Below the pieces are notes generated by a model. That model was not told the origin of the DNA and made no database searches. It saw nothing but the letters and a program-made list of their open reading frames with translations. Made by a program: the position numbers and the translations under genes. This document shows positions 1 through 64,000 of a DNA stretch of 64,000 nt, one piece after another; position 1 is the stretch's first letter; every line of letters begins with the position of its first letter. The stretch is taken from positions 1 through 64,000 of the IMG/VR virus record IMGVR_UViG_3300028833_000119; one strand, written 5' to 3'. The DNA comes from a virus. Taxonomy: Duplodnaviria > Caudoviricetes.

Positions 1-19
1 CGGCGGAAACAACTCTTTT

Positions 20-544
20 ATGTGGATCTTTGCTTTGCTGCTCCTGATTTACGGCGGCAACGGATTTGGCGGATTTGGCGGCGGACGTTTCCCGGCGCCC
101 GATGTTGCGACCAACGGAGCAATGACTGCAGGATTCAATAATCAGGCAACTCAGGCTCAACTTCAGCAGATCGCGCTCTCTTCCGCGAATAACAATTATG
201 AGACGGCTCGACTGATCCAGTCTCAGACGGCGGAGCTTGTGGCGCAGAACAACACCAACCTGATCAACGCGATTCAGGGATTTAACCAGGTGAACCTTGG
301 TATCCAGAACCAGACCAACGTACTGTCTCAGCAGCTTCAGGCGCTGCAGTCCAAGATGGACAGCTGCTGCTGCGAGATTAAGACGCAGATGCTTCAGGAC
401 CGTCTGGCAGACGCACAGGCTGCGAAGGTGGCTCTGCAGAACGATATCAGCAACTACAACCAGTCTCAGTACCTGCTGGGGCAGATGGGTCGCTATGTTG
501 CATGGGCTGGAAGCGGAACTCCGGCTGCGCCTACAGGCACCTAA
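20..544 (+). CDS. Hypothetical Gly/Asn/Gln-rich protein with CCCE motif; open at the left window edge
   Basis: Frame is open from position 2. N-terminal hydrophobic/GGFGG stretch, coiled-coil and SCCCEIK motif, a type seen in Firmicutes phages. Confidence 0.75.
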   Translation: MWIFALLLLIYGGNGFGGFGGGRFPAPDVATNGAMTAGFNNQATQAQLQQIALSSANNNYETARLIQSQTAELVAQNNTNLINAIQGFNQVNLGIQNQTNVLSQQLQALQSKMDSCCCEIKTQMLQDRLADAQAAKVALQNDISNYNQSQYLLGQMGRYVAWAGSGTPAAPTGT

Positions 545-642
545 CTTAATTTAAAGTCGCTGTAGGCACGGATACAGTAATATTTAAGCGCAAGCCGATA
601 TAACAGCTTGCGCTTATTTTTTTATGAAAGGAGGGACCATGG

Positions 643-996
643 ATGCACTGGGTTGAAACTGTTTTGACAGTTTTGTGCGCAGTGATTGCCTCTTCTGGAT
701 TTTGGGCGTGGTTATCGAACAGAAATAATAAGAAGAGCGCGAGCACACAAATGATTCTTGGACTTGGACATGATAGAATAATTTACCTGTGCGAAAAATA
801 CATTGAGCGCGGCTGGATTTCAACTGACGAATATGAGAACTTGAATATGTATTTGTTTGAACCGTATACTAAAATGGGTGGTAACGGGACAGCAAAACGT
901 CTAATGGCAATCGTTGACAACCTGCCAACAAAAGATGTTGAATACACGGCAGACGGCAGGAAAATCGAATCCGAACAAAAAGCACGAAGGAAATAA
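643..996 (+). CDS. Holin-like membrane protein
   Basis: RBS AAGGAGGG; N-terminal TM helix (VLTVLCAVIASSGFWAWL); GHDRI...Y...MGGNG pattern typical of Firmicutes phage holin-like proteins. Confidence 0.6.
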   Translation: MHWVETVLTVLCAVIASSGFWAWLSNRNNKKSASTQMILGLGHDRIIYLCEKYIERGWISTDEYENLNMYLFEPYTKMGGNGTAKRLMAIVDNLPTKDVEYTADGRKIESEQKARRK

Positions 997-1032
997 AAAT
1001 GCCCTGGGGTTATCCCCAGGGCGCTATTTTTT
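997..1032 (+). terminator. Rho-independent terminator
   Basis: gccctgggg-ttat-ccccagggc hairpin followed by a T run, with an A run on the left (possibly bidirectional). Confidence 0.8.
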
Positions 1033-1235
1033 TTGGCTGATGGGGCAGGATTGTCCTGCATATTGTTTGGCTTGAACAATGTCTTGCGCTCCACCCCCGT
1101 TCTCACGGTTACTTGTGGCCGGAGCATTAAACGACCCATCTCAAGTCTTCACGAAAATACATCGGTCAACCGTTGTACTTTGGTGAGGATTTGAAGAATG
1201 AATAAATATACCGCAAGGCTGAATAATTGGTAAAT

Positions 1236-1282
1236 GGTCTGCAAAACCTTTATTCTCCGGTTCGAATCCGGATGGCACCTCT
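1236..1282 (+). other. attP-like core: 3' half of tRNA-Cys(GCA)
   Basis: ggtct-GCA-aaacc anticodon arm, ccgg-ttcgaat-ccgg T arm and tggcacctc acceptor 3' strand; no D arm or 5' acceptor strand; adjacent to the integrase 3' end. Confidence 0.8.
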
Positions 1283-1294
1283 CAATCCCTTATA

Positions 1295-1333
1295 AATCAA
1301 CGCTTCCAGCCGACGGAAGTGTTGATTTTTTTT
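1295..1333. terminator. Hairpin terminator between att core and integrase
   Basis: aatcaacgcttcc-agccgac-ggaagtgttgatt followed by a T run. Confidence 0.7.
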
Positions 1334-1363
1334 GATGAATTTTTGGTAAGACCTTTATCGCAT

Positions 1364-2389
1364 TTATAAACACAAAGCTGCATACATGTCATCGAAGCCG
1401 TCGCCATACAGATTGATGTAAGTATTATATGTTACTTTCACATCACTGTGTCCCAACAGCTTCGAAAGGATCTTAATGTCGATCCCTTTGTAATAGCAAT
1501 TCGTTGCGAATGTATGCCGGAAAACGTGTGCCCCTCGATAGGGAACGTTGGATTCCTTGCACATCTTCTTAATTGTACGAATCAGAACAGGATATTCAAG
1601 ACGTTTGTCTATACCAAACACAAATTCGCTGGACGCTCGCTTTTTCAATATGTTGAGTATAGCTGTTGCTCTTACATTAAGAGGTATAGTACGAATACTC
1701 GCGTCAGTCTTCGGCGTGTCCTGAACATATGCTTTTGATGGCAGGTGAGGATTGACAACGGTTGCACATACATGACAGCGATGTTTATCAGTATCCACAT
1801 CACTCCATCGAAGGGCAAGTGCTTCGCCGGATCGCAAACCTGTCTCAATCATAAAAGCAACACACAGTACAGCGTTTTGATCAGAGTGTGTTTCGATATA
1901 ATCCTGTAACCTGCGCTGTTCTTTTTCATTATATGCCAGAACTTCGCGTGGCTTTTTGATTATCTTCTGGTTTGGCATATCAACTTCCTGCGCAGGATTG
2001 TCTGGGATAATTTTTAGCGACACGGCTTTGCGAAGCGACGCACGAAGCAACTCCAATTGTTTTTTTATTGTACTGAAACTATACCCTTCGTTCGTGATCT
2101 GATTGATATAGAATTGGATATCAAGCGGTGTTACATCGCATACACGTTGCTGTCCGATTGGATATCTGGCGAGCGATTCGTTTGACCCTGTGAGCCTGTC
2201 ATATGTTCCAGATTTGACTTCGTTCTTTTTAAATAGATCCAGCCAAAGCGAAATGTACGTGTAGAGACTGATTGTGTTATCCATAATTAGAGCTCCTTTA
2301 CTGGAGCCTTGCGGTATATTGTAGTTGTCAAAGTTCGCAGCATCTACCTTATTTGAAGTATATAAATTAGCAAAATGATTGTCAAGCAT
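1364..2389 (-). CDS. int: Tyrosine integrase
   Basis: TGLRSGEALAL, HVFRHTFAT and LGHSDVKVTYNTY catalytic motifs (R-H-R-H-Y), preceded by a SAM-like N domain. Confidence 0.95.
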   Translation of the reverse strand: MLDNHFANLYTSNKVDAANFDNYNIPQGSSKGALIMDNTISLYTYISLWLDLFKKNEVKSGTYDRLTGSNESLARYPIGQQRVCDVTPLDIQFYINQITNEGYSFSTIKKQLELLRASLRKAVSLKIIPDNPAQEVDMPNQKIIKKPREVLAYNEKEQRRLQDYIETHSDQNAVLCVAFMIETGLRSGEALALRWSDVDTDKHRCHVCATVVNPHLPSKAYVQDTPKTDASIRTIPLNVRATAILNILKKRASSEFVFGIDKRLEYPVLIRTIKKMCKESNVPYRGAHVFRHTFATNCYYKGIDIKILSKLLGHSDVKVTYNTYINLYGDGFDDMYAALCL

Positions 2390-2966
2390 ATGAAATATCT
2401 CCTGACATAGATATAACTACTTGTTCTGCATTTAAATGTTTCGCACAAAGTTTGTCGATAAGTATTGACATAGGAATATTATATTTTTCACATATTTCAT
2501 CTATTGTTAATTGTTCTCCAAGTATATTGTATATTTTTTTATTTTTGGAAAAACAAACAGGTGTTGATACTGCGTCGATAAATGACATACCTTTATTTAA
2601 CCTCTTGTATAATGTAGCTGGTCTTATTTTGTATTCATCGGCCCACTCTGCTACAGTTTTAGTTTCTCCATTAAATGTAATATATTTACAATTCGATCTG
2701 TTATTACAATTCTTTTTGTGTGTAACAAAACGACAATTATCTGGAGTATAATTTCCATTATTATCAATTCTGTCGATATCTAATCCGGGGTGATATCCAT
2801 TTTCTATCGCCCATTTTTCAAATTCTCTAAAATGTTTCCATTCAGGCGAAATAACTATTCCTCTTCCACCATATCGAGGATATGCTTTTCTGTTTTTGTT
2901 GTAACAACGTTGTTTTATTCCATAATACATTTGTTCAAGTTTTGATTTATGCATTTTATCCTCCAA
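2382..2966 (-). CDS. HNH homing endonuclease
   Basis: YYGIKQRCYN...YPRYGGRGI...LDIDRIDNNGNYTPDNCRF; visibly AT-rich relative to its flanks. Confidence 0.9.
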   Translation of the reverse strand: MEDKMHKSKLEQMYYGIKQRCYNKNRKAYPRYGGRGIVISPEWKHFREFEKWAIENGYHPGLDIDRIDNNGNYTPDNCRFVTHKKNCNNRSNCKYITFNGETKTVAEWADEYKIRPATLYKRLNKGMSFIDAVSTPVCFSKNKKIYNILGEQLTIDEICEKYNIPMSILIDKLCAKHLNAEQVVISMSGDISYA

Positions 2967-2969
2967 CTA

Positions 2970-3010
2970 AAACGCCCGGTCAGCTTCGTGCCGACCGGGC
3001 TTATTTTTTT
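2970..3010. terminator. Bidirectional terminator ending the long leftward operon
   Basis: gcccggtc...gaccgggc hairpin with T runs on both strands. Confidence 0.7.
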
Positions 3011-3195
3011 TATTCAACTTGTAACTTCTGCTGTTTGTCTCGTTTTCGCGAAAGCTTATCGTCCACCTTGGCAGCTTTTCTATTTGCCTTGCAAGAGTTA
3101 CAGTTTCTTCGATTCTTGCAGAACCAACAACCGTCCTGCCCGAGCCAATACCAATGCGGCATCGACGGCCTTGGTTTACGTTTTGCTTTGCCCAT
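3010..3195 (-). CDS. Small Cys-rich hypothetical protein
   Basis: MGKAKRK start; CWFC...CNSC; basic tail. Confidence 0.6.
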   Translation of the reverse strand: MGKAKRKPRPSMPHWYWLGQDGCWFCKNRRNCNSCKANRKAAKVDDKLSRKRDKQQKLQVE

Positions 3196-3403
3196 ATTTT
3201 TTCTTCCGCTGGTTCCACGAATCGATTGCTTCCTGAGCAGACGCACACCATCCGCTGGCAGCGCCGCAACCACCGTCACGGTAATCGCATACAACCATGT
3301 ACTTTATTGTAAACCGTTCCGGAGCCTTACGCGGAAGCACAACGACTTTCGGATATGGAAACGCACAGAACGGACATCTGCGCAGTTCTTTATTATTCAT
3401 CAA
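3176..3403 (-). CDS. Lar-family restriction alleviation protein (Zn ribbon)
   Basis: LRRCPFC...VVC...CGA...EAIDSWNQR pattern. Confidence 0.7.
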   Translation of the reverse strand: MMNNKELRRCPFCAFPYPKVVVLPRKAPERFTIKYMVVCDYRDGGCGAASGWCASAQEAIDSWNQRKKKYGQSKT

Positions 3404-4299
3404 TTCTCCTTCAATTCCAGAAACAGATCGCCGACAGCCGGCGCCATATCAAAGTCGATCGGTCGCAGATGGTGCGAGGATGACTTGCCGTATTTCTTCT
3501 CAACCATATCGATATACATGGTGAACTCGCCGTCGTCGCCCATGTACAGTTTGTCATAATCTTCGCCAGGAAGGTTCTTGCGAAGATTCATCTGCCTGAC
3601 GGCAAGATTATCAAATGCTACAGCCTTGAAATGTTTTTTCAGCCACGGCAGACGTTGCTCAAGACCATAGATCCTATCCAAAATCATTTGCTCATTAGCT
3701 ATAAAACATTGATACCCCTTACCTTTGGTTTTATATCCAAGAATAAGCAAGTTAAGGCTATGATCTGCAAGTTGGTCAAAAACCAACGGAGGCGTCACGC
3801 CGGCGATGGTATGAATCACTGCGTTGGGGAAATCCTTCAGCGCAGGAATCAATCCGTCCGGAATCGCAGTCTGGACAGAGATGCCGAGACCGTGAATCAG
3901 CTTACGATCGCACAGTTTCTTGAGACGCGCGATGTTGTTCATGAAATGCACGGCGTTGACAGTCAGGTTACAGATCACGTTGCGGCTGTGCATATACCAA
4001 AGAAAACCTTCAAGCTGCGGGTGCTCCAGCGGGTTGCCGCCGCCGATCGCCAGTTCGGTATAAGGCTTGATGGTATCGAAGATCGGATGATGCAGGTCCG
4101 CGTGCTTGCCGTCCGGCGAGGAACATTCGGCGCACATAGGACAACCAAGATCGCATCGATTCGTGATCTTCAGGTCCATGGATTCAGGAAATTCAGGGGC
4201 GGCTTTTTCGCCGTCCCTGATATAGCGTTCCTTGGTTCCGTCCTCGTGCATCACAACAATCGTGTTTCCGTTGACATAGGTTCCGAGAATCTTACTCAT
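3400..4299 (-). CDS. Radical SAM protein
   Basis: DLKITNRCDLGCPMCAEC (CxxxCxxC) and ELAIGGGNPL. Confidence 0.9.
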   Translation of the reverse strand: MSKILGTYVNGNTIVVMHEDGTKERYIRDGEKAAPEFPESMDLKITNRCDLGCPMCAECSSPDGKHADLHHPIFDTIKPYTELAIGGGNPLEHPQLEGFLWYMHSRNVICNLTVNAVHFMNNIARLKKLCDRKLIHGLGISVQTAIPDGLIPALKDFPNAVIHTIAGVTPPLVFDQLADHSLNLLILGYKTKGKGYQCFIANEQMILDRIYGLEQRLPWLKKHFKAVAFDNLAVRQMNLRKNLPGEDYDKLYMGDDGEFTMYIDMVEKKYGKSSSHHLRPIDFDMAPAVGDLFLELKEN

Positions 4300-4829
4300 C
4301 TCCAGTTCCCCTTATAATAAGTCTCATGCGGGTAATCAACGTCGGTCTGTTCGTCCATCCATTCATCTTCGTGTGTATCACAATTGTCATTTCCGGTAAC
4401 CACAAACGACTCATCCGAGAACAGATACTTGATCAGAGCATGTTCATGCGACAGCATACGGTTCACAAAGTCCATTGCATCCCCGTCGGTACAGTGATCA
4501 ACGTATCCGTTGTCGAGATATTCGCCGTCAGACCACGAGGACTTTACAAATTTCGCCGGTTTTGAACAGGAGCACTGTATGCCGTATTTGATAAGCATGT
4601 CATACAGGCGCGGATAAACATCCTCACCGAGGCAACCACATGCCATGGTATACAGATAAGAAGCTTTCTCATTAATTGTATCCAGTCGTTCAAACTCCCA
4701 GCCGAATTCGCCGATTGCGAAATCGACAAGATTGCCAGGCTCTGTTTTCTGGTCGGTCACAATAATTGTGTGCGTAGAAGACGAATTTGTTTCAAACATA
4801 CCTTTACGAATTTTTACCATAATATTCAC
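4296..4829 (-). CDS. Conserved phage protein with FETNSSS motif, coupled to the radical SAM gene
   Basis: KIRKGMFETNSSSTHTI N-terminus; YVDH motif; 4-nt overlap with the radical SAM gene. Confidence 0.75.
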   Translation of the reverse strand: MNIMVKIRKGMFETNSSSTHTIIVTDQKTEPGNLVDFAIGEFGWEFERLDTINEKASYLYTMACGCLGEDVYPRLYDMLIKYGIQCSCSKPAKFVKSSWSDGEYLDNGYVDHCTDGDAMDFVNRMLSHEHALIKYLFSDESFVVTGNDNCDTHEDEWMDEQTDVDYPHETYYKGNWR

Positions 4830-5092
4830 CTTTCGTGTCTATATTCTTTTTCCTCGCAATCCATTGCTTCTGCTCTGCGCTTGTCCCTTCCGGTAAATCC
4901 TCTTCCGATCCTCTTGCGCTTCGGATTAGTCTTGGCCGCACACAAAGGACACGAGCAATGAATCTTGCCTTTGCTGTATTCATGCAGATTGTCATACCAG
5001 CCTTCTGGCCAGCAATAGACATGATGGACGATCCACTCCTTGCGCCTCGCCTTGCGCCAGTTATTTTTTCTTCGTGTTGATCTGCGATACAT
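4826..5092 (-). CDS. Basic hypothetical protein with HCSCxxC motif
   Basis: Operon-packed ORF; KIHCSCPLC. Confidence 0.6.
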   Translation of the reverse strand: MYRRSTRRKNNWRKARRKEWIVHHVYCWPEGWYDNLHEYSKGKIHCSCPLCAAKTNPKRKRIGRGFTGRDKRRAEAMDCEEKEYRHER

Positions 5093-5390
5093 ACGGCGAA
5101 CTTCCTTCCATACTAAAATACTGCCGGAAGAAATCCAGCAGCTCATCATCTTCAGGAAAGAAGATATCCCGCTTTGTTGTGTCTACATATGCTCCGAGCA
5201 CGTTACTGATCAGCTGGCCGAAGCGCCAGTCCGGAACGCGGTGCCAGTAATATGCCAACATCCTGCAAAAGTTATCGATTCTGTTTGAATCTCTTACGGT
5301 TTTTAGAGATGCTTTCCTCATGCATTGCGGGCAAACTTGTTGCCCCTCCGGAATTATTTTTCCACAGCACACACACCGTTCTTCAGTCAT
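5061..5390 (-). CDS. Hypothetical protein with N-terminal Zn ribbon
   Basis: CVCCG...CPQC; WHRVPDWRFGQL. Confidence 0.65.
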   Translation of the reverse strand: MTEERCVCCGKIIPEGQQVCPQCMRKASLKTVRDSNRIDNFCRMLAYYWHRVPDWRFGQLISNVLGAYVDTTKRDIFFPEDDELLDFFRQYFSMEGSSPYVSQINTKKK

Positions 5391-5419
5391 CTTAATATAC
5401 CTGCCTTTATAAATTATAG

Positions 5420-5632
5420 TTATCTTTCTACCTTTTTGCGACACTCAATGCAAGCTTCAATTCCTTCCGGTATACAATCCTTGCAATCTGAATTCCATTT
5501 CATGTCATACGGAATCGTTGGCTGTTCATTGAGTATTCTTGCTAAATCTTCAGCTCTTATCATTGCAAGGCCACAAACATTTTCCATATATTCTGGTTTA
5601 ACACGAATAGCATCAGCATCAATCAATCTCAT
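5420..5632 (-). CDS. Hypothetical phage protein (MRLIDAD type)
   Basis: MRLIDADAI...LNEQPTI, a common small phage protein pattern. Confidence 0.65.
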   Translation of the reverse strand: MRLIDADAIRVKPEYMENVCGLAMIRAEDLARILNEQPTIPYDMKWNSDCKDCIPEGIEACIECRKKVER

Positions 5633-5915
5633 TCCACTTCAACTCCTGTCCGCAATATTTGCAAAACTTTGTTGGATCGCTCGTTTTATTTGTAATGCCT
5701 CTCCGACAAGCTGGACAGTATCCAACTTCCATTTCTCCGACCGAATCCGCCACAGATAAAACTTGCTTCGGCTCCTGCTCTTTCAGCAAAACAATAATAT
5801 TTTTAATTATTTCTTCAGAAACCGCATAAACATCACCAACGCCATCAATGAATCCACAACGCTGATTCTTTAATGAATCATCCAATGCTTGTATAACTTT
5901 CTCCTTGTCAGGCAT
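5619..5915 (-). CDS. xDxEKVI...LLKEQE family protein with C-terminal Zn ribbon
   Basis: MPDKEKVIQAL...LLKEQE...CPAC...FCKYCG; RBS AGGAG. Confidence 0.7.
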   Translation of the reverse strand: MPDKEKVIQALDDSLKNQRCGFIDGVGDVYAVSEEIIKNIIVLLKEQEPKQVLSVADSVGEMEVGYCPACRRGITNKTSDPTKFCKYCGQELKWNEID

Positions 5916-5940
5916 TTCTATCACTCCTGTCTTTGGGCCT

Positions 5941-6129
5941 TTAATGTATTGGCACAAACTCTGCTCCTGTCGTGACGATCACTTCCACATCTGCGGCATT
6001 ATGTTCGTCCATGCCGTAACCTTCTGTTGCAATGAACAAATGCACATCAACGTTCTTCGGATCAACGTTATAGTGCTTTGCTATAATCCGTTGCACATCA
6101 TACTTGTCTAGAAACACTTTTGTTTTCAT
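5941..6129 (-). CDS. Hypothetical protein
   Basis: Operon-packed ORF with RBS. Confidence 0.55.
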   Translation of the reverse strand: MKTKVFLDKYDVQRIIAKHYNVDPKNVDVHLFIATEGYGMDEHNAADVEVIVTTGAEFVPIH

Positions 6130-6146
6130 TTCCGTTCCACCGCCTG

Positions 6147-6524
6147 TCATATGTGCTTTGCCTGTTCAAGTACTGATCGTATATCGTCCGTTAAAAGTCC
6201 CTTGTAAAGCAATTCTTTGTATATCCATTCGTTCATCAACAACTTCCCAAGCAATATCCCACGTTCTTCACCTTGTTTGGCTGTTCCTGTTGAAATAAAT
6301 GTGATACCGTCTGCTGCTTGCTGAATGCCAAGCAAACTCTGCTGCTCTTTCAGCAGGGCAAGAGCAGAACGACATAGCCACGCATAGAAGTGAATCTCAT
6401 CATTTGTGATTGATTTCCTATGCGGTATGTCCCATCCGCAATACTTGAGTTCAGCAAGTGCATTGCAATTTGCAAAACGCTTATTGTCTTGCATAACCTG
6501 TTCGTCAGTCAATCTCATTCCCAT
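6147..6524 (-). CDS. LLKEQ family hypothetical protein
   Basis: ALALLKEQQ junction motif. Confidence 0.65.
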   Translation of the reverse strand: MGMRLTDEQVMQDNKRFANCNALAELKYCGWDIPHRKSITNDEIHFYAWLCRSALALLKEQQSLLGIQQAADGITFISTGTAKQGEERGILLGKLLMNEWIYKELLYKGLLTDDIRSVLEQAKHI

Positions 6525-6537
6525 TTCACCCCATCAA

Positions 6538-6807
6538 TCAATACCATAGCAACTCTCTTCCACAAAATCCACAAAACTTCGGATGCCAGTAGCGGTTAAC
6601 TGTTTCGCCACATTCACATTTATTGATTTTATCTTCTTTTACTGGCACTACTTCCTGACCTTTCAGCAGGGATATGGCATCAATAGCGATATCGGAATAC
6701 TCTTGTGCCTTCTCACATTTATAACTGTCTGTGTCATTTCGATAAATATCAAAAAAGTAATCTGATATTTCTCCCAATCCTTTGATAGCCTTCTTCCGGT
6801 CTGCCAT
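6538..6807 (-). CDS. xDxEKVI...LLKEQE family protein with Zn ribbon
   Basis: MADRKKAIKGL...AISLLKGQE...CECG...FCGFCG. Confidence 0.7.
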   Translation of the reverse strand: MADRKKAIKGLGEISDYFFDIYRNDTDSYKCEKAQEYSDIAIDAISLLKGQEVVPVKEDKINKCECGETVNRYWHPKFCGFCGRELLWY

Positions 6808-6812
6808 CTGTT

Positions 6813-7130
6813 TCACCGTCCTTCCGAAATGATGTTCCATGCAATCTGCAACCCGTCCCAAATACCCTTTTTGTATTTATTCTCAAGATACTCGTCCAAT
6901 GACATAAACCCATGATAATCGTTCGGAGCGTGGGCGAGTTGCATGTCAGCAATCTCTTTTGTCCATTGCTTTACAACTGCATCCTGCTCTTTCAGAAGGG
7001 CAAGGGCATCTTCTCGGCAAGGGCATATTATTTTGCTATCAAGAATCTCCTTGAAATATGGGCATCCTCTACAATCTCCCTCACTTATACAATGTTCCAG
7101 CCCTTTGATAACTTTTTCTATATCAGCCAT
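6813..7130 (-). CDS. xDxEKVI...LLKEQE family protein
   Basis: MADIEKVIKGLEHC...DALALLKEQD. Confidence 0.7.
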   Translation of the reverse strand: MADIEKVIKGLEHCISEGDCRGCPYFKEILDSKIICPCREDALALLKEQDAVVKQWTKEIADMQLAHAPNDYHGFMSLDEYLENKYKKGIWDGLQIAWNIISEGR

Positions 7131-7135
7131 TCAAT

Positions 7136-7522
7136 TCACCGCCTTTTATACGGGCTATATCCTGCCCCGTTTTTGAAGACAAAAATCATCGCATCGTTCC
7201 AACCATCCCTGTATTGCGAACACGTTACCGGGCACTTGCTTCGACTGTCACGATACCAAAGACAATCTGTATGATCATACTTATACTGAAATTTGCTTGC
7301 ATCTGGTTCCTGATCTTTTAGCATTCTACGAAGCCATTCGATTTCTTCCCGTGCTTTTTCGAGCGACTCATCACGGTTTTTTATTTGCTCTTCTTGCTCT
7401 TTCAGCAGGGAAAGGATCATGTCGGCTTCTTTAAATGGAACAATAATTCGATCCTGTGCATATTCTTCCGATTGCTTTTTTGCTTTTTCAATGGCCCGGA
7501 TTATTTTCTCTCTGTCGTTCAT
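7136..7522 (-). CDS. xDxEKVI...LLKEQE family protein with coiled coil
   Basis: MNDREKIIRAIE...LSLLKEQE. Confidence 0.7.
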   Translation of the reverse strand: MNDREKIIRAIEKAKKQSEEYAQDRIIVPFKEADMILSLLKEQEEQIKNRDESLEKAREEIEWLRRMLKDQEPDASKFQYKYDHTDCLWYRDSRSKCPVTCSQYRDGWNDAMIFVFKNGAGYSPYKRR

Positions 7523-7893
7523 TCCCACTTCACTTCCTTGCACTGTTCAAAAGTTGGTTTCCCTGTAAACAGTTTTAATTTACCCATCAGCAATGCGGGT
7601 TCATGAACATCGTTCGGATTAAGAATCCACATTGGCGAAGTATCGTTTTCCCACAGCATACAAATAGGATTTCGCCTTGAATCTGCTTTCCATTCACGCC
7701 ATTCGTCCATGGTAAGCTCTCGTACTTCCTGCTCTTTCAGCATGTAGATCACGTTCGTATACATTTCATGCAGCTCCACATCATCCTGCACAAGTTCGCA
7801 ATCGGCACAGTTCCGATCACAATCGTCGTGCGCTCCACGAAGCATACATTCATGTTCGATTTCCAGTAGTTCGATCATTCGCTGGATTGTCAT
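7519..7893 (-). CDS. Cys-rich LKEQE family protein
   Basis: CDRNCADC...IYMLKEQE. Confidence 0.65.
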   Translation of the reverse strand: MTIQRMIELLEIEHECMLRGAHDDCDRNCADCELVQDDVELHEMYTNVIYMLKEQEVRELTMDEWREWKADSRRNPICMLWENDTSPMWILNPNDVHEPALLMGKLKLFTGKPTFEQCKEVKWE

Positions 7894-7898
7894 TCGCT

Positions 7899-8123
7899 TC
7901 ACCAATCCTTCTTATACCATTTTCCATCTATACCTTCATACATCAATTCTCGTTTGCCCTGCATAGCGTCATTAAAACCTTTTTCATATTCGGTATCCTG
8001 CTTGTTCAGCAGTTCAAGCGCAGCCATCGCAATTTGCTGAACCTCAGAATCGGAATGGAATAATTGCCAATCATCCTGTGTCAGCCCCTCCAGCCAGCTC
8101 ATAACCGTTTTTCTGTCAGGCAT
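7899..8123 (-). CDS. xDxEKVI...LLKEQE family protein
   Basis: MPDRKTVMSWLEGL...ALELLNKQD. Confidence 0.65.
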   Translation of the reverse strand: MPDRKTVMSWLEGLTQDDWQLFHSDSEVQQIAMAALELLNKQDTEYEKGFNDAMQGKRELMYEGIDGKWYKKDW

Positions 8124-8352
8124 CGTCCGTTCTCCTTTCCCCGTCAGCGCAGAACCAATCCTTATCCGGCTTGAATTTTACGCAGTATTCATCTCTCATA
8201 TTCGCACAGTATCCATCGTTCATAAACCCATAATGGTCAATTAAATACTTGCAATCCTTGCACCGAATCAGTTCCTGCTCCGAATAGGTTTCAACGTGCG
8301 GTTTGCCTTCAACCATTGTGATTGATCGTCTAACAATGAAATCTTTTTTCAT
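8116..8352 (-). CDS. Hypothetical protein (ELIRCKDC...DWFCADGERR type)
   Basis: Cys-rich small phage protein pattern. Confidence 0.65.
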   Translation of the reverse strand: MKKDFIVRRSITMVEGKPHVETYSEQELIRCKDCKYLIDHYGFMNDGYCANMRDEYCVKFKPDKDWFCADGERRTDDA

Positions 8353-8359
8353 TTTCACT

Positions 8360-8554
8360 TCACCGGCTTTCCTGCAATGCGTTTGTATAACGTTTGTCAG
8401 AATCCAATGGGCATCTATAACGGATATAATATCCGTCACAATCATCGACTTGAACTTTCAGAATGTCGCAAACAGATGTCCAATCATCTACTGACATATC
8501 CCACGTTTTGTAATGCGGACATTCTGTAGTGCAATCCAAAGGAAAGCATTTCAT
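8360..8554 (-). CDS. Cys-rich hypothetical protein
   Basis: CTTECPHY...RCPL; operon-packed. Confidence 0.55.
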   Translation of the reverse strand: MKCFPLDCTTECPHYKTWDMSVDDWTSVCDILKVQVDDCDGYYIRYRCPLDSDKRYTNALQESR

Positions 8555-8886
8555 TCCCACTTCACCGCCTGTCCGCAATGTGGGCAAAAGCTCCACGTCT
8601 GATACACAAGCACCTTGCATTTCGGACAATACGGATGCCCGAACGCATCAATTTTTGGCTTTATCGCTTCCTGCTCTTTCGGCGTGTCATGAAACTTGTG
8701 TTTCCATTCACTGATTTCATTACATAATCTGTCAATGTCGTTCTGTTTTTTGTGGAGTAATTCATCCTGCTCTTTCAGCACTTTCAGTGTCTCAACCACC
8801 GCAGAGTACGCAAGAGGAAGAACCTCGCCTTCTTGGTGTTTCACCCACCACTCAAGCCCTTTAATGATCGTCTCTCTATCAGTCAT
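8551..8886 (-). CDS. xDxEKVI...LLKEQE family protein with Zn ribbon
   Basis: MTDRETIIKGLE...LKVLKEQD...CPKC...FCPHCG. Confidence 0.7.
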   Translation of the reverse strand: MTDRETIIKGLEWWVKHQEGEVLPLAYSAVVETLKVLKEQDELLHKKQNDIDRLCNEISEWKHKFHDTPKEQEAIKPKIDAFGHPYCPKCKVLVYQTWSFCPHCGQAVKWE

Positions 8887-8900
8887 TCTGATATCTCTTT

Positions 8901-9134
8901 TCACGATAAACCCTCCATCCTGCGATAAGCAGATACTTTTCTGTCATTTAAGAATTCAGCGTATGATATTTCTTTGCATGCCAGGATCATGGCAGTATGT
9001 TTTACACCAGGCATTGCTTTCGCCATATCCATTGCAGTTACAGCATCCTTTGCGATAAAAGAAAAAGAAATGGGCTGGTATCTGCCATGCCCAAAGTGAC
9101 CATGTTTGCAAGTTACACGAAAATACCGCATCAT
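8901..9134 (-). CDS. Hypothetical protein
   Basis: VTCKHGHFG motif; operon-packed. Confidence 0.6.
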   Translation of the reverse strand: MMRYFRVTCKHGHFGHGRYQPISFSFIAKDAVTAMDMAKAMPGVKHTAMILACKEISYAEFLNDRKVSAYRRMEGLS

Positions 9135-9556
9135 ATGATCACCACCGGAAGATCTGGTTTCTTTTTCTTTGGCTCTTCTTTAGCATATCTTTTGTCACCA
9201 TCCATCAGCACCGGGTTTTCGATCTTTTTCTTCGACGGTTTATTTACACGCTTCCGCTTAATTTTTGTCTTTGGCCTATATCCATTTTGAAAAGAAACGG
9301 CCAGACGATAATATCGTTCATTGATCGTTTCAAGGCTGGAGGCATACTTTTTTGATTCTGCAAGATCATTTCCAAGCTTCTCACACCTGGCGCGAAGTGT
9401 TTGAATTTCAGCATCAAGCGCACGAATCATCATGGCTACTTCCTTCATTTTGCATGTATCTGTCGTGCCGCGACAATCCGCAGTATACGGACATTTGCCG
9501 TTCTTACAGGTTGCGGACGCGCTTGCAAATTTCATTGCTACATCAAGATGATCCAT
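9131..9556 (-). CDS. Hypothetical coiled-coil protein
   Basis: Cys-rich N-terminus, coiled coil, Lys-rich tail. Confidence 0.6.
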   Translation of the reverse strand: MDHLDVAMKFASASATCKNGKCPYTADCRGTTDTCKMKEVAMMIRALDAEIQTLRARCEKLGNDLAESKKYASSLETINERYYRLAVSFQNGYRPKTKIKRKRVNKPSKKKIENPVLMDGDKRYAKEEPKKKKPDLPVVII

Positions 9557-9839
9557 TCTTTTTCACCCGCCCTTCGGCAAGACGCTTTGCAGCAGTTGCA
9601 CGTTGCTCATCAGATACAATACGTTTCGGTGTAATCCTGACACAGGAACGATCCACTTCTGCAAAAAGTGCATCCCCAAGATCGCGTTTAATTCTGACAC
9701 AATCTGGTCTGGACTTAGCCTGATTTCGTAGCTTTTTCAACATAGAAGGGATGCTTGTATACACTTCTGCGGTTTTACTTACCTGTGCCGCCGGTATGTT
9801 AATAATGGTTTCCTGTTCTTCATACGGTGTTCTTTTCAA
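9543..9839 (-). CDS. Hypothetical phage protein
   Basis: EQETIIN...AEVYTS pattern; RBS AGAAGGTG. Confidence 0.65.
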   Translation of the reverse strand: MKRTPYEEQETIINIPAAQVSKTAEVYTSIPSMLKKLRNQAKSRPDCVRIKRDLGDALFAEVDRSCVRITPKRIVSDEQRATAAKRLAEGRVKKNGSS

Positions 9840-9877
9840 TTTATCACCTTCTAAATTATATTTTCCCCGCCATTACA

Positions 9878-9908
9878 TATGGGAACATTTTTGTGCTATT
9901 TGTCTACC
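9878..9908 (-). promoter_or_regulatory. Phage-specific promoter motif, copy 1 (GGTAGACA-N17-CCCATA)
   Basis: Same 31-bp geometry as 33332-33362 and 52506-52536; intergenic; points into the downstream operon. Confidence 0.65.
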
Positions 9909-10106
9909 AATTCATTTAAAATAAATAAAAAAAATACCCTGCCAATTTGGACGATGAAATATACGCCCATAATATGGCAGGGTAATAAAACTATTGATAA
10001 TCAATGGAGTGATGCATGGTATCTTACGCGCATGGCGGTCTTTTCAGGACCGCCCAGCAGTAAACGATAAACAGCAAAACAACAAATACAATTTCAGGCC
10101 AGCTCA

Positions 10107-10643
10107 TCAGTCGTCACCCTTTTTGTACGGATCGTCGATCAGCCCCTGTTTTATCAGCCATGCAATGCCTACAGCAACGGCGTCAGATTCATCATCGCAT
10201 GCATATTCCTGTTTTCCGACGAACTGTTCCAACGCTTCGGCAACTTCATTCTTTTCTGCAGAAGCATCATTTGTAATTTTCTTCTTAACAGTAACAGCTT
10301 CTATTTCCTGAAACTGGCGCTGCCCGAATGCCCATGCATACAAATCAGAAACACCGACAACACGATTCAGGATTGATAACACTTTCCCGCTGGCAGACGT
10401 TCCGCTCTTACGGAGAGCTTCTTCACGGACCAGCTCTGCATCCGGATGCGCTGTCAGCAGTCTGCGTAGTTCGGCTGCGATCTCAGACAATACTTCTCCA
10501 TGACATTTTTTCTTTCCGGCATAAGTCTTGTTATTGATATTGCTCAATTCCTACACGGAAACTGTGCGGTCGTCCGGGCTGTATCGAAGAACGGCAAACC
10601 CTGGACGGCGCATGGAAAAATCACAGGCGATGATTTCAGTCAC
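10107..10643 (-). CDS. ruvC: RuvC-like Holliday junction resolvase with in-frame TAG at 10551-10553
   Basis: GTG start coupled to the upstream TGA; MTEIIACDFSMRRPGFAV (first catalytic Asp) then TVSV*ELSN; downstream VREE and DESDAVAVG motifs. Confidence 0.85.
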
Positions 10644-10965
10644 AGGAATCACAACCCTGCTGATTACATGTTACCGTGATATGATCCGAAGAGATCGTAT
10701 TGTCGCCGCATGTTACCGAATACCAGTATTTATTTTCTCGTTCTTCTTTCTCAAGACACATCTTGTGACAATCCGGGCAGTTTGCGTGGTAACGCACACT
10801 GTACGTGTTTGTAAATGTATATGTCGTGCTGATGCACCCGTTGCCCCAGGAAGAATCCTGATAATACTCGTCCGGCGCAGCCCTGAACTTACACCCACAG
10901 TTCGGACATGTAAAAATAACAGATCCGTCTTTTATTTTATTCTTTCCGCTTGAAATGATTTCCAT
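10636..10965 (-). CDS. Zn-ribbon hypothetical protein
   Basis: FTCPNCGC...CPDC. Confidence 0.65.
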   Translation of the reverse strand: MEIISSGKNKIKDGSVIFTCPNCGCKFRAAPDEYYQDSSWGNGCISTTYTFTNTYSVRYHANCPDCHKMCLEKEERENKYWYSVTCGDNTISSDHITVTCNQQGCDSCD

Positions 10966-10968
10966 AAA

Positions 10969-11346
10969 TTATTCACCTGCACTTACTCTTGTCTTTCGAT
11001 CCTCGACATCATATGCAAACATCAGGCGGACAATTGCATGACCGAGATGATCATCCTGTTTGTCGCCAGCAAGGAACGCATAGATATGCTGGATCGCATG
11101 GTTCAGATGTTCAATTGTGTCGATTTTTGTATAGTTCCTTTCGCTGAATGTTTCGCCGTACTTATCAGCGCCATATTTTGCAACCTTGGCAGCATCAAAC
11201 AGTGCGCTGATCGGAAGCAGGTGAAACCCGTATGGTGTATCGGACTGCTTTCCACCATTTTTATTTGTAATAATCGGCGCATCCGGCTCTACGCCAGCGA
11301 TCAATGTTGACGCAATATCTTTACCATTTAAGCATGTCGCGTTCAT
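10969..11346 (-). CDS. dATP/dGTP diphosphohydrolase-like protein (DUF5664)
   Basis: GGKQSD...FHLLP...YGADKYG...NY...HLNHAIQH...HLGHA pattern. Confidence 0.75.
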   Translation of the reverse strand: MNATCLNGKDIASTLIAGVEPDAPIITNKNGGKQSDTPYGFHLLPISALFDAAKVAKYGADKYGETFSERNYTKIDTIEHLNHAIQHIYAFLAGDKQDDHLGHAIVRLMFAYDVEDRKTRVSAGE

Positions 11347-11858
11347 TTGCTTCCTCCTGTCGAACCAAATCCGCCGGTTCGTTTGCCTGCGATCGGTTCG
11401 TCGTTTTCAACTGTGCCATACTTCACGATGATTCCCTGCATAAACCTGTCGCCGGTACCAAGCCTGAACATTTCGTCTGTTGTAATCTTTGCGGCGATAT
11501 GACCTTCATTATCGGAATAGTAATAGTCTTCATCAATGATACCGACACTGTTTCTCAGTTTCATTCCATATTTAAAACCGAGGCCTGACCTCGGTACGCA
11601 CATCAGGAACGTTCCCGGGTCCAGCCTGACGCGAATCCCCGTCGGGATCATCACAGGGATGATGGACGTGAACGCGACAGGAAAAGGCAGGAAGAAATCA
11701 TACCCGGCAGAACCAGGCGTAGCACGGCGTGGCAGCTGGATTGCGTCATAATATCTGTGAATCTCGTCGTTGCCGGAAAAGCACATTTCGCCGCTCGATT
11801 CAAGTTTATTGCATGCGTTTTTGAATTCTTCAAAAGAGACTTTTTGAAACTCAGCCAT
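11343..11858 (-). CDS. dut: Trimeric dUTPase
   Basis: ATPGSAGYDF, PRSGLG, GIIDEDY and RTGGFGSTG motifs. Confidence 0.95.
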   Translation of the reverse strand: MAEFQKVSFEEFKNACNKLESSGEMCFSGNDEIHRYYDAIQLPRRATPGSAGYDFFLPFPVAFTSIIPVMIPTGIRVRLDPGTFLMCVPRSGLGFKYGMKLRNSVGIIDEDYYYSDNEGHIAAKITTDEMFRLGTGDRFMQGIIVKYGTVENDEPIAGKRTGGFGSTGGSK

Positions 11859-12060
11859 TGTTGTCCTCCGTTGTTTCCCATGCTTTCATATCGTTATTCC
11901 AGATTTGTTTTGTGCCATATTCATCTTCGCGGATAATCGTCATACAGCCATACTGCTGGAGGTTTTTGAAATCAGACGCAAAGATAAACGCATCATTTTC
12001 ATGTTTTGTTTTACGGATGGGTTTCATATTCCCTTCGCCGTAGATAAAGTACTTAATCAT
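11851..12060 (-). CDS. Hypothetical protein
   Basis: Operon-packed ORF. Confidence 0.55.
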   Translation of the reverse strand: MIKYFIYGEGNMKPIRKTKHENDAFIFASDFKNLQQYGCMTIIREDEYGTKQIWNNDMKAWETTEDNNG

Positions 12061-12436
12061 GTTTTGACCTTTCTGTTTTTTTAATATCAACCATTGCCCG
12101 TGCGAGATCGTCAATCAGCTGATGGAGGACACGGTCCGACAGCGTTTCTGTTTCCAGCTTCGAGGACATAAGGGATGTTTTCAGATGAAGCAGCTCGTGA
12201 ACAAGCACTTCCTCGAAATCAAACGGCCGCGAAAGCTCTTCGATCTTTTTCGGGTCAACAATCTGGATCATTGCTGACTTTGTGGACTCCTGCCATGAGG
12301 TGCATCCTACGGTATCTGGGATCGCCATATCCGAAGGATGGCACTCTGTCTGGAGAATGATTGCCCAGTCCTGAAGGCCAAGGCGTTTTGTCCATTCGTT
12401 CAGCAATGACATTTCCTTTGGAACTTTTTTAACCAT
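12053..12436 (-). CDS. Zincin-like metallopeptidase-domain protein
   Basis: EEVLVHELLHL (HExxH). Confidence 0.7.
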   Translation of the reverse strand: MVKKVPKEMSLLNEWTKRLGLQDWAIILQTECHPSDMAIPDTVGCTSWQESTKSAMIQIVDPKKIEELSRPFDFEEVLVHELLHLKTSLMSSKLETETLSDRVLHQLIDDLARAMVDIKKTERSKHD

Positions 12437-12942
12437 TAGCTTATCCTTTCAGCATATTGATTATCGCTTGCAAGGTTTACTCCAAGCACCGGATCAAAAT
12501 GCGGAGTTTGTCCAGGAATATAACGGCCAAACTTAATGATAATATTTTTGAATGCTGAGATCCCGGAGAAAATATCCAAAGTTTCTCCGGGATATGGAAT
12601 TACTTTACTTTGCAGCTCTTCTTTTGTATATCCGGTATAGATCACGATATCGTCATCCGTTGCCCAGCGCAAATCATTGATCAGAAAAATCAAATCAACG
12701 CATGAATCGAATGGTTCAAGGCCACCGAACACAATCGCTTTTGTAATCGGATTGGATATATACCTGCTCACAATCGCTTCATTATCTACCTTGTGCGAAG
12801 GCTGTTTTACAAGCTCGCTGTTCTGGCAAATCTGATGACCGTATTCCTTATCACATTTAAACGAGCATGTCGCTGTAGCGATATACATGGACGGGACCTT
12901 ATAATTAATAAAGTCCTCGTCCGTTATTCCTTTGATTAACAT
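12436..12942 (-). CDS. nrdG: Anaerobic RNR activating enzyme-like radical SAM protein
   Basis: CSFKC...C and IVFGGLEP; directly after nrdD. Confidence 0.8.
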   Translation of the reverse strand: MLIKGITDEDFINYKVPSMYIATATCSFKCDKEYGHQICQNSELVKQPSHKVDNEAIVSRYISNPITKAIVFGGLEPFDSCVDLIFLINDLRWATDDDIVIYTGYTKEELQSKVIPYPGETLDIFSGISAFKNIIIKFGRYIPGQTPHFDPVLGVNLASDNQYAERIS

Positions 12943-14882
12943 TACTGCATAATCCCATCATTCGACAGCACGTTCATCCACCGGCGCTTGTCAAATTCCT
13001 TCTTTCGAATTTTCTGGTAACTGCTGGTCGGCGTATAAAACCCAACAACACGGGCGTAAGTGTCAGCGATCGGCTTGCCGCAGACCGGGCATTTCGGCTC
13101 ACTGATAAACGCATGTTTATCCTCGCACACGCTGATCTTTGTTGTGAATGCGAAATAGATCACACCCTGGGATGCAACATAGTTCAGCATCTCCCATGCG
13201 GTTTCTTCGTTCGCAAAGCGATTCTCAATATTGATATGGGCAATACAGCCACCGCCACACTTCTTATCGAACAAAGATCCCAGGCGGCACTTCTCCTGGA
13301 TCGTACATTTTTCCATGAGCGGAATCCACTGGTTTGAATAAATCCAGTACTTGTGCTGTTCAAACAGAAGATTGTCGGCCTGACAGATAACACCGGCGCA
13401 GTTCTCGGCTGGAATCATTTCGATATTGAAAGTGAAGTCACATTCAAAATGATCCTTAACGTCGTTCATAGTATCCAGAATCTGTGTAGCGAATTCAACA
13501 GCTTCCTCTGAATAGAATTTGCAGCCAAGCTCATCAGTTCTTATAAACCCAAACAGGTCCATGACTTCGTACATACCGATACCGCCGATAGTACAGAACT
13601 GTTTGTCCAATTCGACCGCGCCGTCCTGATAGTTCGGGAGCAACCCCTTTTCAATATTACGCTGCAGAACATGGCGCATGGATGCAAGCGCCTTGCAATC
13701 AAGAAGCACACGTTGACGCAGGATTTTCAGGTATTTCCTTTTGTCGAAAAGTCCTTCTTCGTCTTTGGACTCATAGGCAATACGCACAAGGTTTATCGTG
13801 CTGACCCTGCAGGATCCAACAGACAATGCCGTGCCGCCGATGGAGTTAATGAATGCATCCAACTTGGAAGTATCAGACAGCAGCCGGCAGCAGTTAGAAA
13901 GGACGCCGACATTATCGCTGACAAAGAAGTTGGAGTCGCTCCACTTCATATTGTGTGCGGAACACCAACGGGCGAATGGCTCGTCCTGGAATTTGCCGTC
14001 CTTATAAAGCAGGGAATAAGTTAATACAGGATACGTAAACATGTTGATCTCGCGTGTCTCGCTGACCACTTCCATGAAAACCTTCTGTGCTTCAATCAGG
14101 TCTTCAACATGTTCAATTGCCAGCGTACCGTCCGGGAACTCAACGCCGCCGAAAATTGCCTCAATATACGGGCGGTCAAAGATCGACACATTGGTAAACG
14201 CGGACTGGTCGATCCGCAGGAACGGCTGATTGAGCCTGAAGATAAACTTCTGGAACTGCTGGCGGAGATAATAATCAGGATCTTTCATATAGTATCCGCC
14301 TTCGACATCCTTCTTCCAGAAATACCATGCCCAGATCAGAACGTTCGGCATACCAACCGCGCCGGACTGCCGGTTGGACAGGAACGAAACAAATTCGATC
14401 ACATCATCGAAGTATGTGGTCAGATGTTTCGGAGCCTCATTGTTATAGTTTTGCAAAAAGAAAAGGCCCTCGGTTGCGAGCCTTGTGAAGTCGTTAGCCC
14501 AGCAGTACGGGAAGTAACTCGCCGTCGTGCTGTCGTTGAGATAGAACCCACGGCTGAACTCCTGCTCCAGCCATTGCTTTGCCGTTCGCAATCCCCACAT
14601 CTTCTTGATCTCCATGAAGATCTTGTTCAGCCCGAACAGCTTGTCCTCGGACTTACCCTTCTCGGTCATGAAGCTTCGGATGTCGCGGGTGTTTGCGTTT
14701 GCATTCGGGTCAATACTTGCATCAGCCAGCGTATCATGACCCACGAAGTTATTGATAAACTCGGAGAAGTCCAGCTGGCTGGGATGAAGACCATTAATAT
14801 ACTCGAAGTCTTCACCGTATTTTTGTTTCAGTTCTTCTAGAAAACGCTCGAAGTCTTTGGATAATTTCAACTGAATATCCAT
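12942..14882 (-). CDS. nrdD: Class III anaerobic ribonucleoside-triphosphate reductase
   Basis: LSNCCRL, MIPAEN, C-terminal CxxxH...CPVCG and glycyl-radical motif YARVVGFY. Confidence 0.93.
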   Translation of the reverse strand: MDIQLKLSKDFERFLEELKQKYGEDFEYINGLHPSQLDFSEFINNFVGHDTLADASIDPNANANTRDIRSFMTEKGKSEDKLFGLNKIFMEIKKMWGLRTAKQWLEQEFSRGFYLNDSTTASYFPYCWANDFTRLATEGLFFLQNYNNEAPKHLTTYFDDVIEFVSFLSNRQSGAVGMPNVLIWAWYFWKKDVEGGYYMKDPDYYLRQQFQKFIFRLNQPFLRIDQSAFTNVSIFDRPYIEAIFGGVEFPDGTLAIEHVEDLIEAQKVFMEVVSETREINMFTYPVLTYSLLYKDGKFQDEPFARWCSAHNMKWSDSNFFVSDNVGVLSNCCRLLSDTSKLDAFINSIGGTALSVGSCRVSTINLVRIAYESKDEEGLFDKRKYLKILRQRVLLDCKALASMRHVLQRNIEKGLLPNYQDGAVELDKQFCTIGGIGMYEVMDLFGFIRTDELGCKFYSEEAVEFATQILDTMNDVKDHFECDFTFNIEMIPAENCAGVICQADNLLFEQHKYWIYSNQWIPLMEKCTIQEKCRLGSLFDKKCGGGCIAHINIENRFANEETAWEMLNYVASQGVIYFAFTTKISVCEDKHAFISEPKCPVCGKPIADTYARVVGFYTPTSSYQKIRKKEFDKRRWMNVLSNDGIMQ

Positions 14883-14888
14883 ACGCCA

Positions 14889-15089
14889 TTACCTTTCATT
14901 TACATATTTGATTGCTTCAGGGAATTCCATCAGTCTGCCATCAACGGACATGATCGGCACGGACAATATACCCATGCGCTGCATTTCGTCCTCGTCGTTA
15001 AACTCTTCGTAGGCGATTCCCTTGTCATCAAGTTTCTTTTTCAGAATCTTGCATTTCGGACATGTACTTGTTGTATAAATTGTAATCAT
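14889..15089 (-). CDS. nrdH: Glutaredoxin/NrdH-like redoxin
   Basis: IYTTSTCPKC...SVPIM. Confidence 0.85.
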   Translation of the reverse strand: MITIYTTSTCPKCKILKKKLDDKGIAYEEFNDEDEMQRMGILSVPIMSVDGRLMEFPEAIKYVNER

Positions 15090-15751
15090 TTCTTTTCCTC
15101 TTCTTCCGGAAGGAATCCTGGCAACACTTTGTCAACCTCGATCTTCAGCAAACGCATGCACTCTCTCATTTCCGGATATGCAGCTTTTGCACTCCTCAAT
15201 TCATAAATATGCAAAAGCTCGCGGAGGTTTACCTTCATCACGATTCTGGTCATTGTCGAGTTCGGCAGAACCTTACGCGCATCCTCGTTGCGAAGGCCGA
15301 TCGCTCGCATACTTTTATAAGAGCTTTCAATATTTTCCATCTGATCCTGCCAGATCATCGACGAATAAAAAATCGGATCTTCATATGGCCGATCCGGATT
15401 ATCAGGCTCATCTTTATAGAACAGTGGCTTGATAAATTCAATATCTCCGGTCTTTGACTCATCAACATACCGTTGTGACCTGATCGCGAAACTCGCAAGG
15501 CGATGCCGGGTGATCTCAGCCATCACATCCCTGGACGTTACAATCTCCAACGTGATATGTCCAAACTCAAGAGGTGATTCATGACCACGTTTGCGCAGAT
15601 TCTCAATAAACTGTTTGTATGAATCGTCTGTCATTTTACTGAAGCTGTCCCAACAATTACGTCCTGCGTATTCAATCTGGAACAGCTCGTTTTTTGCCTG
15701 TTCTAAGGTGCTCGGATAAATAACTTTAACACTTTGATCAATAATCTTCAC
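15086..15751 (-). CDS. thyX: Flavin-dependent thymidylate synthase
   Basis: GHESPLEF, EITRHRLASFAIRSQRY and DARKVLP motifs. Confidence 0.95.
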   Translation of the reverse strand: MKIIDQSVKVIYPSTLEQAKNELFQIEYAGRNCWDSFSKMTDDSYKQFIENLRKRGHESPLEFGHITLEIVTSRDVMAEITRHRLASFAIRSQRYVDESKTGDIEFIKPLFYKDEPDNPDRPYEDPIFYSSMIWQDQMENIESSYKSMRAIGLRNEDARKVLPNSTMTRIVMKVNLRELLHIYELRSAKAAYPEMRECMRLLKIEVDKVLPGFLPEEEEKK

Positions 15752-15766
15752 TTCACTTTACCTCAC

Positions 15767-15982
15767 TCAGTCGTTCATGGCGTTGTTGATTGCTTTAATC
15801 AGGGTGCATCCGTCAACAGAAACATGCCCAAGCACACGCCATGTATTGTCAAAAAATTCCTTGATGCTGATGTTCACATTGTGATAACCAGTATCATTTT
15901 TGATAACCAGAACCCTGTTGCCTTCTGTGTTATCCGGGATTTTGAATCCATTTCCATGCAGTATGCATTCAACGTCCATCAT
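15767..15982 (-). CDS. Hypothetical protein
   Basis: Operon-packed ORF. Confidence 0.55.
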   Translation of the reverse strand: MMDVECILHGNGFKIPDNTEGNRVLVIKNDTGYHNVNISIKEFFDNTWRVLGHVSVDGCTLIKAINNAMND

Positions 15983-16323
15983 TGTTCCTCCGGTTCGGTT
16001 TCGTCTTCGTCAAGCTCCAGCAGATCCATCGCGTCATCTTCGGTGGCGTTGGACGGGAACTGCTCCGGGTTCAGCGCAAAGCGTTTCATCAGCGTCAGCG
16101 GCTTGATGCAGGACGCGACAATAGTGCCATCATCAAGCAGCAGGACGGAACGGTAATGGCGTCCGAGCGTGGCGTCAATAAACTGTCCGCGTTCCTTGGC
16201 GCGGTCGATGTAACGCTTTGCCGTCTTTGTTGTCGGGATCATCACGCACAAAACACGGGTTGTCTGTACGAGATGGTTCATGCCGATATGGGCAAACTGT
16301 GCGGTTGCCATAAAAAATATCAC
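15979..16323 (-). CDS. remA: RemA/DUF370-like regulator
   Basis: HIGMNHLV...AKRYIDRAKERGQFIDATLGRHYRSVLLLDDG...KPLTL parallels RemA NIGFGNII...[30 protein letters not shown]...QPETV. Confidence 0.8.
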   Translation of the reverse strand: MIFFMATAQFAHIGMNHLVQTTRVLCVMIPTTKTAKRYIDRAKERGQFIDATLGRHYRSVLLLDDGTIVASCIKPLTLMKRFALNPEQFPSNATEDDAMDLLELDEDETEPEEQ

Positions 16324-16382
16324 TCCTTGTTTTTGAATAGATAATTAAAATTATGAAGAGAAAGGGTGGATTCTCTTCAGAA

Positions 16383-17753
16383 TTATTCGGTTAATTCTTC
16401 CTGCGCTTCCTCGATATCCGGCGCAGTTGCTTCATCTTTTGCAATTCCTTCAAGCACCTTAAAACTAAAGTTTTTATGTTTATACACCGCAAAACTATTA
16501 CGGTTCAAAATCCTCGCTACAACACCTTCTCGGACGTGCGTCTTGCCAATCGGATCAGGTCCGTCAAAAAACTTCTCAACCTCGCGGACAACATATTCGC
16601 CAGGGTCTACGTTGAAAGGGATTACAAACGTCTCAAATTCGAGAACAGTATTTACGCCCATCTGTTCGCAGCGGTATTTGATCTGTGCCGGCGAGTATTC
16701 AATCACATCGCCGTCATCATTGACCATAGTCATGCGGTAAACATATACTTCACAACAAGGAGCAATCTTCACAATAGCGCCGTCGGAACAGTCGCAACAA
16801 TCTTCCCAGTCGTAACCGCCGGATTGTTCACAACCGTACGAGAATGTGGTTACATCGCCATACATCTTGCTAAACTCTTTGTCTTTGATTTTTGAGTTTG
16901 CAACCTGACCCATAATCGGCGCACCATTCGGTCCCTGGAAACCGACAATCTCATAATAAACCGTTTCGCCTTTATGAAGCTTGCCTTCAAACTTCTTGGC
17001 CATGGCATGACGGAAATCGTCTGACTCATAAAAACCACCGGCCTGTCCATTTGCGAGAACAACACGGCGAGTACCTGTGATATAGCCATATTTAAGATGT
17101 TCATGCGGAGGACGGCGGAATAGTTTTTGCAACCAGTTCTGTTTATCCTCGGTAACAAGCGGCAAGTATCCTGTGCGTCCGGATGTACCGTGCATTTTGA
17201 GCGTCAGCTGGACAATATCACCATTACGGAATTTGCCGATATTATATGCAAGCTGTTCTGTCTCGACATGCTCGAAGAACGTCGGCGCAATATTTTTCTT
17301 TGCACGTTTGGGATTGCGCGGACCACCAACGCCATAGTTCGGATTACTGCGTGGAATATATTTTTTACAAATCTCTTCGCCGTTCACAACACTGATTGTA
17401 TCGCCGACCTTCAGGTCAGAAATCGTACAGAAATCAGTTAGGCAAGTAATAGGAAGATACAGGCCATCCGATTTTTCCCCGCGAAGTTTGATTGCCTTAA
17501 TATTACGTTTTTCAGGGTCCATGTATCCGCCGCACTGATTACCGTTTTCATCCTTGCGGCGAACCAGATCATTGACCTGACAAAAACGCTCAGACAGCTG
17601 ACCGTCAACCGGGAAGTAAACACCAATATCTCCTTCGTGTACATTCAAATCAACGATCGTATCATTACCAAAGAATGTTGCAACCTGAAGGCGATCAGCA
17701 TTCGAATGCTTACGAAGCTGAGTAACTTTAACAACGTATGCGTTATAAGACAT
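16383..17753 (-). CDS. RNA ligase (Rnl2/DRB0094-like, N-terminal OB-like domain)
   Basis: LRKHSNADRLQV N-terminus; TLKMHGTS (motif I), YYEIVG, REGVV and YKHKNFSFK. Confidence 0.85.
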   Translation of the reverse strand: MSYNAYVVKVTQLRKHSNADRLQVATFFGNDTIVDLNVHEGDIGVYFPVDGQLSERFCQVNDLVRRKDENGNQCGGYMDPEKRNIKAIKLRGEKSDGLYLPITCLTDFCTISDLKVGDTISVVNGEEICKKYIPRSNPNYGVGGPRNPKRAKKNIAPTFFEHVETEQLAYNIGKFRNGDIVQLTLKMHGTSGRTGYLPLVTEDKQNWLQKLFRRPPHEHLKYGYITGTRRVVLANGQAGGFYESDDFRHAMAKKFEGKLHKGETVYYEIVGFQGPNGAPIMGQVANSKIKDKEFSKMYGDVTTFSYGCEQSGGYDWEDCCDCSDGAIVKIAPCCEVYVYRMTMVNDDGDVIEYSPAQIKYRCEQMGVNTVLEFETFVIPFNVDPGEYVVREVEKFFDGPDPIGKTHVREGVVARILNRNSFAVYKHKNFSFKVLEGIAKDEATAPDIEEAQEELTE

Positions 17754-17841
17754 ATTCTTTTCCCTTTCTTTGCTCGTGGCAAAATAAAAACCATTTTGCC
17801 GACATTAGCAAAATGGTTCATTGAAGTTGTTGAAGTAAACT

Positions 17842-18024
17842 TCAATCAGTTTCTTTTATTTCAAGCGGACAATTGTACGGCCTGACTTCCTGTGCCGTCT
17901 GATAAGGCCAGCCACTGTCACTGACAGAAAGGCCGAGGCAGTATCCGTCATGGCAGAGCGGACAGTTATCATAGCATCCCTCCGGGAGATCGTGCATGGT
18001 TGTGATAACAATCAATTTACTCAT
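17842..18024 (-). CDS. Small Cys-rich hypothetical protein
   Basis: LPEGCYDNCPLC...RPYNCPL. Confidence 0.6.
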   Translation of the reverse strand: MSKLIVITTMHDLPEGCYDNCPLCHDGYCLGLSVSDSGWPYQTAQEVRPYNCPLEIKETD

Positions 18025-18320
18025 TCAATAGCCTCATCTTTCTTTTCACAGCAACACATTTCATGCGCATCAATCCACATTGAAATAATATGCATCACAT
18101 CTCTATGTGCTGCATCCATTCCTATGCTTGAATAATAGTTTTTCAACCATTCGACCGAAATGTATTTTTTATAGTCCGGCTCAACATCTACCTGCGCTTT
18201 CAGCAGTTCCAATATATCTATGACAATATCTTTGCGGACAAAACACCACATATTTTCTCGTCTCGAAGCATCATAGCAATCCTTCAGGTGGTTGATAACT
18301 TTATTTATATCAGGCATCAT
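18021..18320 (-). CDS. xDxEKVI...LLKEQE family protein
   Basis: MPDINKVINHLKDC...LELLKAQ; RBS GGAGGAG. Confidence 0.65.
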   Translation of the reverse strand: MMPDINKVINHLKDCYDASRRENMWCFVRKDIVIDILELLKAQVDVEPDYKKYISVEWLKNYYSSIGMDAAHRDVMHIISMWIDAHEMCCCEKKDEAIE

Positions 18321-18406
18321 TGTTTTCTCCTCCGTTAAATTACCTTGTGCGATGCAATTTAACCATCCATTGTGACACAATAGGTTTTCATTGTTTTGCT
18401 CATGAT

Positions 18407-18643
18407 TTACTCCTCCGGTATTGGATACCCGTACTTCTTTTCAATTTTATCTTCTGTATCCCAAATGATACCGTCTTTATACGTAGTAACTACATATATC
18501 GCCATCTCCCAGATTTCTTCAGGCGATGCGTTAACATATTTTAGCATTTCCTTGTTCTGCCACATGGTTGTAAAGTAATCGAAGTCTTTATTTTCTTCAA
18601 GACATGTTATGGCGTTTTCAATCAGGTGTTCGACGTTGCTCAT
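18407..18643 (-). CDS. Hypothetical protein
   Basis: Operon-packed ORF with RBS. Confidence 0.6.
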   Translation of the reverse strand: MSNVEHLIENAITCLEENKDFDYFTTMWQNKEMLKYVNASPEEIWEMAIYVVTTYKDGIIWDTEDKIEKKYGYPIPEE

Positions 18644-18644
18644 C

Positions 18645-19046
18645 TTATTTCTCCTTCGGCGGTTCAGGCAACGGCATCCAGTGGCTTACATGTTTAATGC
18701 AGTTACCTTTCCAATGCCACCGTTCCGGATGATCTTTCTGTGTCCCCTGGAACATTCCGGTAGTACTGCTCCTTGTTCCGAACGCCAGAACAACTTTACC
18801 TTCTTCCGGCAGGCGGTCATAAACACTAATCCATTTGGTTTGCTGTTCTTCCATTATTTCACACATAACATGCTGCGCACCTTCGAGCATTAAGATCTCA
18901 TTCTTTTGATTGATTAATAGCTTGGCGGTATCATCTATTTCTTTTTCTGCAGAATCAATATAATGTTCAGGAAGAAACGAAGTAACAATTGTTTTAAGAT
19001 CCTGGAGTTCTTTCAGCACTTTGTAATATTCAGTCAGGTCACTCAC
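18645..19046 (-). CDS. DUF551-like domain protein
   Basis: WISVYDRLPE...VSHWMPLPEPP. Confidence 0.75.
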   Translation of the reverse strand: MSDLTEYYKVLKELQDLKTIVTSFLPEHYIDSAEKEIDDTAKLLINQKNEILMLEGAQHVMCEIMEEQQTKWISVYDRLPEEGKVVLAFGTRSSTTGMFQGTQKDHPERWHWKGNCIKHVSHWMPLPEPPKEK

Positions 19047-19356
19047 TGAGTGTATCCTCCTCTTCTATTTCCTCCAACATATCTTCAGAATTAAACAAAA
19101 TTGCCAGCCCTCGCAAAAACATGTCGGCGCCTTCTTTTGCTTTCGGCTCAAGTGTAGAATAAACCTTTAAGCAATCAACCATCGGACACCATTCCGGTCT
19201 TGCTTCCGGATCAACGAAAATAGTACTGATGTCCTGCTGTTGAGCAGTCGGATCAATTGCTTTCATATGGCAATAAAACTTTTTCCCAAGCGGACCTGGA
19301 TATTCGATTAAACTGCTGCACTCTTTGCAGCACGGCGGAACTTTAAAAGCGATCAT
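19039..19356 (-). CDS. Hypothetical Cys-containing protein
   Basis: PPCCKEC...RPEWCPM. Confidence 0.6.
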   Translation of the reverse strand: MIAFKVPPCCKECSSLIEYPGPLGKKFYCHMKAIDPTAQQQDISTIFVDPEARPEWCPMVDCLKVYSTLEPKAKEGADMFLRGLAILFNSEDMLEEIEEEDTLSE

Positions 19357-19585
19357 ATATTATATCCTTTTCTTTTGCTGCGTTTATAAACGTTTGTAGA
19401 AAAAATTCATCCTGCTCAAGAAACTCAACAATCTCTTTTGTCTGAGGATGTTCTTTCAGATAATCAGGAAACTTATGGTTATTGTTGTCGTATAGCATAA
19501 TTACGAACAAGACGAACCATATACCATTGTCACCAAACTTTTCTTTTATCTGAGAATAAAAATTATGGATTTCATCGTATGTCAT
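19343..19585 (-). CDS. Hypothetical protein
   Basis: RBS AGGAG before MTYDEI. Confidence 0.55.
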   Translation of the reverse strand: MTYDEIHNFYSQIKEKFGDNGIWFVLFVIMLYDNNNHKFPDYLKEHPQTKEIVEFLEQDEFFLQTFINAAKEKDIIYDRF

Positions 19586-19586
19586 A

Positions 19587-19814
19587 TTATTTCTCCTGTG
19601 TTTCATCTGAAAAGATAAATGTTTCACCAATATATGTTATGTATGATGGTAGATTTTCAGGCTTATAATTCAATCTGAAAATCCAACAATCAGAAATTGA
19701 AAATGGCTCACATTTTACCCACGTTATATTTCTGTTAATCAAATCTTGTTGCGGATGTTTTTCAATATGATAATCATAATATGCTGACATACAGTCATAT
19801 CTATAGTGATACAT
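19587..19814 (-). CDS. Hypothetical protein
   Basis: RBS GAGG; HPQ...WIF pattern. Confidence 0.55.
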   Translation of the reverse strand: MYHYRYDCMSAYYDYHIEKHPQQDLINRNITWVKCEPFSISDCWIFRLNYKPENLPSYITYIGETFIFSDETQEK

Positions 19815-19863
19815 ATTTTTTACCTCACTGTTATACGGTTTTATATGCTCCTTATTTTATATA

Positions 19864-20008
19864 ATGCAGGTAAGGATTTGCACCTCACATAGGCCGGTAC
19901 CTGCCCGGGTTAGTGGGATTTGAACCGCTGTGCCGATTACTACTATCAGTCTTTAACTACTCGGCTTTCCTAACATTTCCCCGCGTCTACCTATTCCGCC
20001 ACCGCATT
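19864..20008 (-). ncRNA. tRNA-Leu-like shell with a ~90 nt insert replacing the anticodon region
   Basis: Minus strand: gcgg-TG-GCG-GAATAGGTAGA-CGC (Leu D arm) ... tgagg-tgcaaat-cctta-cctgcat (T arm plus acceptor). Confidence 0.5.
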
Positions 20009-20017
20009 TTGCATATA

Positions 20018-20200
20018 TCATTCTTTAACTTCCTCGGAATCGACCCAATACTCCCCACCGTTCTCTTCTTCTAAACGCTTTGCTTCTTCTTCAGCCGATT
20101 CTTTTGTCGCATGAATGGATACTGTAACAACGGTGTCATCCGTCAATCCATGCCCGATATAATTTCCAATTTCTGTGTGCAATACAGCAAATACTTTCAT
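20018..20200 (-). CDS. Hypothetical protein
   Basis: MKVFAV...SIHATKESAEEEAK; RBS GAGG. Confidence 0.6.
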   Translation of the reverse strand: MKVFAVLHTEIGNYIGHGLTDDTVVTVSIHATKESAEEEAKRLEEENGGEYWVDSEEVKE

Positions 20201-20223
20201 TCTGCACCTCATAAATTGTTATG

Positions 20224-20436
20224 TCATTCTTTAACTTCTTTAACGGAAAGAACCTTCCCCAAACAATTTTCGATATTTCCTGTCACAATTTCTTTTATGC
20301 GCTCAAAGGTTTCGTTTTCATCGCATGGCTTGTATTCGATTTCAATTACGATTTTCATAATACCTTGCATCGCATTCGCTACAGAAATAATCCGTTGCTG
20401 GACATCTTGCCCAGCGATTCTTTTTACTGTATTCAT
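20224..20436 (-). CDS. Hypothetical protein
   Basis: Operon-packed ORF. Confidence 0.55.
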   Translation of the reverse strand: MNTVKRIAGQDVQQRIISVANAMQGIMKIVIEIEYKPCDENETFERIKEIVTGNIENCLGKVLSVKEVKE

Positions 20437-20459
20437 AATTAATTCTTTCTAATTTTTCA

Positions 20460-23400
20460 TCACACAATCGTATATTGGTCCATCCAGTTTTCCATGACGC
20501 CAGGTTTACCATACGCTTCCTTCTGCTGCCACCTGTCAAGGCGAATAATATTGCCGGCTTTCAGCGGATTCGCGGCGAATGTTTTTTTTAGCACCTTCAT
20601 CATGCCGACATTGCCGGTAGTCAGTGACTGCATACGAATTTTCGGAGAATACTTTTCGTCCACTTCGAGGACAGCATAGCATCCTTTGTACGCCTCCGGA
20701 AGTATCGTCATTGGTGCGCCAAGCAGCTCACACTCATAGCGAACCACTTCCAGCGGATCGTCCTTGTCAACCATGGCATGCTGGTTGTCCGATTTAGTGT
20801 CGAACATACCGGACAAAAAACCATTGACCACGGAACTGTCTCCAGTCTCGATGGCGATCAGTTCATTCATTCGCTTCTGCTGGGATGCCAGCACAAGCGT
20901 TGTTTTAAAACAATGGGCGCCGTTATAAAACTCATCGTACAACCACAACAACCGTTTGATTGTGCCGAACTCCCGGAAGTAATCCAGCTTGATCAGCTTT
21001 TCAATGACAGCGGTATTCAATGCGCCTGGATACAGCGTCATGTCGCGGAGGAGTTCAACGAACGTACCATACTCACGATTCTTCATATTCCAGAGCGCTT
21101 CGGCATCCTTGAGGCCGACGCCCTTGATGGACGAGAGCGCATCACTGATCGTGTGCTCAACCGGATCAATACAGAACGTGCGGTTATCTTGGCGGAACTT
21201 CGGTTTGGTCATCCGGATACCACGGACTTTTGCCATTGTACGTCCTGTGTTAATATCGTCATCATTGGCGGCGTTCTTCAGGTAAGCAGCGATGAACTGC
21301 TCAGGATGATGATGGCGTAGATAACCACACATATATGACAACAGGCTGTATCCTACTGCGTGGTTATAATTGAAGCTGTACTCACTGGAATCCTCGATGA
21401 CTTTCAGGAATTCTTTTGCTTCTTCCTCTGCTTCTTCTCGCGGCTTATCAGAATTTTTACAGTAACCGTCAAGAATCTCAGGCATTGCTTTGTCAATCTT
21501 GTCGCGCTTCTTCTTAGATATCGCACGACGGATGGTGTCGGCGTATGAAGCAGACAGGCCGCAAACCTTTTGTAGAAATTCGATGACCTGTTCCTGATAG
21601 CAACAGAATCCATAGGAGTCCCAGAAGATTTCATCAATCTGTTTTGTTGGATTCTTGTGCCGTTTCCTCGCAAATAACTGATCACGATAAGACGCACTGC
21701 CAGGGCGGAGAGCAGCGTTCACAACAGTAATCTCTTCGATACTGCGAGGTTTAAACTTTTTAATAGAGTCAGAAGCAAAGTCAGATTCAAACTGGAATAC
21801 GCCGCTTGTGTCATTACAGATATCGTCCCATACATCCTTGTCACAGAAGTCTATTTCATTCATACGAGGGTAGGGAAGACCAAGCAGTTTATATGTGTCG
21901 CTGATAACCTGAACCGTCTTCAAGATTAACAGATCGTATTTCACAAGATTGACTGTGCTGGCTTCATTCATATCAATGAGCAAGCAACGTTCGCCATCCT
22001 TGTTAAACACTCCCCAGTTTTCTTCGAGCGGTTCGCAACAGATGACCATGCCAGCTGGGTGAACTGACTGTGAAACACGAGTACCAACCATTGCATTCTC
22101 ATAATAAAAAAGATCCGGGTATTTTTTACGGGTAGTATCCTGGTCTGTTTTATATTCTTTTTTGATTGCCTGCAGTTTCAGAGGATTATATGGATTCTTA
22201 TGGTCGAACTTATATTTTACTTTATCCATTCGACCATTCTCTTTAAACTTCTCAGGAAAGTGTTCTCGTTCCCACATAATCCCAAGACCGCCACCACAGT
22301 CATCAATAAACGAGAGGTCGGCAATCGTACCATATGCAGCGACCCTGGCACATTTATCGGCACCAAACTTTGAGATGATATATTCGAAGATTGCAGGACG
22401 ATCGCTTTCAATACAGTCCTCGTCAACGTCTGCCAGACTGACGCGTTCACTGTTACAGAACCGGCTGAAGTTCGTATGCCACTGAACAGGATTCAAGTCT
22501 GTAATACCAGTAACATACGCGACACGGGAACCGCTGACAGATCCACGGCTTGGACCAATTGGCTTACCGGTATCACGGCACCAGTTAATGATCTCGTGCA
22601 TGGAAAGCATGAACCCACCCATATTTGTCTGATGGAACGCATCAAACTCTTCTGTGATATCACGGCGAAATTCTTCTTCCTGCTCCTTTGGAATCACGCC
22701 GGATTCAATTTTCTCATCGAGCATCTTCCATGTAACTTCATGAAGTTTTTCTTCGTCAGCTTCAGGAGATCCGTACAGCACAGGATACTTTGGACGCTTA
22801 TCCAGTGACCAGTCTTCAACAAGATCGGCCATTACATTTGTGTTTTCAATAGCATCCATGTAAACACCGCGAGGCAATGCATCCTGTTTTTCATATGCAT
22901 CGATCAGTTCATCATAATTCTTCCATGTCATATCCCAGCCATCTTCGTTGTATTTTTGTTCCTTATACTCTAGTAATACATCTCTTGCCTGGGCTTTTAT
23001 TATAGAAGATGAATGAGTATCTGTACCGGCAATCAGCGGTATACCTGTCTGCTGAGACAGCTTTAATAACCAGCGGTTATAATCTTTCTGATCCTGCACA
23101 TTATGGTGCTGGATCTCAAGATAATCAAACGCACGAACAATCTCCATATATCTCGGATCTGTATGTTCGATACGGTTGAGAGGCGAGGCAAGACATGCAC
23201 TCGTCTTAATAACATTACTGGAAATATTCAGGAGCTGGTCTATACTTATTCTCGGCGAATAATAGAATTGTTCAGGCTGAGTCGCGAGATTCATCAGGCG
23301 ATTAATCTCATGAAACCCTTCTTTATTACGGGCGAGGAGACACACATGCATATTATCTCTGACCTTTGGATCGAGAGAATATGTGACATATGCTTCTACA

Positions 23401-23594
23401 CCAAAGATAAATTTTATACCTTTGCTGTCGCAATAATCTTTCTTCTCAACCCAGGAACGCGGAAGGCCGTGCTCTGTTGACCCAATGGCTTTCATGCCCT
23501 GTGCAACAGCAAGATCTACATATTCAGAATATTTTGAACAGCTATCAAGAAGCGAAGAATCAGAATGAAGATGGTAACATACAAAATTACCCAC
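20460..23594 (-). CDS. dnaE: DNA polymerase III alpha subunit (family C)
   Basis: GTG start with GGAGGA RBS; PHP domain HLHSDSSLLDS, TEHG, GTDTH; GPSRGSVSGS; ADVDED catalytic motif; FNYNHAVGY; HhH SSIKGVG. Confidence 0.95.
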   Translation of the reverse strand: MGNFVCYHLHSDSSLLDSCSKYSEYVDLAVAQGMKAIGSTEHGLPRSWVEKKDYCDSKGIKFIFGVEAYVTYSLDPKVRDNMHVCLLARNKEGFHEINRLMNLATQPEQFYYSPRISIDQLLNISSNVIKTSACLASPLNRIEHTDPRYMEIVRAFDYLEIQHHNVQDQKDYNRWLLKLSQQTGIPLIAGTDTHSSSIIKAQARDVLLEYKEQKYNEDGWDMTWKNYDELIDAYEKQDALPRGVYMDAIENTNVMADLVEDWSLDKRPKYPVLYGSPEADEEKLHEVTWKMLDEKIESGVIPKEQEEEFRRDITEEFDAFHQTNMGGFMLSMHEIINWCRDTGKPIGPSRGSVSGSRVAYVTGITDLNPVQWHTNFSRFCNSERVSLADVDEDCIESDRPAIFEYIISKFGADKCARVAAYGTIADLSFIDDCGGGLGIMWEREHFPEKFKENGRMDKVKYKFDHKNPYNPLKLQAIKKEYKTDQDTTRKKYPDLFYYENAMVGTRVSQSVHPAGMVICCEPLEENWGVFNKDGERCLLIDMNEASTVNLVKYDLLILKTVQVISDTYKLLGLPYPRMNEIDFCDKDVWDDICNDTSGVFQFESDFASDSIKKFKPRSIEEITVVNAALRPGSASYRDQLFARKRHKNPTKQIDEIFWDSYGFCCYQEQVIEFLQKVCGLSASYADTIRRAISKKKRDKIDKAMPEILDGYCKNSDKPREEAEEEAKEFLKVIEDSSEYSFNYNHAVGYSLLSYMCGYLRHHHPEQFIAAYLKNAANDDDINTGRTMAKVRGIRMTKPKFRQDNRTFCIDPVEHTISDALSSIKGVGLKDAEALWNMKNREYGTFVELLRDMTLYPGALNTAVIEKLIKLDYFREFGTIKRLLWLYDEFYNGAHCFKTTLVLASQQKRMNELIAIETGDSSVVNGFLSGMFDTKSDNQHAMVDKDDPLEVVRYECELLGAPMTILPEAYKGCYAVLEVDEKYSPKIRMQSLTTGNVGMMKVLKKTFAANPLKAGNIIRLDRWQQKEAYGKPGVMENWMDQYTIV

Positions 23595-24237
23595 AGTATT
23601 TCCTCCTGTGTTTATGCGTTTGTTCTGATAATGCACGTTCGACTGACCAGCCATATATAACTATCCGTCTTCTGATTGTATCTTTACGGATGCCAGTAAT
23701 TTCAGACCATTCCTGGATAGTATGTGTTTCACCATTATAGGTTAATAGGTGATTAGACCTCATATTGTTACATTGCTGCTTTTGTGTATGCCATGCACAA
23801 TTTTCGGGAGAATAATTACCATTTGTATCGATGCGATCAATAGTACACTGATACTTTGGAGCGGAATCATCATATCCATGTGAATATGCCCATTCTTTGA
23901 ACAGTAAATAATTGTCCCATTCTTTACATACTTTTATTCCCCTTGCACCATACCATTTGTATTGCGGAGAGTTTACATTATTGCATCTGTCTTTAATTCC
24001 ATGCCAAACACCATATAATCTATCATCGTGTCTTGCATTACGGACATGATCTGGTCTTACACACCCACAACATTTACTGGTTCCGGTTCTGACACTTCTT
24101 CCTTCAACAATCTTTTCTTTTCCACAAAGCAAACAACGACACAAAAAAGTGGCAGATCCCGATTTGCTTCTGCCAACTTCTTTAATTACATACCAATTGT
24201 TAATTGTTTGCCCAGTAATGTCTTTTACATTACCCAA
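23587..24237 (-). CDS. HNH homing endonuclease
   Basis: KDITGQTINNW...FLCRCLLCG...CCGC; YGVWHGIKDRC...YGARGI...TIDRIDTNGNYSPENC; TTG start with AAAGGA RBS. Confidence 0.88.
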   Translation of the reverse strand: MGNVKDITGQTINNWYVIKEVGRSKSGSATFLCRCLLCGKEKIVEGRSVRTGTSKCCGCVRPDHVRNARHDDRLYGVWHGIKDRCNNVNSPQYKWYGARGIKVCKEWDNYLLFKEWAYSHGYDDSAPKYQCTIDRIDTNGNYSPENCAWHTQKQQCNNMRSNHLLTYNGETHTIQEWSEITGIRKDTIRRRIVIYGWSVERALSEQTHKHRRKYCG

Positions 24238-24244
24238 TGTTATA

Positions 24245-24532
24245 TTATCCTTTCTTCGCCCACTGCACCTGCACATGCTTTTCAAGAACGTCTTCATAGA
24301 TCTCAGGATATTCCATTTCAACTGCCTTATCCATCACCAACTCGGTTCCATAACCGAACGCCTTGTCACATTTCGGACACAAGAATTTTGCAAGCGAAAC
24401 CTGATAACCATATGCCAGTCGGTCATCCGTTATATCGTAACCACGATACCAACTATGGCAGTACGGGCACTGCACAGCAATATGACGAATTGGAGCCAAC
24501 TCGTATTCGACACGGACATTAAATTTATTCAT
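24245..24532 (-). CDS. Zn-finger hypothetical protein
   Basis: VQCPYC...LCPKC. Confidence 0.6.
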   Translation of the reverse strand: MNKFNVRVEYELAPIRHIAVQCPYCHSWYRGYDITDDRLAYGYQVSLAKFLCPKCDKAFGYGTELVMDKAVEMEYPEIYEDVLEKHVQVQWAKKG

Positions 24533-24896
24533 CTTTTTTCTCCTGTTCACTGATCATATCATCAATCGCCCAGCAGGCATCGCGAACGCCTTTGCAATAA
24601 TACAGATACTGAATTGATTCTCGACCATATAAGGATTTGTTCGGTAGATACTCAACCTTCAGCCGCGCATTCTTCAGCGTGTTTGTCACGATCTCGTTCT
24701 TGCCGAGACTCGCCTGAATACCGTTGGCCACAAGCGATGCATTGTGCCGGCGAAGCTTGTCAATCTCCTTGGCGTCCTCATCAAGCAGCGCAACCGCACT
24801 ATCAAGCGCATTGATAACAGAATCCGATAAAACCGCATTCGATGCAATCAATGCAAGTTTTTGTTTCAGAAGATTACGATCCTTCATATTACTCAA
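24525..24896 (-). CDS. Hypothetical coiled-coil protein
   Basis: Operon-packed ORF. Confidence 0.6.
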   Translation of the reverse strand: MSNMKDRNLLKQKLALIASNAVLSDSVINALDSAVALLDEDAKEIDKLRRHNASLVANGIQASLGKNEIVTNTLKNARLKVEYLPNKSLYGRESIQYLYYCKGVRDACWAIDDMISEQEKKDE

Positions 24897-25260
24897 CCCT
24901 CAACTCACACAACGTTTTACTGTTCTTCCTTACAACCGGCATAAACGAAACACCGACATTCATATCCCATGATTGTGTAAAATGAGCAAGCGGATACGGA
25001 CTGTTACCACCATACATATCGACTGTATTCGCGGTCATCGATATCTCCTCAAGTTTTGGAACGGCAAGCATTGACATAATCACGCGCCCATCTGAATTAC
25101 CAAGCCGGACATTGCTCGGAAGAACAAACTGGCACACCACCGGATCATCAGATGCAAAGTCAATCGCCGTCAGATCAAGATAAGTCGTGCCGCAGAAAGG
25201 ACACTTGATCTCAGACGTATCCTTCGCGGCACCACAGTTAATGCAATTTGTTTTACTCAT
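24889..25260 (-). CDS. Zn-ribbon hypothetical protein
   Basis: NCINCGA...KCPFCG. Confidence 0.65.
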   Translation of the reverse strand: MSKTNCINCGAAKDTSEIKCPFCGTTYLDLTAIDFASDDPVVCQFVLPSNVRLGNSDGRVIMSMLAVPKLEEISMTANTVDMYGGNSPYPLAHFTQSWDMNVGVSFMPVVRKNSKTLCELRVE

Positions 25261-25468
25261 CTTTCACCACAGCAATAATAAAAGCCACAGCAATAATCAG
25301 CGCAGCCAAACAAAGCGTAATCCATGTCGGTGCCAGTACCCACCACCAGCTCCAGTCAATCACCTTGCACAGCTTCAGAACGATGAACGCAACCTGCAGG
25401 ACACCGGTAGACCCGATGCCGCCTTTGGACGATTGGTTCTCATGGTAAACTCTTACTCGGCTCATCAA
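25253..25468 (-). CDS. Small transmembrane phage protein
   Basis: GIGSTGVLQVAFIVLKLCKVIDWSWWWVLAPTW. Confidence 0.75.
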   Translation of the reverse strand: MMSRVRVYHENQSSKGGIGSTGVLQVAFIVLKLCKVIDWSWWWVLAPTWITLCLAALIIAVAFIIAVVKDE

Positions 25469-25480
25469 TAATCAATCCTT

Positions 25481-25765
25481 TCAATTATATGTATTACAGT
25501 ATTCGCAGAAACCGCTGCGGGAAACCGGAGCCCCGCAGTTCCTGCAGTTTGTTTTCTTGGGACGCGAAAGCGAACCGTCATCGCAACAGCATTCAGGAAT
25601 ATTCGGATAATAATACGGATGTGCGATCAACGCCCATGCCGGCGATTGCAACGGACGTTGGCTAACAGCCTGAGTCGAACTCAGAATCGCCTGGGTCTGT
25701 AGCGTACAACAAATGTTCGCTTGCTGTTCCTCCAGCAGTGAACGCAAATCACAAATATCATGCAT
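25481..25765 (-). CDS. Hypothetical protein with C-terminal Zn ribbon
   Basis: NCRNCGAP...CEYC. Confidence 0.55.
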   Translation of the reverse strand: MHDICDLRSLLEEQQANICCTLQTQAILSSTQAVSQRPLQSPAWALIAHPYYYPNIPECCCDDGSLSRPKKTNCRNCGAPVSRSGFCEYCNTYN

Positions 25766-25965
25766 TATTCATCATGGCACTCAATGAGTGCTTCTCCTTC
25801 GCCAAGATGAAACACATGGCGGATGTTTTCATGTTTAAACATGAATGTTTCATCACCGTTTTGATCTTTGCCAAGCGGCTGCATAAACTCAACCTCAACC
25901 TTGTCATCCAGATCGCAGTTCAGGACAAGCGCCTGGATCAGCTCGCGGACTGTTGTCATCATCAT
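25765..25965 (-). CDS. Hypothetical protein
   Basis: MTTVRELIQAL pattern. Confidence 0.6.
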   Translation of the reverse strand: MMMTTVRELIQALVLNCDLDDKVEVEFMQPLGKDQNGDETFMFKHENIRHVFHLGEGEALIECHDE

Positions 25966-26288
25966 TGTTTCCTTTCTTCAAACTCAACCCTGCCGGATTT
26001 ATACAAAACCAAATTCATATTGCGGGGGCCTACGGTGCAAAGCTTATCACGATGCCTCAGCATCGCATCCAGGATTGCGAGGATCATGCGGATATCCTTG
26101 CGGCGAATACCACGCTTATACAGCGCATTAGAACGCGACTCAATAATATCGTACATCAGGACAATAGCGGCAGCGAACCCGGCGGCATATTCTTTGCTGT
26201 TAGTATCCAAAGGCAGCAGCCTCCTCGGCTTCACGTTTTGCTTTCCATGCTTCGATCGCGGCCAGATGAACACGCTGATAATCATCAC
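25962..26288 (-). CDS. Hypothetical protein (true start probably an internal GTG)
   Basis: Operon-packed; overlaps the 3' end of the nuclease gene. Confidence 0.5.
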   Translation of the reverse strand: MMIISVFIWPRSKHGKQNVKPRRLLPLDTNSKEYAAGFAAAIVLMYDIIESRSNALYKRGIRRKDIRMILAILDAMLRHRDKLCTVGPRNMNLVLYKSGRVEFEERKQ

Positions 26289-27057
26289 AGGACGGATTCA
26301 CGCCGCAGATCCATTTGCAAAAATATGGCTCTTTTGTTTCTTCGGCGCCGATACAGGAATGCCAGTCTTCAAACAGGTCGCATGCTTCAATCTCCCGGAT
26401 GCCATCCATGAACCATTTCTTTGTGACGTCAACCATCGCTTCATCAAACGGCTCATCAATGTTCACCATGTCTTTGACCATATTAAAACGCAGTGTCTTC
26501 GGATATACGCCGTACTCTTGCTTACACCAGATCGCATAGAGATATAACTGCATCCTGTAAATCTGGTATTCTTTTTTCATTGAGGCCATGGACTTTGTCT
26601 TATGATCAACAATGATGATATCCGGTTGCAAGGCCGTGTCGCAAAGCACCAGATCGGCAATTCCCGAAACAGGATAACCGCCGATATCAAGCACAAACTT
26701 CTTTTCAACAGAAAGGACTTTGTAACCATCCGGGATGCCTTCAAAATTTTCAAGATACTGAATCGCAGCGTTGTAATTCTTCTCACCGAAACCCTTTGGA
26801 AACGGCGGAGGAGCAACAATTACTTCAGACTCATAACGGGACCGCCATTCATCTGCGAGACAGAATACAGGAAGATTGCCCTTGTAATACTGCTCCAGAA
26901 TCGAATGCATCAGCGAACCGTACTCGGAAAAGTACCCCGGCAGTTCATCGTCGCTGCCGGGGTTTTCAACGTATGTCAAATAGAATGACATGGGACATTG
27001 TTTGAAAGCTGCGATCTTGCTGAAACTGTACCGGAAGTTATTCGGCAGGTGTTTCAT
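26200..27057 (-). CDS. PD-(D/E)xK exonuclease, Cas4/AddB-like with Cys cluster
   Basis: SFSKI...QCP, YGSLMHSILE, VEKKF, GIADLV, DHKT, QLYLY and C-terminal C...CKWICG...C. Confidence 0.85.
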   Translation of the reverse strand: MKHLPNNFRYSFSKIAAFKQCPMSFYLTYVENPGSDDELPGYFSEYGSLMHSILEQYYKGNLPVFCLADEWRSRYESEVIVAPPPFPKGFGEKNYNAAIQYLENFEGIPDGYKVLSVEKKFVLDIGGYPVSGIADLVLCDTALQPDIIIVDHKTKSMASMKKEYQIYRMQLYLYAIWCKQEYGVYPKTLRFNMVKDMVNIDEPFDEAMVDVTKKWFMDGIREIEACDLFEDWHSCIGAEETKEPYFCKWICGVNPSCDDYQRVHLAAIEAWKAKREAEEAAAFGY

Positions 27058-27646
27058 CCTTCTTCTCCTTTGATGCTTCGCCGGTAATTGCTTTGGCAAG
27101 ATTGTTGATCGCATCGCAGATAAATTTAGTAGGCTGCGGATTGGAATCGTATTCTTTTGGCTTTTGCTCGGTTTTCTTTGGTTCAGGCTTTGGTTCGGCC
27201 ACAGGTTTCAGGTTATCCATGTCGCACTCTTGCATGATCGCCTTGGCCCGGGAGGTAGAACCGAACATCTTCTTCATGCAGGCCATGGCAAACCCGGCGT
27301 ATTTCTCGTAGGGCTGGTCTTCCATGCATTTGACTACGGTTTTTGTTCCGTCGTCCCAGAAGACGATCGTTGCCGGAGGATTGAAGATAATACGATCGAC
27401 GTCAGGGATACCCCACATCATCGGATCTTCTTCCTCGAGCTCAAGTTCGCAGTCGAAACATTCTTCCTGGCAGAGATCGCACTCAGAACAGTCAAGATCA
27501 CAGAATGGGATTTCTTCGTCAGGAATATCTTTGGTTACAGTTTCTTTGGTTTCACTTACAGGTATCAAACGGCAATCATGCCAGTAATAACTACCATCAC
27601 CAGTATGTATTGCCTGAAGCAACAAGGAATCAAAATCATCAACCAT
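27038..27646 (-). CDS. Hypothetical phage protein
   Basis: RIIFNPPATIVFWDDGTKTVVKC domain; acidic Cys-rich linker. Confidence 0.75.
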   Translation of the reverse strand: MVDDFDSLLLQAIHTGDGSYYWHDCRLIPVSETKETVTKDIPDEEIPFCDLDCSECDLCQEECFDCELELEEEDPMMWGIPDVDRIIFNPPATIVFWDDGTKTVVKCMEDQPYEKYAGFAMACMKKMFGSTSRAKAIMQECDMDNLKPVAEPKPEPKKTEQKPKEYDSNPQPTKFICDAINNLAKAITGEASKEKKDETPAE

Positions 27647-27766
27647 ATTATTTCCTTCCTGCCGGTTGTTCCGGCGGTTGTTTATTTGTTTTAGTTAAAA
27701 TGGAATGAATAATATATTATCTAAACAAGGATAAAATTGGCATTATAGATAATATATGCGCTGTAA

Positions 27767-29626
27767 TCAGAACGGCTGGCGATCGAGCTGGGAAAGCTGA
27801 ATACCATACTCGGGCATGGAGTCAGCGCGTGGCTTCGGTTTGGTTAATCCGGTATGATCCCACGAGAAATGGTTCAGGTCACCCTTGTCAGCCTGGAAGA
27901 TCCTGCGTGAATCACCAGCATAACAACAAGGAATATTGACTTGCTTGCCATCAAGACGTGACTTGATAATCTCAAGGTCAGGACGCTTGATAACAATCGC
28001 GTTATCGCACAGGTTCATAATGGAAGATGTGCCGGAGATATCGTCACGCGTGATCTCGGCACCTACTTTTGTCTTCCTTGGGTGTGCGACAAGCATGACA
28101 TGCGCCTGATAATGGGTTGCGAACTTTTTAATTGCGTTAATGAAGATTGCCTGCGCTCGCCATTCATCATCAGAGTCTGCAACGGAAGTCATCATGTTAT
28201 CAATCAGGAAGAGCTTTGCATTGTACTTGCGAGCAGCCTGTGTGAAGACATTGATGATTGCGTCCGTCTGCTTCAGGTCAACGAACTGTTCGTTGTTGTC
28301 ATAAAGCAGAAGCCTGTCGCCAAGCCAGTCAAGAATACGATGCTGGATTTCCGGGGAAACATACGGAATATTTCGTCCACGGATCGGGTCCCATTTCAGG
28401 CCGATCCAGTCACTTCCTGCAGCCTGTGCCAAGATCCATTCCTGAAACAATCCTGCGGAGAGTTCACCGGAATACGCAACACATGTATATCCCTGTTCGA
28501 TTGCATTCAACAGGATCAGGCCGGACAGCGTTGATTTACCGTTGCCGGACTTGCCGGTGAACACAGTGACACAACCCTCGGCAAGACCGCCGATTGCATC
28601 GTCCAGCGCAGGAATATTGGTTTTGATCCGGGGAATCTTGGTTGGATCAACAGGAATAATATCAGCGACCCGGATGAGCCCTTTTGTTTTTACATCGTCG
28701 GCGGACTCAACCATTTCGATCAGCGCGGACTCGCCGAAACGATACAGGATTTCGTTGGCATCCTTGCAATACTGCACAGGATTTGTACCCGGAATCTCCG
28801 GGTAATCCTTAACAATCAGGACCCTGTATTCACCAAGCTTTTTTGTCCAGTTCTCAACGCCACGATGACCAGGCGCGTCGTTATCACCGAACAGGATAAT
28901 GGTCTGGAACTTTTCAAGCCAGTCATAGCAATATGTGATCCAGTCGTTGTTGTCCACACCGCATGGGACAGACACAACATTGGTCAGACCGGCTTCATAC
29001 AGAGACAACGCATCAATCTCGCCCTCAGTAATAATAAGCGGCTGATTAAAAACAACCCCGTCCATGTTGTACAGGATTGCCTTGGTGCCGGACTCCTGCC
29101 ATTCCTTGCGGCCTTTATCTTCAGGCAACGGTTTTCTTGGCTTGCGGAACTTATGATATACATCCTCGCCGTTCCAGAAGAACCGAAAAACAATGTTGCC
29201 TTCCTTATCGGATCCAATCCTCAGCGCATCCACAGTCGAACGCGAGATTTTACGCGACTCAAAATACCTGTATATTTCTTCGGTCGGATCAAAGACAGAA
29301 ATACTCGGAAGAACAAACTGTTTGTCGGATTTCTTTGAAAAAACAGAACGATTCAGTTTTACGTCCTGACCTGACAATTCCTTGACAAGCTCTTCAAACC
29401 TGCCGTGGCGCCCACAGGAACCGCGCTTGCAGACGAATGTACCGTTGTTTAAAAACAGCGCAAAGGTATGTTTATCTTTTCCGTGAGAACCGCCGTGACA
29501 CAAAGGACAAAGGTCAGGAATGATTTTCTCATCCTGGCCCGAAGTCTTAATGGAATATGGCGCGAGATACTTGTCAGCGAAATCTACGATCCGTTGCCTT
29601 TGCTCTTGGTCAAGCAAACCACTCAC
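27767..29626 (-). CDS. Primase-helicase (T7 gp4/Twinkle-like)
   Basis: Zn finger CPLC...CKRGSC; TOPRIM ITEGEIDAL and FGDND; Walker A GKSGNGKS; LIDN; LVAHPRK; DISG. Confidence 0.92.
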   Translation of the reverse strand: MSGLLDQEQRQRIVDFADKYLAPYSIKTSGQDEKIIPDLCPLCHGGSHGKDKHTFALFLNNGTFVCKRGSCGRHGRFEELVKELSGQDVKLNRSVFSKKSDKQFVLPSISVFDPTEEIYRYFESRKISRSTVDALRIGSDKEGNIVFRFFWNGEDVYHKFRKPRKPLPEDKGRKEWQESGTKAILYNMDGVVFNQPLIITEGEIDALSLYEAGLTNVVSVPCGVDNNDWITYCYDWLEKFQTIILFGDNDAPGHRGVENWTKKLGEYRVLIVKDYPEIPGTNPVQYCKDANEILYRFGESALIEMVESADDVKTKGLIRVADIIPVDPTKIPRIKTNIPALDDAIGGLAEGCVTVFTGKSGNGKSTLSGLILLNAIEQGYTCVAYSGELSAGLFQEWILAQAAGSDWIGLKWDPIRGRNIPYVSPEIQHRILDWLGDRLLLYDNNEQFVDLKQTDAIINVFTQAARKYNAKLFLIDNMMTSVADSDDEWRAQAIFINAIKKFATHYQAHVMLVAHPRKTKVGAEITRDDISGTSSIMNLCDNAIVIKRPDLEIIKSRLDGKQVNIPCCYAGDSRRIFQADKGDLNHFSWDHTGLTKPKPRADSMPEYGIQLSQLDRQPF

Positions 29627-31185
29627 TCCTTCAACGCTTCTTCAACCTGCTTATACCGACCTGACATCAGTTTATCCACCAGACACTTGTACGGATCCAG
29701 TTCGCCGGACATAACCATGTCGGCAATGTTTGGCGAGAAACCGGATACCAGCGCAACGCCAAGTTCATTTGTAGTTACCGGAATAGTTCCTGTGCGTGAG
29801 CAGACGTTCCAGAAGATCAGGCGGGGGAGCTTATAGCCGGCGGATTCCCAGCGGTTACGAATCGTATCGAAGAGCGTCTGATCGACCTTGGAACAGTAAT
29901 ACAAATAACTGCAACAAGCTGTTGCCTGGTCGAACTCCATGTCACTGACGATCAGCACATTCGCCGGGAGCTCCTCCTGTTTCAGATGGTTCCTCACGGC
30001 GGTATCAAGGATCAGATCGAACGTCTTTTCGATGTTCGTGTTCGAGCACTCGTCATGATGACGCATGATCTGAAGTTTTGCCGCCAGTGTCAGGCCATCG
30101 TGGAAATGCACATACTTCGGATTTGCAGAGAAGGTTATGAACGAATCCTTGTACGGACCCGTCAGTTTCTCTGAGAAGTAAATGCCAAGCGAACGCGCCA
30201 CATCATGGCAGGAAACGCCTGTATTACCAACAGGTGAACCCATTGAACCGGAACCGTCAACGACAACCAGTGTGGAGCCGTTCTCAGGCACTTTGTTCGG
30301 CAGTGCTTTCCACTGTTCCTCAAGCGTCGGATCGGCATCACACTTGTTTCGATACGCATGAACGATATCATACGGGAAAAGTACACCGGAATGGATCTTC
30401 GCTTTGCCTTCCTTGACATTTGTCAAGTACTCTTCATATCGATCGCCGTCATGGCGGAGGAAAGCGTCGCGATAATTCATGGCTGCGCGGGAAGGGACTC
30501 CTTCGTAGTCAATCTCGCTCCACTGATTCGCAGACATCTGCTGTTCGACAACCTTGATGCGCCTGCGTAGACCTGAAAGATTCATGCGATACTGTGCCGG
30601 CGCCCATCCGAACGCGTTTCGCAGGAATTCAGCCCTGCGGCGAGTTTCTTTGGAGGAAGTGTTGAGTGACGGTAACCACTTGGCAAGCAAAGAAACAGGC
30701 TGTTTGGTATTTGCCATCCGGATGTCCGACTGAATCTGCATACGGAGTAATTCGATCGCTTCGTCACGCACCTTGCACGGCACATGACCGAACACAACTT
30801 CGACCACATCATCCCAGCGGCCATAAAACGGAATCAGATGAAGCAGTTTGATCGCTGCGTCCTGGTTTTCATTGCAAAAACGCTCAAAAATCACGCGGAA
30901 CGTACGTCTTTCACCGCAACCTTCTCTCGCATCCCTGGCGAAGAACAGCCAAAGGATCGCAAGCGTCGGATTTTCATTGTACGCCGGCAAAAACTTGTTC
31001 CAGATCTCATCCGGAGACATATTTCGCATGGACGAAAGCGCAAAATTGCAGTCCAGCAGGGCTTTGCCGGTTGTGCGGAGTCCAACAGCGCCGTTTTCGG
31101 TTACGGAAACGTTCGGCTGAAGCCAGTAAGCTCTTTCGGCGAGCGCAGACATAAAATCACTCATCATCTTCATCTCCTTTATCAA
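29623..31185 (-). CDS. DUF2828 family TROVE-like/vWA protein
   Basis: FFARDAREGCGERR, YGRWDD, LLAKWLPS, VVVDGSGSM (MIDAS), STNIE-like SNTNIE, IVSDMEFD and IFWN. Confidence 0.85.
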   Translation of the reverse strand: MIKEMKMMSDFMSALAERAYWLQPNVSVTENGAVGLRTTGKALLDCNFALSSMRNMSPDEIWNKFLPAYNENPTLAILWLFFARDAREGCGERRTFRVIFERFCNENQDAAIKLLHLIPFYGRWDDVVEVVFGHVPCKVRDEAIELLRMQIQSDIRMANTKQPVSLLAKWLPSLNTSSKETRRRAEFLRNAFGWAPAQYRMNLSGLRRRIKVVEQQMSANQWSEIDYEGVPSRAAMNYRDAFLRHDGDRYEEYLTNVKEGKAKIHSGVLFPYDIVHAYRNKCDADPTLEEQWKALPNKVPENGSTLVVVDGSGSMGSPVGNTGVSCHDVARSLGIYFSEKLTGPYKDSFITFSANPKYVHFHDGLTLAAKLQIMRHHDECSNTNIEKTFDLILDTAVRNHLKQEELPANVLIVSDMEFDQATACCSYLYYCSKVDQTLFDTIRNRWESAGYKLPRLIFWNVCSRTGTIPVTTNELGVALVSGFSPNIADMVMSGELDPYKCLVDKLMSGRYKQVEEALKE

Positions 31186-31753
31186 ATTCGTCGTACTCTT
31201 CCTTGAGTTTTTTTATTTTTTTATCAATTGCCTGAAAACATACCCCAAACTGACCTGCTATTTCACGTATATTCATGCCATACAAACGCATTGATGCAAT
31301 CCGTTGTGTGCTTTCATTCTGTGTAGACATAAAAAGATTGAAATCTATTTCTGTCTCTTTGTCCGGGACCCAATGTTTTGACATACCATCAATTTCAATC
31401 CCGCTCGACACGAGAACGTCATAAGAAACTGTTGCAGGAATTGAATTGGTTATCTTGGTAAAACTGGACGTTCTTAACGGGACGGAAACAGACTGGTTTT
31501 GCAATACCAGTCTGCTCATTGCGTTTGTCGCATCGTACCATGGGAACTTGTTTATCTTTTCTTCTGTGTCGCAGTTGCGGATATATTTCAAGAACGCAAT
31601 GGCAACTTCCTGGACACAGTCATCATAAGATGCCTGACGTGCACTTTTGCCTGTATACCTTGCCATAAAATTATCGACAGACCGATAAATTTTCGGCATG
31701 TTCTGCTCGATTAATTCGGCTTCGCGTTCCCTGGACAATTGCATAAGAAACAC
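31157..31753 (-). CDS. Phage RNA polymerase sigma-factor-like protein
   Basis: Region 2-like IEQNMPKI...YDDCVQEVAIAFLK; region 4 HTH YGMNIREIAGQFGVCFQAI. Confidence 0.7.
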   Translation of the reverse strand: MFLMQLSREREAELIEQNMPKIYRSVDNFMARYTGKSARQASYDDCVQEVAIAFLKYIRNCDTEEKINKFPWYDATNAMSRLVLQNQSVSVPLRTSSFTKITNSIPATVSYDVLVSSGIEIDGMSKHWVPDKETEIDFNLFMSTQNESTQRIASMRLYGMNIREIAGQFGVCFQAIDKKIKKLKEEYDEFDKGDEDDE

Positions 31754-31848
31754 TCCCTCCCATTCACGTATTCATGTGATGGTGAGGGAGTGAATGTGTA
31801 AAACGTGCGATCCCTCACACTATTTGGTTTTGTGAGAATATTTAATCT

Positions 31849-32298
31849 TTAGAAAGGAAGTCCATTATCGAATTCTACAGGCGTAAACCCTGGATTCTGC
31901 GTATAAGTCTGTGCGGGCGCCTGCTGATAAACAGGAGCCTGTGCGGCGGGAGCGGACGCCTGTGCCTTTGCTTCGGATTCAGCCCTGGTTTCAATCAGGT
32001 CAATTTCCGCGTTATTGATCTCAACGGCGGTGTGCTTGACATTATCGCTTCCAACATAATCGCGGATCACAAGATCTCCGGACACTCCTACACGGTGACC
32101 TTTCCGCAGAAATTTCGTCGCGATATCCGCAGTCGCTCCCCATGCGGACACGCGGTAGAAGTTGGTGCCGTACTGATTTGTCTGCTTATCCTTGTTCTTG
32201 TTCTGCGCGGCAACGCTGAAGTTCGCCACATTGCGACCGTTGAAGTCCTTTACCTCAACATCGCTTGCCATACGACCGATTACAGTAATTCTGTTCAT
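31849..32298 (-). CDS. ssb: Single-stranded DNA-binding protein
   Basis: MNRITVIGR...NFSVA...FYRVSAWG...LRKGHRVGVSG; acidic tail DNGLPF. Confidence 0.95.
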   Translation of the reverse strand: MNRITVIGRMASDVEVKDFNGRNVANFSVAAQNKNKDKQTNQYGTNFYRVSAWGATADIATKFLRKGHRVGVSGDLVIRDYVGSDNVKHTAVEINNAEIDLIETRAESEAKAQASAPAAQAPVYQQAPAQTYTQNPGFTPVEFDNGLPF

Positions 32299-32310
32299 AA
32301 AATTTCTCCT

Positions 32311-33285
32311 TTACACATTGAATGCATGATACAGTTTGGTTAATACATCGATATCAGTGACCTGTTTATAATTTGCAGTGCCGCAAATCTCGATCACCTT
32401 TGCCTTGGTTCCTTCCTTGTCCGCAGCTGCAGCGGCAACGATCAGCGGGTCAACCACGGCGAGCGCCTTTGCAACGCGGTCGGAAAGATCGGAAGGAGCG
32501 GGGGAGGGAGCGGGAACTTCCGCAGTCTTTGGCGCAGGGACAGCGCCGGACGAAAGCCATGCATACATCTGTTTGCCGGTATTCTCGTCAATCACAAAAT
32601 ATTTTCCATCAAACATTCCGGTACGGTCTTTGGTGGCATTGGCAACATGGTCATAATCCAGCATAAAAGACACAGTAAACTCGTACTCAATGCCTTCTTT
32701 CATAACAACGCCCATACCGAGAGCTTTGATCTGCTTTTTCCCACTTTCGTTCGTCGTCTGCTGGTATTCCATCTTGGCTCTCATATTTGCTATAATATGA
32801 GCGGGAGACTGCAGCATCGCATCAACAAGCTTGTTGTGCTTCGGGGTGATAGTCCTCCACGCCGTCCACGAATTACCGGAACGCTCGGCGATTTTGCCCT
32901 GCTGGTCCAGAGCGCCGCCGGCTCCTGCCCATGCGTGGGAAAGACTGTCAATGATAATTACATTCATTCCATAGTTTTCCGCCATATGAATAGCATCCAC
33001 AAAAACATCTGGTTCAAAAGGCGGAGGAAGCGGAATTGTGTTATACTCGCCAATTACTGTAGCACCAACCTGTTTGCCGACATACAGAGAACCGGAGCCG
33101 GATTCCGTATCAATAATACAGATCTTGCTCCATATTTCCGCTTCGGAAAGATTCGGATATTCCGCTCTGGTAATACCATAAGCCATCAGAAGCGAGCTCA
33201 TGGTTTTCCCGGCTCCTGCGGGGCCTGCGATAGAAACTTTGATACGAACCTGTTCTCTTTGAGCTTTCTTAAACTGAAGCGCCAT
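32311..33285 (-). CDS. AAA ATPase, Sak4/AAA_24-like recombination protein
   Basis: GPAGAGKT, IIDTE, IIIDSLSHAW and EYEFTV. Confidence 0.85.
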   Translation of the reverse strand: MALQFKKAQREQVRIKVSIAGPAGAGKTMSSLLMAYGITRAEYPNLSEAEIWSKICIIDTESGSGSLYVGKQVGATVIGEYNTIPLPPPFEPDVFVDAIHMAENYGMNVIIIDSLSHAWAGAGGALDQQGKIAERSGNSWTAWRTITPKHNKLVDAMLQSPAHIIANMRAKMEYQQTTNESGKKQIKALGMGVVMKEGIEYEFTVSFMLDYDHVANATKDRTGMFDGKYFVIDENTGKQMYAWLSSGAVPAPKTAEVPAPSPAPSDLSDRVAKALAVVDPLIVAAAAADKEGTKAKVIEICGTANYKQVTDIDVLTKLYHAFNV

Positions 33286-33331
33286 AACTTATTTCTCCTT
33301 TTTCGTATTTATTCGGTTTCCTGTCACTATT

Positions 33332-33362
33332 TATGGGAACATTTTTGCCTTGTTTGTCTACC
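33332..33362 (-). promoter_or_regulatory. Phage-specific promoter motif, copy 2
   Basis: GGTAGACAAACAAGGCAAAAATGTTCCCATA upstream of the recombination/replication operon. Confidence 0.65.
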
Positions 33363-33384
33363 AGTTTGAAAAATATTTTTTTTA

Positions 33385-33879
33385 TTAAGCTGCGATAAAC
33401 TTCAGATAGAACCCGCGAAGCTTAATCTGCTTTTCTTTGCTCTCATTCTCAACATATTTGGCCATAGGAACATTGCCCCAACCAAATGCTTTTGCTGCCT
33501 GTGTAATAGACGGGTACTCGCCAATCTTTTTGCCGTTCGGAGCATATTTGCCGATCTTCCTGGGCTTCCGACTGTGAGATTTTTCCGCAGGGACAGTATC
33601 CTTGGCTTTTTCAGCTTCCTGTTTCAGCCTGATAAATTCCGGAACTGGCCTTTCCGCAGGTTCTTCGGTGATTGCAGGGTTGCTGTCATCTTTTACAAGC
33701 TCAAGGGACTCAACAGCCATTTTGATTGCGGCATGTTTATCGTTCAGCTTGTTAATTTCCGCTTCCAGAACACCAAGCCGGAAACGAACAGCGTTTGCCT
33801 CTTCATTTCTTTCTTTCAGCGTTTTCGCGATCGAGGCCTCTTCTTCTTTTAACTGAGCAACCATTAAAGAAAGTTCCAT
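33385..33879 (-). CDS. Coiled-coil protein with C-terminal NUMOD1-like HTH
   Basis: MELSL start with RBS AAAGGAG; KIGKYAPNGKKIGEYPSITQAAKAFG. Confidence 0.7.
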   Translation of the reverse strand: MELSLMVAQLKEEEASIAKTLKERNEEANAVRFRLGVLEAEINKLNDKHAAIKMAVESLELVKDDSNPAITEEPAERPVPEFIRLKQEAEKAKDTVPAEKSHSRKPRKIGKYAPNGKKIGEYPSITQAAKAFGWGNVPMAKYVENESKEKQIKLRGFYLKFIAA

Positions 33880-33979
33880 ATTGTTTTTCTCCTTTCTAAT
33901 CGTACAATAATACAAACTGTTCCGTTGCGTCCGTACACAACCGTCACATTCGTTACAATTTTTATAAAAATTTCCGGCG

Positions 33980-34025
33980 GAAAAAAAACACGGCCCACGT
34001 TTTTGTGAGTCGTGTGAGTTTCTTC
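33980..34025 (-). terminator. Terminator after the second recombinase
   Basis: acacgactcac-aaaaac-gtgggccgtgt followed by a T run on the minus strand. Confidence 0.6.
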
Positions 34026-34033
34026 CTATTATA

Positions 34034-34948
34034 TTATCTGCCCCAGGCAAGGGAGTTGACAGCATCATGCCGCTGCTCCGCAGTGGAGTGGTCGTACCGG
34101 TTGGTGATGGCCAGGGACTTGTGGTTCGCAAGGTCCCTGGCAACCGCTCCGCCGCCGATCTTCTCGACCGCAGATACGAACGAGTGCCTGAATACGTGCA
34201 AGCCACCTTGATATCCCTTATCCAGAATTCCGGCCTTCTTCTGCTTGTTCGTCATAGCGTACCAGAGCTGGTTTGGGCTGCATGGCATACCATGCGTGGT
34301 TATGAAAAGCGGATCGCTGTCCTTGATGTCCTTCCGCGTCTTCAGGTACGTCTCCACATACTTGTACGCAAATTCCGCCACATCCACATCCTTGATGGCG
34401 CCGCCCTTACGGCGAACACGCACATATCCGTGCTTGTAATTCCGCAGATGCCCCACCGTCAGCTGGCAAAGCTCTGATGCGCGGAGGCCTGTGCCGATAA
34501 ACATGGCGATGATCGCCCTGTCACGCTTCTTCAGGTCGGAGTCGCGCTTTGGAATTGCCAGCAGCTTTGAGATGTCCTCATCGGAGTAGTACTTATCCTT
34601 CGGCTTCTCCTCATCCGGGATCTGATCATAAGAGGGGAGCCGCATCGTCTTCAGCACGTTCGACACATCCGGAATGTCCGGATAGATCGTATGTGCCCAG
34701 CGAAGGAACGGATTAATTGTTACCACATAGTTATTGATTGTGGACGGCTTCTTGTCCTTCTTGAACGCATTGAACCAGCGCTGCAGTGAAGCGCCGGTCA
34801 ACCCGTCGATGGATTCCTCGTTCATCTTAACACCGAAGTCCTCCATCTGGCGGAAGACCCGCTGAAGAACGTCGATATGGTGTGCCACAGAGGTTTCTGC
34901 GATACTGCAGGACTCGACATAGAAATCGATCATCGGATACATACACAT
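34034..34948 (-). CDS. Second tyrosine recombinase (Xer-like)
   Basis: RDRAIIAMFIGTGLRASEL, VRRKGG, LHVFRHSF and LANHKSLAITNRY. Confidence 0.9.
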   Translation of the reverse strand: MCMYPMIDFYVESCSIAETSVAHHIDVLQRVFRQMEDFGVKMNEESIDGLTGASLQRWFNAFKKDKKPSTINNYVVTINPFLRWAHTIYPDIPDVSNVLKTMRLPSYDQIPDEEKPKDKYYSDEDISKLLAIPKRDSDLKKRDRAIIAMFIGTGLRASELCQLTVGHLRNYKHGYVRVRRKGGAIKDVDVAEFAYKYVETYLKTRKDIKDSDPLFITTHGMPCSPNQLWYAMTNKQKKAGILDKGYQGGLHVFRHSFVSAVEKIGGGAVARDLANHKSLAITNRYDHSTAEQRHDAVNSLAWGR

Positions 34949-35021
34949 AAAAATACTCCTTTCTCAGTCGGTGGTGTGGTGGTTCATGGTTTGCATATTA
35001 TACCATATTTTACATCGTTTG

Positions 35022-35189
35022 TCAATTCAGATAAACCTGACTTACACTTTCCAACTGAATGCAGAACTTTTCGCCGTTGGAAATGAAATATACATTTCCA
35101 TTCCTCACACAAAACTCCATATTATCGATTTCCTTCCGCACAAACTCATCATTGTTGTTCCTGTAGTCGATCATCATTACTTTTTCCAT
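35022..35189 (-). CDS. Small hypothetical protein
   Basis: MEKVMMIDY..., 55 aa, RBS AAGGAG (below the ORF track cutoff). Confidence 0.55.
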   Translation of the reverse strand: MEKVMMIDYRNNNDEFVRKEIDNMEFCVRNGNVYFISNGEKFCIQLESVSQVYLN

Positions 35190-35201
35190 ATTAATTTCTC
35201 C

Positions 35202-35438
35202 TTACGCAATTTCAACACGTTTCGCATTACTGTTTATCAGGTCGGTCAGTTTGGTTACAAGATTAGTCCTCGTCTCAATGGCAAGGTAACCAAGATTCTT
35301 GACAACGTCGCTGTCTGTTTCTTCAATTTCAATTCTGTATGTAACAATTTCATGATTCAATGCCTGTACGATCCATCCAAGCTCTGTTGGACTCAGCGTT
35401 TGGGAAGGACATGATTTTACTTTCGGCATACTCAACAC
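35202..35438 (-). CDS. Hypothetical protein
   Basis: Operon-packed ORF. Confidence 0.55.
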   Translation of the reverse strand: MLSMPKVKSCPSQTLSPTELGWIVQALNHEIVTYRIEIEETDSDVVKNLGYLAIETRTNLVTKLTDLINSNAKRVEIA

Positions 35439-35665
35439 TCCCTTGCAGATTCAAGGCATTCGATCGTATCCTCAACAGAAGCCAGCGCATCATCCAGATT
35501 CTCGACAGCTTCTTCCATCATCTCATACCGGTCAGATCCTTCCAGGGACTCCGGCAGGTTGTCAAATGCTTCCTCTTCCTGATCATGTATGTTTTCAATC
35601 TGGTCGCGGATATCAGCCAGCGCTACAAGCAGAGCATCAATCACTTTCCGTCTCGCTTTATTCAT
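35432..35665 (-). CDS. Hypothetical helical phage protein
   Basis: MNKARRK...EEEAFDNLPESLEGSDRYE pattern. Confidence 0.7.
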   Translation of the reverse strand: MNKARRKVIDALLVALADIRDQIENIHDQEEEAFDNLPESLEGSDRYEMMEEAVENLDDALASVEDTIECLESAREC

Positions 35666-35666
35666 C

Positions 35667-35999
35667 TTACTTGTCCTCCTCAAAAATCACATGTCCTGTA
35701 TATTCCTGTGTGTCACCATTCTTCCAGCAAACAAACCGGTCAGGCGTCATCTCATACTCGTAACGATAAACAACATCGACATAATGGATACTTGAGGTCT
35801 GATTAAGTATTGTGCGAACGCGGTTCATGACTTCAATTGGTTTCATGTCGCTTGCAAAAAAGAAAACAGCGTGATGATCTTCACGCTCATCAATATCACG
35901 ATCACTGATTCCAAGGAAGTCCTCAAACAGAACCAGAATTCCGGTCGTAACTTTCTTGTTGCCTTCCATCTGGATTTCTACATTATAATAAGCATTCAT
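35667..35999 (-). CDS. Hypothetical protein
   Basis: Operon-packed ORF with RBS. Confidence 0.6.
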   Translation of the reverse strand: MNAYYNVEIQMEGNKKVTTGILVLFEDFLGISDRDIDEREDHHAVFFFASDMKPIEVMNRVRTILNQTSSIHYVDVVYRYEYEMTPDRFVCWKNGDTQEYTGHVIFEEDK

Positions 36000-36000
36000 A

Positions 36001-36219
36001 TCACATCACCCTTTCAATTTCTTCTTCGGTATCCCAGCGCACAATCTTTGCGGTGGCAAACTTCCCGGCGCGGAACTCCGCGTAGACGAAATCCCGCATG
36101 TCTCCCAGGCTGTCCGACCTGTATCCGCAACGGTAATATTTCCTGCTTCCTTTCTGCCGGTACAGCGCAGTATAATAGGTAGGTTCTGTTGCCCATACAG
36201 CTTTCTGGCTCATAACCAT
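36001..36219 (-). CDS. Hypothetical protein
   Basis: Operon-packed ORF. Confidence 0.55.
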   Translation of the reverse strand: MVMSQKAVWATEPTYYTALYRQKGSRKYYRCGYRSDSLGDMRDFVYAEFRAGKFATAKIVRWDTEEEIERVM

Positions 36220-36410
36220 TCCTCCGTTTCATCATCGTATACTTCGATGCCGTCATAGTCCGGCCACTCTTCAATGTCGTCTTCCGAGAAATAATCCCGG
36301 AAATCTGACTTCGCTTCCTGAAGGCTGTTTGCACGGGTGTACTTATACCCCCATGTCCTGCCTTCCTCGCAACAGAGATAACAAACCGGAATCCGATACT
36401 GGTTTTTCAT
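36210..36410 (-). CDS. Hypothetical acidic protein
   Basis: RBS AAGGAGG. Confidence 0.55.
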   Translation of the reverse strand: MKNQYRIPVCYLCCEEGRTWGYKYTRANSLQEAKSDFRDYFSEDDIEEWPDYDGIEVYDDETEEWL

Positions 36411-36518
36411 TGCGCTTTCCTCCTTATTGTGATAAAATTTCCATGACCCCTTTCTTGCGTGGTGGCTTGAAAGGTTGGTGTTCATGGTTGGGAGTCGGAG
36501 TGGTGTCCGGCTCCCTTT

Positions 36519-36827
36519 TTATTTCTTTCTTTCGCCGGCACGAACCATAATGGTTCCGCGCTTTCCTTCGTGGAGCAGACGGTCAAGTGTATTCATATGC
36601 GGAAGCATCCGCGCTCTCGGAGCCCTGGGTCGGAGCGTCGGCGGAATATACGGTTTCGGATCTCCGGCATGATGACGTCCGGCAAGCCTGTAGTATTCCT
36701 CTGCCTGTCTCTGCCTGCGCGCCTCATCCAGCGCGTCCATCATCAGGTGTCTGGCAAAAATTCCTCCGATAATGAACGCGCACACGAACATGGCGCCGAG
36801 GATAATGATTGCAAACACGATGTACAT
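36519..36827 (-). CDS. Membrane-anchored hypothetical protein
   Basis: N-terminal TM helix; RBS AAGGAGGAG. Confidence 0.65.
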   Translation of the reverse strand: MYIVFAIIILGAMFVCAFIIGGIFARHLMMDALDEARRQRQAEEYYRLAGRHHAGDPKPYIPPTLRPRAPRARMLPHMNTLDRLLHEGKRGTIMVRAGERKK

Positions 36828-37180
36828 CAGCGACTCCTCCTTTTTCTGTACGGAAATACGTTCAGATGCGTCTGGTCAACCTTGAAGCTGTAGTCCATCA
36901 GGTCGCCGGCATAATTAAAAGCGAGAACCGTGCTGTAATTCTCGCCTTCAATTTCTGTTCCGTGCTTCTTCGCGAACTTTTCGAGCTTTGCCCAGTCCGA
37001 ACACTCCTTAAAGAAGTGATACACGAGCTTGATAAACTCGCTAACATCGTCCGACAGCAGATGTTCCTGCAGTTCGTGGTCAAACTTGGTATTTGCCCAG
37101 CCATTATCCGTCATTTCTGCGCTGAAACACCCAATGGGTGTTCGCTCATACTGTTTATACTCTACAGGATCATATTTCAT
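36827..37180 (-). CDS. Hypothetical protein
   Basis: Operon-packed ORF. Confidence 0.6.
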   Translation of the reverse strand: MKYDPVEYKQYERTPIGCFSAEMTDNGWANTKFDHELQEHLLSDDVSEFIKLVYHFFKECSDWAKLEKFAKKHGTEIEGENYSTVLAFNYAGDLMDYSFKVDQTHLNVFPYRKRRSR

Positions 37181-37394
37181 TCAGATCAAACTCCTTTCCG
37201 GGAGCAAGTTCCCAATTCCACACTTCCTCATCGGAAAGTTTTCGCATATAGATCAGCTTTCCCCATGCTTCACGGTCAATCTCGCGCACATACATCCGCT
37301 CACCGAAGTCATTGAGATCCGTAAGGCCGTCGATCGGCATCGCGCCGGGAGTCGGAGGCCTCATCAACATGTAATACACATAACGTTTACTCAT
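37170..37394 (-). CDS. DarA C-terminal-like (defence-against-restriction) domain protein
   Basis: YYMLMRPPTPGAMP...REAWGKLIY...LSDEEV..WEL pattern. Confidence 0.5.
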   Translation of the reverse strand: MSKRYVYYMLMRPPTPGAMPIDGLTDLNDFGERMYVREIDREAWGKLIYMRKLSDEEVWNWELAPGKEFDLNEI

Positions 37395-37692
37395 CTTCCT
37401 CATCCTCCACCCATATATCATTCAGTTCCGCCTGACTGAACACAATTTCCTCGGCCTGCGTGTCATAATCGTCCGCGTAATACTCCTCATCAACCTCATC
37501 CATGCATTCGCTGACAAAATCTTCCTCATCAAAGTCTTCCGTGAAACGCAAGTTCTCGGAATTTATCTCGATCTGATGCCGGATGCAGGATTCCCATGTG
37601 TCTCTGCGGATTTCCTCGTATGCGAGGCTCATTTCTGCCGGCGTCAGAACAATTTCGAGCTTTACGCCGTTGATTTCTCTTGTGATCTTCAT
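37387..37692 (-). CDS. Acidic hypothetical protein
   Basis: Very Asp/Glu-rich; IVLTPAEM...AYEE N-terminus. Confidence 0.6.
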   Translation of the reverse strand: MKITREINGVKLEIVLTPAEMSLAYEEIRRDTWESCIRHQIEINSENLRFTEDFDEEDFVSECMDEVDEEYYADDYDTQAEEIVFSQAELNDIWVEDEEDE

Positions 37693-37694
37693 AC

Positions 37695-37883
37695 TTACCA
37701 CCCTGCCTTTCTCTTATTGTCGTCCGCCTCACGGAACCACTCCATGATCTGCCGGACTTTCTCCGTGTTCGGATAAACCCACACTGTCATTCCGTCCTCG
37801 TTCTTCTCCCAAGAGAGATGATGTACGCCAAGGCTCCATAAGGTCTGCTCCAGTTTCCGGTTCATCGTGCGAAGTGTTGCCAT
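37695..37883 (-). CDS. Hypothetical protein (DUF5659-like size and pattern)
   Basis: RKLEQTLWSLG...VWVYPNT. Confidence 0.55.
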   Translation of the reverse strand: MATLRTMNRKLEQTLWSLGVHHLSWEKNEDGMTVWVYPNTEKVRQIMEWFREADDNKRKAGW

Positions 37884-37884
37884 A

Positions 37885-38160
37885 TCATTTTCCCTCCTCA
37901 TACATTTTGTCGATCTGTTTTGCTGTCAACCACTGGTCAAACACCGGATCTTCATGACCCGGCGCCCAGACATGAACCTTCACAACAGGTTCCTCATCCG
38001 GATCGCTCTCGTCCACCTCAAGCAGGGCGATATCCACACATTTTCCTTTGTGGTTGATTGAGAAAACAAAGCCCGGATAACCTTCAGCGGTAAATCCGGA
38101 CTTCTTGATCTGAATGGTTCCGAGTGTGGTTTCAATTTCAAGCGCAGGTTTCTTACTCAT
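37885..38160 (-). CDS. Hypothetical protein
   Basis: Operon-packed ORF with RBS. Confidence 0.6.
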   Translation of the reverse strand: MSKKPALEIETTLGTIQIKKSGFTAEGYPGFVFSINHKGKCVDIALLEVDESDPDEEPVVKVHVWAPGHEDPVFDQWLTAKQIDKMYEEGK

Positions 38161-38830
38161 CCTTGTCATCCTCCTTCACAAAGATCACATGGTCCAAATC
38201 CAAACCGGTTGACTCGCTGATTGCCTGTGCAATAGCATCTGCAGGTTCACTTGTGTCCGTATTCTCTTCATCCACATAAGCGAAGGTACAATTTCCGCCA
38301 CCCCAATAGCCGACCGCAACAATCAGCTCACGAGGGGAGTTGTCGAAGAATCCATCGATACGCTTTACGCCGTACCAGGCATCATCCTCATCGCAGAGCG
38401 CAAACCGTTTGCACTTGCCGGACAGCATCCGGGTTGCAATGATCTTTCCGGCGTCGGTGATCGTTGCGTTCCATTCTTTCTGATCAGGTTTGTAATCTCC
38501 GGCAAGTTCATTCAGCGCCTTTTCGATCGCGTACAGCGTGGAGTTGCTGAAGACTCCATATTGTTCTGCGTATGGCGCACCACTTTTGCGGTATGTTCCA
38601 TCCTCAGTCGCATCCATATATGCTGCAATCTCCTGCGCCATCTCGTAAGCCATCTGCTCACGGGGCTTCGGAGGATTTGACGGAACAGAATGGAGCGTTT
38701 CTGTTCCATAATCCTCATCTTCGCTGGTGAATGAACAGTTCAGCATGGAATACATTCCGGTATTCACATACTCGATTGCGGTATCGAAATCATAATCATG
38801 GGCAAAGAACTCAACAGACCTCTTCATCAT
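38153..38830 (-). CDS. Hypothetical protein
   Basis: 225 aa ORF with RBS AAGGAGG. Confidence 0.65.
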   Translation of the reverse strand: MMKRSVEFFAHDYDFDTAIEYVNTGMYSMLNCSFTSEDEDYGTETLHSVPSNPPKPREQMAYEMAQEIAAYMDATEDGTYRKSGAPYAEQYGVFSNSTLYAIEKALNELAGDYKPDQKEWNATITDAGKIIATRMLSGKCKRFALCDEDDAWYGVKRIDGFFDNSPRELIVAVGYWGGGNCTFAYVDEENTDTSEPADAIAQAISESTGLDLDHVIFVKEDDKDE

Positions 38831-38840
38831 TCATTCCTCC

Positions 38841-39923
38841 TTACGCTACATTCAGTGTGCTGACAGCATTCAGACGATTCCACTTGGTCGGTGACATTCC
38901 GAGGATGTCATACCCAACAGACTCCAATTCAGTACTGCGGTCGTAGGATTCCACATCCTGCGCAAACCTTGTGACCGCATTCGCCATACCGTACAGACTC
39001 AGATCCCCACCACGGATCAGGTGATCGAGGATACCCTGGCTTTCCGCCTTGTTGAAACCGAAGTCTGTTCCGGCAAGCTCCACCATCGCAGGGATATTTG
39101 CCGTCACGATCTTCGCATCCTTCGCCTGACGCATCATATCAACCACACGGTCGAACCGCGTCTGGTCCGCAATTGCCTTAACAGTGTCACGCACCTTCGC
39201 AAGGAACGCATTGTCGTCCAACTTCAGCGTTTCGTCACTGTACAGCGTGAAGTCCTCGCTCGCCACATTTCCGCGCCCAACATGACGGCGCTTCGTGGAC
39301 GCATCGTTGACCACCATACCGTTGGAGCAAACCAGCCGGTATACAAGGGGCTGAATTTCCACACTGCCGGCGCCGACTTCGCTGTTGCTGATGATTATTC
39401 CGCTCTGGACGATGTCGCCAGGGACAACCTCTGCTGTCAGTCGAGGATTCACAACCTTGATATACATCTTCCGGTCGGTCAGTTCGCAGGATTCGATCTT
39501 CGCATCCTGCATATCAGCAATGATCGGCAAAACGGTCATCGCGATAGGGTAGTTATCGATCCGGCGGTACTGCTTGGAGAGGAACGCACGGACATCGTTA
39601 TCGAGCGTCCGGATCATCCGTTCCTTGGGATCTTTCTGGAACCAACTGTTCACGTTCTGGGACAGCAGCTCCGGATTTTCCCGGCGCATCTTGTCATAGT
39701 AGGCTTTCGGAATTCCGAGCGCCGTACCGATCTGCGAATGGGCGATGTCATTCACGCCGAGGATCGTGGTGGTGTTGGTCTGGTCATTGGTCAGTGACAG
39801 CATTCCGCCATCCGTGCCGTAGTCAAAGGTTATCTTGCGAGTATCAACGAGGTAGTCCTTCTTAGCGTTCATCTGCCGGGTCAGTTCCTGGGCAAAATCC
39901 ATCAGCGTCTTACCAAACTTCAT
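38841..39923 (-). CDS. DUF932-family protein
   Basis: AHSQIGTALGIP..Y, MIRTLD..VRAFLS..YRRIDN, IIISNSEVG, RLVCSNG and RRHVG. Confidence 0.8.
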   Translation of the reverse strand: MKFGKTLMDFAQELTRQMNAKKDYLVDTRKITFDYGTDGGMLSLTNDQTNTTTILGVNDIAHSQIGTALGIPKAYYDKMRRENPELLSQNVNSWFQKDPKERMIRTLDNDVRAFLSKQYRRIDNYPIAMTVLPIIADMQDAKIESCELTDRKMYIKVVNPRLTAEVVPGDIVQSGIIISNSEVGAGSVEIQPLVYRLVCSNGMVVNDASTKRRHVGRGNVASEDFTLYSDETLKLDDNAFLAKVRDTVKAIADQTRFDRVVDMMRQAKDAKIVTANIPAMVELAGTDFGFNKAESQGILDHLIRGGDLSLYGMANAVTRFAQDVESYDRSTELESVGYDILGMSPTKWNRLNAVSTLNVA

Positions 39924-39943
39924 AATTTTTCTCCTCCTCTTTC

Positions 39944-40489
39944 TCAATACCACAGGTCAACAACAGTGTCAGTGACAGCGAACTTTATCAGATCAGTGTG
40001 CGCATTCAGAAAGTCCAACATGCTCCGCTCACAGGCTCTCTTGAAGCTCTCCACTGTTCTGCGCTTCGGGATAAACATCTCATCGTCGAGCAATTTGTAC
40101 GGATTGTCCTTTACCCAAAGGTCTAACACCTCATCCGATTCACCGAATACATACACATCATTCGTACATTCATGGTATTCCGGATCAAATCCACCACCAT
40201 TGCACCGGAATTCCACCAGAATCTTTCCAACATGCATTGCACCGAACACATCGGTGTCCTGTTTGTCGAACCGGATCTTCTCAAAACCGTCTTCAGTCAG
40301 CTTCCAGACAAAGTTCAGATCGTACTCATCACGTTCATACTCGTAACGTTCTCCTCCACGATATTCCTGGTGCTGGTTGATCCAGTCCATCGCTTTCTGG
40401 TAACCAGTGCCGTCCTCGTCCGTGCTGATTCCGAAGTATCTGGGTTTGTGTTCCAACTGATCTGTGACAACGTGCGTGTAAACTTTCAT
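39944..40489 (-). CDS. Hypothetical protein
   Basis: Operon-packed ORF. Confidence 0.6.
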   Translation of the reverse strand: MKVYTHVVTDQLEHKPRYFGISTDEDGTGYQKAMDWINQHQEYRGGERYEYERDEYDLNFVWKLTEDGFEKIRFDKQDTDVFGAMHVGKILVEFRCNGGGFDPEYHECTNDVYVFGESDEVLDLWVKDNPYKLLDDEMFIPKRRTVESFKRACERSMLDFLNAHTDLIKFAVTDTVVDLWY

Positions 40490-40827
40490 CGTGATTCCTC
40501 CTCATCCGGCAAATTCTTGTCGTGAATATACTGATCAAGCACAGCGTCCAACACGGTCTTTTTCTCAATTCCTCTCTCGCTCACTTCGTACAATCCGGAG
40601 TCTGCCATGTCATATTCAAGCCAATTTTCCGGTATATAACCGCCCTCGTCCCAATCACACGGCTCAAATTGCTTTGTTTCAAGTTTGACCTGCACGGATC
40701 GTGGCAACTCCGCGTATTCCACATCACATCCACGACCAAACTCCGCCAACTGCCTGTCTACAATCTCCTGGAGCTGTTTGTCTGTTACTTCAATCTCAAC
40801 GCTTAATCTCATGTGCAGTTTTGCCAT
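40486..40827 (-). CDS. Hypothetical protein
   Basis: Operon-packed ORF. Confidence 0.6.
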   Translation of the reverse strand: MAKLHMRLSVEIEVTDKQLQEIVDRQLAEFGRGCDVEYAELPRSVQVKLETKQFEPCDWDEGGYIPENWLEYDMADSGLYEVSERGIEKKTVLDAVLDQYIHDKNLPDEEESR

Positions 40828-40830
40828 CGC

Positions 40831-41355
40831 TCATGCCGCCTTTCTCAACTGTGCATGAATTCCGAACTGGTTCCAACAAACATCCTCGACCTCGTCATCG
40901 GTCAGCACCTTAACCACCTTGATCCGGTCGGTGATCAGCCAGTTGCCGTATGCATTTGGATTTGTCGTGAACCAGTAGTACCCATGATCCGGCAAGTGCT
41001 TCAAACAAGCACGTTGCGCACTGAATTTTCCATTCAAGATTCCGTTTTTATGAGCCTCCGGCGTGTAATCCTTGCTATCACACACTTCGCACAGCGCCCA
41101 TACCGTATCCGGTCGCTGATACTTGACTTTGCCGTTCTCTTTAATGCCGATATGCGGAGCGAACGGCGCCTCCGACAGATGCCATCCGGGACGGTAGGCA
41201 AGGGGGCCAAGCCTGCTCCTTACCTTGCCGTTCATATCCCGGATTCCTTCCTTTGCCTTGAGCCATTCTCCAACCGGGATTGTTTCGTTGGCAAAAACAA
41301 AGAGCGGATGTAACTTTCCGCTCTTATCCATACGAAACTGCTTGTATGCGATCAT
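40831..41355 (-). CDS. Conserved hypothetical phage protein
   Basis: AYKQF...LHPLF...LAYRPGWHLSEAPFAPH...VWALCEV. Confidence 0.7.
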   Translation of the reverse strand: MIAYKQFRMDKSGKLHPLFVFANETIPVGEWLKAKEGIRDMNGKVRSRLGPLAYRPGWHLSEAPFAPHIGIKENGKVKYQRPDTVWALCEVCDSKDYTPEAHKNGILNGKFSAQRACLKHLPDHGYYWFTTNPNAYGNWLITDRIKVVKVLTDDEVEDVCWNQFGIHAQLRKAA

Positions 41356-41411
41356 CGTTTCATCATCCTTTCTGCGTTTGTGGTGGTGGTGTTCGTTGGC
41401 TAATATCGAAG

Positions 41412-41603
41412 TCATTCCTCCTTCTTTTTCTTCGACTCTTGTAACTTCTCTACAAATCGCTTCGCTTCATATCCTTCAGAAAATCCTATGCTCCATGCAC
41501 CTCCATCATGCAAATACATAATCAGAAAAATAGTTCCCATCACAAGGACTCCAAGAACAACCCCGACGATCAACGCAAGGAGATCAAACGTCCATGTAAC
41601 CAT
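41412..41603 (-). CDS. Small membrane protein
   Basis: One TM helix. Confidence 0.6.
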   Translation of the reverse strand: MVTWTFDLLALIVGVVLGVLVMGTIFLIMYLHDGGAWSIGFSEGYEAKRFVEKLQESKKKKEE

Positions 41604-41604
41604 C

Positions 41605-41826
41605 TCACCAAACCTCCTCTGCACTCTGCGGATTCTCGTAATGCCGTCCGTATTCTACCTGCGCCGACACGCTGACCCGGTAGCCTTCATTCTCCGGGAA
41701 TTTTTGCTTGATAATAGGGAACACTCGCTCCAGATCCCACTTGTTTGCGATACTCCGCTTTGCCGTTGCGAATAAGTGTATCCCGTTCTGGGAAACGTTG
41801 ATCTCGTACCAACTTGCGATATCCAT
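41605..41826 (-). CDS. Hypothetical protein
   Basis: YEINVSQNGIHLFAT...KFP...Y.VSV pattern. Confidence 0.65.
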   Translation of the reverse strand: MDIASWYEINVSQNGIHLFATAKRSIANKWDLERVFPIIKQKFPENEGYRVSVSAQVEYGRHYENPQSAEEVW

Positions 41827-41831
41827 ACTAA

Positions 41832-42371
41832 TCACTCCTTTGCATATTTCGCATAGTCATCGTTGCTCTTCTGAAGCGTCTTCTGCATTTTCTCCATGCG
41901 TTCCGCCAGAACGTGCTTTATATAACCTGCAATCGCTTTCTCGATATCGCGCTCAAGTTCCGGATTCCACGCATCAACAATCGCCCTCATTGACTTGCTG
42001 AATCCGCCGGTGCGACAGGCACTCTCGAACGATTCCTGCTTATCGCAATCCATCGTTCCAATGTAGTAACCGCCGGAGTAAATCTTATCCGTATAGAATG
42101 TGATGCCGGCTGTCCGCCTGTATCCGTCATCTTCGCTGTAGATGACCCTGTTCAGCACCACGAACGTCGGCTTATTGTTCGGCGTCCGCATAGCATCCGC
42201 CTCGATCAGCACTTTCAGCATCTCATCCAGAAAGATTCCGATCAACTGTAACTTGTTCTTGCGTTCCTGCTGTACCTGCGCTTCCTGCCGTTCAACCGTC
42301 CGCTCAACCTCGACTTCCAGTGCGTTGATCCGCTGCGCTTCCGCAATAAGTTCATCCATCAGTTTGCTCAT
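41832..42371 (-). CDS. Hypothetical coiled-coil protein
   Basis: Operon-packed ORF. Confidence 0.6.
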   Translation of the reverse strand: MSKLMDELIAEAQRINALEVEVERTVERQEAQVQQERKNKLQLIGIFLDEMLKVLIEADAMRTPNNKPTFVVLNRVIYSEDDGYRRTAGITFYTDKIYSGGYYIGTMDCDKQESFESACRTGGFSKSMRAIVDAWNPELERDIEKAIAGYIKHVLAERMEKMQKTLQKSNDDYAKYAKE

Positions 42372-42374
42372 TTC

Positions 42375-42623
42375 TCATTCTCCTTTCAGATACTCGTTGG
42401 TGTACATCGGCAGGAGTCTCAGATCGTCCTCGCTAATCTTCTCAGAAACTTTCGTTTCGGATCCATCGAAACCATCCAGAAGCTCGTCGTTCACATCACG
42501 CTCCATCTCCATGTCCGTGTCCTTCTTCTCCCAGAACAACCGCCGTGCTTCTTCGGCGGTTTCCGCTTCCACAATGAAGCTCGCCTTGTAGGTTTCGGTG
42601 ATCGTGACCTTGAAATTCTTCAT
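42375..42623 (-). CDS. Small acidic protein (DpnD/PcfM-like pattern)
   Basis: FKVTITETYKASFIVEAETAEEA. Confidence 0.6.
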   Translation of the reverse strand: MKNFKVTITETYKASFIVEAETAEEARRLFWEKKDTDMEMERDVNDELLDGFDGSETKVSEKISEDDLRLLPMYTNEYLKGE

Positions 42624-42624
42624 A

Positions 42625-43173
42625 TCAAATATCCTCCTCGCTGATCTCGGCATTATCCGGATCGCACACAGAAGCGTCCTCTTCATACGCACGTCCATAG
42701 TCCCAATCGCCGTGATACTGCACATCTTCAGTAAGATCGCACATCATCTGATTTATGCCGTGCCTGCTTTCCGACCACGCATCAAAGATACGATCGGCGT
42801 CTTCCTTGTTCTTCGCCTTGATGGTATACTCATGGGTCATCGTCAGCGTAACTTCCTTGCTGAACACCTTGTACGGCTCTTCCTTCTTCAGTTCGTCCTT
42901 ATGCTTTTCGATCACGGCATTCATAGCCGGGAAGATGTTGCTTCCCATGTTTTCGTCCATCGCATCCTTTTCCTGCATAACTTCGTCAACCATCTTGCCA
43001 AAGAGTTCTGCAGGGATCTCGTCGATGATGTTCTCTTCCTGCATCAGACGCTCGTTCAGCATTTCCCGTGTGTTGTACCGCTCCGCTTCGTAATGCGCAT
43101 CCAGAATCTCGCCATCGGTCAGGTCGATTACAACGTCCGTGCCCAGAATATTCCGCTTAATCTGCATAATCAT
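42625..43173 (-). CDS. Acidic hypothetical protein
   Basis: IDLTDGEI...; YTIKAKNKEDA. Confidence 0.6.
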   Translation of the reverse strand: MIMQIKRNILGTDVVIDLTDGEILDAHYEAERYNTREMLNERLMQEENIIDEIPAELFGKMVDEVMQEKDAMDENMGSNIFPAMNAVIEKHKDELKKEEPYKVFSKEVTLTMTHEYTIKAKNKEDADRIFDAWSESRHGINQMMCDLTEDVQYHGDWDYGRAYEEDASVCDPDNAEISEEDI

Positions 43174-43176
43174 TTC

Positions 43177-43572
43177 TTATTCCTCCTCTTCTCCGTCCAG
43201 TTCTTCTGCGATCACATACTCAGCAGTCAGCCAGAAGGATTCCATAAAGCTATCGTTATCGTTCAGCGCATCGTCGAACCGTTCTGCCGTGTTCCGCACC
43301 CATTCTTCGTCGTTTAGCACACGACGCAATGTCTTCCGCGATACCTCGATTCCGTGGTCGATATATACCGGCTCGTCTTCCGGTTCATCCTCGCCGATGA
43401 AATCTTCCAGTTTTGACTTGATATCTTCCATGTTGTAGTACAGGCGTCTTGCCCGGTAGACCTGTTCAATTTCCTCATCCGTCAGCTTAATTACCTGCCA
43501 CTGTGTGCATTGCGTTCCTTCTGCAATCTTCCGCTTCAGTTCCATTTCCATCTCAATGCTCCTCCTTCTCAA
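43177..43572 (-). CDS. Acidic hypothetical protein
   Basis: IKLTDEEIEQVY, a motif shared with 37387 and 42625. Confidence 0.6.
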   Translation of the reverse strand: MRRRSIEMEMELKRKIAEGTQCTQWQVIKLTDEEIEQVYRARRLYYNMEDIKSKLEDFIGEDEPEDEPVYIDHGIEVSRKTLRRVLNDEEWVRNTAERFDDALNDNDSFMESFWLTAEYVIAEELDGEEEE

Positions 43573-43792
43573 TCAGTCCGTATGCGATACACAGTTCCTC
43601 AAACTCTCCGGCAAGGTGATCGTAATCTTCGCCATAGATGATTGCGCAATCTTCCGGCGCTTCGCCATCTGCAATCGCCTGATCACGATCATCGCAAGGG
43701 ATATCATCCGCAGTAATTCCTTTGCTCTCCAACCAATCTTCCACAATGTCCACCATAGTTCCGAAAAATTCCATCCGTTCGCTGTGATCCAT
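43553..43792 (-). CDS. Acidic hypothetical protein
   Basis: FFGTMVDIVEDWLE...IYGEDYD. Confidence 0.65.
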   Translation of the reverse strand: MDHSERMEFFGTMVDIVEDWLESKGITADDIPCDDRDQAIADGEAPEDCAIIYGEDYDHLAGEFEELCIAYGLIEKEEH

Positions 43793-43846
43793 AAAAATCC
43801 CTCCTCACTTCTTATGGGAACATTTTCTGTTACGAATTAATTACGA

Positions 43847-44656
43847 TTATTTTAATTCTTCATAAATATCGAACACATCGTTCTTCTTGTAGCACACCAG
43901 ACAGGATTTGCAGCTCCGTCCACCGCAGTTAATCACGATTTCCGGATGATCTGCCAGATATTCCTTGCTGAACACTGTAAACCGATGATCAACCCACTCG
44001 CGGATACATTCCGGCACAGGATCGATCACATTGATTCGCAGACTGCTCCACACAAACATGACATTCTTCGGTTTGCCTTCCAGCCGGAACGCTTCTGCCC
44101 AGATTCCGGCATTCTTACTCCAGATTGCGCATGGAAGATAACCAGGGCAACTCCGCAGAAGATTCCGTGCTTCCGTCACGTTTTCAACATCGCCGAAACT
44201 CTGTACCCGATAAAAAAGAGCGTTGCCGAGATTCAGCTTCGCCCATATCTTTTTCGGAATCAGTACGTTCCGCAGTATGTATCCGTTTAATTTGTTCCGG
44301 TTGCTCAATCCTGCATACTGTCGTTGCATCGCTTCGGCATAACAGCTTGCGCAGATGATATCTGTCCAACCTTGCTTCGCAATTTCCTCCATAGCCATCT
44401 TCATCCGGGCGATGCAGTACACATTATCGTGTACTTCCGTGCTGACGGATGCTCCGCCGTCAAGTTTGCTGTTGTTTTCATCACTCTTGTGAAACACAAT
44501 CCAGATTGCGGTCACAAGCACGATATATTCCGCAACATTCAGCTTGCCTTTCCTGAGATATTTCTCCACAAGCGGATTTACCATTTCCGCAACCTTGCTA
44601 ACCATCTTCCCGAATGGTTTACCCTTGTACGTGGTGGCTTTCTTGAGATCGTTCAT
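43847..44656 (-). CDS. GP88-like Cys-containing phage protein
   Basis: NSKL...C...ICASCYA...YRVQSFGDV...WSKN...INCGGRSCKSCLVCY. Confidence 0.55.
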   Translation of the reverse strand: MNDLKKATTYKGKPFGKMVSKVAEMVNPLVEKYLRKGKLNVAEYIVLVTAIWIVFHKSDENNSKLDGGASVSTEVHDNVYCIARMKMAMEEIAKQGWTDIICASCYAEAMQRQYAGLSNRNKLNGYILRNVLIPKKIWAKLNLGNALFYRVQSFGDVENVTEARNLLRSCPGYLPCAIWSKNAGIWAEAFRLEGKPKNVMFVWSSLRINVIDPVPECIREWVDHRFTVFSKEYLADHPEIVINCGGRSCKSCLVCYKKNDVFDIYEELK

Positions 44657-44762
44657 GGTGTAATTCCTCCTTTGTGTAGTGTGAAATAATCTCTGACACA
44701 ATATCCTCGTATCAAATATATCGTGTCACAAAAAATGTACCGGATTCGTTACATCCGGCACA

Positions 44763-45209
44763 TCATTTCCTCACTTTCCATCCATATATATTCGCGACCT
44801 TGTCGCCGATTCTCTGTGTGTATCTCGTGATGTCTTTTCGAGTTGCTTTCCCGATCGCAACTTTCTGCATAAAGTACGATCTCTGCGCATGACTGATTTC
44901 AGGTTTCCATGCCCTGTATGTATACAGGTTCGTTCCGTCATGGTGGATATCACGGCACATCAGATCTCCGCGATCATCCACGAACCATGTGACGTAATCG
45001 CCACATGTTCCGGTCAGGCAATCTGCAATATTCGTGCTATGCAGAAGTTTGTATGCCTGATGCCGTCCGTCCCACAAACCGAGATCCGCAATGATGATGA
45101 TTTCCTCGCCGACTTCGATATTCAGATTTGCCCGTTCATCTTCCAGACCGTCCAGTTCGTCACCGTAGAGATCATTGCTCCAGATAACATTCATCTGCAT
45201 ACCCATCAC
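44763..45209 (-). CDS. Conserved hypothetical protein
   Basis: IIIADLGLWDG...HHDGTNLYTYR. Confidence 0.7.
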   Translation of the reverse strand: MMGMQMNVIWSNDLYGDELDGLEDERANLNIEVGEEIIIIADLGLWDGRHQAYKLLHSTNIADCLTGTCGDYVTWFVDDRGDLMCRDIHHDGTNLYTYRAWKPEISHAQRSYFMQKVAIGKATRKDITRYTQRIGDKVANIYGWKVRK

Positions 45210-45219
45210 TCATTCCTCC

Positions 45220-45462
45220 TCATTCGTTAAAAATACCGTCATGGTCTATTCCACAGACGGTAATATCGTGCTCTTCGATTTCCATATCGGGGTCTTCCGC
45301 TCCGTCAAGCTCGCTGTTATCCGCTACGATCATCTGTTTTGTCAACTTCTCAATCTCCTCATCCGTAGGGTCTGCATCAAGCGGAATCCGCAGGTACACA
45401 TGGTAGAATTTGCGAACACAGACATTTACAGGAACAATCTGCCATACATACTCGTCACTCAT
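45220..45462 (-). CDS. Acidic hypothetical protein
   Basis: Operon-packed ORF. Confidence 0.55.
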   Translation of the reverse strand: MSDEYVWQIVPVNVCVRKFYHVYLRIPLDADPTDEEIEKLTKQMIVADNSELDGAEDPDMEIEEHDITVCGIDHDGIFNE

Positions 45463-45773
45463 GCGAAACACTCCTTTCTACTATAAGCACTGGAATTACT
45501 TTCCAAATACCAGTGGCAACGGCGGAACACGTCCGCATATTCTGCCGGCATCTCAAGCAACCTATACCATGTTCCGTCAATCTCAATGATCTGAATACAG
45601 GCATCCCAGTATTCCGCACGTTCTTCCGGCGTAGGATTCTGTATTGCCATCTTTCCCCAGATTTTCCCTTTCGCTCCAAGGGAAAAGTGTTCGTATGTCG
45701 CCCATATATTTTTGTCATCGCTGACGAAAACGATTTCTCTGCCCTTGATCTTGTTTCCGACTTCAAGCTTCAT
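45459..45773 (-). CDS. Hypothetical protein
   Basis: Operon-packed ORF. Confidence 0.55.
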   Translation of the reverse strand: MKLEVGNKIKGREIVFVSDDKNIWATYEHFSLGAKGKIWGKMAIQNPTPEERAEYWDACIQIIEIDGTWYRLLEMPAEYADVFRRCHWYLESNSSAYSRKECFA

Positions 45774-45778
45774 CTCGA

Positions 45779-45994
45779 TCACTCCTTCGCACACAGGTCG
45801 TAGATGTCTGTATCACAGATAACTTCGTTGCAGTCGTTACATTCCAACGTGTAGCAACCCTGTCCAATTCCGTATTTGACAATGGCAACGTCGTGTCCGC
45901 AATGTTCCGACAACCTGCGGTACAGCAGGGTCAGATCGAAGTTGGGACTCTTGTCTGTCTTTGCGTTCGTGCTTGTAATCGTGATTTTCGCCAT
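45779..45994 (-). CDS. Hypothetical protein with Zn-ribbon-like motif
   Basis: EHCGHDV...LECNDCNEVI. Confidence 0.65.
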   Translation of the reverse strand: MAKITITSTNAKTDKSPNFDLTLLYRRLSEHCGHDVAIVKYGIGQGCYTLECNDCNEVICDTDIYDLCAKE

Positions 45995-46006
45995 TGTAAT
46001 TCCTCC

Positions 46007-46264
46007 TCATCCAATGTTGTAGTTATACAGTGTTCCGCCATGCTCCGATATAAGAAACGCTGGTATCGGTCGGCGATCTCTCTGCAAATCCCACGGGATA
46101 AATCCGTCACGATATTCCATACCGTCTTGCACGTTGTATTGAATAAAGCGGAAGCCTTCGCCCGGAAAATAGCTCCAGTATTCCATCCAATCCCCATTTA
46201 GTTTGTATTCATACACTCCAATTTTTTCCGCATGAAACAACGCAAGCCTTTCGTTTTCACTCAT
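46007..46264 (-). CDS. Hypothetical protein
   Basis: AEKIGVYEYK...YWSYF. Confidence 0.6.
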   Translation of the reverse strand: MSENERLALFHAEKIGVYEYKLNGDWMEYWSYFPGEGFRFIQYNVQDGMEYRDGFIPWDLQRDRRPIPAFLISEHGGTLYNYNIG

Positions 46265-46512
46265 GCTCTCCCCACCTTTCTGATTGTTCCGTCCTTCCGC
46301 AGTTGAAATCCCTGCATTTCGCCATAAGCATAAGCGTTGTCGTACATTCCGACATCGTATACAAACCACGTCTGTTCCGGCGTGATTCCGTATTCCGCAC
46401 GGTTCAGCGCATCAGCAATCTTCTGCGCTTTCTTCTCCGCAACTCTATGCGCACTCGCTGCGCTGTACAGGAATTCATGTCCTTTGATTGCTCTCGCAAC
46501 AACTATCATCAC
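46261..46512 (-). CDS. Hypothetical protein
   Basis: Operon-packed ORF. Confidence 0.6.
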   Translation of the reverse strand: MMIVVARAIKGHEFLYSAASAHRVAEKKAQKIADALNRAEYGITPEQTWFVYDVGMYDNAYAYGEMQGFQLRKDGTIRKVGRA

Positions 46513-46812
46513 TCATCCCTCCTCTCCGCATCTCTTCATTCCGGGATAGTACGCTTTTGTGCCCCAACGATTTGCTTCCGAATCAAGGCACAAACCATCT
46601 TTCATGTACCGCCTCATCACGGACAGGAATTCCAACACACATTCCTCAAATTGCTCCTCATCCTCTGCAATATCTGCATAATCATCCTCGCTTGCTCCGT
46701 CCGGGAAAATGCAGATCCACGCCATGAATCCTTCTTCATTGTTCATACTCCGCATCAGACGATCCATGGCTTTTAGATCGTCAATTCTGCTCCGCTTCAT
46801 CTGTTCCGTCAT
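46513..46812 (-). CDS. Hypothetical protein
   Basis: FMAWICIFPDG. Confidence 0.6.
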   Translation of the reverse strand: MTEQMKRSRIDDLKAMDRLMRSMNNEEGFMAWICIFPDGASEDDYADIAEDEEQFEECVLEFLSVMRRYMKDGLCLDSEANRWGTKAYYPGMKRCGEEG

Positions 46813-46961
46813 TACGCACACTCCCTTTCTTTTTCGTACATGAATGTAATCTTCCGGCAGGATACGCAGATATACTGGAATCCCTCGTAATCTTCCGCAA
46901 TGGATTCCAACTGTTCCTTCAGCGTCATCCGGTAGTCACGCTCGATGTGTCCGATCTTCAT
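46812..46961 (-). CDS. Small hypothetical protein
   Basis: Coupled start and stop codons. Confidence 0.45.
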   Translation of the reverse strand: MKIGHIERDYRMTLKEQLESIAEDYEGFQYICVSCRKITFMYEKERECA

Positions 46962-47098
46962 ATATTCACATCCTCTCCGTAATTCTTCCGCACATATTCC
47001 CGGGCAGATTCCTTGCTCGTCAGACTCGCTTCCACCCAATCGCCATTCACCCATACGCTCCAGTATCCGCTCGGCAGTTTCCGAATCTCGATATTCAC
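46958..47098 (-). CDS. Small hypothetical protein
   Basis: GTG start, RBS GAGGAG; IRKLPSGYWSVWVNGDW. Confidence 0.55.
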   Translation of the reverse strand: MNIEIRKLPSGYWSVWVNGDWVEASLTSKESAREYVRKNYGEDVNI

Positions 47099-47100
47099 GT

Positions 47101-47253
47101 TTATTCTCCTCTCTGATAGGCGTTCCTCACTTCTTCTTCCGTCATGGTCGGCGGATACGTGCATCTTCCACGTTCTCCGTCTACCACCCATTCTGCACCG
47201 CCCCAGTTGGCAGTGCGGGTTTCTTTGCGGATGTCCCAGATTGTGTAATTCAT
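47101..47253 (-). CDS. Small hypothetical protein
   Basis: MNYTIWDIRK..., 50 aa, RBS GGAGGG. Confidence 0.5.
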   Translation of the reverse strand: MNYTIWDIRKETRTANWGGAEWVVDGERGRCTYPPTMTEEEVRNAYQRGE

Positions 47254-47732
47254 CAATCATCCCTCCAATTCACATATGCTCTGCGGTTCCTGTCCTCGTA
47301 TTTTTCCGACATCTTCGCACTCACAAGCAATCCAAACAGAATTCCTGCACACTCCGCAACCTGCTCGTCTGTGCAATCCGTCCGGAGTAGGGGATTCAGC
47401 ATCCATCGCCGGGACAACCCTTCGTAGTACACGTTCCGGTTATACTGATTTCCGACAAGTTGCATTTTTCCGTACAGGTGATCGAAGAACATATTGTCGT
47501 TCACGCTGAAGTCGTACACAATTCCGTCAAGCAGGAATTTGATGTATCCTCTGCCCCAGATCGGCTTCGGCTCATCATTCTCAATGCAGTAATAACTCGC
47601 CATAACCTTGATAGACGGCTTCACTTCTCCGCCTTTGCTTTCCACAATTTCCGCAAGCTTTCCAAGCATTCTCGCCGTGTTGTACTCCCACGCTGTCAGA
47701 TATACACGTTCGCCTTCTTTGAAGATAAACAT
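47253..47732 (-). CDS. Hypothetical protein
   Basis: RBS AAGGAG. Confidence 0.6.
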   Translation of the reverse strand: MFIFKEGERVYLTAWEYNTARMLGKLAEIVESKGGEVKPSIKVMASYYCIENDEPKPIWGRGYIKFLLDGIVYDFSVNDNMFFDHLYGKMQLVGNQYNRNVYYEGLSRRWMLNPLLRTDCTDEQVAECAGILFGLLVSAKMSEKYEDRNRRAYVNWRDD

Positions 47733-47750
47733 TATTTCCGCACTCCTTCC

Positions 47751-48086
47751 TTAATCACACATCATGTTGTAAACATCCCAACTCTCGAACCGGATACGAT
47801 CTCCATCCCACATAGACGTATAGCCTTCAACTTCCGGCACGTTGTCCAGAACTGCATGATGAACGCATCCGCCACGGTTCCGTGTTTCGCTCTCGTCCGG
47901 GCTATGCCGACCATTACACATGGTAGTTTCCACATAGTATTCCGACACGACCGCGCCGTTATATTTCCCGCCCACGAATTCGCACAGGGTCAGACGCTGC
48001 TTCTTCTCGTGCGAAATCTTGTCGATCGCTTCCAGTTCCTTCCGCGCCTTGTCCTGCAACGCTCTGCGAATCTCCCAATTTTCCAT
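47751..48086 (-). CDS. Hypothetical protein
   Basis: RBS GAGGAGG. Confidence 0.6.
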   Translation of the reverse strand: MENWEIRRALQDKARKELEAIDKISHEKKQRLTLCEFVGGKYNGAVVSEYYVETTMCNGRHSPDESETRNRGGCVHHAVLDNVPEVEGYTSMWDGDRIRFESWDVYNMMCD

Positions 48087-48089
48087 GAA

Positions 48090-48221
48090 TCACACCTCCT
48101 CAAGCATCCACGCAAGATTCTCGATCTCCGCATTAAGTTCAGCTTTCTTTACCGGGTCGCTCGTCTTGACGAATTTCCGGCACAGTTTTTCGATTTCTTC
48201 CACGATCATTTCAGCACTCAT
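48090..48221 (-). CDS. Small helical hypothetical protein
   Basis: MSAEMIVEEIEKL..., 43 aa, RBS GAGGAGG. Confidence 0.5.
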   Translation of the reverse strand: MSAEMIVEEIEKLCRKFVKTSDPVKKAELNAEIENLAWMLEEV

Positions 48222-48224
48222 GGT

Positions 48225-48695
48225 TCAATCCTCCTCATTCATTTTCTCGATGTCATACCATCTTGCCATATCATCTTCCGTCATGCGCTCCATATGCATC
48301 CGGATAATTTTCGCTTTTAATTTCCGGATTTCCGCTTCAGCTTCACTGATAATTTCCGCATTTCCGTTGACGCAATCCGACATTGCATCACGTTCGTCCG
48401 TAATCTTGATGATCTGCTTGCACAATTTGTCGTTTTCGTCTATTGCTTCTTTCAGATTCTTCTGCGCATCAGCAAGCTGATGCTTCGTTTCGTCATGCAT
48501 ACGGCGCTCCGCACTGAAGCGCTCACGTTCCAGTTCCAAATCATTTACCGGCGAATCTCCGAAATCGTCCGTAATGTTTCTCCGGCATACATCGCAGATT
48601 CCGGCAAAGGTCATGGCAATATAGCTGTCCTTCCCGGCACTCTTAATAAGCGCGTCGATCTTCTCCAACAGCTTCAGTTCTTCCGCTTTAGTCAT
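48225..48695 (-). CDS. Coiled-coil hypothetical protein
   Basis: MTKAEEL...DSYIAMTF...NITDDF. Confidence 0.7.
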   Translation of the reverse strand: MTKAEELKLLEKIDALIKSAGKDSYIAMTFAGICDVCRRNITDDFGDSPVNDLELERERFSAERRMHDETKHQLADAQKNLKEAIDENDKLCKQIIKITDERDAMSDCVNGNAEIISEAEAEIRKLKAKIIRMHMERMTEDDMARWYDIEKMNEED

Positions 48696-48952
48696 AACAA
48701 GTCACTCCTCTCATAGGTTTCACGAATGATCACGTCATCCGCAATTTCCTCAGTTCCGCAATCGAACATCACAAGGTTGCACTCATCACCAACCTGCCAA
48801 TCTTCCGCGCCAGAAAATTCCCACAGGTTGCCGTTACAATCTTCACAGACCACAACATCTGTATTGCGGTCAATCTCCACAATTTTTGTCAGATTCGCGT
48901 ATATATTTCCGGACAGCATCATTGCCAGAATTCCGCAGATAATTTTCCGCAT
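48692..48952 (-). CDS. Hypothetical exported/OB-like protein
   Basis: N-terminal hydrophobic segment; DCNGNLWEF...WQVGD...MFDCGT...DD.I. Confidence 0.65.
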   Translation of the reverse strand: MRKIICGILAMMLSGNIYANLTKIVEIDRNTDVVVCEDCNGNLWEFSGAEDWQVGDECNLVMFDCGTEEIADDVIIRETYERSDLL

Positions 48953-48964
48953 ATGATCACCACC

Positions 48965-49186
48965 TTATGCATATTTCAGCCATTCATTCAGCGCAATCAA
49001 TTCCGCATCCGGCTTGACTTCCGTAATAATCCGAAGATATGTTTTGCTGCGGAGTTTGTCCTGCTTTGCACGTTCACGCCGATTCCGTACACGGTTCTTC
49101 CGATCTCCGAAGAAATCGTCCCACATTTTGTCGTACAAGGATTCCGCTTCCGTCAGCATGGCATGTTTTCCGACATAGATTTCCAT
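48965..49186 (-). CDS. Hypothetical protein
   Basis: RBS GAGG. Confidence 0.55.
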   Translation of the reverse strand: MEIYVGKHAMLTEAESLYDKMWDDFFGDRKNRVRNRRERAKQDKLRSKTYLRIITEVKPDAELIALNEWLKYA

Positions 49187-49338
49187 AGTTAGTTACCTCG
49201 CTTTCGCATATTTTTCCGCCATTTGGCGAATTATGCCGGGGAACTCGCCCCGGCAACACTCGACAAATCACAGATATTCACGGATAATATCGTTTCCGCA
49301 TACAATCACGATGATTCCGAACGCAATCCAGTACAGCA

Positions 49339-49506
49339 TCAGTTCCGCTCCTTTCCGATTAGCTCCGCAGTATACTTCCCGGCAGGAAGCGCACCAATTC
49401 GGATATATTCGCCGATACACTTTTCCGCCATGTCCTTGCGCTTGCACTGAAGCACCTTCACGCAGTCACCATTTTCCGCATAGATTCCGTACAGTTTGAT
49501 AGCCAT
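49339..49506 (-). CDS. Small hypothetical protein
   Basis: MAIKLY start, RBS GAAAGGAAGG. Confidence 0.55.
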   Translation of the reverse strand: MAIKLYGIYAENGDCVKVLQCKRKDMAEKCIGEYIRIGALPAGKYTAELIGKERN

Positions 49507-49671
49507 AGTCTTGACCTTCCTTTCGTGTTTGTTGTATAGTGTAAGGTGGTAGGGAAGTAGAATTTCCAGCATGAAACAACGTTGCTACGCAGTCGGCATT
49601 TCATGGTACTTTTCTGCATTCAAAAAGCACCATCGCATTTTCCGCAATGGTGCTTTGGGTCATGGTTTATA

Positions 49672-49923
49672 TCACAGTCTTTGCATTGCTATTTTCCGCA
49701 ATGAATTCCGCAACTGTTCTGTATCACTCAACTCCTTTTCTTTCTTCTGATGTTCCTTAACTCCGCCTTGTAAATATCCCTCCCTTATCAATTTTTCCGC
49801 AATGGCTTGTATGATAAACGAGTTGCTTGAAATTCCACGTTCAAGTCGTAATATGTCAAGTTTTTCGATAATTTCCGCATCCTTCACATCGACTCGAACC
49901 TCTATGTAATCTTTACCACTCAC
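49672..49923 (-). CDS. Ribbon-helix-helix-like DNA-binding protein
   Basis: IEVRVD...EKLD...GISSNSFIIQAIAEKL. Confidence 0.6.
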   Translation of the reverse strand: MSGKDYIEVRVDVKDAEIIEKLDILRLERGISSNSFIIQAIAEKLIREGYLQGGVKEHQKKEKELSDTEQLRNSLRKIAMQRL

Positions 49924-50104
49924 CCCTTTCAACCTCCTCAATTTCTGCAATAGTCATACTATGCACGTTCATACGTTCAAGTTTTTCTGCAATTGCCTTA
50001 TTCACAAAGGCATTAACAGACTCGTTATGCTCTTTGCAATATCGCTTTAATTCATCCGGAATTCCGCAATCATCCCAGATTTTAACCCTAAAACTCTTTG
50101 GCAA
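49913..50104 (-). CDS. Ribbon-helix-helix (Arc-like) DNA-binding protein
   Basis: FRVKI...ELKRYCKEHNESVNAFVNKAIAEKL. Confidence 0.7.
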   Translation of the reverse strand: MPKSFRVKIWDDCGIPDELKRYCKEHNESVNAFVNKAIAEKLERMNVHSMTIAEIEEVERGEW

Positions 50105-50283
50105 ATTTCACACCTCCTTATGCCAAAGCATAACAAATTCTGCAAAATTCCGCAATGGATTTTCCGCTCCACGCAGGGGAATTCCGCATTAGTGTAGAAT
50201 TCCCCTATGGGGAACGGGCGTGGAATTCTCCACGCTCCAAATTCCGCTATTCAATTTTCCAAGATAGGCTCCAGATTCTGTTA

Positions 50284-50814
50284 TCAAGCAGCCATTTCCT
50301 TCATGGCGATGGCGACCTTCAGCTCGTCCACCTGATCGTCCGTCAGTCCCTTAATCCACTGGTCAACGCTCACGTTCTTGACCTTCTTAACCTCGGACTT
50401 CTTCCCCTTCGGGGAAGCCTTCTTCGCCTTCGGAGCGGTCGGAGCCTTCGGCTCTTTGTAGTAAACCGGACGGCTCGCCTTTTCTTCCCAACCGCCGTTG
50501 AACCAGCTCCGCAGGGTGGCGATGCTCTTGATCTTGTTGACCTTCATATGGTCAACGGTGGAGTAGGTGTCCATGCTGACGATCAGGTTCAGGAACAGAC
50601 CCCAGCGATCTTCGGGAGTCTTGGCGCCACAGCACTTCTCCATGAGGGTCTTGACGGTCGGATGGTTCACAAACTGCGGAGCGAGAATCTCACCCTTGAC
50701 AAGTTTGATCAGACCGTTGTACACCCTGAAGGTGTCGTTGTCCCACATAGCCTTGGTGAATCCGGCGGGACGGGTTGCTTTCTTCGTGGCGTTCGTGTTG
50801 GTGTTGGTATTCAT
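50284..50814 (-). CDS. First early gene; Lys/Ala-rich hypothetical protein
   Basis: RBS AAAGGGG; strongly biased codon usage; PKAPTAPKAKK linker. Confidence 0.7.
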   Translation of the reverse strand: MNTNTNTNATKKATRPAGFTKAMWDNDTFRVYNGLIKLVKGEILAPQFVNHPTVKTLMEKCCGAKTPEDRWGLFLNLIVSMDTYSTVDHMKVNKIKSIATLRSWFNGGWEEKASRPVYYKEPKAPTAPKAKKASPKGKKSEVKKVKNVSVDQWIKGLTDDQVDELKVAIAMKEMAA

Positions 50815-50829
50815 GGTATACCCCTTTCT

Positions 50830-51685
50830 CTGGCATAGTGCCAGCTCTGATTATTATGGGCAATATCGCCCTATCGAACGTCCCCGGCGGGGGCGCTCAA
50901 GAGGACGGACGGTCGCTGTGCAAGGCGACAACGAGCAAACGCAGGTTGTCAGCACGTTGACCGTCAGTTGATCTCTGTGGTTCATGCAAGGGTAGTCACC
51001 GTCACGTCCTTCGGACGGCGGACGGCTTGCCTTCTTCGATGCAGCGATTTGGGCAGACTATCCCCCTCATGGTTCACGGTCGTGGTGGCTTGTCCGGACG
51101 GACTCCATGCTTTTACCTCCTTCTCGTCCTCCATCCCGGTGTCATCCCCACCTTCAGCCTGTACCGCCCTGCATGGCAGTAACTCTCAGATCCCGATCTC
51201 ACCATGCCCTGTCACGGGGAAAGAAGGGCGCAGCAAACACACCTTCCCTCCGGAGCATGGTTACTCCTCGGTGCTGATTCTCGGTCGGTCTATAGTACTC
51301 CCATACTCACATCCAGTTGCAAGCTGAAGGGCGACCGCCCTACACCGAAACCCTGTGCCATTCGTACACTGTCCTACTCTACTTTCGGACTGCCTACTCT
51401 ACTTTCGGCATGGTACTACTCCGGTACATTCCTCCGATGCAGTCATCCTGCTTTCTGGGGCTACTCAACCTCATCCCGAAGGCTATGGTACTGCTGTGCT
51501 GTGAGCAAACAACGAACACACAGTCAGTTGTCAAGGTACAGTCGTTGAGTAAACGGTGACGCTAGGTGGTAGGGAGTATCTGCAACCCTACTCTTGATCC
51601 AACCTAGCAGATCTTGACGGTCTTACACTGAGAGTGGCTTAGAATCACGGTTTCTCTCAGAACCCTTGTGCTCTCGATCCGCCGT
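50830..51685 (-). ncRNA. Candidate large structured ncRNA or 5' leader (~850 nt)
   Basis: No coding-like ORF; many short GC hairpins with cTTCGg/GAAA loops; purine-rich on the minus strand; lies directly downstream of a sigma70-type promoter. Confidence 0.4.
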
Positions 51686-51716
51686 CACTATGCAATGTTC
51701 GTATCCGGTTTGTCAA
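51686..51716 (-). promoter_or_regulatory. Sigma70/sigmaA-type promoter for the leftward early arm
   Basis: TTGACA-aaccggatacgaacattg-CATAGT on the minus strand. Confidence 0.55.
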
Positions 51717-51872
51717 TAGGGAATTTTACAGTTAGGTAAAACTAACTTGATATAAAAAGGCTAAAACATATTGAAAAATCTACAGAAAAAAACTTAAAAT
51801 TTTTTTGAAATTTTTTGAAAGTTAGCCGGTTTTTGGCTTGTGAACAAAAACAGACCAAAGTCTAAAAAAAGG

Positions 51873-51937
51873 CGAACGTTCGGGTCTAGAGGCGAACATT
51901 CGATCAAAAAACAGGCTAAAAAACAGGTGAATGTTCG
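51873..51937. promoter_or_regulatory. Three copies of the palindrome YGAAYRTTCG (putative operator)
   Basis: cgaacgttcg at 51873, cgaacattcg at 51893, tgaatgttcg at 51928. Confidence 0.45.
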
Positions 51938-51989
51938 TGTTTTTTGTACGTACAACTTGATTCGGTACCTAACAATCGAAAAATTAGCC

Positions 51990-52138
51990 TGTGGAAAAGT
52001 TATCCACAGGGAAGAATGACGTAAAATAAGGCGTTTCGTTCATATTGAAACAGTAGTTATCCACAGGAAAAAGGGATCAAAAAAAGTTATCCACACATTT
52101 TCCACAGGTGGTTGTGGATAATATAAAAGTTATCCACA
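51990..52138. promoter_or_regulatory. DnaA-box cluster (putative replication origin)
   Basis: Perfect TTATCCACA at 52000, 52057, 52087, 52113 (reverse) and 52130; one-mismatch boxes at 51990 (reverse) and 52098; AT-rich flanks. Confidence 0.85.
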
Positions 52139-52505
52139 ACACCACAAGATATAGTGGTTCTTTAGCTAACTAAAGCAAAGAAGCAAAAACCCGGAACACA
52201 AGGAAATACAAGCTTTGCAGGGTTTTGACGATACAGAATACACAACTAAATATTGTATTTTATTGTATTTTACGTTTGAACCATACGAAAACACACCCAA
52301 ACCCCCATGCCTATCTTTTCTACAACTCGATTTTAAAACGAGATCACAGCACAGTAGCCGGGATCCTCCGCGAGAAACCATAAACATTTTCGGCAAAAAT
52401 AAAAACAAACCAATGAAAACCTTGCGAGATATGAGTGCTTATCATAAAAGTTTGATACTATTTTGATACCTTCTTGCGGGGCGAGGAAAATAAATTTCCA
52501 CTACA

Positions 52506-52536
52506 GGTAGACAAACAACCTCGAAATGTTCCCATA
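52506..52536 (+). promoter_or_regulatory. Phage-specific promoter motif, copy 3
   Basis: GGTAGACAAACAACCTCGAAATGTTCCCATA upstream of the rep gene. Confidence 0.65.
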
Positions 52537-52746
52537 TATAGTGAGGGGCAGTTCAGCCAGCAACTCGCCCGGTTCGCCAGCGAGGTCCGGCTAACGACAC
52601 TGACGATGTCCGGCCATCTTGGATTTCTCCCTGTGTGGCGAGATGTCCGGTTCGGCTGCGGGGCTATCTAATGATATCTAAACATATATATACATATACC
52701 TATTTATTTATCATTAATACATCGTATCTAAAAGTGAGGTTTTTCA

Positions 52747-54102
52747 ATGGATGAATACGTTGTAATTCAACAAATTATGAACCTTTACTGTTTCGATATG
52801 ACGAGGTATCGGTACATGACTCCTGATGGCGAGTACCACACCGTAAAACTTCCGTATGACGAGACGCTGATCTATGAGCACCTCGAGGGGAAAAAGACAG
52901 TGTGCGTGTATGCGCGTGAACGGAACACTATCTTCCACACGTTCGATGTAGACGAGTCGGATCCTATTAAGGTTCATCTAGTCATAGACAAGCTTGTTGG
53001 GATTGGAATACCTCGCGACAAGGTCTACGTTTCGACTTCCGGAAACAAGGGATATCACATCGACCTGTTTTTTGATGCGCCGGTGTGGAAGTCTGACGTA
53101 GAGGGAGTGTTCAACTATGTTGTGCGTGATCCTGTGATTGCGGCTATCAGGATGGAGTGCAAACCCGGACGGAAAGGCGCGATCAAAATCCCGCTTGGAA
53201 TCAATTTCAAAACAGGGCGCCGCTGCTGGTATGTAGACCGGGAGACACTGGAACCGATCGAGCGGAATGATTATGTATTTGAAATTCAGAAGATGAGCGC
53301 GGCGGACTTTGCGCAGATTGCGTATATCTGCAATAAAGAAAAGAAAAAGGAAGATATTCTGCTTGCGAAAGCAAATCAAAGGAAGCCGCAAAAGCCCAGG
53401 AAGTTTGTTGCGCGAAACGAGCCGACGATCACCGCGCCCGGGCAGCGGCACGACAAGATGCTTCAGAAAGCGGTGTGGCTGCGAGCGGTCGGCGGGGATG
53501 CTGATGATATTTATGAAGAGTTGATCAAATGGATTAATCGTCAGGACACATCGCTGATAGGAAGTTCGTGGAAAGAAATTGATGATGATGCGAGCCGGAT
53601 TGCGCGTGACGTGGCAAGACGGTACGAGGTGAAGGTAAAGCAAAAGAATAATATTGTTCGTCGTACTGATGAGATTGGCAGAAATGATATGGAGGTTATT
53701 CTCGCGGCGCCGACAAAGACAGCTCGTAAGGCTGCTTTTTTAATTTGTGCATATTGCAGGGCGTTTGGTGTATGCAGTATGGGATATGATCGGATGGCGC
53801 AAATTCTTGGCGTTACATACCAGACTGCGTTCAATGCAGTAAAAGCGTTGATTGAATGCGGTGCAATTGAAAAGAAGAAAGTTGGCGGTGTTGCTTATTC
53901 TGATGGCAAGCCTGTATTGGTTGCGAATGAATATGCTTGGATAACAAAACAAAGCGATGGTGGCATAAGGTTTACGATCAGTGAAGTAAGCTCTGATTTT
54001 CCGAGGGTTTATTATCGTGCGCTGTGCGATATATTTGATCAAGATATACTTGAGAAACGATTGACGAGATCTGAACTGGAGGAACTAAAAAAATGGAAAT
54101 GA
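52747..54102 (+). CDS. AEP-superfamily primase-polymerase/replication initiator with PriCT-like and wHTH domains
   Basis: EHLEGKKTVCVY, FDVD (motif I), STSGNKGYHIDLFF (motif II), IKIPLG; PGQRHDKML; C-terminal GYDRMAQILGVTYQTA HTH. Confidence 0.8.
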   Translation: MDEYVVIQQIMNLYCFDMTRYRYMTPDGEYHTVKLPYDETLIYEHLEGKKTVCVYARERNTIFHTFDVDESDPIKVHLVIDKLVGIGIPRDKVYVSTSGNKGYHIDLFFDAPVWKSDVEGVFNYVVRDPVIAAIRMECKPGRKGAIKIPLGINFKTGRRCWYVDRETLEPIERNDYVFEIQKMSAADFAQIAYICNKEKKKEDILLAKANQRKPQKPRKFVARNEPTITAPGQRHDKMLQKAVWLRAVGGDADDIYEELIKWINRQDTSLIGSSWKEIDDDASRIARDVARRYEVKVKQKNNIVRRTDEIGRNDMEVILAAPTKTARKAAFLICAYCRAFGVCSMGYDRMAQILGVTYQTAFNAVKALIECGAIEKKKVGGVAYSDGKPVLVANEYAWITKQSDGGIRFTISEVSSDFPRVYYRALCDIFDQDILEKRLTRSELEELKKWK

Positions 54103-54485
54103 ATTATATCGTTTATAACGGTAATCTATTGTGCGAGCGGGATTGTATAGAAGATGCGATAGGTTTAATGCGTTGTGCTATCAGAAGACTTATGGATTGT
54201 GGGGAAGAATTGCCGTCAAAGGAAGAACTTGAAACGGTTTTAAATTCTGCAATATTATATGAAACAAAGGTTAAAGAAGACAATTATGGCATGAATTATG
54301 AGGATACAACAGACAGGCAGTTTGCATATAAAGCGACAAAAGAATATCTGGATGGCATGATGTGTATTTGGGATGGCGCCGGAGGGGGTTTATATCGTCA
54401 TAATGGTGAATGTACTGACATAAGAAATAAGATGATAGACATGTATGGTACTTTGCATAAATTATGTTGCGAAGAGGAGTTCTGA
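54093..54485 (+). CDS. Hypothetical protein
   Basis: Operon-packed ORF. Confidence 0.6.
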   Translation: MEMNYIVYNGNLLCERDCIEDAIGLMRCAIRRLMDCGEELPSKEELETVLNSAILYETKVKEDNYGMNYEDTTDRQFAYKATKEYLDGMMCIWDGAGGGLYRHNGECTDIRNKMIDMYGTLHKLCCEEEF

Positions 54486-54499
54486 GGAGTGCATGAAGG

Positions 54500-54712
54500 A
54501 TGCTGACGAAATGCGGGATTACGATACCTGACGAAAACGACAAGTATCATGGATATTCTGAAGCTATTGTTATGTTATACAAAGTATGCAGGCAGATTTG
54601 TGTTGTGCTTGACAGGCAGCAGGACGAGATTGACCGGATGAAGAGGTGTTTGAATGGCGCAGAGGATAAGGGTGCTGATGCCAGAGGGGTTCAGGGAGTT
54701 TTACATATATGA
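54500..54712 (+). CDS. Hypothetical protein
   Basis: RBS upstream; coiled-coil tendency. Confidence 0.5.
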   Translation: MLTKCGITIPDENDKYHGYSEAIVMLYKVCRQICVVLDRQQDEIDRMKRCLNGAEDKGADARGVQGVLHI

Positions 54713-54893
54713 TGACAACCGGGTGCTGGCGGCTGATTATATCGGCGGAATATTGGCGGCAGGTGAGGAAGTGATATACCGCAGTCTGGTTTGCGAGATC
54801 ATGAACGATTTTGTGGACTGTGACGGCGATACATATCTGGCGTTGCTCATGAAGGGTGGTCTTGGCAACGTAATAGACTTTAATGTTTTATAA
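54654..54893 (+). CDS. Hypothetical protein
   Basis: RBS AAGAGG. Confidence 0.5.
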   Translation: MAQRIRVLMPEGFREFYIYDDNRVLAADYIGGILAAGEEVIYRSLVCEIMNDFVDCDGDTYLALLMKGGLGNVIDFNVL

Positions 54894-55170
54894 GGAGAAA
54901 AGTATGGAGAAAAAGAAATTTGTGGTGGTAACAGACAAGGGCGTTATGGGTTCAAAGGGAATGAGCGGACGTGACGTCATGGCAGAGCTGCTGTATGCGT
55001 TCCTGCATGTATGGTGTGAAGAGGTTTGCCCTGTCGAAATCGGTAAGGCCGGGAAAGCGGTTGTTGATTTGCTGGACTCGATGTGTGACGAAGACGAGGA
55101 AGAAGATAATGATGAAGACGATCTGCTTGCTGATATCATGAAGATGCTGCTGGAGGATGATGACGAATGA
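54883..55170 (+). CDS. Acidic-tailed hypothetical protein
   Basis: Poly-D/E tail. Confidence 0.6.
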   Translation: MFYKEKSMEKKKFVVVTDKGVMGSKGMSGRDVMAELLYAFLHVWCEEVCPVEIGKAGKAVVDLLDSMCDEDEEEDNDEDDLLADIMKMLLEDDDE

Positions 55171-55502
55171 ATGCGAAGGAATTGAAAGAGAAGATCAGTG
55201 AACAGCAGTTCAAGCTGAAGAAAGCGACGACGAGCGGGATGATGGTTGCGCAGGAGACAGACCGTTTGCGGAATATCCTGGTAAACAGCCTGGACGACAT
55301 TCTTGAGGCGCTTGATATGGCGATTTCTGCGGAGGACAGGATTGAATGCCTGACTGTGGAGATCGAATCTGCGGACGCGGAGCTGCAGGAGAAGGACGAC
55401 GAGATCAAGGCGCTGAAGGAAGAACTGGAAAAACCGAACGGTAAGAAGGTTGCCGGGAAACGTGCGAAACTCCCGGTAGTTGACGAATCCAGTGTCGAAT
55501 AA
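55167..55502 (+). CDS. Coiled-coil hypothetical protein
   Basis: Heptad pattern; 4-nt overlap with the preceding gene. Confidence 0.65.
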   Translation: MNAKELKEKISEQQFKLKKATTSGMMVAQETDRLRNILVNSLDDILEALDMAISAEDRIECLTVEIESADAELQEKDDEIKALKEELEKPNGKKVAGKRAKLPVVDESSVE

Positions 55503-55524
55503 AGTTTACAGTGAACTTTCATAC

Positions 55525-55908
55525 ATGCCGCTGAGTGAGGAAAGAGTCGTCCAGAAACTCATTCGCGACAGGTCGGTATAGGACCAATCTTTCTGGCCCA
55601 TGTTTGATCCGTCCGGTATATTGAGCACGGACGGCGTGTTTGCGCTGAACGAGGACGTACTGTGTATTTATGCGGACCTTGATTCGCTGATTGAGCGAGC
55701 GGGATTAAGTGAGCAGGAGCGCCTGACAGTGGACCTGCTGATGCAGGGATACACGCTTCCGGACATTGCTGACCATTACGGGAAGTCAAGGCAGAACTTC
55801 GAGCTTTTTCTGAAGAAGGCTTGCAAGAAGATTGTAAAGCGCAACAATGCCGACTGGGAAGAATGCACGGGTGCGCGGATCGACGACGGCGAGTGGGAGA
55901 GTGAATAA
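55525..55908 (+). CDS. Sigma region-4-like HTH protein with in-frame TAG at 55579-55581
   Basis: MPLSEERVVQKLIRDRSV*DQSFWPMFD...; AGLSEQERLTVDLLMQGYTLPDIADHYG HTH. Confidence 0.65.
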
Positions 55909-55911
55909 TAT

Positions 55912-56073
55912 ATGTGGTTAACAATACTTGCGGCGAGCAGCTGGTGTCTGTTTGCGTATATGGTACCGGTTGTCTGTGCGATTGTGTGGATACGCAGGCG
56001 CCGTGACAAGACTGAAATAATCCAGGAAGGGGACTGGATGTCGGATGACGGCATGCCGGTGGATGAAGAATGA
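55912..56073 (+). CDS. Small membrane protein
   Basis: MWLTILAASSWCLFAYMVPVVCAIVW followed by RRRR. Confidence 0.6.
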   Translation: MWLTILAASSWCLFAYMVPVVCAIVWIRRRRDKTEIIQEGDWMSDDGMPVDEE

Positions 56074-56339
56074 CGAGTTATGAGTTTGAAGTTGCGGCGA
56101 AGAATGCCGTGATTGAAATGCTGGCGAAGCGCGGGATTGACGCGAAGATTGAAGACTTGCAGCTGACGTGGTTTACACATTTGCTTGGAAACAAGAAGTG
56201 TATGATCTGGGGAGAGCCGATGGCGAATCTATATGCGGAGATCACGTATGCGCGTGACAGCCAGATAACGTATTGTGATCTTTACCAGAAGCTGGATCAT
56301 ATGGATCTGCACGATTGGGAACTGGATTTTGAAGCGTGA
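56070..56339 (+). CDS. Conserved phage hypothetical protein
   Basis: WFTHLLGNKKC...YAEITY...YCDLYQK. Confidence 0.7.
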   Translation: MTSYEFEVAAKNAVIEMLAKRGIDAKIEDLQLTWFTHLLGNKKCMIWGEPMANLYAEITYARDSQITYCDLYQKLDHMDLHDWELDFEA

Positions 56340-56340
56340 T

Positions 56341-56607
56341 ATATATGGGGTAGGCAAGAACAGGGAGGTCTGGGCGTGTGTAGGCGAGCGCGTAGCTGAA
56401 GCGGCAGACTGATAAATGCCAAGAAGAAAATACAGCCCGTACGTCAGAACACATCGGGGCCAACCCGACGGGATTCGGAGGACGCAAGTGCCGAAGATAA
56501 ACCTGACACAAGGCGTTTTGACATCTGACAGGGATGCGTGTGATTAAGTGGCGGTGGAGAAAGATCGGTACGATAAAGCGCCGGCGCGACTGCACACCCC
56601 CATATCT
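56341..56607 (+). ncRNA. Candidate ~265 nt structured ncRNA
   Basis: Intergenic; atatgggg (56343-50) pairs with ccccatat (56598-605); gtgtgtag pairs with ctgcacac; GC-rich interior. Confidence 0.5.
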
Positions 56608-56679
56608 TTCAAAAAACCTGACAAGCACGAGGAGGTTAAGGCTACTGCACCAGGCAGCTTTTTCAGTCGTGCGTATCGA

Positions 56680-56739
56680 AAGACGCTAACAGCAAAAATT
56701 ATACAATAACAATTGGAATGTTACTATGCATGCGTCTTG
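56680..56739 (+). repeat. AAGAC(G/C)C...CAGCAAA...G(C/G)GTCTTG RNA repeat, copy 1 (internal taaca-atTGGaa-tgtta arm)
   Basis: 7-bp closing stem, conserved CAGCAAA and a 5-bp/7-nt anticodon-like hairpin. Confidence 0.7.
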
Positions 56740-56763
56740 TTATTTTATATCGGAGGTGCTTAT

Positions 56764-57216
56764 ATGCTTTGCTGGAACGTTTATGTAAGTGACTTTAATT
56801 CCGGCAGGATTAAACCTTATAACATCTTTCAGCACTACGGGTTTTATAACGAGTGCGTGAAAGCGAAGAAAAAACACAAAGACGACAAAGAAGGTTTTGG
56901 AAAAGACGTGCATGGCTGGCTGATGTATTACTTCTGGTCGAAATGTGAATGGGAAGTCATCCTGGACCACTGGCCGTCCGGCGAGTTTTATAACATGCGC
57001 AAAGTGCTGACGCTGGAGGAAATGTACCATGACCTGAAGTATCCGGAAGACAAACTGTTCAGCGCGCCTGATAGGCGGTTCGAGATCCGCGTATTTCCGG
57101 AACACAACCGGTTCAGGGAAGAAAAGATTGACGTTTTTGCCCAAGTGGAAAACAACTGGGATATTTTTATTGATTGGCTATGGGATCACCGCAGTGAGTT
57201 GAAAGCGAGAAAATAA
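56764..57216 (+). CDS. Conserved hypothetical phage protein
   Basis: RBS GGAGGT; WNVY..DFN...YNIF...YYFWSKCEWE...KIDVFAQV. Confidence 0.75.
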   Translation: MLCWNVYVSDFNSGRIKPYNIFQHYGFYNECVKAKKKHKDDKEGFGKDVHGWLMYYFWSKCEWEVILDHWPSGEFYNMRKVLTLEEMYHDLKYPEDKLFSAPDRRFEIRVFPEHNRFREEKIDVFAQVENNWDIFIDWLWDHRSELKARK

Positions 57217-57217
57217 T

Positions 57218-57514
57218 ATGGCGAAGAAAGAAGTAATGCTTGGTGTGCCGGATAGTCCGGAAGTTGAAAATGAAATAAGTTTGTTGGAGCATCGTGCTAT
57301 TTTGTTTGGGTTCCCGGAGCATGCTGTCGAGATTGAGATTCAGGCGAAGGTTTTCGAAAACGGAGAACTGCTGAACGTAACAAAAAAAATGGATATGGAT
57401 GAGATCCGCGAAGCTTTCCGGAAAGCGGATGACGGTTATGTTGATGATGATGATAGATTTGTGATTACCGATAAAGGAATTGCATATCTGGAAGAACACA
57501 ATCAGCCCACTTAA
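57218..57514 (+). CDS. Hypothetical protein
   Basis: Operon-packed ORF. Confidence 0.65.
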   Translation: MAKKEVMLGVPDSPEVENEISLLEHRAILFGFPEHAVEIEIQAKVFENGELLNVTKKMDMDEIREAFRKADDGYVDDDDRFVITDKGIAYLEEHNQPT

Positions 57515-57618
57515 AATCAATACAATTTTATAAGTAATGATAAGTAGATGAGTATTTACCCATCTCGTTTACCGGAGGTTCACTGACCATACTATTATTA
57601 ATGGGGTGATCATACAAA

Positions 57619-57978
57619 ATGAAGGCGAATCGATATGCGCGGAAGCGCCGGCACAAACGTGAGCTTGAGAAGAAATATGCGAAGAAGTATGCGTATGGTT
57701 CCGGACAATATGATGTTCAATGGTTGCGTGAAAAGTTGCGGCGTGAAGCCCAGGAAGACAACTGGTGGATTCGAAGGCATCCTCCAAAGAATAATGGTTG
57801 GGAGTACTGGAGGACATATTCCCTGTCCGGCAGGCGCGGATATGCAAAGAAATATTCAGACAAATGTATCCGGCAGAAGTACAGGCAAATGATCAAGTGC
57901 ATTGATCCGGAGGATGTGATTGCGATGAGGGGCGCTGATTATGAAAAAGAGTATGACTATTCGTGGACGATTTGGTAA
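57619..57978 (+). CDS. Basic hypothetical protein
   Basis: K/R-rich; RBS GGGGTG. Confidence 0.65.
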   Translation: MKANRYARKRRHKRELEKKYAKKYAYGSGQYDVQWLREKLRREAQEDNWWIRRHPPKNNGWEYWRTYSLSGRRGYAKKYSDKCIRQKYRQMIKCIDPEDVIAMRGADYEKEYDYSWTIW

Positions 57979-58486
57979 ATGGCGTGAGAAGCGCATGATA
58001 ATCCGGAAGAACAAGGAACTGTGTGAGCGGTTCCCTTTTTTGATACCATGGCACAGGTTTACTGGCGAACGTTTCGTACAGCTGGACAGGCACGGAAAAA
58101 TGAAAGCTGTTCATGACTATGACTGGTCGTATACAGAACTTGACAGTATGCCGGATGGGTGGCGCAAAGCATTCGGAATGAAGATGTGCGAAGAAATCCG
58201 CGAAGAACTGATCAAGTGGAATGATCTTGACCGCTGGCAGATTATTGAGATGAAAGAGAAATACGGGCAGCTGCGTATTTATGACAACGGCATAAAGATT
58301 GGATGTCGTATTCATGATATCGAGAGAAAATACGAACAGATCAGCGAGCGCACATGCATCGTGTGCGGTGCGCCTGCAACAAAGATGACGCTTGGATGGA
58401 TTTCGCCGTACTGCGACAAATGCTGTCCGGAAGAGTACAGCGAGCCGATCGGCAAATATTTAAAGGGGGAAGATACAATTGTCTAA
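57941..58486 (+). CDS. Conserved hypothetical phage protein
   Basis: DSMPDGWRKAFG...EMKEKYGQLRIY...S..TC..CG...GWISPYC. Confidence 0.75.
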   Translation: MKKSMTIRGRFGKWREKRMIIRKNKELCERFPFLIPWHRFTGERFVQLDRHGKMKAVHDYDWSYTELDSMPDGWRKAFGMKMCEEIREELIKWNDLDRWQIIEMKEKYGQLRIYDNGIKIGCRIHDIERKYEQISERTCIVCGAPATKMTLGWISPYCDKCCPEEYSEPIGKYLKGEDTIV

Positions 58487-58892
58487 TGAAATACAGGTAA
58501 CTGAAAAGATGGCAAAGTTTATTGACTGGGTGACCAGCCTTGGCGAAGATGAGGTGCGTAAACGCATCCGGGATAAAATTAATGAAATCAAAAACCTGCC
58601 GCCGAACGTGCGCGACCGGGACGGTTATTACTGGGATATCCGGCTTGAGCCGAACGATGGGAATGATCAGTACAAACACGGCGGCGACTGCAATCTGTGT
58701 AAACGGCTGAAGTATTGCGGGACAAAGTGCGGAGCAAATAAGGTTTTGAAGAAAATTACAACGCCTTATCTGTACCAGATGTATATTGACGAAAACCCGG
58801 AAGTTGCCGCAGAAGAGGCAGCTGGTCGGATTACACCGGATGATATGTTGAAGATTGTGGGTGCGGACGATGGACAGCAGCCTGTTCTTTGA
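58479..58892 (+). CDS. Hypothetical protein with Cys cluster
   Basis: GDCNLCKRLKYCGTKC. Confidence 0.6.
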   Translation: MSNEIQVTEKMAKFIDWVTSLGEDEVRKRIRDKINEIKNLPPNVRDRDGYYWDIRLEPNDGNDQYKHGGDCNLCKRLKYCGTKCGANKVLKKITTPYLYQMYIDENPEVAAEEAAGRITPDDMLKIVGADDGQQPVL

Positions 58893-59163
58893 TGATATTA
58901 CATGGTGCATGAAAAGCGATTGTCCTATGAGGACATGCAGAAGGAACTCCGTGAACATGATCGATCGCACAGGACTTCATTCGTTCGCGATATTCAAAGG
59001 AACGGCAGACTGTCCGATCAGCCAGTCCCTGGACGAGTGCATGGACGGATGCCTTTACGCAAAAGAGTGCTTCGCAAAACACGACGATCCGGATGAGGCT
59101 TTGAGGGTGCTGGTGGAAGAATACTGTGACGACTGTATGTTTTCTTCTGCGGAGGAAGATTAA
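58870..59163 (+). CDS. Cys-rich hypothetical protein
   Basis: DITWC...CP...C.R pattern. Confidence 0.6.
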   Translation: MDSSLFFDDITWCMKSDCPMRTCRRNSVNMIDRTGLHSFAIFKGTADCPISQSLDECMDGCLYAKECFAKHDDPDEALRVLVEEYCDDCMFSSAEED

Positions 59164-59408
59164 TGAAAGAGATTATTACTGAAAAGCAAATGAAGGATGC
59201 GTTCAGGGTTGCGTATGATTTTATGAACAAACATAATTCAATCCTGCATGAAGCGGATGAGTATACCCGTACGGTTAACGAGATTTATGGGGTTGCAAAG
59301 ACATACGGTGTTAATCCTTTGATGATGCGCCTGGTTGTTGCATGCTACGAATTTATCTGCGACAAGTCATTTGCAATTCGTTCACAGGAGGGAAAAGATG
59401 ACACCTGA
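59163..59408 (+). CDS. Hypothetical protein
   Basis: Coupled start and stop codons. Confidence 0.6.
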   Translation: MKEIITEKQMKDAFRVAYDFMNKHNSILHEADEYTRTVNEIYGVAKTYGVNPLMMRLVVACYEFICDKSFAIRSQEGKDDT

Positions 59409-59583
59409 AGAACTTCTTGAAGATCTTGAGACATGCACAGGGCCTTGCGGACGGATGTGTATGTCATGTCCGGAAAGCAGGTATGTTGCAGAAATCCGCG
59501 AAGTGCTTGTAACGCTTATGGATGAAAACAAGAAATTGCGCGAGGCGCTCAGAGGATATACAGGGGAGGTTGATTTTTTATGA
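59398..59583 (+). CDS. Small Cys-containing hypothetical protein
   Basis: CTGPCGRMCMSCP. Confidence 0.55.
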   Translation: MTPEELLEDLETCTGPCGRMCMSCPESRYVAEIREVLVTLMDENKKLREALRGYTGEVDFL

Positions 59584-59678
59584 TCAGTGCATGGTGGCTG
59601 CTGTTGATTGTTCCCGCGTCGGCGTTGTTGGGTATTTTTTGTATCGCTTTATGTTCGGCATCGAGGACAGATGACTGA
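59580..59678 (+). CDS. Small membrane peptide (DUF3789-like size)
   Basis: MISAWWLLLIVPASALLGIFCIALCSAS. Confidence 0.55.
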   Translation: MISAWWLLLIVPASALLGIFCIALCSASRTDD

Positions 59679-59731
59679 CATGCTTGCATATTTGCCGATT
59701 TATTTAATTATATAAGAGGGAAGGGATTATA

Positions 59732-60415
59732 TTGGCGACAGGACATAAAATTATCGAACCTTCCGGCAGGACTTCTGTTGCGATGATCGATAACCATGAA
59801 AGTGCCGTTGCGTATGTGAACGGCATATAGGAGAAGTGGTCCGGTTATTGCGATAAAAATTGGTTGAACGATTCCGGTGATGTGTATACGCCGGAATTGA
59901 AGATCAAGTATTTTCTTGACGGACTTGCTTATTTGCTGCTGATCGGAAACACGGATGGCATAGAAACGAACTATAAACGTGTGATGAATGCGAAGCGTGA
60001 GATTCCGGCGTCAAGCTGTCCGAGTGAAATCGAGAACCTGTTGTATGGAACCGGATGCTCGACGGATTACGCAGAGGAAGAGGAAGCCCAGTTCCGGGAT
60101 ATGCTGGACAGGCTTGACAGCAAAGCGGAGCCTTATGAATGCAGGAAAACAAAACGAGACAGGAAATGCAGCCTGTTTGCGAAGAAACTGCAGAAAGGCA
60201 TACCGGACGGAGACTGGTATCTTGTTGATACGGAAGGAAGATTCAGGGTCGGCGACCAATGCTATATTATCGAGGATAACGCTGTACAGTACCAGCCGGT
60301 CCAGACGGAGTACGGCAATTATTACGCGATGGATAAAGTCCTGTATGCTGGCGGCAAATTCTACGATATGAATTATGACGAAGTGATTGTCCTTCAAGTC
60401 GGGACGGAGACGTAA
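59732..60415 (+). CDS. Conserved hypothetical protein with in-frame TAG at 59828-59830
   Basis: TTG start after the GAGGGAAGGG RBS; MATGHKIIEPSG...AVAYVNGI*EKWSGYCDKNW continues in frame into ORF 59864-60415. Confidence 0.7.
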
Positions 60416-60428
60416 AACCCGTCTGCAT

Positions 60429-60535
60429 AAGACGCACACAGCAAACCATATACATATTAAAAACTTCTTAATAATAGTTTTCCGGCAACGCCTCCTGACA
60501 GTGCGGACCAGTGCCGGCCTTTTTATTGCGTCTTG
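60429..60535 (+). repeat. AAGAC(G/C)C...CAGCAAA RNA repeat, copy 2
   Basis: aagacgca/tgcgtctt stem with internal hairpins. Confidence 0.7.
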
Positions 60536-60541
60536 TCTTAT

Positions 60542-60615
60542 TGCCTGTTAGCTCAGTCCGGAAGAGCGTCGCACTGTTAATGCGAATGTCACAGGATCGA
60601 AGCCTGTACAGGCAG
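60542..60615 (+). tRNA. tRNA-Asn (GTT), CCA not encoded
   Basis: Acceptor tgcctgt/acaggca; anticodon arm tcgca-ctGTTaa-tgcga; T arm acagg-atcgaag-cctgt; G73. Confidence 0.9.
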
Positions 60616-60713
60616 CGAATTGCGGTATAAGTTTTCGGACTTATATCTGGGTGGCCGGATGCGTCCGGCTTCCTGCACCAAGCTGTGCGAAACATCCGCC
60701 GAACGGCGGACAT

Positions 60714-60793
60714 GGCCGTGTATGCAAAATGGAAAAGCAGTGGCTTCTAAACCCATGGAATTATTCTGGGTTCGACTCCCAGCTCGGCCACCA
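60714..60793 (+). tRNA. Amber suppressor-type tRNA (anticodon CTA, 60747-60749) with Leu-like body and encoded CCA
   Basis: Acceptor ggccgtg/ctcggcc, A73, CCA; D arm tgc-aaaatggaaaa-gca; anticodon arm gtggc-ttCTAaa-cccat (C31:C39 mismatch); ~9-nt variable region; T arm ctggg-ttcgact-cccag. Confidence 0.8.
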
Positions 60794-60856
60794 AAGACGC
60801 TTGCAGCAAACTTGAAGCATCAGACTGTTAATCTGAAGAAGCTAATCGGCGTCTTG
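60794..60856 (+). repeat. RNA repeat, copy 3, with tRNA-Asn-like anticodon arm
   Basis: aagacgc/gcgtctt stem, CAGCAAA and tcaga-ctGTTaa-tctga. Confidence 0.75.
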
Positions 60857-60866
60857 CTACATTTTG

Positions 60867-60928
60867 AAGACCCATACAGCAAACAACTGATGAAGCTACA
60901 GAGGATGATGAGCAGAAAGCGGGTCTTG
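60867..60928 (+). repeat. RNA repeat, copy 4 (compensatory GACCC/GGGTC stem)
   Basis: aagaccc-atacagcaaa...gggtcttg. Confidence 0.7.
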
Positions 60929-60948
60929 GATATTTCAGCCAAGAGGAA

Positions 60949-62169
60949 GTGAAGGGATTGAGCAGGTCTATTGAATCGCTCAATGTAAAGGAAAAAGCGA
61001 GCCTTGTCCAGGAGATGCTGGACAAGAAAACCGGGGTTTTGGATAAAGACTGGTGCGACATGGTCATGGATTACGATCTGGATTGTAATCCGGAAACCCT
61101 GCGGAAAGCCGGGGTCGGCGTAAAGCTTGCAAGCGACGCAGGAATGTGTTTCCCGATTGACGGCGCTGTAACCCGCGACGTTATGGATGGTTATGTTGAG
61201 CGCCAGAAACTCTATGACCTTCAACGCGGAATCAGGAAAGACCTGCGCGAACAATCCAGAAGCGAGCTGCTTCGGGAGATGATCTGCAACGCGATTAAAG
61301 CGCTGCCGAAGATCAATGTGTCTGTATGCCAGGAGAGAGTTGAACATGAAGCCGACAGAAGCCGCGAGCTGGTTGTCGGGATCGGTGATTTCCATTACGG
61401 CGCCAGGTTTACGGTGGAAGGCCTGTACGGCGAGGTGCTGAATACGTATGATCCGTATGTGTTTGATGAACGGATGGGAATGCTGATTCACGAGGTTAAA
61501 CAGATTGCGAAAACACACAAACCGGAAATGATTACCGTGATGATTGTTGGCGATATGCTGGACGGAATGATTCATACATCGCAGCTGACGAGGCTTGAAT
61601 ACGGCGTTGTCGAGAGCGCGATGCGGCTCAGTGAATATCTTGCGCAGTGGCTTGCCGAACTGAATCGCGAGACAGGCGTCCCGGTTCGTGTGTACGCTGT
61701 CCGTGGAAACCACGGCGAGATCAGGCCGCTCGGAACCAAGGCAGGACAGTTCCCGGAGGAAAACCTGGAGCGGGTTGTTATGCATTACCTGGCCATGCGT
61801 TTTGAGGACAACGACGTTATCCTCGTAATGGACGATGACGCGCCGATGAGCCGCGTTGTTGATGTGCTGGACTACAACTTCCTGCTGCTCCATGGACAGG
61901 GAAACGACATTGAAACAATCGCCCGTGACTGCCAGACACTCTATAATAAGAAGATAGATGTGTTTATGGTCGGGCATTTACATAAAAACCAGACGTTCAC
62001 CGCAGGAATGGGACGGAACGGCAATGTGCTGATCGAGCGGATCCCGAGCCTGTGCGGAATGGATCCCTACGCGCAAAGCAAAGGATACGGGTCTCCGCCA
62101 GGTGCGACTGTGATCGTGATGGAAAAAGGATACGGACGCAAGTGTGTGTATCCGATTGTATTAAGCTAA
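60949..62169 (+). CDS. Calcineurin-like metallophosphoesterase
   Basis: GDFHYG, GDMLDG, GNHG, LLHG and GHLH motifs. Confidence 0.88.
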   Translation: MKGLSRSIESLNVKEKASLVQEMLDKKTGVLDKDWCDMVMDYDLDCNPETLRKAGVGVKLASDAGMCFPIDGAVTRDVMDGYVERQKLYDLQRGIRKDLREQSRSELLREMICNAIKALPKINVSVCQERVEHEADRSRELVVGIGDFHYGARFTVEGLYGEVLNTYDPYVFDERMGMLIHEVKQIAKTHKPEMITVMIVGDMLDGMIHTSQLTRLEYGVVESAMRLSEYLAQWLAELNRETGVPVRVYAVRGNHGEIRPLGTKAGQFPEENLERVVMHYLAMRFEDNDVILVMDDDAPMSRVVDVLDYNFLLLHGQGNDIETIARDCQTLYNKKIDVFMVGHLHKNQTFTAGMGRNGNVLIERIPSLCGMDPYAQSKGYGSPPGATVIVMEKGYGRKCVYPIVLS

Positions 62170-62261
62170 CGGTTGATATCAGAGCTGAATGAAGCTCGCC
62201 CGGGGAGATGCCTGCATCATCCCGGGTTTCTTTTTAATTACAGGAAACAGAGGTTTGAAGG

Positions 62262-63128
62262 ATGCCGAAAAAGAAAACGCCGGCAAAGCTGTGCGTCCGG
62301 TGCAACCGCATCCTGCCGCTGGAAAAGTTCAGCCCGAACAAACTCTGGGCTTCCCAGCAGTACAGGGATGCCTGGTGCACAGAATGCGCAAAAGAGTTTT
62401 GCAAAGATGAAGAAACAGTAAAGCGGTACTGCTTCGAGAACAACAGGAAATTTAAAGAAGTTGCATGGGAAGCCGCAAGGAAGAAAGCGGCATACGACCT
62501 GAACAACAACAAAGTATACCTTAATCCAATGACCACTCCGGAAAAGAAAAAAGAAGAGGAAGCCTTGGCACAAGCCAAGGCTTTTTTTAGTTTGAAGAAC
62601 AGCAACTACGCTTATGAGTACGAAGAGAACATCCATGTTGCGGACTCTACACAGGATGAAGTTGTGCATGAGTTTGTAGATGATAAGAACAAGCCTTATT
62701 ATGACAAGATATGGCAGGGCTGGTTCACGCCGGAGCAGGTTGAGTGGATGAATGAAAAGTATGTACAGTATTCAGAAGACTTTGTCCTTGACAACATCAA
62801 TATGCAGGACTATACGCGCAAGGTAATCAAGGCGTCACTGAATGCCGACCTTGCGGAGGACAGGATGCGTCGTGGGCAGGGGACTCCTGATGAGTACATG
62901 AAAGCGCAGAAAATTTTTGATGACCTCAGCAAGAGTTCAAACTTTGCGGCTTGCCGGAGAAAACCCGGCGAGAGCACAGGTATGGGATCTCTTGGTGAAA
63001 TTATCCTAAAGCTTGAGACACAGGGTTACCTTGATGAGAATCCTTATACGTTCCCTGATGATGATATCGACAAGGTGATTCAGGCTTATCAGTATACACT
63101 CGAATCAATCGGGATGGATATCAGATAA
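62262..63128 (+). CDS. Zn-finger protein upstream of terL (possible terminase small subunit/packaging factor)
   Basis: CVRC...WCTEC; stop codon overlaps the terL start. Confidence 0.6.
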   Translation: MPKKKTPAKLCVRCNRILPLEKFSPNKLWASQQYRDAWCTECAKEFCKDEETVKRYCFENNRKFKEVAWEAARKKAAYDLNNNKVYLNPMTTPEKKKEEEALAQAKAFFSLKNSNYAYEYEENIHVADSTQDEVVHEFVDDKNKPYYDKIWQGWFTPEQVEWMNEKYVQYSEDFVLDNINMQDYTRKVIKASLNADLAEDRMRRGQGTPDEYMKAQKIFDDLSKSSNFAACRRKPGESTGMGSLGEIILKLETQGYLDENPYTFPDDDIDKVIQAYQYTLESIGMDIR

Positions 63129-64000
63129 TGCCTTCGATCGACAAAGCGTCTCAGATCAGGGAACTCAAAAATTTTGTAGCGTGGCAAAAACAGATATGGT
63201 TCTGGCGTACACACCTCGACCGGTTTATTGAAGATTATTTCAAGATTAAGCTGAAGCCGAGCCAGCGTGTGGATGCACGAATCCTCGGCAATTTCCAGAG
63301 CATTGACCTGGTGAAAAACCGTGGCGCAGGCAAAACGTGGCTGATTGCGATCTGTGCGATTGCGCTCGGTGTTTTGTATCCGAACAGCTCAATTGCCGTG
63401 ATTTCAAGTACAGCTGAACAGGCAGTGCTTGTCGTAAAGAAAATCGAAGAAAAATTTTTACAGTATCCAGATGTGCTGCGCGAGATTAACGCAAGCCGAC
63501 ATAATAAGCCGGTACAGGTAAATCCGCACAAGGGTGTATGCTGGCTGAAGAGCGGAAGCAAGATCGAGAGTTATTCGATGGGTACGCTGAGAGGTAACCG
63601 CGCAAAGATCCTGATTTGTGACGAGGCGCCTGAGATCGCGAAGAACGACCTTGACGCCGTTGCAAAGCCGATTATGAACGAGACGCGTGATATCTGTATC
63701 CAGCGCGGCATTGAGGATTACGACAGCAAAATTATCAGTATTACTTCAGCATGCCTGAAAAACAATTATTTCTATACGTCTTTTGTAAACATCCTGAAGC
63801 GGATGTCCGCCGGTGAAAAAGGATGCTTTGCATGGGCGATGACATATCAGGAAGCAGTCCGCGAAGGGATTTCAAAACAGTCATATTTTGACGACCAGAG
63901 GAAAGATATGACGGAAGAGAAATTCATGATGGAATATGAAAGCAAATTCCTTGGCGCTGCAGAGGGCGCTGTGTTCCCGTTTGAACTGACGGATAAATGC
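63128..64000 (+). CDS. terL: Terminase large subunit (truncated by the window end)
   Basis: Not in the ORF track (no stop in window); open frame with Walker A KNRGAGKT, Walker B ILICDEA and ITSA coupling motif. Confidence 0.9.
   Translation, partial: MPSIDKASQIRELKNFVAWQKQIWFWRTHLDRFIEDYFKIKLKPSQRVDARILGNFQSIDLVKNRGAGKTWLIAICAIALGVLYPNSSIAVISSTAEQAVLVVKKIEEKFLQYPDVLREINASRHNKPVQVNPHKGVCWLKSGSKIESYSMGTLRGNRAKILICDEAPEIAKNDLDAVAKPIMNETRDICIQRGIEDYDSKIISITSACLKNNYFYTSFVNILKRMSAGEKGCFAWAMTYQEAVREGISKQSYFDDQRKDMTEEKFMMEYESKFLGAAEGAVFPFELTDKC

Follow-up and report, generated by a model that had tools for sequence, protein, structure and literature searches.

The phage analysed here ends no gene in TAG, carries its own tRNA(CUA), which most likely inserts leucine, and keeps three in-frame TAG codons, probably as translational gates. 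The window, that is, the whole stretch of 64,000 nucleotides that was analysed, belongs to a record of 85 kb (about 74% complete, 46% GC) from an uncultured sheep- or ruminant-gut phage that is often encountered in gut metagenomes of sheep, goat and cattle. One arm, long and leftward, serves replication (integrase, RuvC, NrdD, DnaE); the other, rightward, holds regulatory and virion genes. With a GC content of 46% and only distant similarity to phages of Bacillota, the assignment to low-GC Firmicutes on which the original prediction drew is not supported for this genome.

Loss of TAG as a terminator

The initial claim that no gene in the window terminates with TAG, and that TAG has been purged as a stop, agrees with the gene models, which were purpose-built from a codon-usage score and dynamic programming in two versions. 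The genes of the window end in TGA (68) or TAA (52) and never in TAG (0 of about 120), and the same holds for the whole record of about 74% completeness (TGA 72, TAA 67, TAG 0; about 139 genes). For the record, the first version gave 145 genes (TGA 75, TAA 69, TAG 1) and the second 140 (TGA 72, TAA 67, TAG 1); the lone TAG-terminated call of each is a weak ORF of 40-47 aa on the wrong strand (8407-8529, plus; 71969-72112, minus) and was rejected. Bona fide TAG-terminated genes were looked for among all 75 TAG-terminated ORFs of at least 40 aa, and none was found, each ORF being either the antisense shadow of a well-supported gene or a low-scoring intergenic ORF. The serious candidate, 50155-50838 on the plus strand, is a Leu/Arg/Ser/Gly-rich shadow of 50284-50814 on the minus strand, an ORF of normal composition with a weak homolog in L009/L010. 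The TAG at 2967-2969 was likewise discarded; it falls in the T-tract of a terminator that precedes an HNH endonuclease with its start at ATG 2953.

The probability of finding no TAG among 139 stops depends on the frequency expected. Of the stop triplets in all frames, 10.8% are TAG; the share is 5% in the off-frames inside genes and 10% (15/144) among in-frame stops upstream of gene starts, and TAG/CTA is the most depleted trinucleotide of the genome (observed/expected 0.43 against the dinucleotide expectation). Among relatives, TAG terminates 6/162 genes (3.7%) in G005, which is free of the tRNA, 22/274 (8%) in pooled distant relatives and 18 of the 81 annotated genes (22%) in the cultured Clostridioides phage LIBA6276. 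The probability of 0/139 is 8e-4 at 5%, 9e-6 at 8% and 1e-7 at 10.8%, and the comparison with relatives extends from 5e-3 at the 3.7% of G005 to about 1e-15 at the 22% of LIBA6276. When genomes are pooled, those bearing the suppressor tRNA have at most 4 TAG stops in 434, versus 46 in 517 for tRNA-free genomes (Fisher p = 5e-9). Because TAG stops are scarce across the phage group (3.7-8% in tRNA-free relatives), their depletion alone is modest evidence, weaker than had been assumed; the absence of TAG stops is significant, but alone it is not decisive. Decisive weight falls on the tRNA(CUA) and the three in-frame TAGs.

In-frame TAG codons and the phage tRNA

Exactly three robust in-frame TAG codons are present, at codons 34, 30 and 33 of three genes (Table 1), in agreement with the three sense TAGs counted previously. 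A fourth site is ambiguous: the start that would place it within a small ORF, ATG 20460, overlaps the DnaE stop, and an alternative ATG at 20435 follows the TAG.

Table 1. Coordinates of the TAG-containing genes, their TAG codons and the phage tRNAs in the window.
Feature	Coordinates	Strand	Remarks
Gene span, two divergent arms	1364..63128	.	About 117-120 genes; gene models and exhaustive list of TAG ORFs
RuvC-like Holliday-junction resolvase, 181 aa	10107..10652	-	TAG is codon 34; Pfam RuvC, PHROG 159
In-frame TAG of RuvC-like resolvase	10551..10553	-	Context GTG TAG GAA
Ambiguous fourth TAG	20449..20451	-	Codon 4 of small ORF if the start is ATG 20460; gene models
Sigma-like regulator (region-4 HTH), 138 aa	55492..55908	+	TAG is codon 30; PHROG 3512 sigma factor, E 8.5e-9
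In-frame TAG of sigma-like regulator	55579..55581	+	Context GTA TAG GAC
Conserved protein, 227 aa, directly upstream of tRNAs	59732..60415	+	TAG is codon 33; strong RBS before TTG 59732
In-frame TAG of tRNA-adjacent protein	59828..59830	+	Context ATA TAG GAG
tRNA-Asn(GUU), neighbour of suppressor tRNA	60542..60616	+	Also in L002, L008
tRNA, anticodon CUA (reads UAG)	60714..60793	+	ARAGORN; Rfam RF00005, 39 bits

The three genes containing these codons are real genes. Segments preceding the TAG are homologous, in all three proteins, to the N-termini of full-length relatives. In the resolvase, the TAG is crossed by the matches to Pfam RuvC (profile 3-147 of 148) and to PHROG 159, and the RuvC catalytic N-terminus (IIACDFS...) lies upstream of it. 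The sigma-like regulator is judged to start at its GTG, to which homologs beginning MSNKVYSELSY point. Family and fold searches with the tRNA-adjacent protein gave no match; in its gene, the internal start after the TAG has no RBS and the upstream TTG has a strong one.

The TAG of the resolvase occupies the same site in L018, and other relatives place TAG at conserved Leu columns of this gene. That of the sigma-like regulator is found at the same column in L003, L005, L006, L008 and L011 and is kept, as TAG GAC, in a diverged goat-gut strain; L009 has CTG at this column, with a TAG at a nearby Leu column. In RNA-library contigs from an independent sheep sample, the two plus-strand TAGs and the tRNA(CUA) are intact, with no differences at the TAG of the tRNA-adjacent gene, such contigs being no proof of transcription. 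The virion genes at 63-85 kb contain no in-frame TAG; genes for lysis may be part of the 26% of the genome that is missing. Replacement of code 11 by TAG read-through raises the gene-model score by only 0.1-0.2%, as opposed to 21-34% in L032 and L034, relatives with heavy recoding, so the distinction drawn at the outset from heavily recoded code-15 phages stands.

The original prediction recognized the purge of TAG correctly and drew no link to its probable direct cause, the tRNA(CUA) encoded close to the third gene. This tRNA has A73, an encoded CCA, G18G19, a 3-bp D-stem, a 9-nt variable region, a standard T-loop (UUCGACU) and a 5-bp anticodon stem. ARAGORN labelled it tRNA-Pyl on account of the CUA anticodon; a tRNA-Pyl has a 3-nt variable loop, a shortened D-loop without G18G19 and a 6-bp anticodon stem, and because these features are absent the assignment was rejected. 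By established identity rules, A73 combined with a long variable arm is the build of tRNAs for Leu and Tyr, not of tRNA-Gln. With its mismatches (U6-U67 and C31-C39) and 9-nt variable region, the tRNA of the window is no textbook tRNA-Leu. Among the syntenic CUA tRNAs of relatives, which have 3-bp D-stems, A73 is found in 16/16 distinct molecules with encoded CCA, and the variable arm is of type II in 11 of 19 distinct molecules and of type I length in the other 8/19. The closest relatives, L001 and L002, have type II CUA tRNAs with variable stems of 4-5 bp, and all 29 matches to the 3′ part of the L002 tRNA (29/29) are annotated tRNA-Leu genes. The partial 85-kb record yielded no release-factor gene.

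The tRNA and the TAG codons occur together in relatives. Of 33 distinct relatives, 25 have TAG as the gate codon of the tRNA-adjacent gene, 8 have CTG or CTT and none has CAG, and the codon is held as TAG at protein identities of 28-75%, while conserved Leu columns of this gene vary among 3-4 different codons. Of the TAG-bearing loci with enough flank, 18/19 have a tRNA-CUA at 130-320 nt further downstream, versus 0/7 TAG-free loci (Fisher 1.2e-5). Loss of the gate at its usual column is accompanied by a TAG at a different N-terminal column of the gene concerned (L011/L058, L009). In the tRNA-bearing genomes, TAG occurs within 26 genes of G001 and 16 of G002 and ends almost none, and read-through brings no gain in gene score in the tRNA-free G005. 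In G002, 16 of 18 TAGs fall in the first quarter of the gene (KS p = 6e-8), a bias towards gene starts. The TAG load is continuous, from 3 in this genome through 19-35 in G002 and G001 to 23-32 per 12 kb in L032 and L034. That TAG stays fixed while synonymous Leu codons drift speaks for a gate with a regulatory role and against a state of transition. The earlier suggestion of an early-stage or regulatory reassignment is supported in its regulatory part, TAG being kept at one codon in dozens of diverged relatives, and not in its early-stage part, the sparse state being old and stable.

The three TAGs near gene starts probably act as translational gates. The phage's own amber-suppressor tRNA would insert leucine at TAG and would also read through any TAG terminator, which is the proposed reason for the exclusive use of TAA and TGA as stops by the phage; the loss of TAG stops may have preceded the tRNA or followed it. 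Synthesis of the full-length resolvase, sigma-like and tRNA-adjacent proteins would depend on the supply of the phage tRNA versus host release factor 1, and each TAG would thereby become a gate. Such a gate could delay the three proteins until the rightward unit is transcribed, or silence them in a lysogen. RuvC, on the other arm at a distance of 50 kb from the tRNA, falls outside a simple model of co-transcription.

The amino acid at TAG and alternative explanations

Residues aligned to TAG were tallied over non-shadow ORFs of de-duplicated related loci (85 TAG sites, 320 aligned residues). Leu is the majority residue at 46 of the 85 sites and accounts for 171/320 residues (53%) versus a background of 8.6%, as in ADLSLKRPGF aligned with AD#S#KRPGF and HGQLLDE with HGQ#LDE (#, TAG); Gln, with 12/320 (3.7%), is at background. 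In genomes G001 and G002, Leu is the top residue at TAG (15/34 aligned residues). At the three sites of the window itself, Gln is nearly as frequent as Leu in database homologs, 13 of about 37 full-length ones having Q in the TAG column. One of these proteins, P0125, which has Q at the gate, is 98.7% identical to the translation of L052, whose DNA has TAG there, and on this indirect evidence Gln at the sites of the window is tentatively attributed to code-15 translation of TAG in the databases. From these alignments the tRNA(CUA) most likely inserts leucine, not the glutamine implied by the earlier comparison with code 15, and we infer that it would be charged by the host LeuRS and decode TAG in vivo.

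Several other explanations have to be weighed against a leucine-inserting tRNA with regulatory gates. If reassignment were at an early stage, with stops lost first, the tRNA then captured and TAG spreading as a neutral Leu codon without regulation, the continuum of TAG load among relatives would be expected, and depletion of a stop ahead of recoding has been proposed for phages (Borges et al.). Neutral spread would scatter TAGs, whereas they cluster near gene starts; moreover, the gate remains TAG in most relatives while Leu codons drift, and a lost gate is replaced at another N-terminal column, which makes this course of events unlikely. Ordinary code-15 recoding, in which the tRNA(CUA) would insert glutamine and the phage would be a lightly recoded member of that group, is rather less probable still. 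Although it would fit the Q-bearing database homologs and a phage literature that reports only TAG-to-Gln and TGA-to-Trp, it is opposed by the background level of Gln in the tally, the absence of CAG at the gate codon, the A73 and frequent long variable arm of the tRNAs, and the near identity of P0125 to a locus with TAG in its DNA.

Zero TAG stops might also be a compositional accident unrelated to decoding, TAG/CTA being the rarest trinucleotide in the genome and in the group, and the scarcity of TAG stops in the tRNA-free G005, from which the probability of 0.005 follows, speaks for such an accident. This explanation is disfavoured and very improbable, because it accounts neither for three in-frame TAGs in conserved genes and a tRNA(CUA), nor for the co-occurrence of TAG and tRNA, nor for the pooled contrast in TAG stops. 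Least credible of all is that the three genes are nonsense pseudogenes or are translated from internal starts only, with the tRNA serving another use such as disturbing host termination. Code-11 calls in public databases do start the three genes after the TAG, yielding truncated populations; however, the segments before the TAG are conserved as protein, including the RuvC catalytic strand, the TAG is found at the identical codon in many independent assemblies, and only the upstream TTG of the tRNA-adjacent gene has an RBS.

Relation to known systems and significance

In E. coli, supP (Su6) is an amber suppressor tRNA-Leu with a CUA anticodon that is charged by LeuRS. Because LeuRS ignores the anticodon and charges supP, the proposed decoding of TAG as leucine is chemically feasible; supP is a cellular tRNA mutated in the laboratory, whereas the tRNA(CUA) described here belongs naturally to the phage, is conserved and has a divergent body. 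A regulatory parallel is bldA of Streptomyces, a single developmentally supplied tRNA-Leu that reads the rare UUA codon and thereby gates regulators. In both systems few genes carry one rare codon tied to a single dedicated Leu tRNA, but UUA is a sense codon of a cellular genome, whereas the gated codon of the phage is a stop, so that failure to decode it would result in termination rather than stalling. The context of UUA and AdpA in Streptomyces is mentioned elsewhere (PMC10732093).

Gut phages of code 15 with a suppressor tRNA, such as crAss-like and Lak phages, reassign TAG to Gln (Borges et al., bioRxiv 10.1101/2021.08.26.457843; Peters et al., PMC9523058). The present phage resembles them in having its own tRNA(CUA), in-frame TAGs in conserved genes, no TAG terminators and a host presumed to use the standard code, and for both, recoding is proposed to regulate translation, in code-15 phages that of later genes. 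It differs from them in that TAG aligns with Leu and in that TAGs number three per 85 kb and lie in a regulator, a resolvase and an uncharacterised protein instead of across structural and lysis genes. With so few TAGs, coding density and gene score hardly move, and density screens requiring a gain of about 10% would miss the phage. In an Agate-clade example of a standard-code relative of recoded phages, 4/146 genes end in TGA and a matching suppressor tRNA is present, possibly as a precursor state (Borges et al.). The near-complete loss of one stop together with a matching tRNA is common to both cases, but in the phage described here conserved positions already use TAG as a sense codon, and this state is old. 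TAG is read as Leu in chlorophycean mitochondria (NCBI table 16), chytrid mitochondria (PMC6131824) and phyllopharyngean ciliates (PMC11687900). The reassignment proposed here is the same, likewise by way of a Leu-type tRNA whose anticodon is CUA; those codes are genome-wide in cellular or organellar translation systems, whereas the virus would bring a single tRNA into a host in which TAG presumably still acts as a stop.

If leucine is indeed inserted, TAG has a second meaning in phages beside Gln, the only one reported in published phage recodings, and pipelines that translate every recoded TAG as Q would be wrong for this group, as P0125 and L052 illustrate. A TAG = Leu phage code with its own tRNA is absent from the literature searched, and we lean slightly towards regarding it as a code that density screens miss and that pipelines probably mistranslate as Gln. 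Sparse recoding of this kind, with three codons in 85 kb, escapes tests of coding density; in practice, the signature to look for is the absence of one stop codon combined with a tRNA that matches it. The natural and diverse amber suppressors of Leu type may be useful parts for genetic-code work. With TAG fixed near codon 30-35, a sigma-like regulator and a resolvase offer a direct test of the proposal that recoding regulates the translation of certain phage genes. On balance, somewhat more speaks for than against the view that ruminant-gut phages of a widespread group keep TAG as a deliberately rare leucine codon, one about 30-35 codons into each of a set of selected genes and decoded by the phage tRNA alone, where it would serve, on a late sigma-like regulator, the resolvase and the tRNA-linked protein, as a conserved translational checkpoint.

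Absence of TAG stop codons

None of the 120 genes called in the window ends in TAG (68 end in TGA and 52 in TAA), as judged from two home-made gene models that combine codon-usage log-odds, a bonus for the ribosome-binding site (RBS) and start, and dynamic programming. They differ in training: long open reading frames (ORFs) served for one, and the other was self-trained with TAG ignored. For the whole record, the two models gave 145 genes (TGA 75, TAA 69, TAG 1) and 140 genes (TGA 72, TAA 67, TAG 1), and the single TAG-ended call in each is a weak ORF of 40–47 aa on the wrong strand. Because this gene caller is non-standard, all TAG-terminated ORFs of at least 40 aa, 75 in total, were inspected, and every one proved to be an antisense shadow of a strong gene or a low-scoring intergenic ORF; 10 apparent TAG stops from a crude longest-ORF tiling were found to be false by the same inspection. 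Of these ORFs, only 50155–50838(+) scores positively and is of substantial length; its translation is Leu/Arg/Ser/Gly-rich, as in a shadow ORF, and the minus-strand ORF overlapping it is normal in composition, with a weak homolog in two related metagenome loci (L009 and L010). The TAG at 2967–2969, which joins two ORFs in frame, is neither a fourth sense codon nor a stop: it is non-coding and sits in the T-tract of a terminator hairpin, and the HNH endonuclease begins after it, at ATG 2953 behind GGAGG. Thus, the original prediction that no gene in the window terminates with TAG holds under exhaustive inspection.

The rarity of this absence was assessed against related phages. No trinucleotide of the genome is more depleted than TAG/CTA (observed/expected 0.43 relative to the dinucleotide expectation). 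Among stop triplets, the share of TAG is 10.8% over all frames, 5% in the off-frames inside genes and 17% between genes; it also accounts for 15 of the 144 in-frame stops preceding gene starts. Among relatives without a CUA tRNA, TAG ends 6 of 162 genes in G005 (a 92% complete genome), 22 of 274 when 7–12-kb loci from distant relatives are pooled, and 18 of the 81 annotated genes of Clostridioides phage LIBA6276. Because these rates differ, the probability of finding 0 of 139 ranges from 5e-3 through 9e-6 down to ~1e-15. The pooled counts are at most 4 TAG stops among 434 for the three suppressor-bearing genomes and 46 among 517 for the relatives without a CUA tRNA (Fisher p = 5e-9). The lack of TAG stops is therefore significant, although it is less unusual than had been assumed, because such stops are rare in the relatives too. 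Stop choice varies by module, with TGA 60 and TAA 40 in the leftward arm (1364–51134) and TGA 4 and TAA 15 in the virion genes (63100–85213).

Genes with an in-frame TAG

The three TAG-bearing genes listed in the table are the three best upstream extensions in a scan of the genome. In the RuvC-like resolvase, the matches to the Pfam RuvC profile (3–147 of 148) and to PHROG 159 (residues 13–179) both cross the TAG, and the catalytic strand 'IIACDFS' precedes it. The limits of the sigma-like gene follow from its homologs, which begin with MSNKVYSELSY and match the window from GTG 55492; starts at 55525 or 55600 are contradicted by these N-termini. The tRNA-adjacent gene stops 300 nt ahead of the suppressor tRNA. 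Its product has no Pfam or PHROG match, a protein-atlas search with its natural homolog P0125 was also empty, and its AlphaFold model (pLDDT 71, pTM 0.37) has no PDB match at E ≤ 0.001. For all three families, public protein sets contain a full-length group that covers the pre-TAG segment and a shortened group that begins after the TAG; this split is the signature of code-11 calls on TAG-carrying relatives. The claim that sense TAGs number only three is borne out for these genes, and a fourth candidate at 20449–20451 is ambiguous: at 20435–20462, an ATG that shares bases with the DnaE stop (TGATG) begins M-K-N-TAG, after which the reading runs on in frame into an ORF of 74 aa. This stretch would be a coupling ORF of three codons or else a gated gene, the fourth in the genome.

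Coordinates of the TAG-bearing genes, the suppressor tRNA and the main parts of the record
Feature	Coordinates	Strand	Details
Leftward arm	~1.4–51 kb	−	Integrase, Lar-like protein, two HNH endonucleases, RuvC, NrdD, RNA ligase, DnaE, primase-helicase, many small genes
RuvC-like resolvase	10107–10652	−	TAG at codon 34; Pfam RuvC, PHROG 159
Gene-free divide between arms	51134–52747		1.6 kb, non-coding
Rightward arm	52.7 kb onward	+	AEP-type primase-like gene, sigma-like regulator, two tRNAs, exonuclease, terminase-like gene, virion genes
Sigma-like HTH protein	55492–55908	+	TAG at codon 30; PHROG 3512, E 8.5e-9
tRNA-adjacent conserved protein, 227 aa	59732–60415	+	TAG at codon 33; strong RBS before TTG start
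tRNA, anticodon CUA	60714–60793	+	ARAGORN; Rfam 39 bits vs threshold 29; adjoins tRNA-Asn

In a different sheep sample, contigs assembled from two RNA-library runs span 55400–56443, 59721–60438 and 60556–61000 without differences; therefore, neither the two TAGs on the plus strand nor the tRNA is an assembly error. These contigs serve as a sequence check only, showing neither expression nor tRNA ends, and uncovered stretches carry no weight. A diverged goat-gut strain retains 'TAG GAC' in the sigma-like gene. At 56339–56713, the short contigs 56414–56641 and 56612–56692 from two sheep metatranscriptome-library runs have depths of 154 and 78 versus 2–20 for their neighbours, and each run has a junction at which 56459–56589 is skipped. 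Because only a weak 53-aa ORF is present there, this region may encode an abundant small RNA.

Across relatives with 28–75% pairwise identity (median 50%), the TAG of the tRNA-adjacent gene stays at the same codon, while conserved leucine columns of the same alignment use CTT, CTG, CTC and TTG. In the sigma-like gene, TAG occupies one column in six relatives; in locus L009 this column is CTG, and a neighbouring one, leucine in the others, is TAG; locus L011 has both TAGs. In the tRNA-adjacent gene, L011 and L058 have lost the codon-33 gate and carry a TAG at codon 17 instead. Most recoded genes of the near-complete relatives hold a single TAG, and TAGs concentrate near gene starts in the present record and in two tRNA-bearing related genomes, G001 and G002 (loci L103–L114), with 16 of 18 in the first gene quarter in G002 (KS p = 6e-8). 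Many of these TAGs fall at codons 29–36, a spacing of ~33 codons, and those of the window are at 30, 33 and 34. A CUA tRNA is found 130–320 nt downstream in 18 of the 19 TAG-bearing loci with enough flank versus 0 of 7 TAG-free loci (Fisher 1.2e-5). That TAG is kept as TAG while leucine codons vary indicates that it is probably retained as a translational gate.

Reading of TAG and the suppressor tRNA

TAG is most likely read as leucine in this phage, as suggested by the residues aligned with it. Aligned residues are available for 85 TAG sites in the non-shadow ORFs of all de-duplicated loci. The majority residue is Leu at 46 of these sites, Lys or Ile at 6 each and Gln at 2; of all 320 aligned residues, 171 are Leu, whose background is 8.6%, and Gln is at background. 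This filtered tally was used in place of an unfiltered one, in which antisense shadow ORFs had added Y, K and Q signals. Leu is also the top residue at TAG in two near-complete relatives (15 of 34 aligned). In the RuvC genes of related IMG/VR contigs, TAG (#) stands at conserved leucines (AD#S#KRPGF = ADLSLKRPGF; HGQ#LDE = HGQLLDE; IARE#KRY = IAxELRR), and among 33 distinct DNA sequences of the tRNA-adjacent gene the gate codon is TAG in 25, CTG or CTT in 8 and CAG in none. Glutamine does appear at TAG positions in database homologs of the window's genes, and P0125 carries Q exactly where TAG stands in the 98.7%-identical locus L052 (1501–2217). This glutamine is probably a product of code-15 translation of TAG, as judged from that one near-identical locus. 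In public gene predictions, these TAGs are probably rendered by code 15, a translation likely to be wrong for this phage group.

In the window's tRNA(CUA), the acceptor stem is of 7 bp and contains one U-U mismatch, the T arm is standard, and G18G19, A73 and an encoded CCA are all present. ARAGORN labels it 'Pyl' because its anticodon is CUA, and the label was rejected, the features of tRNA-Pyl being absent. In the relatives, A73 is present in 16 of 16 distinct copies with an encoded CCA, and the D-stems are of 3 bp; 11 of 19 distinct suppressor tRNAs have type II length, and those of the closest relatives, L001 and L002, have variable stems of 4–5 bp. This predicted build (A73, 3-bp D-stems and type II length in 11 of 19) agrees with leucine identity. 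Because its variable region is shortened to 9 nt, the leucine identity of the window's tRNA rests mainly on the alignments. All 29 matches of the 3′ part of the L002 tRNA in the phage collection are annotated tRNA-Leu genes (E ~4e-4), and a BLAST search of phage records with the window's tRNA gave weak partial matches only (E ≥ 0.05). The divergent suppressor tRNAs were not alignable by MAFFT and RNAalifold (only 4 pairs), and only three, the window's among them, reach the Rfam threshold. In locus L005, the interval that separates the gated gene from the CUA tRNA contains an Rfam abiF RNA motif match (40 bits, threshold 37) at 6766–6802.

Phage setting and a model for the proposed gate

The window is the initial 64 kb of one IMG/VR virus record. 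This 85,213-bp record is linear, with 46% GC and a completeness of ~74% (CheckV), and the last ORF of its rightward arm encodes 2501 aa. The divide between the arms holds ~50 TAG/CTA triplets, a density far above that of the rest of the genome. The rightward arm opens with gene 52747–54102, which has a match (E 3.9e-9) to PF22548, the archaeo-eukaryotic primase domain of the TOTE conflict system. Codon usage is atypical in two HNH homing-endonuclease-like genes (PHROG 3377/374), 2382–2953(−) and 23587–24321(−), one after the integrase region and the other directly upstream of DnaE. A Bacillota host is plausible, because among cultured phages the closest are the large Clostridioides and the SPbeta-like Bacillus phages, at a protein identity of only 27–39%. 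In a genome-contig scan only two short MAG fragments matched (labelled Alloprevotella and Eubacteriales), and host assignment was therefore not drawn from them. Near-identical DNA is present in gut metagenomes of sheep, goat and cattle from ~15 studies. A viral-contig scan with DnaE as a single protein query found no match, whereas alignment queries did recover relatives. No RF-1-domain gene was found in this partial (~74%) record.

A phage tRNA that reads TAG is the most likely cause of the missing TAG stops. Stop-codon recoding by suppressor tRNAs is established in phages (bioRxiv 10.1101/2021.08.26.457843; PMC9523058). In the literature searched, phage recodings are only TAG-to-Gln and TGA-to-Trp, explicitly so in one paper, with no TAG-to-Leu; the latter is known from chlorophycean mitochondria, chytrid mitochondria (PMC6131824) and phyllopharyngean ciliates (PMC11687900). 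The data are also compatible with loss of the TAG stop before capture of the tRNA, an order proposed for other phages (bioRxiv 10.1101/2021.08.26.457843).

In the proposed model of a gate operated by the suppressor tRNA, transcription of the rightward unit would produce gated mRNAs and the tRNA together. As long as the tRNA is scarce or uncharged, release factor 1 would terminate translation ~30 residues in; the charging enzyme is presumably host LeuRS, for which the anticodon is not a recognition element. The full-length sigma-like regulator, resolvase and tRNA-linked protein would then appear later. In a lysogen, which the integrase of the phage would allow, leaky transcripts would remain untranslated. 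Because the suppressor tRNA would read TAG, the genes of the phage would have to avoid it as a terminator.

Follow-up and report, generated by a model that had tools for sequence, protein, structure and literature searches.

The window, that is, the whole stretch of 64,000 nucleotides that was analyzed, covers positions 1 to 64,000 of a virus record (G000) that consists of a single contig of 85,213 bp. The leftward arm of this genome extends from ~50.8 kb to 1.3 kb. Its genes, assigned through the Pfam labels of syntenic relatives and through Pfam and PHROG profile matches, encode DNA polymerase III alpha, an RNA-ligase-related protein, Thy1, NrdD/NrdG, a dUTPase, RuvC, a radical-SAM protein and, at the end of the arm, a tyrosine integrase, the presence of which indicates that the phage is temperate. 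The features of this arm that are relevant here are the following.

1364..2389, minus strand: tyrosine integrase, without in-frame TAG (phrog_1, E 8.5e-61; Pfam Phage_integrase)
10107..10643, minus strand: gene for a RuvC-like Holliday-junction resolvase, 178 codons when its one TAG is read through
10551..10553, minus strand: in-frame TAG, codon 31 of the resolvase gene, in the context GTG TAG GAA (from the letters and the frame)
10554..10643, minus strand: N-terminal 30 codons of the resolvase gene, encoding I-I-A-C-D, which contains the catalytic Asp8, and the conserved R-P-G-F-A

The resolvase gene opens with a GTG at 10643-10641, continues through 29 sense codons (T-E-I-I-A-C-D-F-S ... T-V-S-V) to the TAG at 10553-10551, and then runs for 147 codons, beginning with E-L-S-N-I-N-N, up to a TGA that ends at 10107. 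Its GTG overlaps by 8 nt the upstream ORF 10636..10965, the stop codon of which is the TGA at 10638-10636. The listing of ORFs under table 11 contains only 10107..10547 (minus strand, TTG start, 146 aa), without the RuvC N-terminus, and standard gene calls yield a fragment of 128-146 aa only. These observations bear out a preliminary description of this DNA, made from the letters, according to which the ORF track starts at 10547 and lacks the RuvC N-terminus, the GTG is coupled to the stop of the previous gene, the upstream frame reads GTG...TAG-ELSNINN, and a single in-frame TAG follows the catalytic N-terminal strand.

When the TAG is read through, the product is matched on either side of it by two RuvC profiles. 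PF02075 aligns to residues 9-164 of the 181-residue protein P0001, corresponding to 6-161 in the 178-residue numbering (E 1.7e-4; 21.9 bits, which is 0.3 under the gathering score of 22.2), and phrog_159, 'RuvC-like Holliday junction resolvase', aligns to approximately residues 3-173 (E 5.8e-15 to 7.6e-15). A tblastn search with the read-through product recovered at least 40 phage records at 80% query coverage or more, many of them annotated as resolvase, with a query coverage of 92-96% among the 30 matches listed. The AlphaFold model of the product with Leu at the TAG reached a pLDDT of 92 and a pTM of 0.89, and its best Foldseek matches were the bacterial RuvC structures 7xhj, 6lw3, 6s16 and 1hjr (query TM 0.73-0.77), all of the top ten being bacterial RuvC (E 2e-11 to 5e-9, target TM 0.80-0.87). 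The residue encoded by the TAG falls within strand E27-35 of this confident model, so that its predicted location in a beta strand was confirmed.

RuvC enzymes cut Holliday junctions as dimers. The acidic catalytic residues of E. coli RuvC are D7, E66, D138 and D141, and RuvC biochemistry has established that the N-terminal catalytic Asp is essential. In an alignment of 27 RuvC sequences (alignment A3), residues D8, E74, D150, D151 and D154 of the phage product are invariant, as are S10, P14, G15, F16 and A17 of the N-terminus. In comparison with D. radiodurans RuvC, E74 is aligned to the Glu and D154 to the Asp, and D8 is assigned as catalytic by the Pfam alignment and the fold only. The catalytic Asp had been anticipated upstream of the TAG, and D8, which is invariant in the family and lies in the motif ACD, does precede it; since this residue is essential in RuvC, a product begun after the TAG would miss it. 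Bacterial and phage resolvases such as those of E. coli (1hjr), T. thermophilus (6s16) and Lactococcus phage bIL67 (4ktw) share with the product the same fold (query TM 0.61-0.77) and the conserved acidic residues D8, E74, D150/D151 and D154, but they are just 15-21% identical to it and none of their genes is interrupted by a stop codon. Judged by its sequence and modeled fold, the gene is intact and encodes a RuvC-like resolvase when the TAG is read through.

The same TAG is found in six independent metagenome contigs (L001-L006), which come from different samples and present ~97% nucleotide identity (alignment A1), and it is therefore not an artefact of assembly or sequencing. Over the 30 upstream codons, these contigs differ from the window by three synonymous changes and one Glu-to-Asp substitution, and by nothing else. 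The identical truncated RuvC protein is indexed in 51 blocks of the sequence collection. A TAG at the same RuvC column is also present in L007, L008 and L013, the proteins of which are respectively 79%, ~58-66% and ~52-57% identical to the window RuvC, as well as in L046, L047 and L087, the last being a contig from a Clostridia metagenome-assembled genome (MAG). The preliminary description had reasoned that a simple nonsense mutant would be revealed by a sense codon in close relatives together with relaxed selection in this copy; the opposite is seen, with close and distant relatives alike keeping the TAG.

Selection on either side of the TAG was assessed with Nei-Gojobori estimates for the window versus L007, L008 and L013. 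Over the 29 codons upstream of the TAG, pN ranges from 0.23 to 0.31 and pS from 0.69 to 0.73, for a dN/dS of ~0.1-0.2, and downstream of the TAG pN is similar (0.16-0.30) and pS is saturated. The comparison of dN/dS across the TAG, which had been proposed in the preliminary description, thus yields purifying selection upstream and a comparable rate of amino acid change downstream, and these estimates place both halves of RuvC under purifying selection. Codon usage was then compared among six lineages with TAG at codon 31 (TAG-31 lineages: G000, L007, L008, L013, L046 and L047), which present roughly 50-80% protein identity. Only one of the 62 degenerate columns with an invariant residue, a Phe, keeps a single codon in all six lineages, and each of the seven invariant Leu columns uses between two and five codons, whereas the TAG column is TAG in 6/6. 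A slower turnover is to be expected of TAG because it has a single one-step synonymous exit, to TTG. Its complete retention at codon 31, at a depth where synonymous sites are saturated, nonetheless suggests that the stop codon itself is the object of selection, although the RuvC tree is too poorly resolved to distinguish a single from a multiple origin of TAG-31.

The rightward arm contains, in this order, a primase-polymerase gene (52747), a sigma-like gene, gene 59732-60415, two tRNA genes (tRNA-Asn and tRNA(CUA)), an exonuclease gene, the terminase gene and the structural genes, which include an ORF of 2501 residues. Its relevant features are as follows.

55525..55908, plus strand: sigma-factor-like gene with in-frame TAG at 55579-55581 (phrog_3512 'sigma factor', E 6.9e-9)
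59732..60415, plus strand: conserved gene immediately preceding the tRNAs, interrupted in frame by a TAG at 59828-59830 (cross-genome alignments)
60542..60616, plus strand: tRNA-Asn(GUU), neighbor of the suppressor tRNA (ARAGORN, Rfam)
60714..60793, plus strand: tRNA with anticodon CUA, an amber suppressor (ARAGORN; Rfam tRNA model, 39 bits, cut-off 29)
60949..62169, plus strand: Mre11/SbcD-like exonuclease, first gene past the tRNAs (phrog_284, E 9.8e-46; Pfam Metallophos)
63128..64000, plus strand: terminase large subunit, running beyond the window and marking the packaging/late module (phrog_2, Pfam Terminase_6N)

The late-region suppressor tRNA on which the preliminary description had relied is thus encoded in the window, directly upstream of the exonuclease/terminase (packaging) genes. 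This tRNA(CUA) has the anticodon loop U-U-C-U-A-A-A, and its discriminator base is A73, followed by an encoded CCA; the D stem has 3 bp, the D loop contains GG and the variable region measures 9 nt. It is atypical in that its acceptor stem includes a U-U pair, positions 31 and 39 form a C-C mismatch and its score on the Rfam model is only 39 bits. The presence of tRNA(CUA) was tallied with ARAGORN on whole records, and it was found in G000, G001, G003, G006, G007 and the G013 prophage, always between or adjoining the 59732-family gene and the exonuclease/terminase genes. Three further records (G002, G004 and G005) are 38-51% complete fragments without the tRNA(CUA) region, and G008 has no tRNA(CUA) and essentially no in-frame TAG. 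A scan for consensus promoters and terminators around the tRNAs gave nothing above shuffled expectation, and the designation of tRNA(CUA) as late is for this reason based on gene position alone. An Rfam scan of positions 56400-61100 for ribozymes and other RNAs returned just the two tRNAs.

G000 has 127-129 predicted genes, none of which is terminated by TAG. G008, the relative without a suppressor, ends 5/157 genes in TAG, and the count of 0/129 in G000 constitutes only modest evidence (P ~0.015), since G008 also seldom uses this codon. Two Clostridia MAGs (G013 and G014) contain relatives of the window RuvC with an in-frame TAG, and a 250-kb contig of one of them bears both such a relative and its own tRNA(CUA). 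Release factor 1 (RF1) scores above its curated cut-off in both MAGs, which serve here as proxies for the G000 host, and the hosts therefore most likely read TAG as a stop. Considering codon, tRNA and host together, it is very probable that the RuvC TAG is a sense codon read through by the phage tRNA(CUA).

The amino acid inserted at TAG was addressed by comparing G000 and eight related virus records (nine genomes in total), in which all frames were translated with TAG as X and the frames were chosen by cross-lineage score. The true sense residues aligned to TAG were collected over 48 independent TAG columns, for a total of 143 residues. Leu accounts for 65 of these, against a background of 7.9%, followed by Ile (17), Met (9), Lys (8), Gln (8) and Val (7), and it is the majority residue in 24/48 columns. 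Using BLOSUM62 conditional probabilities, Leu is the best assignment, ahead of Met by 26 log-likelihood units, of Ile by 40 and of Gln by 137. The structure of the tRNAs is also informative. Bacterial tRNA-Leu, a type II tRNA, combines A73, a 3-bp D stem with G18 G19 and a long variable arm. Both A73 and the 3-bp D stem are present in every tRNA(CUA) compared. The variable region is short, with 9 nt, in G000, but in G006 and G013 it forms a long arm with a stem, and the D arm of these two tRNA(CUA) almost coincides in sequence with the D arms of G013 tRNA-Leu. Among the tRNAs of the G013 MAG, the nearest to each suppressor are tRNA-Leu isoacceptors, and the best match to the G000 tRNA(CUA) is the short tRNA-Leu(CAA) of this Clostridia MAG. 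Because Leu dominates the aligned residues and the tRNA bodies resemble those of tRNA-Leu, TAG is likely to be decoded as Leu. The tRNA(CUA) would be charged by the host LeuRS, an enzyme that does not read the anticodon, so that a tRNA-Leu with a CUA anticodon stays charged with Leu.

The RuvC TAG column by itself does not fix Leu, because sense-codon homologues present R, K and E at this column besides L, I and V. Among the best 120 database homologues, those whose gene calls include the N-terminus show V at the column in 13 cases, L in 9, 'Q' in 8 and I in 7. The inspection of the aligned residue suggested in the preliminary description yields mostly V, L and I, alongside R, K and E, and Leu at the TAG, as in the V-L-E-L that it had proposed, is the best-supported decoding when all 48 TAG columns are taken into account. 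A reading of TAG as Gln, the assignment made by genetic code 15 and published for recoded gut phages, is improbable. It has in its favor that gene callers translated the relatives with TAG=Q, that the searchable literature on recoded phages gives TAG to Gln alone for phages differing from their host, and that a few TAG columns align with Q, but Leu prevails among the true sense residues aligned to TAG, with Gln as far below it as noted above, and the tRNA(CUA), with A73 and Leu-like bodies, differ from the phage and MAG tRNA-Gln sequences compared, which end in ...CCCAG before the CCA and thus have G73. The Q seen at the TAG column of the closest full-length homologues was rejected as evidence for Gln, since the three homologues tested (3/3) translate only with TAG=Q and their Q is an artefact of code-15 gene calling.

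The possibility that RuvC is the sole TAG-interrupted gene of G000 was discarded, as cross-genome alignments add TAGs at 55579 and 59828, bringing the homology-supported in-frame TAGs in the 85-kb genome to three. In the sigma-like gene, alignments with homologues span the TAG at 55579, which is aligned to L, L, L and C. Gene 59732-60415, which has no Pfam or PHROG match, can be aligned across its TAG, over 230-242 residues, with homologues in four further genomes that represent three other lineages, and G007 has a TAG at the same column as 59828 in its gene of this family. The candidate TAGs at 2969, 4841, 19067, 41657, 77005 and 23663 were rejected, for they lie just upstream of plausible starts and no homology extends across them. 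Within G000, the terminase, the ORF of 2501 aa, which has the size of a tape measure, and the other large ORFs of the late module are free of TAG.

The distribution of TAG across gene families was surveyed in the 71 families common to at least three lineages. TAG is never present in 42 of these families and occurs in a single lineage for 21. By contrast with such sporadic or absent use, TAG is carried by 5/7 lineages in RuvC, by 4/4 in the 59732 family and by 3/4 in the sigma-like family. RuvC is the top TAG-bearing family of the 71 (per-family P = 5e-4 for 5/7), and 141 of 20,000 permutations reach 5/7 in any family, although this test overstates independence because lineages A and C have the same TAG column. 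Among ~19 RuvC sequences there are nine distinct TAG columns, and the RuvC of G005/L016 alone contains five TAGs. Supported TAG positions number 12-21 in each of G001, G005 and G007, where they fall in many unrelated genes. G007 encodes a tRNA(CUA) and has TAG in twelve other genes, mostly in the late module beside the packaging genes, and none in RuvC; a gate on RuvC is therefore not obligatory in genomes with this tRNA.

The account that we favor, with a probability of roughly 0.55, is that the phage tRNA decodes the TAG, most likely as Leu, and that selection has kept the TAG as a conditional gate tying the resolvase to the expression of the tRNA(CUA) gene. With tRNA(CUA) present, the TAG would be decoded and a full-length resolvase of 178 residues produced. 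With tRNA(CUA) absent, host RF1 would end RuvC translation after 30 residues, and termination at this point would sever Asp8 from E74 and the D-D-x-S-D motif, leaving no active resolvase. The same tRNA may gate the sigma-like factor and the conserved tRNA-adjacent gene. Junction cutting would accordingly be withheld in lysogeny and early replication and released when the DNA needs resolving for packaging. The location of RuvC among replication and nucleotide genes, together with that of the tRNA ahead of the packaging genes, fits both a delayed junction cutting and a lock in the lysogen. The evidence supports well the design of a resolvase gated at translation; its timing derives from gene position only, and we infer both the time of tRNA(CUA) expression and the physiological benefit of the gate. 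Somewhat more tentatively, a clade of temperate Clostridia phages may keep a private tRNA-Leu(CUA) and a few selected TAGs, of which the three in G000 would form a minimal translational AND-gate, with junction resolution and late transcription proceeding only once tRNA(CUA) is made.

Three other explanations for the RuvC TAG must be weighed against this conditional gate. The TAG could be read by the phage tRNA and have no regulatory role, behaving as a rare synonymous codon that drifts in a suppressor-carrying lineage. Other genomes in the clade, with 12-21 TAG positions in many unrelated genes (G001, G005 and G007), conform to this explanation, as does the RuvC of G007 without TAG, and the sole single-step synonymous exit of TAG, to TTG, would lead one to expect a slower turnover than for other Leu codons. 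Drift is nonetheless less likely than the gate, in that TAG has been held at one column through six synonymous-saturated lineages in which all seven invariant Leu columns changed codon, the families most consistently bearing TAG (5/7, 4/4 and 3/4) are precisely those of the three interrupted genes of G000, and RuvC has TAG at nine separate columns.

Two further explanations do without decoding of the TAG. In one of them, which is very improbable, the TAG ends a 30-residue peptide and translation restarts downstream to give an N-terminally truncated, non-catalytic junction-binding protein. The TTG at 10547, two codons past the TAG, does open an ORF of 146 aa, but this codon is TTA in L001, L004 and L006 and ACA in L008 and L013, or is missing altogether in relatives, and this lack of conservation of the start in relatives makes a restart unlikely; moreover, the AGGA that precedes the TTG is merely 1 nt away from it, and the 30 upstream codons are conserved as part of the RuvC fold. 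In the other, to which we assign the lowest probability of all, the RuvC gene is dead, its TAG having arisen by nonsense mutation or through faulty assembly. The presence of TAG in many independent assemblies and distant lineages, the purifying selection on both halves, the cognate tRNA encoded in the genome and the fact that TAG is never a terminator all speak against a dead gene, for which the broken table 11 frame and the 128-146 aa fragment of the standard calls can be adduced.

Several known systems resemble parts of the proposed gate. In phage T4, endonuclease VII (gene 49) is translated late only, owing to an RNA hairpin over the ribosome-binding site. The logic is the same, with a junction resolvase held off until late by translational control, but the device is an mRNA hairpin in T4 gene 49 and a stop codon with a private tRNA in the G000 RuvC. 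Amber suppressors of the supP type in E. coli derive from tRNA-Leu by a change of the anticodon from CAA to CUA. They share with the phage tRNA a tRNA-Leu body with a CUA anticodon, yet supP is a mutant host gene, whereas the phage tRNA(CUA) is a natural, conserved gene with a shortened variable region. TAG also encodes Leu in phyllopharyngean ciliates and in the mitochondria of chlorophycean algae and of chytrids (NCBI tables 16 and 22; PMC6551751, PMC6131824, PMC11687900). The codon and the amino acid are the same as those proposed for G000, but the reassignment is genome-wide in these organelles and eukaryotic nuclei, whereas in G000 it would be virus-borne, sparse and conditional, and located in a bacterium with the standard code.

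A close parallel is also provided by recoded phages with a suppressor tRNA, which include crAss-like, Lak and Jade phages and the Garnet and Topaz prophages (bioRxiv 10.1101/2021.08.26.457843; PMC9523058). Like G000, recoded gut phages combine in-frame TAGs in conserved genes, a standard-code host, a phage tRNA(CUA) and a recoding-free integrase. The timing device or lysis-lysogeny lock proposed for them is the same idea, and the gate put forward here transfers the model of Borges et al. to a resolvase, a word that is absent from their preprint (bioRxiv 10.1101/2021.08.26.457843). Where phage and host differ in their code, these authors observed TAG-to-Gln and TGA-to-Trp alone (bioRxiv 10.1101/2021.08.26.457843). 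Recoded gut phages are reported to use TAG as Gln only (bioRxiv 10.1101/2021.08.26.457843; PMC9523058), compared with most likely Leu in G000, and carry TAG in tens of genes with a bias towards lysis and structural functions, compared with three supported TAGs found in G000, none of them in structural or lysis genes.

Stop-codon recoding in phages is already known as a general phenomenon. With respect to the literature found, the novel elements are the likely Leu assignment, the restriction to three supported codons in 85 kb with none in structural or lysis genes, the codon-level evidence of selection on one recoded resolvase stop and the resolvase as the commonest carrier family. If the AND-gate interpretation is true, G000 and its relatives would provide the first viral code with TAG assigned to Leu and the first demonstrable selection on individual recoded stops, as opposed to a genome-wide code change. 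In known recoded phages, the tens to hundreds of codons involved make the idea of a timing device or lysogen lock hard to test, whereas the G000 system is seemingly reduced to one tRNA and three supported codons, which renders the hypothesis directly testable and makes the G000 RuvC a small test case for a virus controlling its own genes by means of a private genetic code. The assignment of TAG to Leu, if confirmed, would imply that phages can assign more amino acids to stop codons through host synthetases, among which LeuRS, as it ignores the anticodon, is an obvious candidate for stop reassignment. There are also consequences for annotation, since gene callers either truncate RuvC, with calls starting after its N-terminus in 83 of the best 120 database homologues, or apply code 15 and so insert a Gln that is probably incorrect in this clade.

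In-frame TAG codons also interrupt the following genes of the window:

55525-55908 (+), sigma-factor-like gene (phrog_3512), TAG at 55579-55581
59732-60415 (+), conserved gene of unknown function adjoining the tRNAs on their upstream side, TAG at 59828-59830

At the TAG of the sigma-factor-like gene, aligned homologues have Leu, and the copies in the related virus records G006 and G007 also contain TAG, but at different columns. Amber control of a sigma-like transcription factor could tie late transcription to the tRNA(CUA). For the conserved gene, profile searches returned neither a Pfam nor a PHROG match; its family carries TAG in all four of the lineages that possess the gene, and the column of the 59828-59830 codon is also TAG in G007.

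Across the nine genomes, the homology-supported TAGs show a modest context bias, with a purine directly 3' of the codon at 41 of 51 sites (G at 23, A at 18). The three sites of the phage under study are preceded by GTG, GTA or ATA and followed by GAA, GAC or GAG. The last pair of the anticodon stem, 31-39, is mismatched in the suppressor tRNAs of three lineages, a common feature that may be relevant to decoding:

60714-60793, suppressor tRNA of the window, C-C
13607-13683, suppressor tRNA of the related record G001, C-C
40342-40418 (complement), suppressor tRNA of G007, A-C

In the homologues P0009, P0011 and P0098 (loci L044-L047), the Gln of the public protein corresponds to TAG in the DNA. 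Gln stands at TAG positions in the public records of this clade because gene calling used code 15, in which TAG is Gln. Alignment "evidence" for Gln drawn from such calls is circular, and if TAG is read as Leu, these public records are mistranslated.

In the RuvC gene of L087, a Clostridia MAG contig, the frame is broken about 45 codons in, downstream of the shared TAG, apparently by a frameshift or assembly indel of that copy. Beyond the window, a short conserved stretch flanked by tail genes (75825-75995 of the phage record) reads as a small ORF whose TAG is common to G001 (counterpart at 26883-27615) and the related record G003, the copies in these two records having three TAGs each; the stretch may be a non-coding element instead of a gene.

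ORFs 2382-2966 (-) and 23587-24333 (-) have alike C-terminal motifs (R-I-D-x-N-G-N-Y ... N-C) and, judged by eye from sequence, look like HNH/homing-endonuclease genes; both are flanked by core genes, and one lies immediately upstream of DNA polymerase III alpha. Regions of close relatives (L004, 3906-7193; L006, 445-4675; L002, 15676-17646) show an NrdD gene interrupted by inserted ORFs with HTH matches, and a different gene with Hint, intein and LAGLIDADG matches. Phages that are nearly identical elsewhere thus vary in their mobile insertions.

Follow-up and report, generated by a model that had tools for sequence, protein, structure and literature searches.

The gene at 59732–60415 (plus strand) raises two questions: how is a reading frame decoded that meets a TAG codon shortly after its start, and why is that TAG there? 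The gene lies in the 64-kb window analyzed here, which covers the first 64 kb of an IMG/VR virus record of 85,213 bp (an uncultured tailed phage). A Shine-Dalgarno-like purine-rich stretch, AAGAGGGAAGGGA (59714–59726, plus strand), is separated by a 5-nt spacer from a TTG start codon at 59732–59734, and the frame then runs through 32 sense codons, the TAG at codon 33 (59828–59830; context ATA TAG GAG AAG), 194 further sense codons and a TAA at 60413–60415. The initial annotation had laid out the locus in this way, and its coordinates are correct as written. The ribosome binding site region is conserved among relatives, where it appears as '*REGIL' in stop-to-stop translations.

One conserved gene spans the TAG

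A search of 5.8 billion proteins returned 71 homologs. About 10 of them are 224–243 amino acids (aa) long and span the N-terminal 32 residues together with the TAG position; about 60 are database entries of 144–197 aa that start at scattered points past the TAG. To avoid the bias of gene callers, we compared the DNA of related loci. The reading frame is unbroken over the TAG site in all 38 related loci (viral and metagenome contigs), in which the N-terminal motif G[HY][KR]I.EPSG[KR] is conserved, and many full-length proteins are among the 373 family members gathered by a profile search of 1.84 billion cluster representatives. Alignment across the TAG, which the initial annotation had proposed as a check, thus finds continuous homology both in the 38 loci and in the 373-representative family. 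The same annotation had held that homologs starting after the TAG, or without the N-terminal 32 residues, would speak against a single gene; since the homologs retain these 32 residues, its core reading stands. A conserved gene that contains an in-frame stop and remains homologous beyond it, a feature of stop recoding that we looked for, is present here.

We also modeled the protein with AlphaFold (AF2) from 29 sequences. The model has a pLDDT of 78 overall and of 76–92 over the first 40 residues, and consists of an N-terminal β-hairpin, a helical middle and a small C-terminal β-domain, with the TAG residue inside a helix formed by residues 22–35. Based on the homology across the TAG and on this model, we conclude that 59732–60415 is one conserved 227-codon gene whose in-frame TAG is read through.

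The opposite reading takes the TAG as a true terminator, so that the locus would hold a 32-residue peptide and a separate 183-residue protein starting at TTG 59864, or a pseudogene. The code-11 ORF list does start at 59864, and the roughly 60 database gene calls likewise begin past the TAG. However, the post-TAG calls begin at scattered positions, and the start at 59864 is not a conserved one: this TTG is the codon of a conserved leucine (in NWLND) for which relatives use CTG, TTA or CTA, and, as the initial annotation had claimed, no purine-rich stretch was found preceding it. Furthermore, conservation extends to the first 32 residues, which are also confidently modeled, the wider family is contiguous with leucine at the site, and no other gene of the genome ends in TAG (see below). 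We consider termination at this codon hardly credible.

TAG most likely encodes leucine

Comparison with relatives indicates that the TAG at codon 33 most likely stands for leucine. The sense codons actually found at the site are CTT, CTT and CTG, CTT again in the locus L062, and one isoleucine codon (ATC). In the corresponding column of distant family members, leucine occupies 35 of 39 positions, isoleucine two, and methionine and phenylalanine one each. The suggestion in the initial annotation that a leucine sits here in a helix is supported on both counts, leucine being the most likely residue and the site lying within the predicted helix described above.

The same assignment emerges from G002, a 40-kb relative whose genes break up under code 11, with 14 high-scoring ORFs ending in TAG and a coding density of 0.78. 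Compared with four other records, the coding-strand TAG sites of G002 align with leucine in 43 of 54 comparisons and with glutamine in none. Among its 15 TAG sites with at least one sense-codon comparison, leucine is unanimous at nine and in the majority at three more; at one of them, KAS[L]NAD, leucine is found in 18 of 18 homologs. The exceptions are one TAG site opposite tyrosine (three times) and one opposite arginine (four times). Two other genes that contain TAG in the window phage (described below) agree: the sigma-like gene of G002 carries an extra TAG where all others have the leucine of VVxxLIR, and the TAG column of the RuvC gene holds leucine in homologs at 44–47% identity and isoleucine in some others.

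Current pipelines would decode this TAG as glutamine (code 15), the published recoded phages read TAG in this manner, and four database homologs (P0002, P0004, P0006 and P0032) carry glutamine at the site. The P0002 gene, however, has a TAG in its DNA and matches its database record solely when this TAG is translated as glutamine; the record therefore shows glutamine because the pipeline translated TAG with code 15. We suspect the same artefact in P0004, P0006 and P0032, as well as in the close RuvC homologs P0231–P0246. Against glutamine also stand the true sense codons at the site, which are leucine or isoleucine codons, the G002 comparisons, in which the code-15 feature of TAG columns aligning with glutamine is absent, and the properties of the phage tRNA presented in the next section (A73 and G1-C72, with a long variable arm in relatives). 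A glutamine at codon 33 is in our judgment very improbable. If the clade reads TAG as leucine, code-15 pipelines misassign the residue in database proteins, and those listed here (P0002 confirmed, the others suspected) hold a wrong one.

A candidate suppressor tRNA lies downstream of the gene

About 300 nt downstream of the gene lies a tRNA(CUA), a candidate amber suppressor that probably accepts leucine (60714–60793, plus strand; 39 bits in the Rfam tRNA model). A phage-encoded tRNA whose anticodon matches the recoded stop, a further feature of suppressor recoding, is therefore present. The tRNA has A73, an encoded CCA end and G1-C72. Its D stem is 3 bp long and its D loop, which contains GG, 11 nt; the variable region measures 9 nt and the anticodon stem 5 bp. 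Three of its stem pairs are non-standard, and its score lies above the Rfam tRNA threshold. Across 15 distinct tRNA(CUA) sequences, the CUA anticodon and A73 are invariant and the CCA is encoded in 13. Compensatory substitutions occur in the acceptor, anticodon and T stems, with pairing in 89% of cells. A covariation score of 0.878 compares with 0.21 for shuffled alignments (none of 500 shuffles reached 0.878) and with 0.11–0.22 when the pairing partners were slid. In the relatives, the variable region is anything between about 5 nt and a class-II hairpin arm, the latter in tRNAs of 84–88 nt.

ARAGORN labels the window tRNA as tRNA-Pyl, a label that derives from the CTA anticodon alone. tRNA-Pyl has a compact D loop, a 3-nt variable loop and a long anticodon stem, to which the 11-nt D loop with GG, the 9-nt variable region and the 5-bp anticodon stem of the window tRNA do not fit. 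A73 and an indifference to the anticodon and the variable arm agree with bacterial leucyl-tRNA synthetase (LeuRS). A73 speaks against a Gln, Trp, Ser or Glu identity, and bacterial tRNA-Gln has G73 and U1-A72. A73, as a feature of bacterial tRNA-Leu, is present in all 15 tRNA(CUA) sequences. The tRNA(CUA) appears to derive from a tRNA-Leu and, judging from the protein alignments and these tRNA features, is probably charged with leucine. Global similarity to 21 reference phage tRNAs does not discriminate between identities, with leucine ranking first, weakly, for 6 of the 15, and a blastn search of the tRNA(CUA) against phages gave insignificant matches to the T arm alone, some of them to tRNA-Leu.

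The window and 13 distinct relatives share the order of gene and tRNA(CUA), often with a tRNA-Asn between them. Three loci without a TAG in the gene (L031, L062 and L063) have no tRNA(CUA) in the fetched downstream sequence. In six relatives that carry the TAG, the fetched flank likewise contains no adjacent tRNA(CUA), so that the link between the TAG in the gene and the presence of the tRNA is suggestive. In the relative G004, no tRNA(CUA) was found in its 26 kb. L062 and L063, which have no tRNA genes there, retain only the repeated elements (see below) and, about 150–220 nt past the gene, a short piece resembling an acceptor stem and T arm that ends in CCA, which is possibly the remnant of a lost tRNA.

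TAG is absent from gene ends and confined to three early positions

The strand-restricted ORF calls on the coding strands of the phage end in TGA (76), TAA (65) and TAG (2), and codon-score gene calls end in TAA (66), TGA (66) and TAG (1). None of the three TAG-ending calls was retained: one is a junction at 2967 that couples non-coding-looking sequence to the gene at 2382–2966, one is an ORF over a tRNA, and one is an antisense shadow. No real gene therefore ends in TAG among the approximately 133–143 genes of the 85-kb phage, and the relatives G001, G003 and G004 likewise show none among 74, 40 and 32 genes, respectively. TAG is thus depleted as a terminator, as looked for in suppressor recoding.

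Only three genes of the phage have a believable in-frame TAG, one each, in each case 30–34 codons into the gene and with GA as the next two bases. The first is the gene at 59732–60415. The second encodes a RuvC-type resolvase (10107–10652, minus strand) with its TAG at codon 34 (10551–10553; GTG TAG GAA). The read-through product covers positions 2–147 of the 148 in Pfam RuvC, spanning the TAG, and its catalytic N-terminus precedes the TAG. No RuvC gene was found in five related records, which are fragments, and a single-protein locus scan for RuvC was also empty; going by the homologs, the position of the RuvC TAG is probably conserved. The third is a sigma-factor-like helix-turn-helix (HTH) gene (55492–55908, plus strand; PHROG sigma factor phrog_3512 at 7e-9) with its TAG at 55579–55581 (GTA TAG GAC), which is codon 30 provided that the start is GTG 55492. 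The TAG of this gene occurs at the same codon in five of five relatives.

Other candidates were rejected. TAG-rich plus-strand ORFs at 42100–50850, visible solely when TAG is treated as a sense codon, are antisense shadows of minus-strand genes, arising from CTA leucine codons read in reverse, and eleven further TAG-containing N-terminal extensions were discounted for their low coding scores or junk-like peptides and for the absence of a TAG-GA context. Elsewhere in the window, a 451-aa protein (52747–54102, plus strand) shows a match to the archaeo-eukaryotic primase domain of the TOTE conflict system (PF22548, 3.9e-9).

The long virion genes of the window phage are free of TAG. A concentration of recoded codons in late structural and lysis genes, a code-15-type feature, is accordingly absent in the window phage and present in G002 (L055–L056), whose late genes on the plus strand at about 5–38 kb are heavily recoded with TAG. 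G002 carries 21 TAGs in ORFs of at least 200 codons, and 19 of the 21 are followed by a purine.

Conservation of the TAG as a codon suggests a gate

The TAG of the gene at 59732–60415 is kept at the exact codon 33 position in 27 of 30 non-redundant relatives, the other three having CTT, CTT and CTG. This recurrence of the same codon is far beyond chance, with the reservation that the relatives share ancestry and the 27 are not 27 independent events. In the set below 90% amino-acid identity, TAG is kept in 20 of 22 relatives. By comparison, each of four invariant leucine columns in these 22 sequences is written with 3–5 codons, the commonest reaching 50–67% and TAG never occurring, and synonymous codons are also scrambled at the invariant leucine, glycine, proline and valine columns of the same alignment. 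Two relatives, L009 and L025, have CTT at the site, yet carry a TAG 9 codons upstream.

The neighboring codons are biased towards A-TAG-GAG. Among the 30 relatives, the codon before the TAG is GTA in 8 of 8 cases when it encodes valine, ATA in 4 of 4 for isoleucine and GCA in 4 of 4 for alanine, and a glutamate after the TAG is encoded by GAG 20 times and by GAA once; in the long genes of the phage, the genome-wide shares of GTA, ATA, GCA and GAG in their codon families are 19%, 8%, 29% and 34%, respectively. The base 3' of the TAG is G in all 30, although the residue encoded next can be E, D, G or V. We rejected the reading of UAGGAG as an internal Shine-Dalgarno sequence, because there is no in-frame start at a workable spacing and the other TAG sites lack UAGGAG.

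We favor, as the probable explanation of these patterns, that the TAG at codon 33 is read as leucine by the tRNA(CUA) of the phage and is kept by selection as a gate or attenuator of the gene. We base this reading on the conservation of TAG at the codon level, the shifted TAG in L009 and L025, the two other TAG-containing genes, the early positions and the skewed context. According to this model, the phage clade has eliminated TAG from all of its gene ends, and the tRNA(CUA), encoded about 300 nt downstream and charged by the host LeuRS, would decode the UAG of codon 33 as leucine. With too little charged suppressor tRNA, host release factor 1 (RF1) would free a 32-residue peptide; with enough charged tRNA(CUA) to outcompete RF1, the full 227-residue protein would be made, and the amount or timing of the protein would track the ratio of suppressor tRNA to RF1. 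Leucine charging, the competition with RF1 and the gating role are the parts of this explanation that we infer.

A simpler account would regard the TAG as a seventh, rarely used leucine codon of a clade in which TAG was reassigned, with codon 33 kept by ancestry and no regulation involved. In its favor, TAG as leucine holds across the clade, the conservation counts come from kin and are non-independent, and three relatives with CTT, CTG or ATC at the site retain an intact gene. Several observations count against it. First, the synonymous codons at invariant columns are scrambled, while TAG persists in 20 of 22. Second, the neighboring codons are skewed to A-TAG-GAG. Third, L009 and L025 lost the site but gained a TAG nearby. 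At last, the sigma-like TAG keeps its position, the RuvC TAG probably does likewise, and all three TAGs fall within the same narrow distance from their starts. We regard inheritance without regulation as unlikely.

Extending the gate to all three genes, we tentatively propose a minimal regulon, which we consider possible rather than probable: the tRNA-Leu(CUA) would be kept for three UAGs, each 30–34 codons into its gene, and the outputs (a sigma-like factor, a RuvC nuclease and the DNA-binding-like protein of 59732–60415) would report the ratio of tRNA to RF1. Such a set could also be the seed of the late-gene recoding of the G002 type. A single clade apparently spans an evolutionary series, from no TAG terminators with two or three fixed TAG gates to late-gene TAG in the relative, and this series makes the idea that recoding begins as regulation testable.

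The spacer between the gene and the tRNAs

The gene is separated by 126 nt from a tRNA-Asn(GTT) (60542–60616, plus strand; 60.9 bits in the Rfam tRNA model), which precedes the tRNA(CUA). The spacer contains an element (60429–60535, plus strand) that begins with AAGACGCACACAGCAAA and ends in GCGTCTT, and within it a hairpin at about 60482–60520 is followed by a U-run, the two together covering about 60482–60530. Equivalent hairpins in three relatives (L006:3766–3802, L013:3274–3310 and L018:2792–2828) match the Rfam abiF RNA (RF03085) with 37.7–40.2 bits, at or above the gathering score; the window hairpin gave no match to this family at E ≤ 1. Two roles are conceivable for the hairpin behind the gene: that of a terminator, or that of a decoy which mimics the antitoxin RNA of an abortive-infection system.

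These elements bear on the proposal that gene and tRNAs share one transcript, which the initial annotation had raised as a route to feedback: release at the UAG, or the protein itself, would alter the output of the tRNAs. The gene directly precedes the tRNA-Asn and tRNA(CUA) in the window and the 13 distinct relatives, and the spacer showed no sigma-70-like promoter. However, the hairpin with its U-run and a repeated motif lie between the gene and the tRNAs, and the six TAG-bearing relatives mentioned above have no adjacent tRNA(CUA). Feedback of this kind is in our estimate quite unlikely.

The repeated motif, AAGACNCNNNCAGCAAA, is present in four plus-strand copies in the window (56680, 60429, 60794 and 60867), with 0.1 expected by chance. 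Three of the four copies flank tRNAs, one of them beginning right after the CCA end of the tRNA(CUA), and the motif is kept in relatives, often 0–6 nt past the tRNA(CUA). Conceivable roles are those of a processing site, of a promoter or of a structured RNA. The element right behind the tRNA(CUA) includes a second stretch resembling a tRNA-Asn anticodon arm (60816–60837, with a ACTGTTAAT loop), which is 77% identical to 60565–60586.

Clues to the function of the protein

Searches with the window protein gave no match in Pfam or PHROGs at E ≤ 0.1 (nor to phrog_8012 at E ≤ 1), by tblastn against 50,697 phage records, or by Foldseek against PDB and BFVD at E ≤ 0.001, and a scan of bacterial genomes found no prophage copy. 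The best VIA-align match was the C-terminal β-domain of the IstA transposase (Z 6.1, rmsd 2.7 Å over 57 residues), which is too weak to name the fold, and we did not adopt an IstA-type assignment; the homolog P0005 as a structure-search query gave no usable match either. The distant members of the family were more informative. Their C-terminal β-domain matches phrog_8012 (87 aa) with E-values of 1e-5 to 3e-9, and some homologs (P0151, P0212 and P0223) have an N-terminal HNH endonuclease domain fused before the whole module, that of P0223 matching phrog_1035 at 1.8e-15. Another homolog, P0094, has a GIY-YIG domain. The gene lies just upstream of genes for an exonuclease-like phosphoesterase, a phrog_3314 protein and the large terminase. 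Our guess would be a protein that binds nucleic acids, encoded close to where the packaging module begins.

Comparison with known systems

Stop-recoded gut phages with suppressor tRNAs that use code 15, in which TAG is reassigned to glutamine, include crAss-like, Lak, Garnet, Topaz and phAss-1 phages (bioRxiv 10.1101/2021.08.26.457843, PMC9523058, PMC10607447). The window phage resembles them in its tRNA(CUA), in the in-frame TAG of conserved genes, in the proposed role in the timing of expression and in a host presumed to use the standard code. It differs in two respects: TAG aligns with leucine here and not with glutamine, and whereas code-15 phages have many TAGs in structural and lysis genes, the window phage has three, at early fixed positions, and none in virion genes. 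In the literature that we searched, whose coverage is incomplete, the published isotype predictions for phage suppressor tRNAs are Gln, Trp, Ile and Tyr, with Leu absent, and we found no leucine reassignment in phages.

TAG is read as leucine in NCBI codes 16 and 22 (chlorophycean and Scenedesmus mitochondria). These codes share the reassignment proposed for the phage, but they belong to organellar genomes and involve no conflict between phage and host; given no evidence of relatedness, the shared meaning of TAG would be convergence. Another precedent is supP/leuX of E. coli, a leucine-inserting amber suppressor in which a tRNA-Leu has the CUA anticodon, known from laboratory mutants of the host gene. 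A tRNA-Leu tolerates the CUA anticodon because LeuRS ignores the anticodon. The phage tRNA(CUA) and supP/leuX would be alike in that a tRNA-Leu body bears CUA and that suppression varies with the base after the UAG. Unlike supP/leuX, the phage tRNA(CUA) is a natural, conserved and diverging gene, whose variable arm differs among copies, between about 5 nt and a full class-II hairpin. A TAG that is conserved as a codon within a skewed context is a potential model for the competition between suppression and RF1.

The regulatory logic proposed here has a counterpart in prfB, the autoregulated gene of RF2, in which an early in-frame UGA is passed by a +1 frameshift that is sensed by RF2 itself. 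In both systems an in-frame stop lies about 25–35 codons into the gene, and the output depends, or in the phage would depend, on how abundant a translation factor is. In the phage, unlike in prfB, the competitor of RF1 would be a tRNA devoted to suppression, and none of the gated proteins is a translation factor.
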